From contig NC_057759.1 of NCBI RefSeq assembly GCF_004010195.1, positions 7,841,910 through 7,890,978 of the forward strand: a stretch of 49,069 bases of DNA, given 5' to 3'. Made by a program: the position numbers and the translations under genes. The notes under the pieces were generated by a model. That model saw only the letters and a list, made by a program, of their open reading frames with translations, searched no databases and was not told the origin of the DNA. The first letter of the stretch is position 1, and each line of letters begins with the position of its first letter. Below, one piece after another: positions 1 to 49,069 of this stretch. This DNA is from Chiloscyllium plagiosum. Lineage: Eukaryota.

Positions 1-559
1 ACTCTGTAGCCCAAGTAGTTTACTTGGGTGACCTGGAACACATTCTTCCTTTCTTAGGCGTACACCTGCTTGGAGAAATGCCTTAGAATTTTATTCAGGT
101 TCTCTAAATGTTCCTTCGTATTCTTTTCTTTAATCAGGACATCACCCAGGTAAGTGGCAACCTTGCAAAATGTTGTCCATTGTCTGCTGAAAAATTGAAC
201 ATACCCTAAAAAGCAGTTTTGTAAATTGGTATAAGGGTATTAATTGCACAATAAGTTTGAGAATCCCGGACTAAGTGTAGTTGTAAGTAATTGGCTCAGG
301 ACTAGCCTACCACCAAGGATCTTGTGAAATGCTTTAGTAAAGTCCACGTAGACAATATCCACTGACCTATCAATAAGCTGCACATGGTCAGGATGGAGAG
401 GTTACATCTAGAGTGAGAGATGACCCGAGTGAGCATATTATTTGGGAAATTCGGAGGCTGCATGGGAATTTGGTACAGAGGGATAGAAGTGATTTTTGCA
501 TGCTAAAAGACCAATAAAGCATTTTTGAAAATCAAATTAAGAATTAAATAAAATAGAGA

Positions 560-1275
560 TGCAAAGCCAGTCAGTGTGTTGTACCCGTATGATATGTGAG
601 CTGGTTGGTTGATTGAGGAACACGAGATCAGATTAAATGAGCTGGAGTCTGCACTTCAACATTGCGACACATGAGGGAAGGTAAGAATTAACTGGATGCT
701 GAGTTTCAGGATGCAGTCACACCCCTTAGATGAACTACCTTAATTTGGCTAGTGGTCAGTACAAGAGGGTGTGACTACAAGTGAGGCAGTTAGAAGGATC
801 CAGGAGAGAGTGCTTAAGGAGTCTTGGCCCTCTAACAGATTTGAGATTCTTGGTTCCTGTGGATGAGTGTGGGGGCTATTGGGAGGGTATGCAAAGTGAC
901 CATAGCATCATGATATAGGGAGCCATTTAAGAGAAGGGAGAAAAGAGAAATGTAATTGTTATCAGGTATAAAATAGCCAGAGGAATAGGCATTGTTCGCT
1001 ACAGCCAGGCTATGTTACCTCCCTAGTGCCCAAGTTCAAGATGTATTTTTCTGGATCGCAGAAGAACTTGGAGGTGGGTGAGGAAAGATCAAGTTGTCAT
1101 GGTCCACATAAGTACCAATGATATAGGTAGAAAGAAGAAGATGTTCTTCTGAGGGAATATGAGCAACTCGGTGTTTAAGTTTAAAAAGTAGAACTAAAAA
1201 GACAAGTATCTCTGGATTACTACCTGAGCCGTGAGTTAATTGGCACAGGGTTAACAGTGTTAAAGAGGTAAACAT
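560..1275 (+). mobile_element. Decayed CR1 LINE ORF1 (esterase-type) remnant
   Basis: Degenerate motifs SNRFEIL (~831), VVMVHISTNDIGR (~1093) and SGLLPEP (~1210), typical of the CR1 ORF1 SGNH esterase. Confidence 0.7.
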
Positions 1276-1277
1276 GT

Positions 1278-1655
1278 CATAGTTATAGAGTTGTGGAGTG
1301 CAGAAAAGGCCCTTTGGCCTATTATGTCTGCACTGACAATAACTACCATGACTATATTCTTGAATATTACGATTTCTCAAGTGCTCATATAAATTTTTTT
1401 TAAAAAGGTTGTAAGGTTTCCAGCCTCCACTGCCTTCCTGGTCAGTACCTTTCAGATTCCCACAACCCTCTTAAGTGAAAATGTTTTTCTCAAATCCCTT
1501 CTAAATCTCCTGTCCCTATACTCCCTCATGATTGAACCCTCAACCAAGGGGAACAACTGTTCTTTTCTTATACTATTGATATCCCTCATAATTTTATGCA
1601 GCCCAATCATGTCCTCCTCAATCTTCTCTATTCTAAAGAAAATAATCCAAGATTA
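1278..1655 (-). mobile_element. Decayed CR1 3' end
   Basis: Tail-like catagttatagag followed by sequence resembling the reverse complement of CR1 3' ends elsewhere in the window (e.g. 22209-22650). Confidence 0.65.
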
Positions 1656-1847
1656 TCTAGTCTCAATTGCTCCAGTGTTCAACACCATTCGCAACTCCTC
1701 AGATACTGAAGCAGTCCATGCTCAAATGCAACAAGATCTGGACAATATCAAGGAGGAGAAAGTGAGGTCTGCAGATGCTGGAGATCAAAGTTGAAACTTT
1801 ATTGCTGGAACAGCACAGCAGGTCAGGCAGCATCCAGGGAACAGGAG

Positions 1848-1883
1848 ATTCGACGTTTCGGGCACAGGCCCTTCTTCAGGAAT
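1848..1883 (-). ncRNA. Minimal type I hammerhead ribozyme motif (PLE)
   Basis: Reverse complement reads attc CTGAAGA a GGGC ctgt GCCC GAAAC GTC gaat. Confidence 0.8.
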
Positions 1884-2098
1884 GAACAGAGAGTGTTCAG
1901 CAGGAGAAGATAAAAGGTAGGGAGGAGGGACTTGGAGGAGGGGCGTTGGAAATGTGATAGGTGGAACCTCTCCGCCTCCATCCTACTCCGACCTATCACC
2001 CTCACCTTGACCTCTTTCCACCTATCACATTTCCAACGCCCCTCCTCCAAGTCCCTCCTCCCTACCTTTTATCTTCTCCTGCTGAACACTCTCTGCTC

Positions 2099-2134
2099 AT
2101 TCCTGAAGAAGGGCCTGTGCCCGAAACGTCGAAT
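2099..2134 (+). ncRNA. Minimal type I hammerhead ribozyme motif (PLE)
   Basis: attc CTGAAGA a GGGC ctgt GCCC GAAAC GTC gaat: stem I attc/gaat, stem II GGGC/GCCC, palindromic ACGT stem III, GUC cleavage triplet. Confidence 0.8.
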
Positions 2135-2229
2135 CTCCTGTTCCCTGGATGCTGCCTGACCTGCTGTGCTGTTCCAGCAATAAAGTTTCAACTTTGATCT
2201 CCAACATCTGCAGACCTCACTTTCTCCTC

Positions 2230-3199
2230 NNNNNNNNNNNNNNNNNNNNNNNNNNNNNNNNNNNNNNNNNNNNNNNNNNNNNNNNNNNNNNNNNNNNNNN
2301 NNNNNNNNNNNNNNNNNNNNNNNNNNNNNNNNNNNNNNNNNNNNNNNNNNNNNNNNNNNNNNNNNNNNNNNNNNNNNNNNNNNNNNNNNNNNNNNNNNNN
2401 NNNNNNNNNNNNNNNNNNNNNNNNNNNNNNNNNNNNNNNNNNNNNNNNNNNNNNNNNNNNNNNNNNNNNNNNNNNNNNNNNNNNNNNNNNNNNNNNNNNN
2501 NNNNNNNNNNNNNNNNNNNNNNNNNNNNNNNNNNNNNNNNNNNNNNNNNNNNNNNNNNNNNNNNNNNNNNNNNNNNNNNNNNNNNNNNNNNNNNNNNNNN
2601 NNNNNNNNNNNNNNNNNNNNNNNNNNNNNNNNNNNNNNNNNNNNNNNNNNNNNNNNNNNNNNNNNNNNNNNNNNNNNNNNNNNNNNNNNNNNNNNNNNNN
2701 NNNNNNNNNNNNNNNNNNNNNNNNNNNNNNNNNNNNNNNNNNNNNNNNNNNNNNNNNNNNNNNNNNNNNNNNNNNNNNNNNNNNNNNNNNNNNNNNNNNN
2801 NNNNNNNNNNNNNNNNNNNNNNNNNNNNNNNNNNNNNNNNNNNNNNNNNNNNNNNNNNNNNNNNNNNNNNNNNNNNNNNNNNNNNNNNNNNNNNNNNNNN
2901 NNNNNNNNNNNNNNNNNNNNNNNNNNNNNNNNNNNNNNNNNNNNNNNNNNNNNNNNNNNNNNNNNNNNNNNNNNNNNNNNNNNNNNNNNNNNNNNNNNNN
3001 NNNNNNNNNNNNNNNNNNNNNNNNNNNNNNNNNNNNNNNNNNNNNNNNNNNNNNNNNNNNNNNNNNNNNNNNNNNNNNNNNNNNNNNNNNNNNNNNNNNN
3101 NNNNNNNNNNNNNNNNNNNNNNNNNNNNNNNNNNNNNNNNNNNNNNNNNNNNNNNNNNNNNNNNNNNNNNNNNNNNNNNNNNNNNNNNNNNNNNNNNNN
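2230..3199. other. Assembly gap
   Basis: Run of N. Confidence 1.
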
Positions 3200-4544
3200 G
3201 GCACCGCCTTCCTGACCTGCAGTCGTCTTCTTGACCTCTCCGCCTCCATCCTACTCCGACCTATCACCCTCACCTTGACCTCTTTCCACCTATCACATTT
3301 CCAACGCCCCTCCTCCAAGTCCCTCCTCCCTACCTTTTATCTTCTCCTGCTGAACACTCTCTGCTCATTCCTGAAGAAGGGCCTGTTCCCTGGATGCTGC
3401 CTGACCTGCTGTGCTGTTCCAGCAATAAAGTTTCAACCTGGACAATATCAAGTCTTGGACCGACAAGTGGCAAGTAACATTGGTGCTACACAAGTGCCAG
3501 ACAATGACCATCACCAATAAGAGACACTCTAACCACCACCACTTGACATTCAATGGTATTACTATCACTGAATTCCCCCACTATCAACATCACTGGGGTT
3601 ACCATTGACCAGAAACTCAACTGGACTCACCACATAAACATTGTGGCTACAAGAGCAGGTCAGAGACTAGAGATACTGTGGCGTGTAATTCACCTCCTGA
3701 CACTTCAAGTCTATCCACCATCCACCATCCACCATCAGGAGTGTGATGGAATACTCCCCACTTGCCTGGATGGTTGCAGCTCCAACAACACTCAAGAAGC
3801 TCGACACCATCCAGGACAAAGCAGCCTGCTTGATTGGCACCACATCTACAAACATTCAATCTCTCCAGCACCAGTGGTCAGTAGCAGCAGTGTGTACTAT
3901 CTATAAGATGCACTGCAGAAATTCACCAAAGATCCTTAGACAGCACCTTCCAAACCCATGACCACTTCCGTCTAGAAGGACAAGGCAGCAGGTATTTAGG
4001 AACACCACCATCTGCAAGTTCTCCTCCAAGCCATTCACCACCCTGACTTGGAAATATACTGTCATTCTTTCACATTTGTTGGATCAAAATCCTGGAATTC
4101 TCTCTCTACTGGCATTGTGGGTCAACCTACTTCACAAAGTGGAGTGCAATAATTCAAGAAGGCAGCTCACCACCACCTTCTCAAGGGCAAGTAGTAATGG
4201 GATGTCAATGCTGGCTAGCCAGTGATACCTAATCCTATAAATGAATTTAAATAATCCCAGGCAACATCCTGATGAACTTCCTCTGTATTCTCTGTAGTGA
4301 TATCATATCCTCCTTGTAGTGAATTATCCAGAATTGTACACAGTACTCCTGCTGTCGCCTGATCAACGTTCTGTACAACTCCAACATTACCTCTTTGCCC
4401 TCATAGTTTATGCCACAATTGATGAAAGCAAGCACCCAATACACCACCTTATCCGTTCTATTCATGTTCTTTGCCGACTTCAGGGATCCATAAATAGTTA
4501 ACTCAAGATCCCTCTGCTCCTCTAAGTTACCCAGTGTCAATAGG

Positions 4545-5470
4545 TTGGAAGAACACAGCAAGCCAGGAGATGCAGAAATTAACTTTTTGGGTGTAACCCT
4601 TCAGGACTGGGGGTGGGTATAAGGGAAGCTGCAGATAAAGGGGATAGCGGGGCCAGGGTGGTGAAGTGGGGTTAGGTGAAGACTGGTAGAGAACACTACC
4701 TGGTTTGTCAATGGGAGGAATGTATCCGGTTGGTGGCAGGGAGGAGTGGAAGAGAGGGGCAGGGGCTGGGAAGGGAGTCGGGGTTGGAAAGGGGGGCTAT
4801 TTGAAATTTGAGAACTCAATGTTGAGTCCACTGGGCTGTAGGCTGTCCAGGCAGAAGCTAAGGTGTTGTTCCTCCAATTTGCGGCCTTGTTTGTTACGGC
4901 AATGGAGCAGGCCAAGAATGGTCATGTCGGAAAGGGAGTGGGAAGGGGAATTAAAATGAGGGGAGACTGGGATTTCCAGTTGTCCCCTGCGGGCCCGGCT
5001 GCGATGTGAACCATTACCTAAGTTTACATTTGGTCTTCCCAGTGTAGAAAAGACCACATCAGGAGCACCTGCTGCAGTAAACGAAAGAGAGGCTGGTGAA
5101 CCTCTGTCTCACCTGGAACGACTGTTTGGGATTCTGAATGGCGGTGAGGTGGGTGGTGTATGGGCAGGTTTTGCATCTTTTCGGGTTGCAAGGGAAGGTA
5201 CCTGGGTGTCGGGAGTTGTTGAGGAGAGTGGCGCAAACCAAGGGTTTTTGAAGTGAATGGTCATTGCGGAAGGTAGAGATTAGTGGGGTGGGGTCTGGTT
5301 GGAGTTGGCGGAACTGTTTAAGGATGATGTGTTGAATGTGGAGACTGGTGGGTGGTAGATGAGAACAAGGGTGACTTTGTCTTTATTGCGTTTGGAGGGG
5401 GTGTTTAGAGCAGTGGAATGGGGAATGGAATTAACACGGTGGAGGCCTGTCTGGATGACAGAGGGAGGAA
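4545..5470 (-). mobile_element. Neptune-type PLE 3' fragment (linker Zn finger, GIY-YIG, pLTR)
   Basis: PGTFPCNPKRCKTCP; HFNSPSHSLSDMTILGL...KLEEQHLSFCLDSLQPSGLNIEFSNF. Confidence 0.85.
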
Positions 5471-5835
5471 TCTCTAACCCAGTGTCCAGCAATTCAGTAA
5501 ATACTGTCTCATTTTGTTTCTTCTTCAAAAGTGCATCACCTCATATTTATCAGGATTAAATATATTCTGCCACTTGTCTGCCCATTGGACCAACCCATCT
5601 ATATCTTCCTGTAACCTACAACTATCTTTGCTATTAATCACTCTAACATTCCCCCCTCACATTTTCATCAGTATCATTTCTGTATGTAGTAAACATTAAG
5701 GGTCCCAGTACTGATACTTGTGGTACATCACTAGACATTGGCTTCCAGTCACTAGAACAGCCTTCTGCCACTATCCTTTGTGTTCTCTTATTAAGCCGTT
5801 TCTGATCCATCTCACCAAGTTTAACTCCATTCTAT

Positions 5836-6585
5836 TGTAACGACACGGCGGTGAACCCCTCTGTTTGTTAAACCAAAAGCCTCGTAATCTGTTAAAATAT
5901 GAGTGACAGAGAATTCCCAAATTCCACTATTTAAAGAAAATAACCTCAATTTGCTTTTTAACTCTGAAAGTGAACATTAAACAACTATTCGCAATTCTAA
6001 ATCCGCTTTCATTTAACTGCTTATTATCTGCCTCCATCTTTATAACAACGTTCTGTTCCAAAAGATACTTATTAAAGTTACATAACTTAATTTCAAAACC
6101 TCGCGGCCGCTGTCATCTTCCGTGCCTTTCTTCTTCCAACTGAGGATCTCCCTGAGTCGTCGTCTTTTTACTGCGAGTATGTTTCACATGGAAAGGTATC
6201 TTTGATCGAAAGTGTTTCCTAATTTCTTGGAGAACAAGATGTTAGCTTTCCCTGCATTTCTGTTTGGGTGGCAGTTGCTTTCTGACCAATTTTCAAAAGG
6301 TGCGCATTTTAGACCCCCTCGAAATCGGTTTAATGTTGGCAAAACAATAAATTCAAACTCAATTGGGTTTTAGTATTCTGGTGCGTAATTTAAACTGGTT
6401 AAATTCAAATTGTTGTCAAAACCGCAACCAAAACTCAGGTATCCATTTCACGGCCAAATGTTGCATATTTTCAATTTTCTATTGCACTTTGAGGCTGCCA
6501 TCTAGTCAGGTGCTTGTAAGCTGTCAATTCAGAACAGCATTCACTCTCTCTCAAAGATGCAGTACTTGCCTTTAACTTCATAACA
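5836..6585. mobile_element. Probable solo LTR (750 bp)
   Basis: Begins TGTAAC and ends TAACA; flanked by near-TSD ctat/ctgt; cleanly interrupts a CR1 fragment; non-coding. Confidence 0.65.
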
Positions 6586-6626
6586 CTGTTATTCATCCTT
6601 CTCCATCAATCTCCCATGTGGTACCT

Positions 6627-6948
6627 TAGATTTTTTAGATTAGATTAGATTACAGTGTGGAAACAGGCCCTTCGGCCCAACAAGTCCACACCGACCCTCC
6701 GAAGCGAAACCCACCCATACCACTACATTTACCCCTTACCAAGCACTACGGGCAATTTAGCATGGCCAATTCACCTGACCCTGCACATCTTTGGATGGTG
6801 GGAAGAAACCGGAGCACCCGGAGGAAACCCACGCAGACACGGGGAGAATGTGCAAACTCCACACAGTCAGTCGCCTGAAGCGGGAATTGAACCCGGGTCT
6901 CTGGTGCTGTGAAGCAGCAGTGCTAACCACTGTGCCACCGTGCCGCCC
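6627..6948 (-). mobile_element. HE1-like tRNA-derived V-SINE
   Basis: Reverse complement starts gggcggcacggtggcacagtggttagc (A box), then gggttcaattcc (B box), central gtgtggagtttgcacattctccccgtgtctgcgtgggtttcc, and a (taatc)n tail. Confidence 0.92.
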
Positions 6949-7074
6949 AAGAGCACGGTGGCACAGTACCTTGTCAAGAGCATTGATAACAACCATTTTT
7001 GCATCAGCTGAACATCCCTCATTCACACATTGAATGAGTACTTTGCATCAGTTTTAATATTGGAAGACACCAGC

Positions 7075-7705
7075 ATACCAGATCTTCAAGATTGTCAGGG
7101 CGCAGAGGTGGTTGTAGAGGCCGTCGTAAAGGAGAATGATCTGGGGAAATTGAAAGGTCTGAAGGTGGATAAATCCCCCTGAACAACGGACTATACCCCA
7201 GAGTTCTGCAGGAGATAGCGGAGAAGTTTGTGGAGGCATTGATGATGATATAACAGGAATCACAGTAGGAGAGAGTCCCAGAGGACTGGAAAATGGATGA
7301 TGTAACACCCCTGTTTCAGAAGAGAGGGAGGCAGACAGGAAATTCTAGGCTGGTTAACATGACGTTGGTTGTTAAGTTTTTAGAGTTGATTATTAAGAAT
7401 GAGATTGTAGATTACTTGAAAGTGCATGGTAAATTGGGTAGAATCTGCACAGCTTCGTCAAGAGGAGATCATGCCTATCAGATTTGTTAGAATTTTTTTT
7501 GAAGTAACCAGCAAATTTAGACAAAGGAGAGCCAGTGGACGTGATTTATCTGTATTTCCAGAAAGCCTTTGACAAAATTCAGTACAGGAGACTGCTGATT
7601 AAGATAAGGGCTCATGGTATTAGGAGCAAGGGTAGAGGATTGGGTGACTGGCAAATAGGCAGAAAGTGGGGATAAAGGGGTCTTTTTCAGGTCATCAGCC
7701 TGTGT
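7075..7705 (+). mobile_element. Decayed CR1 RT fragment
   Basis: LKVDKSP, DVTPLFQK, VDVIYLYFQKAFDK motifs with frameshifts. Confidence 0.8.
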
Positions 7706-7827
7706 GGAGTTCTTGTGGAGTAGTGAGTTTGCCCCTCTGGCCTTTCTGATTTTTAGTTTCCATATTTCTCAACAGCCTTGTTTGATCTGTTTCCTAAACC
7801 TTTCATTAGGCATTATTGCTCACTTTT

Positions 7828-8195
7828 AGAACAGATGGGTTGAACCAAGGCCTCTTGGTCTAGAAGTAGGCAAAAATATGGAACCTAGATGTTTTCTGAT
7901 TACCCTGTTCAGAGAAGATATTACGCATCTCTGGAGTGCATGAGACTTGACATTGGGCTCCTGGGCCAGAGGTAGGGACACAACTGCACCTTGAAGATAA
8001 TTCCTAATCAACATGTTTGGAAATTTTATTGTGCACTTCTGGTCTAGGTGAGACTTTAACCTGAGCCTCCTTGTTCGGATGTAGGGACATCACCACTACA
8101 TCTGATATTGACAGACATGTACTTTCTAATTATCCAGTTGAAAGAATTATCACACTCCCGTGAAGCAGGCAGGACTTGAACCACAAGAGGCTTAT
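7828..8195 (-). mobile_element. Cluster of degenerate short tRNA-derived SINE-like heads
   Basis: Repeated (g)acttgaacc/gttgaacc (reverse-complement B box), mostly followed by gtagg(gaca), near 7840, 7945, 8053 and 8173. Confidence 0.45.
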
Positions 8196-8506
8196 TCAGT
8201 GATGTATTGTTGCTGGAAGAGGTCAGTCTGAGCAGCAACAGAATGGAGGAGAGCAAACCTGGAGGTGAACAGCAGCATTGTGGAGCTGAATCTAGGGGTT
8301 GAGCTATGAAGATGATATCACAAAACAAAAAGTGACATTGGCTTGGCTGCTGAGCAACCAGGTTTTCAGACTGAATGAGTAGTGTCTGGAGAGAGACAAA
8401 ATACGTTTTGTAGTTATAGTCTGCTAGGAATAGAGAGTGGAAATGATTAGTGGGTAAGGTTGTGTAATCAGTTCCTGTATTGTTTTCTCTATTTGATGTA
8501 GTTGGT

Positions 8507-8826
8507 TTAGATTAGATTTAGATTCCCTACAGTGTGAAAATAGGCCCTTCGCCCAACCAGTCCACACCGACCCTCTGAAGAGCAACCCACCCAGACCCAT
8601 TCCCCCTTGACAAATGCACCTAATATTATGGGTAATTTAGCATGGCCAATTCACCTGACCTGCACATCTTTGGACTGTGGGAGGAAACCCACGCAGACAC
8701 AGGGAGAATGTGCAGACTCCACACAGACAGTCACCTGAGGCTGGGATCAAACCTTGGACCCTGGTGCTGTGAGGCTGCAGTGCTAACCACCAAGCCACCG
8801 TACCGCCCAACCACCGAGCCACCGTA
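8507..8826 (-). mobile_element. HE1-like SINE with duplicated 5' end
   Basis: Same family as 6627-6948; head segment repeated at 8785-8802 and 8809-8826. Confidence 0.9.
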
Positions 8827-8829
8827 AGA

Positions 8830-9760
8830 TTCCCAGTGGCAGGAGAACTCAATCTTGTGCCGTGCTCCTTTTGCAATATGTGGGAAATCAGGGACACTTC
8901 TATCCATGATGACTACATATGGAGGAAGTGTGTTCATGACAAAAGAGAAATTGAAAGCTTGGCCAAAAAGAAAAAGCAGGCATACATAAAGTTTAGAAAA
9001 CTGACGACTCGACTAATTCAAAGATTGTAGGACAGAACTCAAACAAGGACTTCGGAGGGCTAAAAGTGGACATGAAATGTCTTTGGCAAAAAGGGTTAAG
9101 GAAAATGCCAAGGTGTTTTACAAATATACAAGGAGCAAGAGGATAGTTTGGTGAATTGTGATCTGGTGGCTTATTTTGTATTCCAGTTCAGAAGAGTGCA
9201 CACAATATTTTAAGTTTTTTTTAAGCTACGGGAAAGAATTTGGGTAGAGAAACATTCAGTTGGATTAACGCTATGCCTGCAAAGTCCTAGTGTTACTGAT
9301 GTGTGCAGATGGGAGCTACTGGAACAGGAAAGTCTTCAGGAGTGCAGGAGTGATGGATAAACTAATTTTGACTAACCAGGAAAGTTAAGCCATGTAATGA
9401 GTCGAAAGAAAGAAATATATCAGGATAAATTCAGAATCCAGCAAAGGAGGGCTAAAAAGATACCAGAAAGAAACAGCAAGGACAAATTGGCGAGGAATGT
9501 AAAAATTGACCAGAAGAACTGTGTAAAATATACAAGAAGGATGCGAGAAGTTAAATTGAATCTGGAAATGAAATGAATCTGGCGAGACATTCATGGGGAA
9601 CAAGGAAATGGTAGAGGAGTTAAACAGAGAATTTTATGGTCAAAGATGCATCAAACATTTCATTGAAGAAAGAATGCAGGGGAGGAATTAGGTACCATCA
9701 TCATAACTAGAGAAGTAGTACTAGTGGAGCTCCAGACAGATAAGTTCCCTGGGATACAGA
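8830..9760 (+). mobile_element. Fragmented CR1 (ORF1 Zn-finger start joined to ORF2 linker pieces)
   Basis: MAGELNLVPCSFCNMWEIRD...DDYIWRKC followed by HEMSLAKRVKENAKVFYKY. Confidence 0.7.
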
Positions 9761-10717
9761 CATTTGCCAATATAATTTGATGTCCATTTAATAGAATAAA
9801 ATTTTCCCATTTTATAAACATTAGAGGATGCGGTATACCTTTGTTATTGAACTTTGGGCGATATTAATATCAAGAATTGCCAGGGCCTTCTGTTATAGTG
9901 CAGGTTTTCAGGTGAAACGTGATGCTGGATTGATTCATTTCTGTTCTGTGGAATGCCAAAGCTGAAACTACAATTTGGTAGCTTATAATAAATCAGAAGT
10001 ATAAAACTGACAGCCTGCACCAGTGCCATCCACATTGTGTACCTTTCCTATAGATGAACTTTAAAAACAGTATCTTTCTCACTGACCTCCTCTTAGAGAA
10101 GTGCCTGTGAAGTTCATTTTCTCAGGTGGCTCAAAGGGCAGATGAAGCCATGTTTCCTCTGCACTTGAGCTTTCCTTGCCTTGCCTTTCATTTTGTTTCA
10201 TGTTTTTTAGGTATTCCAAAAATACGTTTTCAAATCTGATATTTTAATTGTGCCAAATATAAAATGGTTAAAATTAATTTTATGTTCCTTACATACTGCA
10301 CACCAGTTGTTCTGTCTTTAAATATGACTCAGAATGTGACCAGTGCAAATTGCCCAATCCAATTGTTAATTCCCTAAAATCTCCACAGGTACATTTCTGT
10401 AACATTACTTACTTATTGTTGATTTGAATGTATTGATTTTCATTCTGTTTGCTCTTTGCATTTTTTTACTGGTTGTGGAGATGGAGAAATTGGCCCTGTG
10501 GATTTATGAATGCACGAAGTATGTCGCGTTTATAATTGCTTTGCATTCCTGAGTTACTTTGCTAAGGGCAATGCAAGCCTTCTTCAGTTTTAAAATATCA
10601 TTATCACAATCTTGGATAGTTAACCTAAAATTACATCTTGTAGTAGGTAGCCAGACCCAGCTTGGATGCAAATCTGGTATGTGAGGTGGTTGACGAAGTT
10701 GGGTTCATACATAATTG

Positions 10718-11008
10718 GGCAGCACTGCTGCCTTACAGTGCCAGGGACCTTGGTTCAATTCCAGCCTCTGGCGACTGTCTGTGTGGAGTTTGCACATTCT
10801 CCCCATGTCTGCGTGGGTTTCCTCCGGGTGTTCCGGTTTCTTCCCACAATCCAAAGATGTGCAAGTCAGGTGAATTGGCCATTCTAGATTGTCCATAGTG
10901 TTAGGTGCATTAGTCAGAGGGAGTTAGGTCCTGGTGGGTTACTCTTCGGAGGATTGGTGTGGACTTGTTGGGCCGAAGGGCCTGTTTCCGCACTGTAGGG
11001 AATCTAAT
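10718..11008 (+). mobile_element. HE1-like SINE
   Basis: B box ggttcaattcc, conserved central domain, ctgtagggaatctaat tail. Confidence 0.9.
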
Positions 11009-11279
11009 AATCATAGCATGTTCAATGTACATTGTACTTGAATATTTTGAAAGTGTATTTTCATTAAAATAGTACCCATTGTTTTAATAAGCTAGAGAAT
11101 GAGTATTATGCTTATTTTTTTAGAAACAAATTGCTGTCATAAAGATATTGCCTTTTCTATTGCATCATAAAATATTGCATTTTGTAAGGGATACTCAGAG
11201 TAATAGAATCACACAGTACAGAAGAGGCCTTATGGCCTTTTGAGTCTGTAGCATCAAAATATACTGCTAATTACACTAG

Positions 11280-11530
11280 GAGAAAGTGAGGACTGCAGAT
11301 GCTGGAGATCAGAACTGAAAATTTGTTGCTGGAAAAGCGCAGCAGGTCAGGCAGCATCCAAGGAGCAGGAGAATCGACGTTTCGGGCATGAGCCCTTCTT
11401 CAGGAATGAGGAAAGTGTGCCAAGCAGCCTAAGATAAAAGGTAGGGAGGAGAGACTTGGGGAGGGGCATTGGAAATGCGATAGGTGAAAGGAGGTTAAGG
11501 TGAGGGTGATAGGCCGGAGTGGGGGTGGGG
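11280..11530 (-). mobile_element. 5'-truncated Neptune PLE pLTR containing a hammerhead at 11372-11407
   Basis: TSD gctaatta(c/t)actag at 11266-11279 and 11531-11544; reverse complement attc CTGAAGA a GGGC tcat GCCC GAAAC GTC gatt. Confidence 0.85.
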
Positions 11531-12016
11531 GCTAATTATACTAGTCACACTCTCCCAGTCTAGGCCCCTTAACCTTGAATGTTATGGCATTTCCAGTTGC
11601 TCACTTTTTAAAGGTTTCCCGTCTCAACTATCATCCCAGGGAGTATACACCAGGCCCCCACCAGCCTTCGGGTGAAAAGATTCTTTCTCGAAGCTCTTGA
11701 CCTCTTGCCCTTTGGTTTAAGATTATGCTCCCATGTTATTGACAAAGGGTAATGGCTGATTTCTGTTTACCCTGTCAATACACCTTATAATCTTGTACAC
11801 TTCAATCAAGTCCCTCGTCAACCTCCTCTCTTCCAAAGAAAGCAACCGGAGCTTATCTAGACTCTCTTCCCAGCTGAAATGCTCCATCTCAGGCAATATC
11901 CTGGTGAATCTCCTTTGTACCCCCTCCACTGCAGTAATATTCCTATGATAGTGTGGTGACCAGAACTGCACAGAGTTCTCTAGCTGTGGCTTAACTAACA
12001 TGATCTTTTTCCACGT

Positions 12017-12295
12017 ATGGAGTCAGCTATTACAAGGGGGCATAGCTTTAAATTAAGGGGTGGCAGGTATAGGACAGATGTTGGGGGTAGGTTCTTTACT
12101 CAGCGAGTCATGAGTTCATGGAATGCCCTGCCAGTAGCAGTGGTGGACTCTCCCTCATTATGGGCATTTAAGCGGGCATTGGATAGGCATATGGAGGATA
12201 GTGGGCTAGTGTAGGTTAGGTGGGCTTGGATCGGCGCAACATCGAGGACCGAAGGGCCTGTCCTGCGCTGTATTCTTCTATATTCTATGTTCTAT
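12017..12295 (+). mobile_element. Young 5'-truncated CR1 3' end
   Basis: TRGHSFKLRGGRYRTDVGGRFFTQRVMSSWNALP plus (ttctat/g)n tail. Confidence 0.88.
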
Positions 12296-12625
12296 CTCCC
12301 TGCTCTTAAAATCTGTGCTATGAGTTGTAAAGGCATGCGCCCATATCATGTTTTAATACCCTATTAACCTACCCTGCCATCTTCAGGGATCTGTAGACAA
12401 GCACCCCAGAATCCTTTTGTTCTCTAGTGTCTTCGATTACTTGCTTCTCTTGTTCCATTTTTCAAAGTATATCAACTCCCATTACTCAAGGTTAAATTCC
12501 ATCTACTCAATCCATTTATATCCTCTTGTAACCTAGCACCCTTGGCATCACGTCAACTACCTGACCAATCTTTGTCGTTGATTGTACTCGTTGATTGTAA
12601 TGATCTTGAATAAGGGTAAACATTT

Positions 12626-12917
12626 GGGCGGCACGGTGGCACAGTGGTTAGCACTGCTGCCTCACAGCGCCAGAGACCCGGGTTCAATTCCCGACTCAGG
12701 CGACTGACTGTGTGGAGTTTGCACATTCTCCCCGTGTCTGCGTGGGTTTCCTCAGGGTGCTCTGGTTTCCTCCCACAGTCAGGTGAATTGGCCATGCTAA
12801 ATTGCCCGTAGTGTTAGGTTAAAGGGATAATGTAGGGGTATGGGTGGTTTGCGCTTCGGCGGGTCGGTGTGGACTTGTTGGGCCGAGGGACCTGTTTCCA
12901 CACTGTAAGTAATCTAA
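12626..12917 (+). mobile_element. HE1-like SINE
   Basis: Full head gggcggcacggtggcacagtggttagc...gggttcaattccc, central domain and tail. Confidence 0.93.
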
Positions 12918-13564
12918 CTCATTTGGACTGTAGGTCCCTGGCCTATCTCTGTCACTCTTATTGTAAATTGAGCTGTCCTCTGGCACCTCCACTGTGGATC
13001 AGGGCCTCTGTAATTTCTATGCTTGTCTCCCAAAGCAACCTGAGATACACTTCGTATGTACCCTTGGATTTATCCAGTTTTAAATCTGCTAAAATCTCCA
13101 AAACCAACTCGCTACTTATATCAATCTGATCAAGAACTTCACAGTCTATCTTCTCAAATTCTGTACTGCATCCTCCTAAGTATTGACCAATGCGAACTAC
13201 TTATTTAATACTCTACCAATGTCCTCTGGCTTCATGCACATTTGGCCTTTACAATGCTCTTTCCCTGGTCATTCTCCTCCCCTTTGTATACTTGAGGAAT
13301 ATCTTGGGATTCTTCTAATCTTGTTTGTCAACATTTTCATATGCTGTCATTTTCCTCTCTTAATTTCTTGTGAGTTCCCACGTGCACTGTTCCAAGGCTT
13401 CCATTCCTTTGCATCTGTTACACGTCCCTCTTTTCAAGTCCTGAACAATCCCAGACATCCTTAATTTGTTGCTCCTACATTTCACACGCAAGGGAATATG
13501 TTTGGCCTGTACTCTTTCCTGGCATCCTTTTAACTGCCTCCCACTAAATCTGCTATAGGTTTAA

Positions 13565-14501
13565 CCACAACTACCCCAGTGGACTTGGACTCCAGTACCA
13601 TGCAGAGGACTCAAATCTCAATCATACCACCCAACCCAGGGAACTTAAACCTCCATTCCGCACAGAGGACTCTAACCTCAATCACACCCACCTACCCCAC
13701 TGCAACGTAGCGGATTTGAACCCCTGCTTGCCAGTGCGTTTGCAAAACTGTGTCTCTCAATTGAACTGATTACTGTTCGAGGAATCTGTAGAATAAAGAG
13801 CAATTGAATGGGGGTAGCCATCTCTGACACACAGGAATATCAAGAGGGACCAAGGTTTAAAATCTTACCTTGCGGGCCCATCCGTTTCAAGACCCCGGTG
13901 TTCCGGGTAGCTGTTGACACTGTCCGATCCTAACTATTCGTTTGGATCCTGCCGATTACGCCAATATTTTTGTCCCATTCCCCCCCCACCTCAGTCAAAG
14001 CAAAACGCTGAGACACAGTAGTTTTACCACCTCCATCTTTATTCTAGGTCCTGGAGGGAGAGAGAACAATCGCCCATTTGCACAGAGACATGAGTTCATT
14101 GTCTTCTCTGGAACAGCAGTTTCTCAATGAACTATGCAGTCATTCTACAGGGAGGAGCATCCAGAAAAGGCAACATACATATTGATTGGGTGATTATTAC
14201 AATCAACGAGTATCAATAGTAAAGATGAAGCCATCTGCTATTACACAAAGAATAACTGGCTTCACTTAATAAATACATTTCACCTTGTTAACTGATGTTA
14301 CATACTGAATGCCAACTCATCTTGTTAAATGGCTCTATATAATGCTTTTCCACCTTGTTAACCCATTACTCTTTCCTCTAGCACTCCATTATTAACTGTA
14401 AGTTCTTATCTGATCTGAGTCATGCTTAGCTGAACCTCTTGTTTCACAGAACTCAGAACTTAACGCTTTCCCTGCCTGCTTATACCCTATATACATTCTC
14501 A
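13565..14501 (-). mobile_element. Truncated ERV/LTR-retroelement 5' end: LTR (~13971-14501), PBS-Ser and leader
   Basis: On the minus strand: TGAGAA...GGGACA LTR-like unit with AATAAA (tttatt at 14038-14043), then TGGCGTAATCGGCAGGAT, splice donor AAG|GTAAGA (13863-13871) and leader repeats. Confidence 0.7.
13946..13963 (-). promoter_or_regulatory. Primer binding site complementary to the tRNA-Ser 3' end
   Basis: Plus strand ATCCTGCCGATTACGCCA versus vertebrate tRNA-Ser 3' end ATCCTGCCGACTACGCCA (17/18, reference recalled from memory). Confidence 0.8.
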
Positions 14502-14697
14502 TAGGGTAGGGGAATGGGTCTGAGTGAGTTACTTGTCAGAGGGTCGGTGTGGAGCTGTTGGGCTAAAAGGGCCTGTTTCCACATTATAGGGATTCTGTGA
14601 TAAAAGCAAGGAAGTATTGTTTCACCTCTACAAATCATTGGTCAGACCATATTTGGGATATTCTGTTCAATTCTGGGTCCTACTTTATTTTTACTTT

Positions 14698-15011
14698 GGG
14701 GCGGTATGGTGGCTCAGTGGTTAGCACTGCAGCCTCACAGCACCAGAAACCCAGCCTTGGGAGACTGTGCAAACTCCACACAGCCATGTCTGTGTGGCTT
14801 TCCTCCAGGTGCTCCGGTTTTGTCCCACAGTCCAAAGATTTGCAGGTTAGATGAATTGGTCAATACTAAATTGCCCATAGTGTTAGGTGCATCAGTCAGG
14901 GGTAAATATCGGGTAGGATAATGGGTGTAGGTGATGTGCTCTTCAGAGGATCGGTGTGGGCTTGTTGGGCCAAATGCCTTGTTTCCATAGTGTGGGGAGT
15001 CTAATCTAATC
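14698..15011 (+). mobile_element. HE1-like SINE (rearranged internally); a separate 3'-tail fragment lies at ~14503-14596
   Basis: gggcggtatggtggctcagtggttagc head and ctaatctaatct tail. Confidence 0.85.
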
Positions 15012-15021
15012 TTAAGGAAGA

Positions 15022-15315
15022 ATCATAGAATTCCTACGGTGTGTAAGCAGGCCATTTGGCCCATCTCGTCCTCACCAACCCTCTGAAGAACACCCGGTCT
15101 CCAAACATATCACTCCGCATTTATCATGGCCAATCCCCACCTACTTTGCATGTCTTTGGACTATGGGGGGGGGAAACCAGAGCAGCCAGATAAACCCAGA
15201 CACTGGGCGAATGTTCAAAACACATACAATCACATAATTGTCCTCGGCTGGAATCGAATCCAGGTTCTTGGCACTGTGAGGCAGCAGCACTAACCACTGA
15301 GCGGTCGTGCTGCCC
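15022..15315 (-). mobile_element. Older HE1-like SINE
   Basis: Reverse-complement head cagtggttagtgctgctgcctcacag...ggattcgattcc. Confidence 0.8.
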
Positions 15316-15799
15316 CACGATTAAAGCCTGGAGAGAATACAATGGAGATTTACTAGAGGCTCGGAATAGGGGATTTTTGATACAAGGAAAGATGAGAGAA
15401 ATTCTGCTCTTGGAACAGAAAAGGTTAAGAGGTGACCTTCTTAGGGAGAGAGAACAATTAAATGCGTGGCTTCAGGGGGTTAGTGTAGTTTAGGTGGGCT
15501 TGGATCGGCGCAACATCGAGGGCCCAAGGGCCTGTACTGCGCTGTATTCTTCTATGTTCTATGTTCTTGAGTTGTTCAAAGTAATTGACTATTTTGACAG
15601 GGTAATGAAGGATATTCTGTTTCCACTTGTTGGTTTGTCAGTAACTAGGAGTTGCAATTTGAAGATTGTCAGTAAGAGAGCTAACAGTGAGATGAAGTGA
15701 CATTTCTTTACTCAATTAAGAGTTGGAATTTGCTGTCTGTGAGAGTGCTGGAGGCGGTCTCCGTAGGCGGTTTCAAAAGAGAAATAAAAACCAAAATAA

Positions 15800-16855
15800 T
15801 TGTGGATGCTGGAAATCAGAAACAACAAGAGAAATTGCTGGAACAGCTCAAAAGGTCTGGCAGCATCTGTGGAGAGAAACAGTTAATGTTTTGGGTCCTT
15901 CCTCCATACTAATGGTAGCTGGGAAAATGTTGGTTTCTGTGTAGAAGATTGAATGGAGGGGGAGGCGTGTAAGGTGTAATCTGGTGGAGGTAGAGTCCAA
16001 AGAAAGAGAAAAATAATTGGACATGCAGAGGAATGGATAACGAGCTGGAGCACTGCAGCCATCCTGAGACAGATATTGGTGCTTCTTAACATGGAAGGTG
16101 TTTGGGCCCTTGGATACTTGGGAAGGATGAAGTAAAGAGACATGTGGGTTGAACTTTATGGGGATGCAGGGGACCTTGGGGGGTTGGTGTTGGGAGTGGA
16201 TCAGGGTGTCCCAGAGGGAACAGCTGCTGCAGACGGGGTAAAGGAGGGGAGGGGAATATGTTTGCTGGTGACAAGTTGCTAGAGATGGAGCCATGTTGCT
16301 GTTGAGGAAGGGAAGAGAGGGGTTGAGGGCCAGAGTCCAGGAGGATGGGTCAGACTTGGCTGAGAGCCCTATTAGCTATGGTGCTGGAGAATCCTCTGAT
16401 AAGGAAGAAAGTGGATATTGCGGTAGTCCTTTTGTTTGAAGCTGGCATCTGTGGAACAAATGTGATTGAGGTAGCGGAACTGGGAGAATGGAATAGGGCC
16501 TTTGTAGGTAACAGATTGTGAAGATATATAGTCAAAGTAATTGTTGTGGGCTTGAGTGGATATTGGTGGCCACCCCATCCCCAGAATTGAGAACAGACAT
16601 GTCAAGGAATGGAAAGGTGGAATCAGAGATGGACAAAATGAAGGTGAGCGTACGGTGGAAATTGGAAATGAAATCGACAAACGTTTCCAATTACAATGAG
16701 AGAGGGAAGCAGCGCCGATGACAATCAGTATACCGGCCAAAGAGTGGATGCAAGAACAGGACTGGAACAAGGAGTGTTCCACATACCCAACAAAGAGACA
16801 GCATAACTGGGACCCATGCGGGTACCCATGGCCACACCTTTGACCTGAAGAAAGT
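15800..16855 (-). mobile_element. Old Neptune-type PLE fragment (RT to pLTR)
   Basis: Reverse complement contains GVAMGTRMGPSYA-like sequence (~16800-16845), FLIRGF, and a diverged pLTR end near 15800-15900. Confidence 0.8.
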
Positions 16856-17061
16856 TTCAAAGAGAACTTGACGTGTATTTGAAAATAATGAATTTAGACA
16901 GCTACAGAATTTGCAGATATGGTCAGAGAAAGGCAGATGGAGTTCAAAGACTAGTAGTGCACCAATCAAATCACATCTGGAACACAGTGCCTTTTGCTTG
17001 CCTTTAGATAAATTAAAAGTTAGGCTCTAGGCTGTCTCCTTCAGGGGAATAGTCTGGTCCA

Positions 17062-18275
17062 TAATAGACCTCATCCTTACTCATCTGTATGTTGCAGATG
17101 GATCAGTCCATGACCGTATTGGTAAGAGTGACCACCACTCAGTCCTAAGTCTCACCTTCACATTGAGAATAGCCTGAGTCATTTTGTGTGGCATTATCAC
17201 CGTGCTAAATGGGATAGACTTCGAACAGATCTAGCAACTCATGACTGGGCATCTAAGGCATGCTGCACCATCTACAGCAGCAGAGTTGTACTCCAGCACA
17301 ATGGACAACCTCTTGGCCCAGCATTACCCCCACTCAACCGTCATCATTAAGCCAAGGAATACACCCTGCTTCAGTGGAAGGGCATGTCAGGAGCAGCAAC
17401 AGGCATAAGTAAAAATGAGGTATAAACCTGGTGAAGCGACTGTTTGTGTGCTGAACAGCATAAGCAGCAAGTAATAAACAGAGTTGAGCAATCCCACAAC
17501 CGAAGGATTAGATCTAAGCTCTGCAATCCTATCACATCTGGTTGTGAATGGTGGTGGACAATGAAACAATTTACTAGAGGAGGAGACTCCACAGATATCC
17601 CATCCTCAATGACAGAAGAGCTCAGTATTTCAGTGCAAAGATAGGGCTGAAGCACTTGCAACAATGGCCATTTCAGCCCCTTCCAGTGATCCCAAACATC
17701 ACAGATGCTCGTCTTCAGCCAATTCAATTCACTCTATATGATATCAAGAAATGGTTGGGTGCACTGGATGCTGCAAAGCTACAGATCCAGATGACATTGT
17801 GGCAGTAGTATTGATGATTTCTGTTCAAGAACTAGCACCCCAGGCAAAGTTGTTCTAGTACACCTGCAACTTTGGCACCTACGCAACAATGTAGAAAATT
17901 GCCCAGGTTTGTCTTGAAGACAAAAAGCAGAACAAAACCACCCTATTAGTCCACTTTTAATCATCAGTAACATGCTGGAAGGTGTAATGAACAGTGTTAT
18001 CAAGTAGCACCTGCTCAACAACAGCCTGCTCACTGATGCCCAGTTTGAGTTCTGCCAGGGGCACTCAGATTCGGACCTCATTACAGCCTTGATTCAGACA
18101 TGGACAAGAAAGCTGAATTCCAGAGGAGAGGTGAGAGTAACAGTTCCTGACATCAAGACTGTGCACAACCGAGTACGGCATCAAGGAGCCCTAACAAAAC
18201 TGGAATCAATGAGAATTAGAGGACAAACTCTCCACGATTGGAGTTATACCTGGCACATAGGAAAATGGTTGTGGG
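17062..18275 (+). mobile_element. Internal fragment of LINE family B (end of APE, start of RT)
   Basis: IGKSDHH motif and IRSKLCNPITSGCEWWWTMKQ; homologous to 20400-21560. Confidence 0.85.
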
Positions 18276-19204
18276 TATCGTGTTGTATAGTCATACAGCA
18301 TAGAAACCGGCTCTTTGCCCACGCTGTCTCAGCTGACCAACAAACACCATTTACCTGCAATACCTTCTTCGCTGTCCACTACACCTCCAATTTTGGTGTC
18401 ATCTGCAAACTTACTAAGCAGTGGACCTAGCACCTATCCTTGTGGCACACCTATCCGTGTAGCCCACTATGCCTAGCGTTTAAGTGCTAGTAGGCAATGA
18501 CCTAGTGGTATTAATGATGGATTATTAATCCAGAAACTCAAATAATGTTATGGGGACCTGTGTTCAAATCTCACCATGGCAGATGGTGGAATTTGAATTC
18601 AATAAAAGAAGTCTGGAATTAAGAATCTGCTGATCACTATGAAGTCGTTGTTGATTGTTGGAAAAACCTATCTGGTTCACTAATGTCCTTCAGGGAAGGA
18701 AATCAACCATCCTCACCTGGTCTGGCCTTCATGTACTTCCAGACACACAGCAATGTGGTTGATTCTCTGTTGCCCTCTGAAATGGCCTAGCAAGCCATTC
18801 AGTTGTACCAATTGCTACAAAGTCTCAAAGAAATTACGCCGGACAGATCATCTAGCATCATCCTAGGCATTGGAAAAGACAATAGTCCAGTTGACCCTGC
18901 AAAGTCCTCCTAGCTAACATCTGGGGGCTCGTACCAAAATTGGGAGAGCTCATGACAGACTAGTCAAACAACAGCTTGACATTGTCTGTGAGATATGATT
19001 CTATGAGTTTGACTATGTCCCAAACACCACCACTCCATCATTGCATATGCTGTGTCTTACTGACAGGACAGACCCTGCAGAGGTGGTGGCACAGTGGTGT
19101 ACAGTTGGGAGGGAACTTTTCTGGGAGTTCTTGACGTTGACTTCAGACAGCATGAAGTCCCGTGGTTTCAAGTTAAACATGGGCATTTGGATGTAGAACT
19201 GGTT

Positions 19205-20178
19205 TAAAGTAGAAGACAGAGTTGTTTTTCAGTCTGGAAGCCTTTGACTAGTGGTGTGCCACAAGGATAGGTGCTGGGTCCACTGTTTAGTAAGTTTGCA
19301 GATGACACCAAAATTGGTGGTGTAGTGGACAGCGAAGAAGGTATTGCAGAGTACAATAGAACCTTGGTCAGATGGGTCAACGGTCTAAGGAGTGGCAGAT
19401 GGAGTTTAATTTTGATGAATGTGAGGTGCTGCATTTTGGGAAGCACATCTTAGCAGGACTGATACACTTAATGGTAAGGTCCTAGGGAGTGTTGCTGAAC
19501 AAAGAGACCTTGGAGTACAGATTTATAGCTCTTTGAAAATAGAGTCAAAGGTCAATAAGATAGTGAAGAAGGCATTTAGTATGCTTTTCTTTATTGGTCA
19601 GAGTTTTGAGTATAGGAGTTGGGAAGTCCTGCTGTGGCTGTACAAGATATTGGTTAAGCCACTTTTGGAATATTGTGTGCAATTCTGGTCTCCATCCTAT
19701 CAGAAGGATGTTGTCAAACCTGGAAGGGTTCAGAAAAGGTTTACAAGGATGTTACAGAGTTGGAGGATTTGAGCTAGAGGGAGAGGCTGAATAGGCTAGG
19801 GTTGTTTTCCCTGGAGTATTGGAGGTTGAGGGGTGACCTTATGGAGGTTTATAAAATCATAAGGGGTGTGGACAGTGTGAATAACCAAGGTCTTTTCCTT
19901 GGGGTGGGGGAGTCCAAAACTAGAGGGCGAGAGGAGAAAGATATAAAAGGGACCAAAGGGGCGGCAACTTGATGCAGAGTGTGGTGCGTATATGGAATGA
20001 GCTGCCAGAGGAAGCGGTGGTGACTGGTACACCTGCAACATTTAAAGGACATCTGGATGGGTATATTCAAATGGAGGGTTTAGTGGGATATGGCCCAAGT
20101 GCTGGCAAATGGGACGAGATTAGGTTGAGATATCTGTTTGGCATGGTCTGTTCCCGTGCAGTACATCTCTATGACTCG
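19205..20178 (+). mobile_element. CR1 3' half inserted into the family B LINE
   Basis: SKFADDTKIGGVVDSEEG; LEYCVQFWSP; WNELPEE; 3' tail. Confidence 0.9.
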
Positions 20179-22208
20179 AAAACCAGTTGATTATCATGTA
20201 CCATCCTCCCTCAGCTGGTGAACAACGCTTGGAGAAAGCACTGAGGATGGCAAGGTCACAAAATATATTTTGAGTGGGGGATTTTAATGTCCTCCACTAA
20301 GTGTGGCTTGGCAGTAGTACTACAGATTTAACTGGTCGGGTCCGAAAGGAAATAGCTGCTTGACTTAAGGAAGCAACATCACAGAAATATCTATTTGACC
20401 TTGTCCTTACCAATTGTCCATGACAGTATCGGTAAGAGTGACCACCACGCAGTCCTTGTGGAGATGAAGTCCTGCCTTGATAGTGAGAATACCATCCATC
20501 GTGTTGTGTGGCACTGTCACCATGCTAAATGGGACAGATTTCAAACAGATGTAGCAACCCAAACCTGGGCATCCATGAGGCACTGTGGGCCATCAATAGC
20601 AGTACGATAACCTCATGGCCTTGCATATTCCTCACTCAACTATTACCATTAAGTCAGGGAATCAACCCTGGTTCAGTGGAGAGTGCAGGAGGGCATTGCC
20701 AGGAGCAGCACCATGCTTGCCTGAAGGTGAGGCATCAGCCTCCTAAAGTCACCAAACAGGACTGCCTGCACCCTAAATAGCATCAACAGCATATGATAGA
20801 GCTAAACAATCCTATAACCTATCAGATCTAAGCTCTGCAGTCCTTCCACATCCGGTTGTGAATGGTGGTCTATTAAACAACTCACTGGAGGAGGAGGGTC
20901 CACAGATATCCCAAACCTGAATGATGGAAGAGCCAGCACATCAGTGCAAAAGATAAGGCTGACTTTTTCGCAGCAATCTTCAGCCAGAAGTGCCGAGTGG
21001 ATGATCCATGTCCGCCTTCTCCAGTGGTCGTCAGCTTGACAGCTAAGAGTCTTTAACCAATTCGACTCACTCCACATTAAATCAAGAAACAGTTGGAGAC
21101 ACTGGATCCTGTAAAGGCTACGGGCCATGACAACATTCTGGCAATAATATTGAAGACTTATGCTCCAGAACTTTGTGTCCCCTAGCAGCTGTTCCAGTAC
21201 AGTTACAACAGTGGTATCTACCCAACAATGTGGAATATTGCTCAAGTATGTTTCCTACATAAAAAGCAGGACTACTCTCGATTATCGATAAAGTGATAAA
21301 GATGTCATCAATGGTGACTTCAAGCAGCACCTGCTCAGAGATGCCCAATTTGGATACGGCCAAGGCCACTTAGCTCTGGAACTCATTACAGCCTTGGTCC
21401 AAACATGAACAAAAGAGCTGAATTACAGAGGTGAGAGTGACAGCCCTTGACATCAAGGCTGATTTTGACTGAGTGTGGAGCCCTAACAAACTGGAATGAA
21501 TGGGTATTGGGGCAGACTCCAGTGATTGGAGTCATACATGACACATAGGAAGATGATCCTGGTTGTTGATGTCTGAGATCTCGGCCCCAACGTATTTCTG
21601 TAGGAGTTCCTCTGGATAGTGTCCCTGGCTCTACCATTTTCAGCTGCGTCATCAATGACCTTCCCTTCATCTTCAGGTCAGAGGTGGGCATATTCGCTGT
21701 TGATTACACAATCTTCAGCACTGTTCATGACTCCTCAGGTACGAAACAGCCCATGTTCAAATGCAACAACATCTGGACAATATCCGGGCTTAGGCTGACA
21801 AGTGTCAAGTAACATTTGTGCCACACAAATGCGAGGCTATGACCATTATGAATAAGAGACAATTTAACCACTGCTCCATGGTATTCAATGATATTGCCAT
21901 CACTGAAATCGCCACAATCAACATCCTTGGGGTTTATCATTTAACGGAAACTCAATTGGGCTGACCACATAAATACAGTGGCTGCAAGAGTAGGCCAGAA
22001 GCTAGGAATACTGCAGTGAATAACTCCTCTCTAGACTCCTAAAAACCTGTCCACCATCTACAAAGCACAAGTCAGGAGTGTGATGGAATGCTTTCCACTT
22101 CTCTTATGAGTTCAGCCCCAATAACACTCACAAGAAGCTTAACACCATCCAGGACAAAGCAGCCTGCTCAGTTGACACCATTCCCTCCACCACCAATACT
22201 CAGGAGCA

Positions 22209-23803
22209 GCATAGAGTTATAGAGATGTACAACATGGAAACAGACCCTTCAGTCCAAACTGTCCATGCCGACCAGATATCCCAACCAAATCTTGTCCCAC
22301 CTGCCACACCCGGCTCATATCCCTCCAAACCCTTCCTATTCATATACCCATCCAAATGCCTCTTAAATGTTGCAATTGTATCAGCTTCCACCACTTCGTC
22401 TGGCAGCTCATTCCGTACACGTACCACCCTCTGTATGAAAAAGTTGCCCCGTAGGTCTCTCTCATATCTTTCCCCTCTCACCCTAAACCTATGCCCTCTA
22501 GTTCTGGACTCCCCGACCCCAGGGAAAAGACTTTGCCTATTTACCCTATCTATGCCCGTCATAGTTTTGTAAACCTCTATAAGGTCACCCCTCAGCCTCC
22601 GAAGTTACAGGGAAAACAGCCTCAGCCTGTTCAGCCTCTCCCTATAGCTCAAATNNNNNNNNNNNNNNNCACTATCCTATCTACCTGCGACTCCACTTTC
22701 GAGAAGCTATGAACCTGCACTCCAAGGTCTCTTTGTTCAGCCACACTCAATAGGACTTTACCATTAAGTGTAGAACTCCTGCTAAGATTTGCTTTCCCAA
22801 ATGCTGCACCTCGCATTTATCGGAATTAAACTCCACCTGCCATTTCTCAGCCCATCTGGTCCAGATTCTGTTGTAACTGAGGTAACCCTCTTTGCTGTCC
22901 GCTACTCCTCCAATTTTGGTGTAATCTGCAAACCTTACTAACTGTACCTCTTCTGCTCGCATCCAAATCGGCACCAATCCTTGTGGTACTCCACTGGTCA
23001 CAGGCCTCCAGTCTGAAAAACAACCCCCCACCACCACCCTCTGTCTTCTACCTTTGAGCCAGTTCTGTATCCAAATGGCTAGTTCTCCCTGTATTCCATG
23101 AGATCTAATCTTGCTAATCAGTCTTCCCATGGGGAGCCTTGTCGAACGCCTTACTGAAGTCCATATAGATCGCATCTACTTCTCTGCCCTCATCAATCCT
23201 CTTTGTTACTTTCTCAAAAAACTCAATCAAGTTTGTGAGACATGATTTCCCATGCACAAAGCCATGTTGACTATCCCTAATCAGTCCTTCCCTTTTCAAA
23301 TACATGTACATCCTGTCCTTCAGGATTCCCTCCAACAACTTGCCCACCACCGACATCAGGCTCACAGGTCTATAGTTCCCTGGCTCGTTCTTACCACCTT
23401 TCTTAAACTGTGGCACCACGTTAGCCAACCTCCAGTCTTCTGGCACCCCACCTGTGCCTATCGATGATACAAATATCTCAGCAAGGGGCCCAGCAATCAC
23501 TTCCCTAGCTTCCTATAGAGTTCTCTGGTACACCTGATCAGGTCCTGGGGATTTATTCACCTTTACCCGTTTCAAGACATCCAGCACTTCCTCCTCTGTA
23601 ATCTGGACATTTTGCAAGATGTCACCATCTATTTCCCTACATTCTATATCTTCCATATCCTTTTCCACAGTAAATATTGATGTAAAATACTCATTTAGTA
23701 TCTCCCCTATTTTCTGTGGCTCCACACAAAGGCCGCCTTGCTGATCTTTGAGGGGCCCTATTCTCTTCCTAGTTACCCTTTTGTCCTTAATGAATTTGTA
23801 AAA
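22209..23803 (-). mobile_element. 5'-truncated CR1 (RT and 3' end)
   Basis: NYRPVSL, QHGF, YMDFSKAFDK, GVPQG, FADYTK and TRGHRFRVRG motifs. Confidence 0.93.
22655..22669. other. Small assembly gap
   Basis: 15 N. Confidence 1.
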
Positions 23804-24644
23804 ATGCAGTGTTTACTATCTACAAGACGTACTACAGAAATTAATGAAAGATCCTTGGAGTGCACTTTTCAAATCCATGACCATTTCCATCTAGAGGGTC
23901 AAGAGCAGCAGATATATGGGAACACCACCACCTTTAAGTTCCCTTCCAAGTTACTCACTGTCTTGACTTGGAAATATATTGCTGTTCCTTCGACTGTCCC
24001 TGGGTCAAAATCCTGGAATTCCCTCCCTAATGGCATTGTGGGTAGACTGCAATGGTTCAAGAAGGCAGTTCACCACCTCTTTCTGAAGGGCAACTAGGGA
24101 TAGGTAATAAATGCTGGCCAGCGAACAATGCTTACATCCCACAAAATGAATTAAAAAAAAAAGTATTTCTTAAATTTTGCAAGAGTAACTGCTTTTCCCA
24201 CATCTCAGGCATGTTTCTGCCACCCTCTGAGTGGGCAAAAGAAAACGTTTAGATTCTGTCTGAATGACTTGTCACCTTTATGAAAACATATCTTGCACTT
24301 GTGCCATGGGAAAAGATTCTTGTGATCTAACCTGCCTTTGCCTGTCATAATTTTGAAGACCCTTCAGGTCCTCTGCTCCAAAGGAAACAGAGCCAGTCAC
24401 TCCTCAACTGAGACTTTTTCCAATCCAGGCAATCTCCTCTGCACTCCCTTCAGTGCAGTCTCATCCTTCTGATAATATGGTAACCAGAAATGCACACATC
24501 TATGACCTAGTCAGTGCTGTTTGAAATTTTGCTTCTATATTCTATGCTCCAGCTAAAAAAGGCAAGCATCCTGCATACCACCTTCAGCAGCCTATGTTGG
24601 TGTTTGCTGATGCTTGCATAATGTTCGGTGCCATTCGCTGCTCA

Positions 24645-26530
24645 TAAGAATATACATAAGAACATAACTAGGAGCAGGAGTAGGCCATCTGCCCTTCAAC
24701 AGGGCTCATGCCCGAAACGTCGATTCTCCTGCTCCTTGGATGCTGCCTGACCTGCGCTTTTCCAGCAACACATTTTCAGCTCTGATCTCCAGCATCTGCA
24801 GTCCTCACTTTCTCCTCATTTGCCCTTCAAGCCTACTCCACTATTCAATAAGATCATGGCTGATCTTTTTGTGGCCTCAGCTCCATTTAGCCGTACGCTC
24901 ACCATATTCCTTTATTGTTCAAAAAAAATTTATGTTAGCTTTAAAATTGTTTACTGAAGTAGTGTCAACCAATTCACAGAGCAAGGAATTCCGTAGTTTT
25001 ACAGTTCTCTGGGTGAAAAAGTTCCTTCTCAATTCTGTTCTAAATCTGCTCCCCCTAATTTTGAGGCTATGCTGTATTTTGTCCTAGTTTCACCTGCAAG
25101 TAGAAAAATCTTCTCTACTTCTATCTTATTTATTTCCTTCATAATTTTATACATTTCTGTAAGATTCCCCCCTCATTCTTCTAAATTTCAACGAATATAA
25201 TCCCAGTCTACGCAGTCTCTCCTCATAGGCCAACCCCTTCAACTCCAGGATCAACATAGTAGACCTCCTCTGCACCCCCTCTGGTGCCAGTATATCCTTT
25301 CTCAGGTAAGGAGACCAAAATTGCATGAAGTCCTCCAGATGTGGCCTCAGCTGCAACATAGCTTCCATGCTTTTAATCTTAATCCCTTTAGCAATTAAGG
25401 ACAAAATTCCATTTGCCTTCCTAATCACTTGTACCTGCAGGCCAACTCTGTGATTCATGCATAAGGATACCCAGGTCCCTCTGCATAGTAGCATGCTGCA
25501 ACCTTTTACCATTCAAGTAATAATCCTTTTTACTGTTACTACAACCAAATTGGCTGACTTCACATTTATTTACATTGTATTCCATCTGCCAGATCTTTGC
25601 CCACTCACTCAATGTATCTATGTTCCTCTGCAAAGTTTCACAGTCCTCTGCACACTTTGCTCTATCATTCATCTTCGTGTTATCAGCAAACTTTGACACA
25701 CTACAACATGGTCCCCAACTCCAAATCATTTATGTAAATTGTGAATAATTACGGTTTCAACACTGATCCCTGAGGCACACTAGTAGTTACTGGTTGCCAA
25801 CCAGAATAGCATTTATTTCTCCCAATTCTTTTGCTTCATGTTAATCAACCAATCTTCTATCCCATGTTAATACTTTACCCATAATGCCTTGTATCTTTAT
25901 CTTATGCAGCAGCCTCTTGTGCAGCACCTTGTAGAAAGCCTTTGGAAATCTAGGTACGCCATATCCACTGGGTCCCCATTGTCCACTTTGCTTGTAATGT
26001 TTTCATAGAATTCCAAAGGATTTGTGAAGCATGACCTGCCCTTCATGAACCCATACTGTGTCTGCCTAATGGGACAATTTCTACCTTGCTGGATAGATGC
26101 TGCCTTGCTATTTCTTCCTTGATAATAGACTCAAGTATGTTCTCCACTACAGAGGTTAAGCTAACCGATCTATAACTCCCCATCTTTTGTCTACCTCCAT
26201 TTTTAAACAATGGTGTCATATTTACTGTTTTCCAATCTGCTGGGACTGCCCCAGAGTCCAGCGAAGTTTGGAAAATTACTGCAAGTGCACTTGCTATTTC
26301 TTCCTGGGATGCATTCCATCAGGGCCAGGAGACTTGCCTCCAATACCTTGCCTCTTCTGTAATAATGATTGTTTCCAGGTCCTCACCTACCTTCGTCTCT
26401 TTGTCAATTTATGGTATGTTATTAGTGTCCTTCACTGTGAAGACCGATACAAAATACCTGTTCAGTGCCTCAGCCGTAACTAAATGCCCCTTCTCATCCT
26501 CTAAAGGACCAATGTTTACTTTACCCATTT
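24645..26530 (-). mobile_element. CR1 RT and 3' end, different subfamily
   Basis: VSKFADNTK, WQMEYNVNKCEV, QFWSPYLRKDIL; (cataaga)n-like tail. Confidence 0.88.
24700..24816 (+). mobile_element. 117-bp PLE 3' tip, truncated inside the hammerhead
   Basis: TSD cat(c/t)tgcccttcaa at 24686-24699 and 24817-24830; starts at aGGGCtcatGCCCGAAACGTC and lacks CTGANGA. Confidence 0.88.
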
Positions 26531-27124
26531 TTGTTCAAATGTTACAAGACATGGACAATATTTAGGCTTGGAAAGTAATATTCACGTCATATAAATTTCA
26601 AACAGTGGACTGTCTCCACTAAGATACAGCAAAGCTAATGCCATTGGATGTTCACTGGCGTTACCTTCACTGAGATCCCCCATGATCAACATCCTCTTTG
26701 AAAGGCCATTCTGAACCTATTCTGAAGAAGTATCTGTCGACTTAATTTTGAGTCTGTTTCCTCTCTCCATAGCGTTGTCATACCTAGTGGGTTTTTATTT
26801 AAAAACTGACTTCAAGTTAATACATCCATGAATACACTTGCACTTAGTACCTTTCACAACTGAAGCATGATCAAGAATGCTTTGTATCTTGAGACTTCTT
26901 GTTTTGAATTATAGTCACTGGCCTGTTTTTAGACAGCAGTATTCTACAAATAGTACTTAAATAAATTATCAATAATTTATTTTAGCATTGCTAAATAATG
27001 AACAAATCTTAGACAGGACACAATGAGATCACTCCTTTTCATGGAACCTTTGGCATCCCCTGAACATACAGATGGTACATTGACTAATATTTCATCACAC
27101 TGATTACTCTTTTGGTCACATGCT

Positions 27125-27771
27125 TGTTAGAGGCCAGATCAGATCCCCTCAAAATATTTTAAGAAGGTAATCTAGACCATAACTTTTTTTCTTATTTTAA
27201 AAGTAGGTGTGAAGTGCATGTTCCAGATCTGATGTGGCTAGTCAAAATACTCTACGTTAACCAAAACACAATTTATTTAAACACTATAGTTAAAATGCAA
27301 ACAAAAGAAAGTGGAATTTAGAATAATTTAACTATTATAACACTTAACTGAATAATAGATACAGTACCCATTGCTAGTTAACTGTACTAATGTTCCATAA
27401 CTACAACCCCTGGCAAAAAGATAACTTCAGACACAGATTCTTACGTGCAGTTCTCCAATACAGGAGGAAACAATATCGAGCTATTTAGGAGAAAGTAGCA
27501 GCTCGGAATCATTTACTGAAACTTCCAACCTTTCTGGAACCCCAACAGCTTCTGACAGCTCAAGCTTAAAAAAAAAGAAGGCCTGGTCTGTGAGGACTGG
27601 CCACTCCCCTTCCTTTGTTATAACTATTTTTAAAAAATTCTAAAGGCCTCCTAATTTATTTACTTAAGCTGTGTACAGTAGCCAGTTCTGCACCTCTGCC
27701 TTTACAAACCCTCTTTTTTAAAAAAAATAACCCAGGACAAAATAATTTTTTTGAAGTGACAGCATTGTGCG
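27125..27771. mobile_element. Possible solo LTR
   Basis: Starts TGTTAG; tgct flanks both sides (27121-27124, 27772-27775); right terminus degenerate. Confidence 0.45.
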
Positions 27772-27829
27772 TGCTAGTTTGTCCAGTTCCTAGGGTGTAG
27801 GTTTACTCGCTGAGCTGTGGGTTTGATAT

Positions 27830-27869
27830 CCAGACGTTTCATTACCTGGCTAGGTAACATCATCAGTGG
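27830..27869 (-). ncRNA. Type I hammerhead ribozyme motif (Poseidon pLTR)
   Basis: Reverse complement cca CTGATGA t GTTACCT agcc AGGTAAT GAAAC GTC tgg; canonical core, stem I cca/tgg. Confidence 0.88.
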
Positions 27870-28362
27870 TGACCTCCAAATGAAGCGAAGCTGTGGTCTC
27901 CTGCTTTCTATTTATAGGTTTCTCCTGGATGGGGTTCCTGGGGTTTGTGGTGATGTCATTTCCAATTCATTTACTGAGGGGTTGATCGATGGTATCTAGA
28001 TCTATGTGTTGTTTATGGCGTTGTGGTTGGAGTGCCAGGCCTCTAGGAATTCTCTGGCATGTCTTTGTTTAGCCTGTCCTAGGATAGTTGTGTTGTCCCA
28101 GTCGAAATGGTGGGTTTTTTCATCCATGTGTAAGGCTACGAGAGAGAGAGGGTCGTGTCTTTTTGTGGCTAGCTGGTGTTTGTGTGTCCTGGTGGCTAAC
28201 TTTCTTCCTGTTTGTCCTACGTAGTGTTTGTAGCAGTCCTTGCATGGAATTTTGTAGATGACATTGGTTTTGTCCATGGGTTGTACTGGGTCTTTTAAGT
28301 TTGTTCGTTTTTGTTTAAGAGTGTTGGTGGGTTTGTGTGCTACTAGGATTCCGAGGGGTCTT

Positions 28363-29292
28363 NNNNNNNNNNNNNNNNNNNNNNNNNNNNNNNNNNNNNN
28401 NNNNNNNNNNNNNNNNNNNNNNNNNNNNNNNNNNNNNNNNNNNNNNNNNNNNNNNNNNNNNNNNNNNNNNNNNNNNNNNNNNNNNNNNNNNNNNNNNNNN
28501 NNNNNNNNNNNNNNNNNNNNNNNNNNNNNNNNNNNNNNNNNNNNNNNNNNNNNNNNNNNNNNNNNNNNNNNNNNNNNNNNNNNNNNNNNNNNNNNNNNNN
28601 NNNNNNNNNNNNNNNNNNNNNNNNNNNNNNNNNNNNNNNNNNNNNNNNNNNNNNNNNNNNNNNNNNNNNNNNNNNNNNNNNNNNNNNNNNNNNNNNNNNN
28701 NNNNNNNNNNNNNNNNNNNNNNNNNNNNNNNNNNNNNNNNNNNNNNNNNNNNNNNNNNNNNNNNNNNNNNNNNNNNNNNNNNNNNNNNNNNNNNNNNNNN
28801 NNNNNNNNNNNNNNNNNNNNNNNNNNNNNNNNNNNNNNNNNNNNNNNNNNNNNNNNNNNNNNNNNNNNNNNNNNNNNNNNNNNNNNNNNNNNNNNNNNNN
28901 NNNNNNNNNNNNNNNNNNNNNNNNNNNNNNNNNNNNNNNNNNNNNNNNNNNNNNNNNNNNNNNNNNNNNNNNNNNNNNNNNNNNNNNNNNNNNNNNNNNN
29001 NNNNNNNNNNNNNNNNNNNNNNNNNNNNNNNNNNNNNNNNNNNNNNNNNNNNNNNNNNNNNNNNNNNNNNNNNNNNNNNNNNNNNNNNNNNNNNNNNNNN
29101 NNNNNNNNNNNNNNNNNNNNNNNNNNNNNNNNNNNNNNNNNNNNNNNNNNNNNNNNNNNNNNNNNNNNNNNNNNNNNNNNNNNNNNNNNNNNNNNNNNNN
29201 NNNNNNNNNNNNNNNNNNNNNNNNNNNNNNNNNNNNNNNNNNNNNNNNNNNNNNNNNNNNNNNNNNNNNNNNNNNNNNNNNNNNNNNNNNNN
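28363..29292. other. Assembly gap
   Basis: Run of N. Confidence 1.
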
Positions 29293-29459
29293 TATGCTAC
29301 TTTCTCCCCACCCCCACCCTCCTTTAGCTTATCTCTCCACGCTTCAGGCTCACTGCCTTTATTCCTGATGAAGGGCTTTTGCCCGAAACGTCGATTTCGC
29401 TGCTCCTTGGATGCTGCCTGAACTGCTGTGCTCTTCCACCATCACTAATCCAGAATCTT
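29293..29459 (+). mobile_element. Neptune-type pLTR nested in the Poseidon element
   Basis: Homologous to the pLTRs at 2016-2229 and 11280-11530; opposite orientation to its host. Confidence 0.8.
29361..29396 (+). ncRNA. Minimal hammerhead ribozyme motif
   Basis: attc CTGATGA a GGGC tttt GCCC GAAAC GTC gatt. Confidence 0.8.
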
Positions 29460-30287
29460 CTAAAAGTGTGGTAAGTGTTTCCTTTGCCAGGTCGAAGTTA
29501 ATGGAGATGAACAGTGCTGTTACGTCTTCCTCTATTTTGGTGTTTTTGATGATTTTTAGGAATTCCTGGGTGGAATGGATAGAGTGCTGTGACTCTTCTA
29601 CTAAGTATTTAAATCTTGCGTGGAGTTCTTTGGCCAGTCTGTAAGTTGGTGTTCCGGGTAGTGAGACTATGGGTCTGAGGGGTGCTCCTGGTTTATGGAT
29701 TTTCGGTAGTCCGTAGAATCGTGGGGTGTTGGTCCCGTCTGGTTTCATTTTTTGGATTTCCATCTTAATTAATTGTCCGGAATTGTGTAATTTTCTTCGG
29801 AGATATGTAATTTTGTTTCCTAGTTGTGGGGTCGGGTCTAGCACCACCTGTTGGTAGGTGTTGGTGTCTGCGAGTAGTGCATTGGCTTTCTCTATAGTCC
29901 CTTCTGTTCGGGATGACTGTGAGCCAACCTTTGTCTGCAGGTAATATGACGATGTTTTTGTCTTTTTTGAGGTTTTCTTGGCATTCTTTTCTTGTGTGTT
30001 CAGTTTGCCTCCTTCCCTCTTTCGGCTCAGAGTAGGTGCAACTGTGTGTCTGATCATTTGTTGTTTCTTCCGTGATTTTGTTGTCCTTCAATGTGGTTTG
30101 TAATGCTGCTAGGAAATCCTTCTTGTCAGTGCCTCGGTAATTGAAATTTAGTCCTTTTACTAGTACACTTTTTCTGTGTCTGATAGGGTTTGGTCTGATA
30201 AGTTCTTTATCCATGCCCCTGTGTTATCGGTTTTGTCTTTGTGAGTTTGTCAAGTTTTTCTTCAGGTCCCGATTTTTCTTTATCTGT

Positions 30288-30588
30288 TGTTGTGGTTCTG
30301 TTCACCGAGCTGGGAATTTGTGTTGCAGACATTTCGTCCCCTGTCTAGGTGACATCCTCAGTGCTTGGGAGCCTCCTGTGAAGCACTTCTGTGGTGTTTC
30401 CTCCGGCATTTATAGTGGTTTGTCTCTGCCGCTTCTGGTTGTCAGTTCCAGCTGTCCACTGCAGTGGCCGGTATATTGGGTCCAGGTCGATGTGTTTGTT
30501 GATAGAATCTGTGGATTAGTGCCAGGCCTCTAGGAATTCCCTGGCTGTTCTCTTTTTAGCTTGTCCTATAATAATAGTGTTGTCCCAG
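30288..30588 (-). mobile_element. 3' end of a second Poseidon subfamily nested in the first
   Basis: 13-bp TSD tttctttatctgt at 30275-30287 and 30589-30601; REFLEAWH-type endonuclease end and pLTR. Confidence 0.85.
30325..30364 (-). ncRNA. Hammerhead ribozyme motif (Poseidon variant)
   Basis: Reverse complement gca CTGAGGA t GTCACCT agac AGGGGAC GAAAT GTC tgc. Confidence 0.75.
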
Positions 30589-31559
30589 TTTCTTTATCTG
30601 TGTTTGTTGTTGTTTGGTGTTTATGGCTCGTTCTACCGCGTCTGTCCATTCTTGATTTGTTCCTTGTTTGAATAACGGTTTTTGGCGCGCAATTTCCCGG
30701 TTGTATTTTCCTCAAGTGCTTTGTAGGCAGAAAAAAGGCACGGAAAATGCAGCAAGTCCACAGCATTTGAAGTTGAAGAATAATTAGATTAACTCATCAT
30801 AAATATGGAAATGGGTGAAATTAATGAAAAAAAATAAGATTAATGTCAGGTAATTTCATTTGTGGGTCAAATGCGCAAAGTATCAGTATCAGTATTGTAT
30901 ATGTTTGTTGCATTTGTGATCAAAGTAATTTCTTTCTTCTGCAATTATATCAAAATTAGCTCAAATTGCTTCAAACCACAAAAGAAAGAGAGAGACTGGA
31001 AGATGGAGGAGGCAGCAAACCTTTATAGTTACTAATTTTTAGCTGCAAGTGTTAAAATGTCCGTGGAGAATGAAGATCTGCATTTGATGCAGGGAGCTGT
31101 ATACCATGAATATTGGCATTTAAACTGTTGCAGTCTTGTCCAATTTTATGAGGGTGATGCTCTGATAGGAGTGCAGGATTGTTAAATTCTTCCCTGAAAT
31201 TTTTACTTAAAACTAGTTGGAATTGTGAAGGAGGTCAGAGGCTGAAAAATTATGAAACAAGACTGGACGCTAACATAAAAGGAAATCCCAAAATCTTCTA
31301 TAAGCATCTTCGTAATAAGATGGTAGTAAAAGGAGTGAGGCTAATCAGACCAAAGAGGCATGACTCAGCCATTAAATGAAACTCTAAATCTGTCTTTACC
31401 TATGAGGTAGATAGATACTGCACAGGTCACGGTGACAGGAGGAAACTCAGGTTTACATTTTGCCTTATATTTGAATATTTCAAGTTGAAGTACTTGAAAT
31501 CACTGGAACCAGATGATATGCACCCAAGGATATGGAAGGAAGTGAGAATGGAGATTATA

Positions 31560-31688
31560 GCCATAATCACATTACCAACAAAAACATCATGAAGCTAGTG
31601 GACCTGTGCCTCACCACCCACTTCACCTTCAACAACAATCTGCAAACAAACCAACGGCACACCCATGGGATCTCCGCTATCAGGATTA
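31560..31688 (+). mobile_element. Small Poseidon RT fragment within decayed CR1 (31230-32385)
   Basis: IMKLVDLCLTTHFTFNN, then frameshifted QTNGTPMGSPLSG. Confidence 0.75.
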
Positions 31689-31848
31689 CTTTTCACTCTT
31701 TCCTGGCTTCAGGCTTGGTGCTAGAAGATCAGCAAATTCAAATATAACACCCTGGTTTGAAAAAATCATTGTAAAAGCAGATCCAGCAATTTCATAATAG
31801 TTGGTTTAACTTTGGTGGTAGGAAAAGAGTAGCATTGAAAAAATTGTG

Positions 31849-32064
31849 CAGTCGGTTCTACGATAACACTTGTTTTTTTAATGTGAATTGGTTTTAATGT
31901 GATTGAAGAATTTATACAGTAATTTGTAGAATGTATTTCCTTATCTGTATTGGTGATAATGCAATTCTGGCCCCGTTAATTTAAATGGTGAGGCTATTAC
32001 ATGATTTTCTTAAAATGTGAGATTGCACGAAAGTGGAAGTATTGCATTCTATCGGAACTGACTG
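31849..32064. mobile_element. Probable Tc1/mariner (Tigger-like) MITE
   Basis: Imperfect TIRs cagtcggttct... and ...ggaactgactg around an AT-rich 216-bp interior; TA TSD not preserved. Confidence 0.55.
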
Positions 32065-32385
32065 GATCAGTTTGGAGCAGTCAGCATGGGTTTAAAAAAA
32101 GACAATCAATGCCTGACCTGTTTAGTGGAATCCTTTGAAAATAGATATGGTGTATATCAAAGCTTTTGATACTGTGCCCCTCAGGAGACTTGTGAACAAA
32201 ATTTCAGGTTGTGGAATAAAAGGGACATTGGCAACCTGGGTACAAAACTGGCTGAGAAATAGAAAGCAAAACATTATCATTAATAGGTAGTTTTGGGGCT
32301 GGAGAGAGATTTATAGTGGACTTCATGGGGAATGGTTATGGGCCCTTTGTTTTTCAACATATATAGGATCTTGGTGTGGAGGAGA

Positions 32386-35300
32386 TAGAACATTTACATA
32401 GAACATACACCGAATATTACAGCGCTGTACAGGCTCTTCAGCCCTCTATGTTGTGCCGACCTGTCATACCAATCTGAAGCCCATCTAACCTACACTATTC
32501 CATGTATGTCCATATGCTTGACCAATGACGACTGAAATGTACTTAAAGTTGACGAATCTACTACCATTGCAGGCAAAGCATTCCACACCCTTACTACTCT
32601 CTGAGTAAAGAAGCTACCTCTGACACCTGTCCTATATCTATCACCCCTCAAGACTTTCCCTCCATACCAGGCAACATCGTAGTAAATCTCCTCTGCACCC
32701 TTTCCAAAGCTTCCACATCCTTCTTATAATGTGGTGACCAGAACTGTACACAATACTCCAAATGCGACCGCATTGGAGTTTTGTACAGCTGTAGCATAAC
32801 CTCATGGTTCCGGAACTCGATCCCTCTATTAATAAAAGCTAAAACACTGTATGCCTTCTTAACAACCTTGTAAAGGTGGGTGGCAACTTTCAAGGATCTG
32901 TGTACATGGACACCGAGATCTCTCTGCTCACCTACACTACCAACAATCTTACCATTAGCCCAGTACTTTGCATTTCGGTTACTCCGACCAAAGTGAATCA
33001 CCTCACAATTGTCCGCATTAAATTCCATTTGCCATCTCTCAGCCCAGCTCTGCAGCTTATCTATGTCTCTCTGTAACCTACAACCTCCTTTGTCACTATC
33101 CACAACTCCACCGACCTTAGTGTCGTCTGCAAATTTTCTAACCCACCCTTCTACGCCCTCATCCAAGTCGTTTATAAAAATGATGAACAGCAGTGGACCC
33201 AACACTGACCCTTGCGGTACACCACTAGTAACTGGAATCCAAGATGAATATTTCATATCAACCACAACCCTCTGTCTTCTTTCAGCAAGCCAATTACTGA
33301 TCTAAACTGCTATATCTCCCACAATCCCATTCCTCTGCATTTTGTACAATAGTCTGCTGTGGGGAATCTTATTGAACACCTTGCTGAAATCCATATACAC
33401 CACATCAACCGGTTTACTCTCATCTATCTGTTTAGATCAATGCCAAAGGCTCGGCAATCTCCTCCCTGGCTTCCCAGAGGATCCTAGGATAAATCCCATC
33501 TGGGATGGAAATGTGTTGCTGGAGAAGCGCAGCAGGTCAGGCAGCATCTAGGGAACAGGAGAATCGACGTTTCGGGCATTAGCCCTTCTTCGGCAACACA
33601 TTTCCATCTCTGATCTCCAGCATCTGCAGAACTCATTTTCTCTTCAAAGATAAATCCCATCTGGCCCAAGGGACTTGTCTATTTTCACACTCTGCAGGAT
33701 TTCTAATACCTCTCCCTTGTGAACCTTAATCCCACCTAGTCTCGTAGCTTGTATCTCAGTATTCTCCTCAATAATATTGTCATTTTCTAGAGTGAATACT
33801 GTTGAAAAATATTCATTCAGTGCTTCTCCTATTTCCTCTGACTCTACACACAACTTCCCATTATTATCCTTGATTGGCCCTAATCTTACTCTTGTCATTC
33901 TTTTATCCCTTAAATACCTATAGAAAGCGTTAGGGTTTCCCCTGATCCTATCCGCCAACAACTTCTCGTGTCTCCTCCTGGGTCTTCTGAGCGCTCTCTT
34001 TTTAGGTCTTTCCTGACTACCTTGTAACCCTCAAGCACCCTAACTGAGCCTTCACATCTCATCCTAACATAAGTCGTCATCTTCTTCCCCTTGACCAGAG
34101 ATTCCACTTCCTTCGTAAACCACACGTCTCACGCTCTCCAGCTTCCTCCCTGCCTGACAGGTACATATTTACCTAGGGCACACCGTAACTTTTCCTTGAA
34201 TAAGCTCCACATTTCTAATGTGCCTATCCCCTGCAGTTTCCTTCCCCATTCTATGCTTTGTAAATCTTGCCGAATCGCATCGTAAATTCCTTTCCCCCAG
34301 CTGTAACTCTTGCCCAGTGGTGTACACCTATCCCTTTCTATCACAAAAGTAAACATAACAGAATTGTGATCGCTATCACCAAAGTGCTCACTTACTTCCA
34401 AATTTTCACACCTGGCCAGGCTCATTACCCAGTACCAAATCCAATGTGGCTTCGCCCCTTAGCCTGTCTACATACTGTGTCAAGAAGTCCTCCTGCACAC
34501 ACTGGACAGAAACTGACCCATCTATAGTACTCGTACTATAGTGTTCTCAGTCAATATTTGGACAGTTGAAGTCCCCCATGGCAACTACCCTGTCTCTCTC
34601 ACTCCTATCGAGAATCATCTTTGCTATCCTTTCCTCTACACCTCTGGAACTATTCGGAGGCATACAGAAAATTCCTAACAGAATGACCTCTCCTTTCCTG
34701 TTTCTAACCTCAGCCCACACTACCTCAGTTGACGAGTCCCCAAACATCCTTTCTGCAACTGTAATACTGTCCTTGACCAATAATGCCAACCTCCCTCTCT
34801 TTTACCATCTTCTCTGTTCTTACTGAAACATCTAAATCCTGGAACCTGCAACAACCATTCCTGTCCCTGCTCTATCCATGTCTCCGAAATGGCCACAACA
34901 TTGAAGTCCCAGGTACCAACCCATGCTGGAAGTTCACCCACCTTACTCCGGATGCTCCTGGCATTGAAGTAGACACACTTCAAACCAACCTCTTGCTGGC
35001 CGGTGCCATCTTGTGTCCCTGAAACTTGATTTCGGACCTCCCTACTCTCAACCTTTTCTATATCAAACTACAATTTTGGTTCCCATCCCCCTGCTGTATT
35101 AGTGTAAACCCACCTCAATAGCCTTAGCGAATCCCCCCCCCCAGGATATTGGTACCCGTCTGGTTCAGATGAAGACCATCCTGCTTGTAGAGGTCCCACC
35201 TATCCCAGAAAGAGCCCCAATTATCCAAGAATCCAAAACCCTTCCTCCTGCACCATCCCTGTAGCCACGTGTTCAACTCCTCTCTCTCCCTCTTCCTCAC

Positions 35301-35405
35301 CTCACTAGCACGTGGCACTGGCAACAAACCAGAGACAACAACTCTGTTCATCCTAGCTCTAAGCTTCCTGAATTTCTGCCTTAAATCCCCATCTCTCTTC
35401 CTAAC
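32386..35405 (-). mobile_element. Long CR1 (ORF1 esterase C-terminus, APE, RT, 3' end) with internal deletions
   Basis: VVVSGLLPVP...WDLYKQDGLHLN; CVYFNARSIRSK...ISETW; MGDFNCP; GDSDHNSV; GVPQGSVLGPLLF...FADDTK. Confidence 0.94.
33504..33648. mobile_element. Short inverted PLE tip insertion
   Basis: 16-bp TSD gataaatcccatctgg at 33488-33503 and 33649-33664; 33504-33591 is inverted relative to 33592-33648; hammerhead on minus strand at 33562-33591 cut in its core. Confidence 0.88.
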
Positions 35406-35726
35406 TATATGGACCATGACTTGGGGCAATTGCAAATTGTGAAGAGGACAGTGTGGACAAGTTGGTGGACTGGGCAGACAGATGGTAGATGATGTTTAAT
35501 ATGGAGAAGTGTGAAGTTTGTTCGACTGTGGTACAAAGAGCATGGACATATGGAATGAAATAAAGAATACTGAAGACTATAAAGAAGCAGAGACCTACTT
35601 TTAGGTTTGCAATTCTCCAGTCTTCCAGAACCTCTTCCAAATCCAGCGATGATTGAAAAATAATTGGTAGTATGTATACAATTTCCATTCTCGCTTCTTT
35701 CCATATCCTTGGAGGCACCTCATTAG

Positions 35727-35845
35727 GGAGGAGAAAGTGAGGCCTGCAGATGCTGGAGATCGAAGTAGAGTGTGCGGGGCTAGAAAAGCACAGCTGGTAA
35801 GGCAGCGTCTGAGGAGCAGGAGAATGGATGTTTCGAGCATATTTC
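35727..35845 (-). mobile_element. Decayed PLE 3' tip
   Basis: gagaaagtgaggcctgcagatgctggagatc...ggagaatggatgtttcg matches the other pLTR ends. Confidence 0.75.
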
Positions 35846-37018
35846 CCTTTCCCTTATCAGGTCTCAAGTTTAACTTAAAATATTTAAGTCATTAAAGGTG
35901 GCAGTATTCATAACAATACAATAGATTTTTTTTACAGAAAATAGACATTAAGATATCTTCTAGGCTTCGTAAGTAAGGATATAGAGAACAAAAGCAGTGG
36001 AATTACAATGAATTTAATCTAAGACGTAGGTTGGACCTCAACTAGAATACGAAAGGATACGAACACATGACAGAAAGTGCAGAAGAGGCTTACAAGAATG
36101 TTTCCAGGATGTGATACTTCAGTAATGAGGAGAAATTGTTTTCCTTGGACAGGAGAAGACGAAGAGAAAATTTGAGTAGAAATGACTGACACCAAATTAA
36201 AATGCAGGTTCAGACAAGGTGGGCCAAATTGCCTCCTACACCATAATAAGTCTGTTGATATAACAATGGGAGAGAGGATTATAATGATAGCCTCAAAGAA
36301 GTTTTAATGTTGTTTAAGAACATAGGCAAACAAGGATACTTATTCCACCTTTCAATTTGATCATGGCTGATAAGTATTTTCACTTCATTGACCAGCCTTG
36401 TTATGCTTGTGCATGGAGTACAGAAGTCTGAAATGGTCACAAAGTCTGTATTTTATTCTCTGCGCATAGAGGATATCAAATTGGATATATCCAAATAAAT
36501 TGGAAAATAGCAGACAAAAATCATTGTCGTGGGGAAGAAACAAATGTGTGCTGTTCTGCATTGCAGCGACAGTCCAAGGAAGAGTAATTGAGAACCCTGA
36601 TAGAAAAATGAACAAAGATGATTTGGAGATGCCGGTGAAGGACCGGGGTGTACAAAGTTAAAAATCTCACAACACCAGATTATAGTCCTACAAGTTTAAT
36701 TGGAAGCTCTAGCTTTTGGAGCACTGCTCCTTCATCAGGTAATTTTGGAGTACAAAATTGTAAGTCACAGAATTTACATCAAAAGTTTACAGTGTGATGT
36801 AACTGAAATTATACGTTGAAAAAATACCTTGATTGTTTGTTAAGTCTCTCATCTGTTACGATGAGCATGATAGTTTCATTTCTTTCATACGTAAATCACA
36901 AAACTTTTTTTAAAAATTAAAAATCACACACCAGGTTATAGTCCAGCAGATTTAATTGTAAGTGCCGCTCCTTCATCAGGTGGTTGTGTCCTACATAGTA
37001 CAACTCTGTTAATTCATT

Positions 37019-37330
37019 GGGCGGCACAGTGGCACAGTGGTTAGCACTGCTGTCTCAGAGTGCCAGAGACTTGTGTTCAAATCCTGCCTCAGGCACATTC
37101 TCCCTGTGTCTGCGTGGATTTCCTCCGGGTGCTCCGGTTTCCTCCCACAGTCCAAAAAAGGTGAATTGGCCATGTTAAATTGCCTGTAGTGTTAGGGGCA
37201 GGGGTAAATGTAGGGAAATGGGTCTGGGTGGGTTACGCTTCGGCGGGTCGGTGTGGACTTGTTGGGCGTGTGGACTTGTTGGGCCGAAGGGCCTATTTCC
37301 ACACTGTAAGTAATCTAATCTAATCTAATC
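37019..37330 (+). mobile_element. HE1-like SINE inserted in the spacer of the inverted-repeat element
   Basis: Head, central domain and (taatc)n tail; 17-nt tandem duplication gtgtggacttgttgggc. Confidence 0.92.
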
Positions 37331-37605
37331 AGTCTAAATATTATGGCGCAACCAACAGAACACAGAGGGCTAACACCTTCAACATCTTATCTGGCCTGAC
37401 ACCAATTGTTACAGTTAACCTGAGAATGTAACTTTTTAAAAAAAAGTTTTGTGGTTTACATATGAAAGAAGTGAAACTGTCATGCTCATCCTAACAGATG
37501 AGAGACTTAAGAAACAATCAAGGTATTTTTCAATGTATAATTTCAGTTACATCACACTGTAAACTTTTGCTATAAATTCTGTGTCTTACAATTGTGCACT
37601 CCACA

Positions 37606-37642
37606 ATTACCTGATGAAGGAGCAGTGCTCCGAAAGTGAGTG
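37606..37642 (+). ncRNA. Hammerhead-like motif with GGAGC/GCTCC stem II (stem III mutated)
   Basis: attac CTGATGA a GGAGC agt GCTCC GAAA gtgag; the partner copy reads ...GCTCC AAAAGCTA. Confidence 0.65.
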
Positions 37643-37982
37643 CTTCCAATTAAACCTGTAGTAGGACTATAACCTGGTGTTGTGATTTTTTAACTTTGAA
37701 CAAAGATGACATAGCGAAACAGAGGGAAGCTGCATATAGTGGATGGCAGATGACCAGCTGTGTGTACTGGCAGTTGAGACAGAAGATGATGACAGGATGA
37801 GTCCAGTTGTCACTATACGGTAGTCAAAATGGAGATACAGGATATGGGATGGATGCAACGAACAAAGAAAATTACAGCACAGGAACAAAGCCTCCAAGCC
37901 TCCGCCAATCCAGATCCTCTATCTAAACCTGTCGTCTATTTTCTAAGGGTCTGTATCCCTTTGCTCCCTGCTCATTCATGTA

Positions 37983-39742
37983 TAGAGTAATAGAGTCATA
38001 GAGATGAACAGCATCGAAACAGACCCTTTGATCCAACCATGCCGACCAGATATCCCAACCCAATCTAGTCCCACCTACCAGCACCCGGCTCCAAACCCTT
38101 TCTATTCATATACCCATCCAAATGGGTCTTAAATGTTGCAATTGTACCAGCCTCCACCACATCCTCTGGCAGCTCATTCCATACCTGATCACCCTCTGTG
38201 TGAAAAAGACCCTTAGGTCTCTCTCATATCTTTCCCCTCTCACCCTGAACCTGTGTCCTCTAGTTCTGGACTTCCTCACCCCAGGGAAAAGACTTTGTCT
38301 ATTTACCCTATCCATGCCCATTATAATTTTGTAAACCTCTATAAGGTCACTCCTCAGCCTCCGAAGTTACAGGGAAAACAGCCCCTGTTCAGCTTCTCCC
38401 TACAGCTCAAATCCTCCAATCCTGGCAACATCCTTGTAAATCTTTTCTGAACCCTTTCAAGTTTTACAACATCCTTTCCGATAGGAAGGAGACCAGAATT
38501 GCACGCAATATTCCAACACTGGCCTAACCAATGTCCTGTACAGCTGCAACTTGACTTCCCAACTCCTGTATTCCATACTCTGACCAAAAGCCTTCTTCAC
38601 TATCCTATCTACCTAAGACACCACTTTCAAGGAGCTATGTATCTGCACTCCAAGGTCTCTTTGTTCAGCAATACTGCCTAGGACCTTACCATTAAGTGTT
38701 TAATTCCTGCTAGGATTTGCTTTCCCAAAATGCAGCACCTCACATTTATCTAAATTAAACTCCATCTGCCACTTCTCAGCCCATTGGCCCATCTGGTCAA
38801 GACCCCATTGTAATCTGAGTAACCTTCTTCGCTGTCCGCTACAACTCCAATTTTGGTGTCATCAGCAAACTTACTAACTATACCTCTTATGCTCACATCC
38901 AAATCATTTATATAAATGATGGAAATTAGTGGACCCAGGATCAATCCTTGTGGCACTCTACTGGTCACAGGCCTCCAGTCTGAAAAACAACCCTCCACCA
39001 CCACCCTCTGTCTTCTACCTTTCAGCCAGTTCTGTATCCAAATGGCTAGTTCTCCCTGTATTCCATAAGATCCAACCGTGCTAATCAGTCTCCTGTGGGG
39101 AACCTTGTCGAACACCTTACTGAAGTCCATATAGACATCTACCGCTCTGCCCTCATCAATCCTCTTTGTTACTTCCTCAAAAAACTCAATCAAGTTTGTG
39201 AGACATGGTTTTCCACGCACAAAGCCATGTTGACTATCCCTAATCAGTCCTTGTCTTTCCAAATACATGTACATCCTGTCCCGCAGGATTCCCTCCAACA
39301 AAGTGCCCACACAGATGTCAGGCTCACAGGTCTATAGTTCCCTGGCTCGTTCTTACCATCTTTCTTAAACAGTGGCACCACATTAGCCAACCTCCAGTCT
39401 TCCGGCACCTCACCTGTGCCTATCGATGATACAAATATCTCAGCAAGGGGCCCAGCAATCACTTCCCTAGCCTCCCACAGAGTTCTAAGGTACATCTGAT
39501 CAAGTCCTGGGGATTTATCCACTCTTATGCCTTTCAAGACATCCAGCATTTCCTCCTCTGTAATCTGGACATTTTGCAAGATGCCACCATCTATTTCCCT
39601 ACATTCTATATCTTCCATATCCTTTTCCACAGTAAACACTGATGCAAAATACTCGTTTAGCAACAACCCCATCTCCTGCAGCTCCACATAAATGCCGCCT
39701 TGCTGACCTTATTCTCTCCCTAGTTATCCTTTTGTCCTTAAT
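37983..39742 (-). mobile_element. 5'-truncated CR1, very similar to 22209-23803
   Basis: QHGFVRGK, YMDFSKVFDKVPH, FADDTKIG and TRGHRFRVRG motifs. Confidence 0.93.
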
Positions 39743-39879
39743 ATCCTCCTTCACTGTGCACTACACAACCGAGTGTCATCTAAGAAATTACTAACCAAGC
39801 TTTCTATGTTCTCAACTAAATCATTTATATAAAATGACAAACAGAAGTACACCCTGCACCAATCCCTGTAGAACATGCT

Positions 39880-40130
39880 GGTCATGGATACATGGAAACA
39901 CCAACACCTGCAGGTTTCTCTCCAAGTCACTTACCATCCTAACTTGGAAATATATTGCTGTTCCTTCAGTGTTTCCTGGTCAGAATGCTGGATGTCATTT
40001 CCTAATGGCATTGTGTCTCTACATATAGCCTATAAGTTGACATAGTTCAAGAATGCAGCTCAAGAGCAACAAAGGATGGGTAATAAATGCTGGTGCAGCC
40101 AGTAATCCCCCATCTATTGATTGAAAAGAA
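39880..40130 (+). mobile_element. 3' UTR fragment of LINE family B
   Basis: Homologous to 3985-4245 and 23905-24160. Confidence 0.8.
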
Positions 40131-40349
40131 AAGGAAGATATTTGTGCAGGGATGAAGAGACCAGACAATTAGTGAGCTAGTCGCAAAGATAAATCATTCT
40201 GCATATGTACACACAAGATTTAGAGATATGGAATAATCAAGCTGCGTAAAAGTAGTAGAAAATTTAAATCATATCTGTTACACTCTGTTAGTATAACATC
40301 AGTGTCATTAACTCATGAACCATGTAATCTTAGTAGATACACCTTAAAT

Positions 40350-41800
40350 GACACTATCCCTGTGCCTGCCCCTACCACTTGGGCTGACAACACGTTCCAG
40401 GCACCCACCACCCTCTGCATCTAGAACTTTCCAAGCGTATCTCCCCTAAACTTTTCCTCTCTCACTTTGAACTCGTGACCCCTGGTAACTGAGTCCTCCA
40501 CTCTGGGGGAAAAAAAACTCCTTGCTATCCACCCTGTCTATACTTCATAATTTTGTTGACCTCAATCAGGTACCCTCTCAACCTCTGTCTTTTTAATGAA
40601 TATCCTAATCTACTTAACCTGTCTTCATAGCTAGCCATACCAGGCAACATCCTGGTGAACCTCCTGTGCACCCTGTGCAAAGCATCCACATCCTTTTGGT
40701 AATGTGGTGACCAGAAATGTGGCCCAACCAAAGTCTTAATTGAGAGTGTGTTGCTGGAAAAGCACAGCAGATCAGGCAGCATCTGAGGAGCAGGAAAATC
40801 AACATTTCGGATCGGAGCCCTTCATCAAGAATGCTTTTTCAGGGACACCCTCTCAACTCTGATCTCCAGCATCTGCAGACCTCACTGTCTCTAGTTGAAC
40901 CAAAGTCTCATACAACCGTAACATGACCTGCCAACTCTTGTACTCAACATCCTGTCCGATGAAGGAAAGCATGTTGTCTTGACCACTCTACTGACCTGCT
41001 TTGCCACCTTCAGGGAACAATGGACCTGAACACCCAGATGTCTCTGTACATTAATTTTCCTCAGGACTTTTCCATTTGCTATATAGTTCACTCTTGCATC
41101 TTTCAAAATGCATCACCTTGCATTTGCCCAGATTGAACTCTATCTGCCCAACTCTCCAATCTATCTATATTCCGTTGTATTTTCCGATAGTCCCCTTCAC
41201 TATCTGCTACCCCATCAATCTTAGTGTCACCTACAAACTTGCTAGTCACACTGCCTACACCTTCCTCCGAATCATTTATGTAAATCACAAACAACAGTGG
41301 TCCCAGCACAGATCCCTGTGAAACACCACTGGTCATAGGTCTCCATTTTGAGAAACTCTCTTCCATTACTACTGTCTGTCTCCTGTTGACCAGCCAGATC
41401 TCTGTCCATCTAGCTCGTGCACTCTGGACCTCATGTGACTTCACCTTCTCAATCAGCCTGCCATGGGGAACCTTATTCAATGCCGTACTAAAGTCCATGT
41501 ATATGACATTTACAGCCCTTCTCTCATCAATCAACTTTGACACTTCCTCAAAGAATTCTATTTGGTTTGTAAGACATGACCTTCCCTGCACAAAACCATG
41601 TTGCCTATCACTGGTCAGCCCATTTTCTTCCAAATAGGAGTAGACCCTATCCCTCAGTATGTTGTGCAGCAGATTCCGTACCAGTGACATCAGACTTCAC
41701 CGGTCTATAATTACCTGGATTATCCCTGCTACCCTTCAAAAGGGGACAACATTAGCAATTCTCCAGTCCTCCGGGACCTCACCCGTGTTCAAGGATGCAG
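40350..41800 (-). mobile_element. CR1 RT and 3' fragment
   Basis: QHGFVQGRSCLTN, SGVSQGSVLGPLLFVIYIND and FVGDTK motifs. Confidence 0.88.
40737..40897. mobile_element. Short inverted PLE tip insertion
   Basis: TSD aaccaaagtct at 40726-40736 and 40898-40908; same inverted architecture as 33504-33648; decayed hammerhead on minus strand near 40797-40832. Confidence 0.8.
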
Positions 41801-43000
41801 TTGATAGTGTTACTTCTTTACATATACATTTGCTCATGAAGATGTTTCATTGTAAATTATCCACTAGATAAGGCTAAGGAAAAATAATTTTTCAAAACTG
41901 TTGTATGTAAAAATAATTATAATTTCTATTTAATTTTACATCGTAAACTTGAATGTTGGACGATTGATTAAGTTTGCGGACGATGCAAAAATTGGTGAGG
42001 TGGCAAAAAGTGAGGAGGATAACTTCAGCTTACTAAGATTGCAGACGACAAAGATTGGTTGTGTGGTCAACAGTACAATTGAGTGTCTTGGGCTACAAGA
42101 GTATGTAACTAGGATGGTCAAATGAGCAATAAGTTGCAGGTAGAATTTACACATCTTTAATTTGACAAGGAAGCATTCAATGAACGGCATGGCACGAGGA
42201 AGTACTGTGGAAAAAGGCACCTTGGGGTGTTTGTCCACAATCCCTGAAGGCGGAAGAGCATGTTACTATGGTGGTGGAAAAGGCATACGGGATACTTCCC
42301 TTTACCATTCAAGGCTTGTATCACCAAATGCCCAAAAGTCACGTTGGAGTTGTATAGAACTTTGGTGAGACCACAGCTGCTACACAATACTATGTGCTGT
42401 TCTCGTTGCCACATTATAGGAAGGATGGGATTACATTGGAGGGGGTGCAGAAGATATTGACCAGAATGCTATCTGGGCTGAAAAATTTAAGTTATGAGGG
42501 AAGTTTGGATAGACTTGGGTTGGTTTTGTTGAAACAGAGAAGACAAGGGGCAATCTATTTAAGGTGAACAAGATTATGATAGGCATGGACAGAGTGGATA
42601 AGGAGCAACTATCCCCTTAGTTGAAGAGTCAGTCAAAAAGGACACAGGTTCAAGATGAGGGACAGAAAGTTTAATTGGGATGTGAGGATAAATCTTATTA
42701 CTCAGAAGGTTGTGAATTCTGGAATGCGCTACCTAGGAGCATATTGCCTCACATCCTTTTTAAAAGTACCTGGACTTAGCATATCGTAACATTTCAAGGC
42801 TATGGGCCAGTTGCTGGTAAATGGGGTTAGGTTGATTGTCAGGTGTTTCTCACTGTTTGTACAGATGGGCTTTAGGATCTGTTCTACAACATCAAGGTGG
42901 GCTGCTCAGATGGGCTGATCACTGGCAGAGGGATTTCAATCTGGAAAAGTGTGAGGTGATGCAGTTGGGCAGGACAACATGGCAAGGGAATACATGATGA

Positions 43001-44684
43001 GCTGAAAAATGTGTTGCTGGAAAAGCGCAGCAGGTCAGGCAGCATCCAAGGAGCAGGAGAATCGATGTTTTGGGCATAAGCCCTTCTTCAGGAATGAGGA
43101 AGGTGTGCCAAGCAGGCTAAGATAAAAGGTAGGGAGGAAGGACTTGGGGGAGGGGCATTGGGAATGCGATAGTTGGAAGAGGTTAAGGTGAGGGTGATAG
43201 GCCGGAGAGGGGGTGGGGGTGGAGAGGTCGGGAAGAAGATTGCAGGTCAAGAAGGCGGTGCTGAGTCCGAGGGTTGGGACTGAAATAAGGTGGGGGGAGG
43301 GGAAATGAGGAAGCTGGAGAAATCTGCATTCATCCCTTGTGGTAGGAGGGTTCCTAGGCGGAAGATGAGGCGCTCTTCCTCCAGGTGTCGTGTTGCCATG
43401 GTCTAGCGATGGAGGAGGCCAAGGACCTGCATGTCCTTGGCGGAGTGGGAGGGGGAGTTAAAGTGTTCAGTCTCGAGGCAGTTGGGTTGGTTGGTGCGGG
43501 TGTCCCAGAGGTGTTCTCTGAAACGTTCCGCAAATAGGCGGCCTGTCTCCCCAATGTAGAGGAGGCCACATCGGGTGCAACAAATGCAGTAAATGATGTG
43601 TGTGGAGGTGCAGGTGAATTTGTGACGGATATGGAAGGATCCCTTGGGGCCTTGGAGGGAATTGAGGTGGGAGGTGTGGGCGCAAGTTTTGTATTTCTTG
43701 CGGTTGCAGGGTAAGGTGCCGGGAGTGGAGGTTGGGTTGGTGGGGGGTGTGGACCTGACAAGGGAGTCGCGGAGGGAGTGGTCTTTCCGGAACGCTGATA
43801 GGGGAGGGGAGGGAAAGGTATCCTTGGTGATGGGGTCCGTTTGGAGGTGGCGGAAATGACGAAGGATGATACGATGTATCTGGAGGTTGGTGGGGTGGTA
43901 GGAGAGGACTAGTGGGGGTTCTGTCCTGGTGGCGATTGGAGGGGCGGGGTTCAAGGGCGGAGGAGCAGGAAGTGGAGGAGATGTGGTGGAGAGCATCATC
44001 AACCACATCTGAGGGGAAATTGCGCCCTTTGAAGAAGGAGGCCATCTGGGTTGTTCGGTATTGGAATTGGTCCTCCTGGGAGCAGATGCGGCGGAGGCGA
44101 AGGAATTGGGAATATGGGATGACGCTTTTACAGGGGGCAGGGTGGGAGGAGGTGGGAGTCGGTTGCCCGAGATAGAAATGGAAAGGTCCAGGAAGGGGAG
44201 GGAGGAGTCTGAGACGGTCCAGGTAAATTTGAGGTTGGAGTGGAAGGTGTTATTAAAAGTGGATGAACTGTTTAACCTCCTCGTGGGAGCACGAGGTAGC
44301 GCCAATACAGTCATCGATGTAGCGGAGGAAAAGGTGGGGGGTGGTGCCAGTGTAGCTGTGGAAGATGGAGTGTTCCACGTATCCTAGGAAGAGGCAGGCA
44401 TAGCTGGGGCCCATGCGGGTGCCCATGGCTACTCCTTTGGTTTGGAGGAAGTGGGAGGATTGGAAAGAGTTGTTCAGAGTGAGGACTAGTTCAGTCAGTC
44501 GAAGGAGGGTGTCAGTGGAAAGGTACTGGTTGGTTCGGCGGGAAAGGAAGAAGCGGAGGGCTTTGAGGCCTTCGTGATGGGGGATGGAGGTGTATAGGGA
44601 CTGGATATCCATGATGAAGATAAGGCGTTGGGGACCGGGGAAGCAAAAATCATGGAGGAGGTGGAGGGTGTGGGTGGTGTCCCA
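43001..44684 (-). mobile_element. 5'-truncated Neptune-type Penelope-like element (RT core, Zn-finger linker, GIY-YIG, pLTR)
   Basis: 17-bp TSD aagggaatacatgatga at 42984-43000 and 44685-44701; MDIQSLYTSIPH, GVAMGTRMGPSYA, RYIDDC, CNRKKYKTC, IIYCICCTRCGLLYIGETGR; CpG-decayed hammerhead at 43060-43095. Confidence 0.95.
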
Positions 44685-44992
44685 AAGGGAATACATGATG
44701 AATGGTAGGACCCTGAGAAGCTCGAGAATCAGATGGACCTTGGTATGTATGTCTACCAGACACTTCACATAGTGGACAGGTACATAGTGGTTAAGAAGGC
44801 ATTTGGGTACTTCTCTTTATTAGCCCAAAGTGTAATAGAGCCTGCAGACGCTGCATCGGTCTGTGTATCACCTGCAGACTCACCCTCAGAGGAGAAGAGA
44901 GTCATCATTGTCTGTGAGGGGCCATTGATGATGATAAGCCATTGCATGGAGTTTAAGAGCAGGAGGGTTAAGCTGGAGCTAAATAAATGTTT

Positions 44993-45213
44993 GTCAAAAA
45001 GTGTGGTGCTGGAAAAGAACAGTTGGCCAGTTAGCATCTGAAGAACAGGAGAATCGATGTTTCGGGTATAAGCCCTTCGTCACATCCCTGATGAAGGGTT
45101 TATGCCCGAAACATCGATTCTCCTACTCCTTGGATGCTGCCAAACCTGCTCTGCTTTTCCAGGACCACGCTTTTCGACTCTGATTTCCAGCATCTGCAGT
45201 CCTTGCTTGCTCT
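44993..45213. mobile_element. Fold-back PLE tip with two back-to-back hammerhead motifs
   Basis: Arms ~44993-45082 and ~45089-45178; plus-strand core CTGATGA a GGGT ttat GCCC GAAAC ATC at 45088-45115. Confidence 0.82.
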
Positions 45214-45808
45214 TACATAAATTGTTGGTAAGCCCCAATTACAGTATTGTGTGCAGTTCTGAAATCCAATTTATTAGGAGATGATTGCAGTGGAGAGGGG
45301 GCAAAGGAGATTTTCAGTTATGAAGAGAGACTGGATAGATTAGGATTGCTGCTCTTGATGCAGAGGAGACTGAAGGGGATATGATTGAGATGTACAAAGT
45401 TAGGAGAGGTTTAGACAGGAAGGAGCTACTCTACTTGTTTGACAAATCAATAATCAGGTGCCATAGATTTAAGGTAAGGGGCAAGAGGTTTAGAGGGATG
45501 TGAGAAAACCTTTTCCCATTCAGGGTAGTGGTGGGAATTTGCAACTTGCTGCCTGTGAGGATGGCAGAGGCAGAAAATTTCATCTAAATATTTATTAATT
45601 TTATGTGCATTTGCAGTGCCAAGGCATAAACGGCAGGAAACTGGGACTTGAATAAATGCTTGTGTTTGACAGGCGGAAGGGCCTTTTATTTTGACATTTT
45701 AGATTTCATGGTTTTTACTGAGTGTAAAGGATCATTTCAGTTTGCAAGAATTGTTTGTTTGTGATTTTACCAAAACATAATTATTTTCCTTTTTATCTTT
45801 TAGGACTA

Positions 45809-45823
45809 ATGGCAATAAAGTGA
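45809..45823 (+). promoter_or_regulatory. Short upstream ORF (MAIK*) in the HERC1 5' UTR
   Basis: ATG GCA ATA AAG TGA at 45809-45823, in frame with the main ATG and stopping 6 nt before it; context ctaATGg. Confidence 0.6.
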
Positions 45824-45829
45824 CCAACC

Positions 45830-46759
45830 ATGGCACTAATGATTCCACCAGTGAAGCTAAAATGGTTAGAGCATCTCAATAGCTCTTGGATTACGGAGGA
45901 CAGTGAGTCCATTGCCACAAGAGAAGGTGTTTCTATTTTGTACAATAAGCTAGTTAGCAGTAAGGAAGTGGTACCATTACCACAGCAGGTACTCTGCCTT
46001 AAGGGACCTCAGTTACCAGATTTTGAACGTGAGTCCCTCTCTAGCGATGAGCAAGAACACTATCTAGATGCTCTCCTTAGTAGCCAGCTGGCTCTGGCGA
46101 AGATGGTTTGCTCTGATTCTCCATTTGCAGCATCCCTTCGGAAGCGCTTGTTGGTGTTACAGCGTGTTTTTTATGCTCTTTCCAACAAATACCATGATAA
46201 AGGTAAAGTCAAGCAGCAACAGCATTCACCTGAAAGTAGTTCTGGAGCAACGGACATCCATTCTGTAAGTGAACGTCCAAGATCCAGTACGGATGCTCTA
46301 ATAGAGATGGGAGTTCGGACCGGATTAAGTCTATTGTTTGCACTATTACGACAGAGTTGGCTGATGCCTTCAACAGTGCCAGGATTGAACCTCTGTAATG
46401 ATGTTATTCATACAGCAATAGGTGTGATAAGCTCATTGCCACCATTATCTTTAGCAAATGAAAGTAAAATTCCAGCAATGGGACTGGACTGCTTGTCCCA
46501 AGTGACAACATTCTTAAAAGGAGTCACAATGCCAAACTCGGGCGCAGATATTTTGGGACGAAGATTAGCTTCAGAGTTGCTACTTGGACTTGCAGCCCAA
46601 CGTGGTTCTCTACGGTATCTTCTGGAATGGATAGAAATGGCTTTGGCTGCATCGGCTGTAGTTAGCACCATGGAGAAAACAAAACTGCCCATGAATCGAG
46701 AAGGAATGATCAGTCATGATTGCTTCATGAACATTCTTGTACAAATGAGACGCTCTTTG
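45830..46759 (+). CDS. HERC1: First coding exon of HERC1 (giant HECT/RCC1-like E3 ubiquitin ligase), N-terminal 310 codons; exon spans 45804-46759
   Basis: Translation MALMIPPVKLKWLEHLNSSWITEDSESIATREG...QMRRSL matches the vertebrate HERC1 N-terminus as I recall it. Polypyrimidine tract and TAG acceptor end at 45803, strong Kozak accATGg at 45830, phase-0 donor TTG|GTATGT at 46759/46760. The ORF tail beyond 46759 (VCIWNL...) is intronic. Confidence 0.97.
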
Positions 46760-47361
46760 GTATGTATTTGGAATCTATATCCTGGTACCCATATCAGATA
46801 ATCTAATTCACTTGCCTCATCCAAACTTAATTGTTTGATAATTTACAAATTTGTTTTGATTCTCATGAACAATTTCTTTGCATGAATTGGATCTTATGTG
46901 TCAAAAACATTTTTTGTATGACTTGGAGGAATTTATTTCTTTTGAATGATGTATTTCATGTAAAACAAATTTCACAATAGAATTCATCAATCAGTCAGAA
47001 TGAGCAAACAATGATGTTTATGAGCCACTGGTGTTAAATTCAAATAAATTACTTCACCTATTTGATAGCCACAAGGTTTTTTTAAAATCTTAGCTGTGGA
47101 GTGCAATATTAACATATCATATTGGAGGAAACAATTCAACAGAAACTGGTTTCAGGTAAGATGCCAAAGACTTTTAATGACCAACATCATGTGCTGTAGC
47201 TTACTTGCCAGGATGTTAGAAGGCCAGCACATGTTTGAAGTTGCAATGACCAAATCATCTTTAACAAAAGGAAAACCTGGATTAGCAAAATGTGAGGCTG
47301 AACAGATAGTTAAGAGACTGCTATGAGAAAATAGCAATTTACTGAAAGAACAAAGAATAAT

Positions 47362-48180
47362 ACAGATCAGAAATTGGCAAGCTGAAAGAAGACAGAGGAT
47401 GGTGGTTGATGGGAAATGTTCATCCTGGAGTTCTAGTGGTGTATTGCAAGGATCTGTTTTGGGACCACAGCTGTTCGTCATTTTTATAAATGACCTGGCT
47501 GAGGGCATAGAAGGATGGGTTAGTAAATTTGTGGAGGACACTAAGGTTGGTGGAGTTGTGGATAGTGCCAAAGGACGTTGTAGGTTACAGAGGGATATAG
47601 ATAAGCTACAGAGCTGAGCTGAGAGGTGACAAATGGAGTTTAATGTGGGAAAGTGTGAGGTGATTTGCTTTGGAAGGAGTAACAGGAATGCAGAGTACTG
47701 GGCTAATGGTAAGATTCTTAGTAATATCGATGAGCAGAGAGGTTAGAATTAGAATTCCTACAGTGTGGAAACAGGCCCTTTGGCCCAACAAGTCCACACT
47801 GACCATCCGAAGAGTAACCCACCCAGACGTATTCCCCTACCCTATATTTACCCCTGACTAATGCACTTAACCTACACATCACTGAACACTATGGGCAATT
47901 TAACACGGCCAATTCATCTAACCTGCACATCTGTGGATTGTGGTAGAAAACTCACGCAGATATGGGGAGAATGTGCAAACTCCACACGCACTTTCCCGAG
48001 GCTGGAATTGAACCTGGGTCTGTGGCACTGAGCCACCGTGCTGCCCTAATCTCAAGTCCATTTACATGGTTCCCTGAAAGTTGCCACCCAAGTTGGTAGG
48101 GTTGTTAAGAAGACATGTGATGTGTTAGCTTTTATTGGTTGAGAGATTGAATTTCAGAGCCGTGAGGGCATGCTGGAGTA
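47362..48180 (+). mobile_element. CR1 RT fragment in HERC1 intron 2, interrupted by a SINE
   Basis: SGVLQGSVLGPQLFVIFINDL...SKFVEDTKVGG. Confidence 0.88.
47743..48046 (-). mobile_element. HE1-like SINE
   Basis: Reverse-complement head gggcagcacggtggctcagtg...caggttcaattcc; central domain and tail. Confidence 0.9.
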
Positions 48181-48189
48181 TTGCCTACA

Positions 48190-49069
48190 GTTCTGGAGGT
48201 AGTATGGGCTGAAGTCAGAAATAGGAAAGGTGCAGTCACCTTGTTGGGTGTTTACTATAGGCCCCCCAATAGCAGCAGAGATGTGGAGAAACAGATTGGG
48301 AAACAGATTTTGGAAAGGTGCAGAAGCCACAGGGTCGTAGTCATGGGCGACTTCAACTTCCCAAATATTGATTGGAAGCTCTTTAGATCAAGTAGATTGG
48401 ATGGGGCGGTGTTTGCGCAGTGTGTCCAGGAAGCTTTTCTAACTCAGTATGTAGATTGTCCGACCAGAGGGGAGGCCATATTGGATTTGGTACTCGGTGA
48501 TTAGATTACTTACAGTGTGGAAACAGGCCCTTCGGCCCAACAAGTTCACTCCGCCCTGCCGAAGCGTAACCCACCCATACCCCTACATTTACCCCTTACC
48601 TAACACTACGGGCAATTTAGCATGGCCAATTCACCTGACCTGCACATCTTTGGACTATGGGAGGAAACCGGAGCACCTGGAGCGGTGTTTGTGCAGTGTG
48701 TCCAGGAAGCTTTTCTAACTCAGTATGTAGATTGTCCAACCAGAGGGGAGGCCATATTGGATTTGGTACTTGGTAACGAACCGGGACAAGTGATGGGCTT
48801 GTTAGTGGGTGAACCTTTTGGTGATGGTGACCACAATTCTGTGACTTTCACCTTGGTTATGGAGAGAGATAGGTGCGTGCAACAGGGTAGGTTTTACAAT
48901 TGGGGGAAGGGTAAATACGATGCTGTAAGACAGGATCTGAGGAGCATAAGCTGGGAGCATAGGCTGTCAGGGAAGGATGTCGTGGAAATGTGGAACTTTT
49001 TCAAGGAACAGATACAACGTGTCCTTGATATGTATGTACCTGTCAGGCAGGAAAGAAATGGTCGCGTGA
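48190..49069 (+). mobile_element. Young CR1 APE-domain fragment running off the window end
   Basis: GVYYRPPNS, MGDFNFPNIDW, PTRGEAILDLVL and GDGDHNSV motifs. Confidence 0.92.
48501..48677 (-). mobile_element. 5'-truncated HE1-like SINE flanked by a 97-bp direct duplication
   Basis: Tail ttagattacttacagtgtgg...; duplicated host sequence at 48402-48498 and 48678-48774. Confidence 0.9.

What the first reader, a model, noticed from the sequence alone, without database searches (positions are those of the whole stretch)
1848..45119. Three distinct families of minimal hammerhead ribozymes scattered through the HERC1 upstream intron
Seen: over a dozen CTGANGA-x-stemII-GAAA-palindrome-UH motifs. Neptune type (GGGC/GCCC stem; loop varies ctgt, tcat, tttt, taat, ttat while the stem is kept): 1848(-), 2099(+), 3368(+, deleted), 11372(-), 24701(+, partial), 29361(+), 33562(-), ~40797(-), 43060(-), ~45050(-), 45084(+). 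Poseidon type (7-bp stem II): 27830(-), 30325(-). GGAGC/GCTCC type: 36706(-), ~36961(-), 37606(+). All carry one extra nucleotide between the core and stem II and a tiny palindromic stem III (ACGT or AGCT). Established: PLE pLTRs carry minimal type I hammerheads thought to cleave as dimers. Inference: three PLE lineages with different ribozymes coexist in this shark genome, and sense-strand copies are transcribed within HERC1 pre-mRNA.
Basis: partly seen in the sequence, partly recalled or inferred. Interest (0 to 1): 0.72.

Follow-up and report, generated by a model that had tools for sequence, protein, structure and literature searches.

The report
Shark Penelope hammerheads at RNA start
These motifs are copies of a tiny "hammerhead" self-cutting RNA motif already known from Penelope-like jumping genes; they occur about 100,000 times in this genome and are mostly broken, likely passive passengers in the HERC1 intron, but the shortened copies begin just in front of the motif with an extra G, which likely marks where the element's capped RNA starts.

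Summary
The motifs are real, and HERC1 intron 1 is confirmed, but the list is inflated. Of 16 motifs, 7 keep every core base, 5 also keep the palindrome and 3 of those have an unbroken stem I; they come from about 11 insertions. All three types lie downstream of Penelope-like element (PLE) GIY-YIG ORFs: two linker-bearing (Neptune-like) lineages and one Poseidon lineage. Exact genome counts are 75,939, 6,902 and 14,732, with control 0. The window is not enriched and sense copies are not significantly depleted. PLE minimal hammerheads are published (PMC4209133). The added result is that 5' ends of short copies pile up at the ribozyme's 5' edge (117 of 177 and 29 of 58). They carry an excess G before one A (23 of 49, 16 of 28; control 8 of 34), and in one family that A lies 30-32 nt behind TATAAA. 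This likely marks a capped start, copied uncut. A footprint at the cut site was inconclusive. The scan noted this start-site pattern before on other DNA. Cleavage is untested.

The parts
1753..3437 (.). One family-A (CTGT loop) composite insertion: inverted pLTR copy, forward copy, an N run and a third, internally deleted copy; flanked by a 15-bp target-site duplication
   Evidence: arms 212 of 214 identical
1848..1883 (-). Intact minimal type-I hammerhead, family A; 4-bp stem I; predicted cut after 1852; antisense to HERC1
2099..2134 (+). Intact minimal type-I hammerhead, family A; 4-bp stem I, GUC, predicted cut after 2130; base 2099 corresponds to the predicted transcription start; best sense candidate
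3367..3390 (+). Family A copy with the 3' half of the ribozyme deleted (dead)
4589..5382 (-). Fourth PLE lineage (D): EN-linker fragment (47% identical to family A) and a decayed hammerhead at about 4570-4608
   Evidence: intact-type pattern has 106 exact genome matches
11279..11523 (-). Family A pLTR (TCAT loop); hammerhead 11372-11407 with core and palindrome intact and a U-U mismatch in stem I
24701..24815 (+). Family A stub truncated inside the ribozyme (no CUGA), with target-site duplication
27791..28361 (-). Poseidon-type (family B1) GIY-YIG end and pLTR; intact hammerhead 27830-27869 with 7-bp stem II; predicted cut after 27833
29293..29458 (+). Family A (TTTT loop) pLTR inserted in the Poseidon remnant; hammerhead 29361-29396, core intact, U-U mismatch in stem I; predicted cut after 29392
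29460..30589 (-). Poseidon-type B2 pLTR (hammerhead 30325-30364, palindrome decayed to ATGT) followed by broken N-terminal/RT frames; 79% identical to the B1 pLTR, so not a matched pair
33498..33642 (-). Family A stub with inverted tail; core CCGAAGA (U4>C), no stem I 5' strand
36618..37702 (.). Family C (GGAGC/GCTCC, AGCT, CUA cut triplet) inverted composite with a SINE inside; three broken motifs at 36706-36741(-), 36950-36982(-), 37608-37643(+); 11-bp target-site duplication
40738..40891 (-). Old family A stub (C3>U, stem II broken) with inverted tail
43002..44816 (-). 5'-truncated linker-bearing PLE (family A): RT (PF00078, E 1e-8), CX-CxxC linker remnant, GIY-YIG (PF01541, E 5e-4), then pLTR with dead hammerhead 43060-43095 (G12>A)
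44997..45212 (.). Inverted pair of old family A stubs: 45050(-) dead; 45084(+) core intact but palindrome and stem I broken
45804..46760 (+). HERC1 first coding exon (ATG at 45830); window 1-45803 is intron 1

Best explanation
These are the 3' terminal repeats (pLTRs) of at least three Penelope-like retroelement lineages, each carrying a minimal type-I hammerhead that is likely functional only in the parent element's RNA; in the two Neptune-like lineages the ribozyme likely forms the first 32-37 bases of the capped transcript, and the copies in HERC1 intron 1 are likely passive insertions. Shown: PLE parentage, about 1e5 copies, a core held constant between lineages while stems covary, two fixed 3' ends 30-40 nt apart, a pile-up of 5' ends at the stem I 5' strand, an excess G before one particular A, and TATAAA 30-32 nt upstream in family C. 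Inferred: RNA polymerase II starts at that A. The PLE protein primes reverse transcription internally at one of two sites about 55-100 nt past the cut site (shown in vitro for an anole PLE, PMC11167929). When it primes in the transcript's own front pLTR it runs off the cap after about 100-130 nt and leaves a short stub with an extra G; priming in a downstream pLTR gives long copies. Stubs hold the uncut ribozyme, so uncleaved RNA is the usual template. Cleavage would be slow, dimer- or protein-dependent, and would remove the cap plus 32 (A) or 37 (C) nt, or cut unit-length RNA from tandem read-through.
For: Parentage: family A motif downstream of RT+GIY-YIG in the window. Family C motif 477-1062 nt downstream of a GIY-YIG with a CHGRRCKTC linker in 12 of 25 oriented loci, of 30 fetched, with RT PF00078 E 5e-10. 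Family B has a GIY-YIG without the linker, and its ORF starts at stem II. Covariation in 35 distinct family-B motifs: 92% of cells paired, stem I outer pair CG:17/GC:12/UA:3, stem II pair UA:17/CG:12, 27 cells changed on both sides against 9.8 shuffled (core columns were fixed by my selection, and related sequences inflate this). 5'-end hazard in an unselected 1.37-Mb sample at -10..+4 from the C of CUGA: A 117 of 177 at risk, C 29 of 58, against 3-18% in all other 15-nt bins except the adjoining upstream bin of A (32%). Genome-wide base before ATTCCTGAAG: G 10,476, A 5,197, T 2,070. Unique-flank copies only (hand tallies of the first 100 listed matches): G in 23 of 49 (p 0.003) and 16 of 28 (p 0.001) against 28% expected; control position 8 of 34. 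TATAAA at -30/-32 in 5 of 6 family-C copies. An extra G at full-length L1 5' junctions reflects the cap (PMC11702581, one passage). A TSS inside the pLTR is known for Penelope and Chlamys-3 (PMC8557442, passages).
Against: No RNA 5' end was observed: raw reads showed no start or end pile-up (the library is not suited to this). Over the whole -12..0 peak G is not enriched (21 of 63, p 0.29); the excess is confined to one position, and inverted junctions add templated G. The classification into unique, inverted and native flanks was by eye on 16-18 nt. Family A has no TATAAA, only TTATCT at about -30. Family B has TATAAA but no pile-up (5 of 31 ends between -18 and +2). In family C, target-site duplications were found in only 4 of 26 non-inverted peak copies (control 1.55). 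Stem I of most A subfamilies has a U-U mismatch; predicted stem I energy is +0.2 to +1.4 and the ACGU duplex -1.7 kcal/mol. No cleavage was measured.
Confidence: 0.62

Rival explanations
1. Same elements, but the 5'-end pile-up is a reverse-transcription or repair hot spot rather than a transcription start: the RT stalls or switches template after passing the folded or protein-bound hammerhead, helped by ATT microhomology and by stem I self-complementarity.
For: The anole PLE endonuclease prefers ATT (PMC11167929), and family A's peak sits on ATT. Many peak copies abut an inverted copy with 1-4 nt microhomology. Hazard already rises inside the motif (12-18%).
Against: Family C peaks with no ATT there. 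The G excess is position-specific in two unrelated lineages and holds in unique-flank copies. In family C it sits at canonical TATA distance.
Confidence: 0.25
2. Sense-strand copies cut HERC1 pre-mRNA in intron 1 and so affect HERC1 expression (a co-opted or harmful ribozyme).
For: 2099 is an intact sense motif with a 4-bp stem I. Sense copies are fewer than antisense in HERC1: 17 against 29 spanning the motif, 5 against 10 passing the descriptor.
Against: Neither bias is significant (p 0.10 and 0.30), and a SINE shows a similar 15:23. Window density is 5 against 3.2 expected (p 0.22). Only 2 sense copies keep the palindrome, 27 kb apart. Published monomers of this type are inactive, and dimers are weak or need the element's protein (PMC4209133, PMC11167929). 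Base for base, inserted copies decay in the core about as in the flanks.
Confidence: 0.05
3. The short stubs are an independent non-autonomous SINE- or retrozyme-like family that re-mobilises through its own short (possibly circular) RNA.
For: Most copies are 100-130 nt with fixed ends and very high copy number. Retrozymes derive from PLE pLTRs and were found in one chondrichthyan (bioRxiv 2026.07.22.740005).
Against: Stubs share loop variants with long ORF-bearing copies, lack the upstream promoter region, and are single or inverted rather than head-to-tail arrays (no such tandem array in the window).
Confidence: 0.08

Closest known systems
[quoted passage not shown]
   Same: Type I, short helix I, one extra base between positions 9 and 10.1, G at 10.1, palindromic 15.2-16.2, several families per genome, mostly single truncated copies, some in opposite-strand pairs.
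   Different: The text read names fishes, coelacanth (about 4,000), Xenopus (about 9,000) and reptiles, not sharks; here there are at least 97,573 exact matches. It reports no pile-up of 5' ends or extra G. Family C has a CUA triplet with an AGCU palindrome.
PAc, Poseidon PLE of the green anole, Frangieh et al. 2024 (PMC11167929; parts 1-2 of 4 read, whole main text)
   Same: Two internal RT start sites giving a 30-40-nt optional tail (here bimodal 3' ends in all three families). ORF starts at stem II (family B). Uncleaved RNA is the template; no RNA ends at the cut site.
   Different: PAc was shown in vitro to be a protein-assisted ribozyme; nothing here was assayed. The main text does not map the TSS to the ribozyme edge.
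Neptune/Nematis versus Penelope/Poseidon clades, Craig et al. 2021 (PMC8557442; passages read)
   Same: C-terminal GIY-YIG; CX2-5CxxC linker present in A, C and D, absent in B; inverted 5'-truncated copies next to the pLTR; TSS inside the pLTR for Penelope and Chlamys-3.
   Different: No reference proteins were compared, so Neptune versus Nematis is not resolved here.
Non-LTR retrozymes of vertebrates (bioRxiv 10.64898/2026.07.22.740005; parts 1-2 of 5 and passages read)
   Same: Type-I hammerheads derived from PLE pLTRs; one chondrichthyan sampled; 8 of 9 Xenopus dimers did not cleave.
   Different: Retrozymes are head-to-tail arrays; the window's copies are single or inverted stubs.

Membership tests
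Minimal type-I hammerhead of PLEs | Core CUGANGA ... GAAA ... UH around stem II, closed by stem I | tested here: met
   Complete in 3 of 16 window motifs by the strict descriptor, core complete in 7 of 16; 93 in 1.37 Mb against 0 control
Minimal type-I hammerhead of PLEs | One unpaired base between A9 and 10.1; G10.1-C11.1 | tested here: met
   Extra base in 91 of 93 hits; G-C in A, C and B2, G-U in B1 (GU:20, GC:15)
Minimal type-I hammerhead of PLEs | Palindromic 15.1-16.1 segment allowing dimer helix III | tested here: met
   Family patterns with ACGT (A, B) and AGCT (C) match 75,939, 6,902 and 14,732 times; intact in 5 of 16 window motifs
Minimal type-I hammerhead of PLEs | Compensatory changes in stems between subfamilies | tested here: met
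   Family B, 35 distinct motifs: 2 of 10 pairs change on both sides, 27 cells against 9.8 shuffled. Not tested by this tool for A or C.
Minimal type-I hammerhead of PLEs | Self-cleavage (as dimer or protein-assisted) | not testable with these tools
   No assay; genomic footprint at the cut site inconclusive
Rfam hammerhead families | Match to a covariance model | tested here: not met
   No hammerhead among 9 matches at E<=5
EN+ Penelope-like element | RT followed by C-terminal GIY-YIG, motif in the downstream pLTR | tested here: met
   A; B: (GIY-YIG E 0.002, below the Pfam cut-off); C:
EN+ Penelope-like element | Inverted 5'-truncated neighbour and optional 30-40-nt tail | tested here: met
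Neptune/Nematis clades (families A, C, D) | CX2-5CxxC linker upstream of GIY-YIG | tested here: met
   one Cys is mutated in the window's own A copy
Neptune clade specifically | RT phylogeny with reference Neptune and Nematis proteins | not tested
   No named references at hand; the preprint found only Neptune and Poseidon in vertebrates
Penelope/Poseidon clade (family B) | No linker Zn finger; ORF starts at stem II | tested here: met
   RT tree not built
Non-LTR retrozyme | At least two head-to-tail units, each with a complete hammerhead | tested here: not met
   no such array in the window; not surveyed genome-wide

The most novel reading that the evidence does not exclude
In Neptune-like PLEs the hammerhead is the capped 5' tip of the transcript and acts as a protein- or dimer-triggered self-decapping switch. 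Cutting would remove the cap plus 32-37 nt and move the RNA from mRNA to processed or circularisable template, while tens of thousands of cap run-off stubs record the uncut state. This shark-type genome would then be a fossil map of both the start site and, at low frequency, the cut site.
Probability: 0.25. Interest if true: 0.72.

Novelty: new member of a known kind. Interest (0 to 1): 0.4.

Why it matters
As given, the finding is a published kind of motif in a new host at ten times the copy numbers quoted for coelacanth or Xenopus, with no sign of a role for HERC1. What PLE hammerheads do is still open (PMC8557442, PMC11167929). Placing the ribozyme at the capped 5' tip of the transcript in two lineages gives exact, testable RNA ends, explains why most copies are about 100-130-nt stubs, and extends to genomic insertions the in vitro result that uncut RNA is the template.

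Tried and rejected
Rfam scan: only miRNA-like hits on the 1753-2229 inverted repeat, no hammerhead. Monomer folding: no z-score below -1.8 in 7 folds; co-folding two copies gave no convincing hammerhead dimer, and the nested algorithm cannot represent every dimer form. Exact-sequence look-up of the HERC1 exon found nothing. No RNA holder was listed as such. Only 7 raw reads fell on the exon-2 stretch, so intronic expression was not testable. On a family-A copy 2,267 reads of one single-cell run were laid in both orientations, 95% running on into other sequence, with no start or end pile-up; the second raw run gave 0. This is neither for nor against a TSS or cleavage. Cut-site footprint: by hand tally 16 of 100 listed truncated copies begin exactly after the cut, against a mean of about 6 at other positions, but 15 begin at +33 by microhomology and 7 of the 16 are inverted or deletion junctions; in the unselected sample 3 of 286. 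Inconclusive. Selection on inserted copies: core 2.5% against flank 5.9% mismatches in A and 6.7% against 8.9% in C, but the core is A-rich and the flank includes subfamily differences; not taken as selection. Splicing as the cause of the shared 5' end: rejected, as there is no AG acceptor at that place and unique flanks are not shared. The family-C junction script returned 0 rows through an offset error; one search replaced it. The family-A summary line was cut from view, so no target-site-duplication count is given for A. Long open frames fetched were mostly N-filled; no full-length element was examined. Paper searches for shark PLE hammerheads or a cap signature found none; most subscription papers and the supplements of PMC4209133 were not seen.
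Full report
Observation. The 16 listed sites are present. A strict descriptor (stem I of 3 bp or more, CUGANGA, stem II, GAAA, UH) finds three in the window, against 0.01 per Markov control. A relaxed one with a palindrome requirement finds 93 in 1.37 Mb of this genome and none in the reversed sequence. The list is inflated: 7 of 16 keep all core bases, 5 keep the palindrome too, and 3 of these have an unbroken stem I. None of the three GGAGC-type copies in the window is intact. Target-site duplications and inverted pairs reduce the 16 motifs to about 11 insertions. Rfam does not detect them.

Host gene. The exon at 45804-46760 encodes a protein 85-91% identical to vertebrate HERC1 N-termini and is spliced at both ends in contigs of three runs. 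The 5' loose end of one contig from a related organism maps 13.7 kb upstream of the window, before a GT donor, and the 3' loose end maps 7.9 kb past the exon. All motifs therefore lie in a first intron of about 59.5 kb. The genome is 3.56 Gb.

What the motifs belong to. Family A (GGGC/GCCC, ACGT, GUC) follows RT and GIY-YIG frames at 43406-44816. Family B (7-bp stem II) follows a GIY-YIG without linker at 28005-28361, and in one long copy the reading frame starts at stem II. The two window copies of B are different subfamilies, 79% identical. Family C (GGAGC/GCTCC, AGCT, CUA) has no ORF in the window, but in 12 of 25 oriented genome loci (30 fetched) it lies 477-1062 nt downstream of a GIY-YIG with a CHGRRCKTC linker, with a PF00078 RT upstream. 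The three proteins share about 25-39% identity. By the linker criterion of PMC8557442 (passages read), A and C are Neptune- or Nematis-type and B is Poseidon-type. A fourth, decayed lineage lies at 4589-5382; an intact-type pattern for it matches 106 times. Exact genome counts are A 75,939, B 6,902 and C 14,732, each with a reversed control of 0. The relaxed descriptor extrapolates to about 240,000. Variation between subfamilies falls on N7, loop II and paired stem positions. In 35 distinct B motifs the outer stem I pair is CG, GC or UA and one stem II pair is UA or CG. This points to selection on the master elements' RNA. Inserted copies show no clear base-for-base protection of the core.

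HERC1 is probably incidental. The window holds 5 descriptor-passing motifs against 3.2 expected (p 0.22). Over 240 kb of HERC1, sense against antisense is 17:29 (p 0.10) and 5:10 for descriptor-passing motifs (p 0.30); LINE remnants give 23:26 and a SINE 15:23. Only 2099 and 29361 are sense with an intact palindrome. Predicted helices are marginal. Published monomers of this type are inactive and dimers weak (PMC4209133, parts 1-2 read); the anole PLE ribozyme cleaves only with the element's protein (PMC11167929, main text read); 8 of 9 Xenopus retrozyme dimers did not cleave (bioRxiv 2026.07.22.740005, passage).

Where the copies begin and end. In the unselected sample, 3' ends are bimodal in all three families, 30-40 nt apart. 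These match the two internal RT start sites and tail of PMC11167929. The 5' ends of A and C pile up at -10..+4 from the C of CUGA: 117 of 177 and 29 of 58 copies that reach this bin end in it, against 3-18% in other bins apart from the adjoining upstream bin of A at 32%. Young copies there have target-site duplications or an inverted partner, so in those the ends are real and not a homology boundary; older copies are less certain. One position stands out. Before ATTCCTGAAG the non-native base is G 10,476, A 5,197 and T 2,070 times. Inverted junctions supply some templated G, so I sorted the first 100 listed matches by eye and kept unique flanks. For A I dropped 51 inverted, duplicated, native or ambiguous rows and found G in 23 of 49. 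For C (A at -8) I dropped 72 and found G in 16 of 28. At a control position two bases further in I dropped 66 and found 8 of 34. Expected is 28-31%. In family C that A lies 30-32 nt behind TATAAA in 5 of 6 copies; in A it lies in TCATTCC or TTATTCC, which fits the initiator consensus as I recall it. An extra G marks cap copying in full-length L1 insertions (PMC11702581, one passage). Against this reading: G is not enriched over the whole peak (21 of 63), family A lacks a TATA box, family B has one but no pile-up, and no RNA start was seen.

Mechanism. Transcription likely starts at the first base of stem I (A) or five bases before it (C), so the ribozyme is the capped tip of the RNA. Internal priming in this front pLTR would run off the cap and leave a 100-130-nt stub with an uncut ribozyme; priming in a downstream pLTR gives long copies. 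Cleavage, if it happens, would need a partner or the protein and would remove the cap with 32 or 37 nt, or release unit-length RNA from tandems. A footprint at the cut site is inconclusive: 16 of 100 truncated copies start there, but 15 start at +33 through microhomology. The main rival is an RT stall or template-switch hot spot at the folded motif.

Known and new. The motif class, its PLE context, inverted pairs, tails and a TSS somewhere in the pLTR are published. My searches found no paper on shark PLE hammerheads or on a cap signature at the ribozyme edge; subscription papers and the supplements of PMC4209133, which list species, were not seen. PMC6155905 and PMC11371274 were read in passages only and add nothing used here. 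I noted the pile-up and start-site idea before reading earlier scan notes, which report the same pattern on other DNA of this and other genomes; two of them prompted the cut-site test. Verdict: new member of a known kind, ordinary for HERC1, with a moderately supported and testable addition about where PLE RNA begins.

Noticed in passing
window 4589-5382 (-): A fourth PLE lineage with CNPKRCKTC linker and a decayed hammerhead (GTC/GAC stem I, GGGT/ACCC stem II); 106 exact intact-type copies genome-wide.
   Followed up: partly
window 15800-16400 (-): An old C-rich PLE-like remnant ending in a pLTR whose tail resembles family A; possibly a fifth lineage; ribozyme not recognisable.
   Followed up: no
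   Followed up: partly
window 1753-2229: A 214-bp, 99% perfect inverted repeat inside HERC1 intron 1; it would form a long RNA hairpin in pre-mRNA (editing or small-RNA substrate) and would sequester the sense ribozyme at 2099.
   Followed up: no
family A genome-wide: Most A subfamilies have a U-U mismatch in stem I (GATT); only the CTGT-loop subfamily has a perfect 4-bp stem I (GAAT). A natural pair for activity tests.
   Followed up: partly
L061-L090, family B: TATAAA 50-53 nt before CUGA in 3 of 4 copies printed, and a shared GCTTCAC about 30 nt behind it, suggest a start near -18; few stubs end there.
   Followed up: partly
window, many places (e.g. 12624-12917, 22448-23647, 32651-33301, 38210-39609): Abundant tRNA-head SINEs and CR1/L2-like LINE remnants, typical of elasmobranch genomes as I recall.
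   Followed up: no
G000:C50, about 175-194 kb upstream of the window (L091-L093): Two intronless ORFs of 328-370 aa that look like seven-transmembrane receptors.
   Followed up: no
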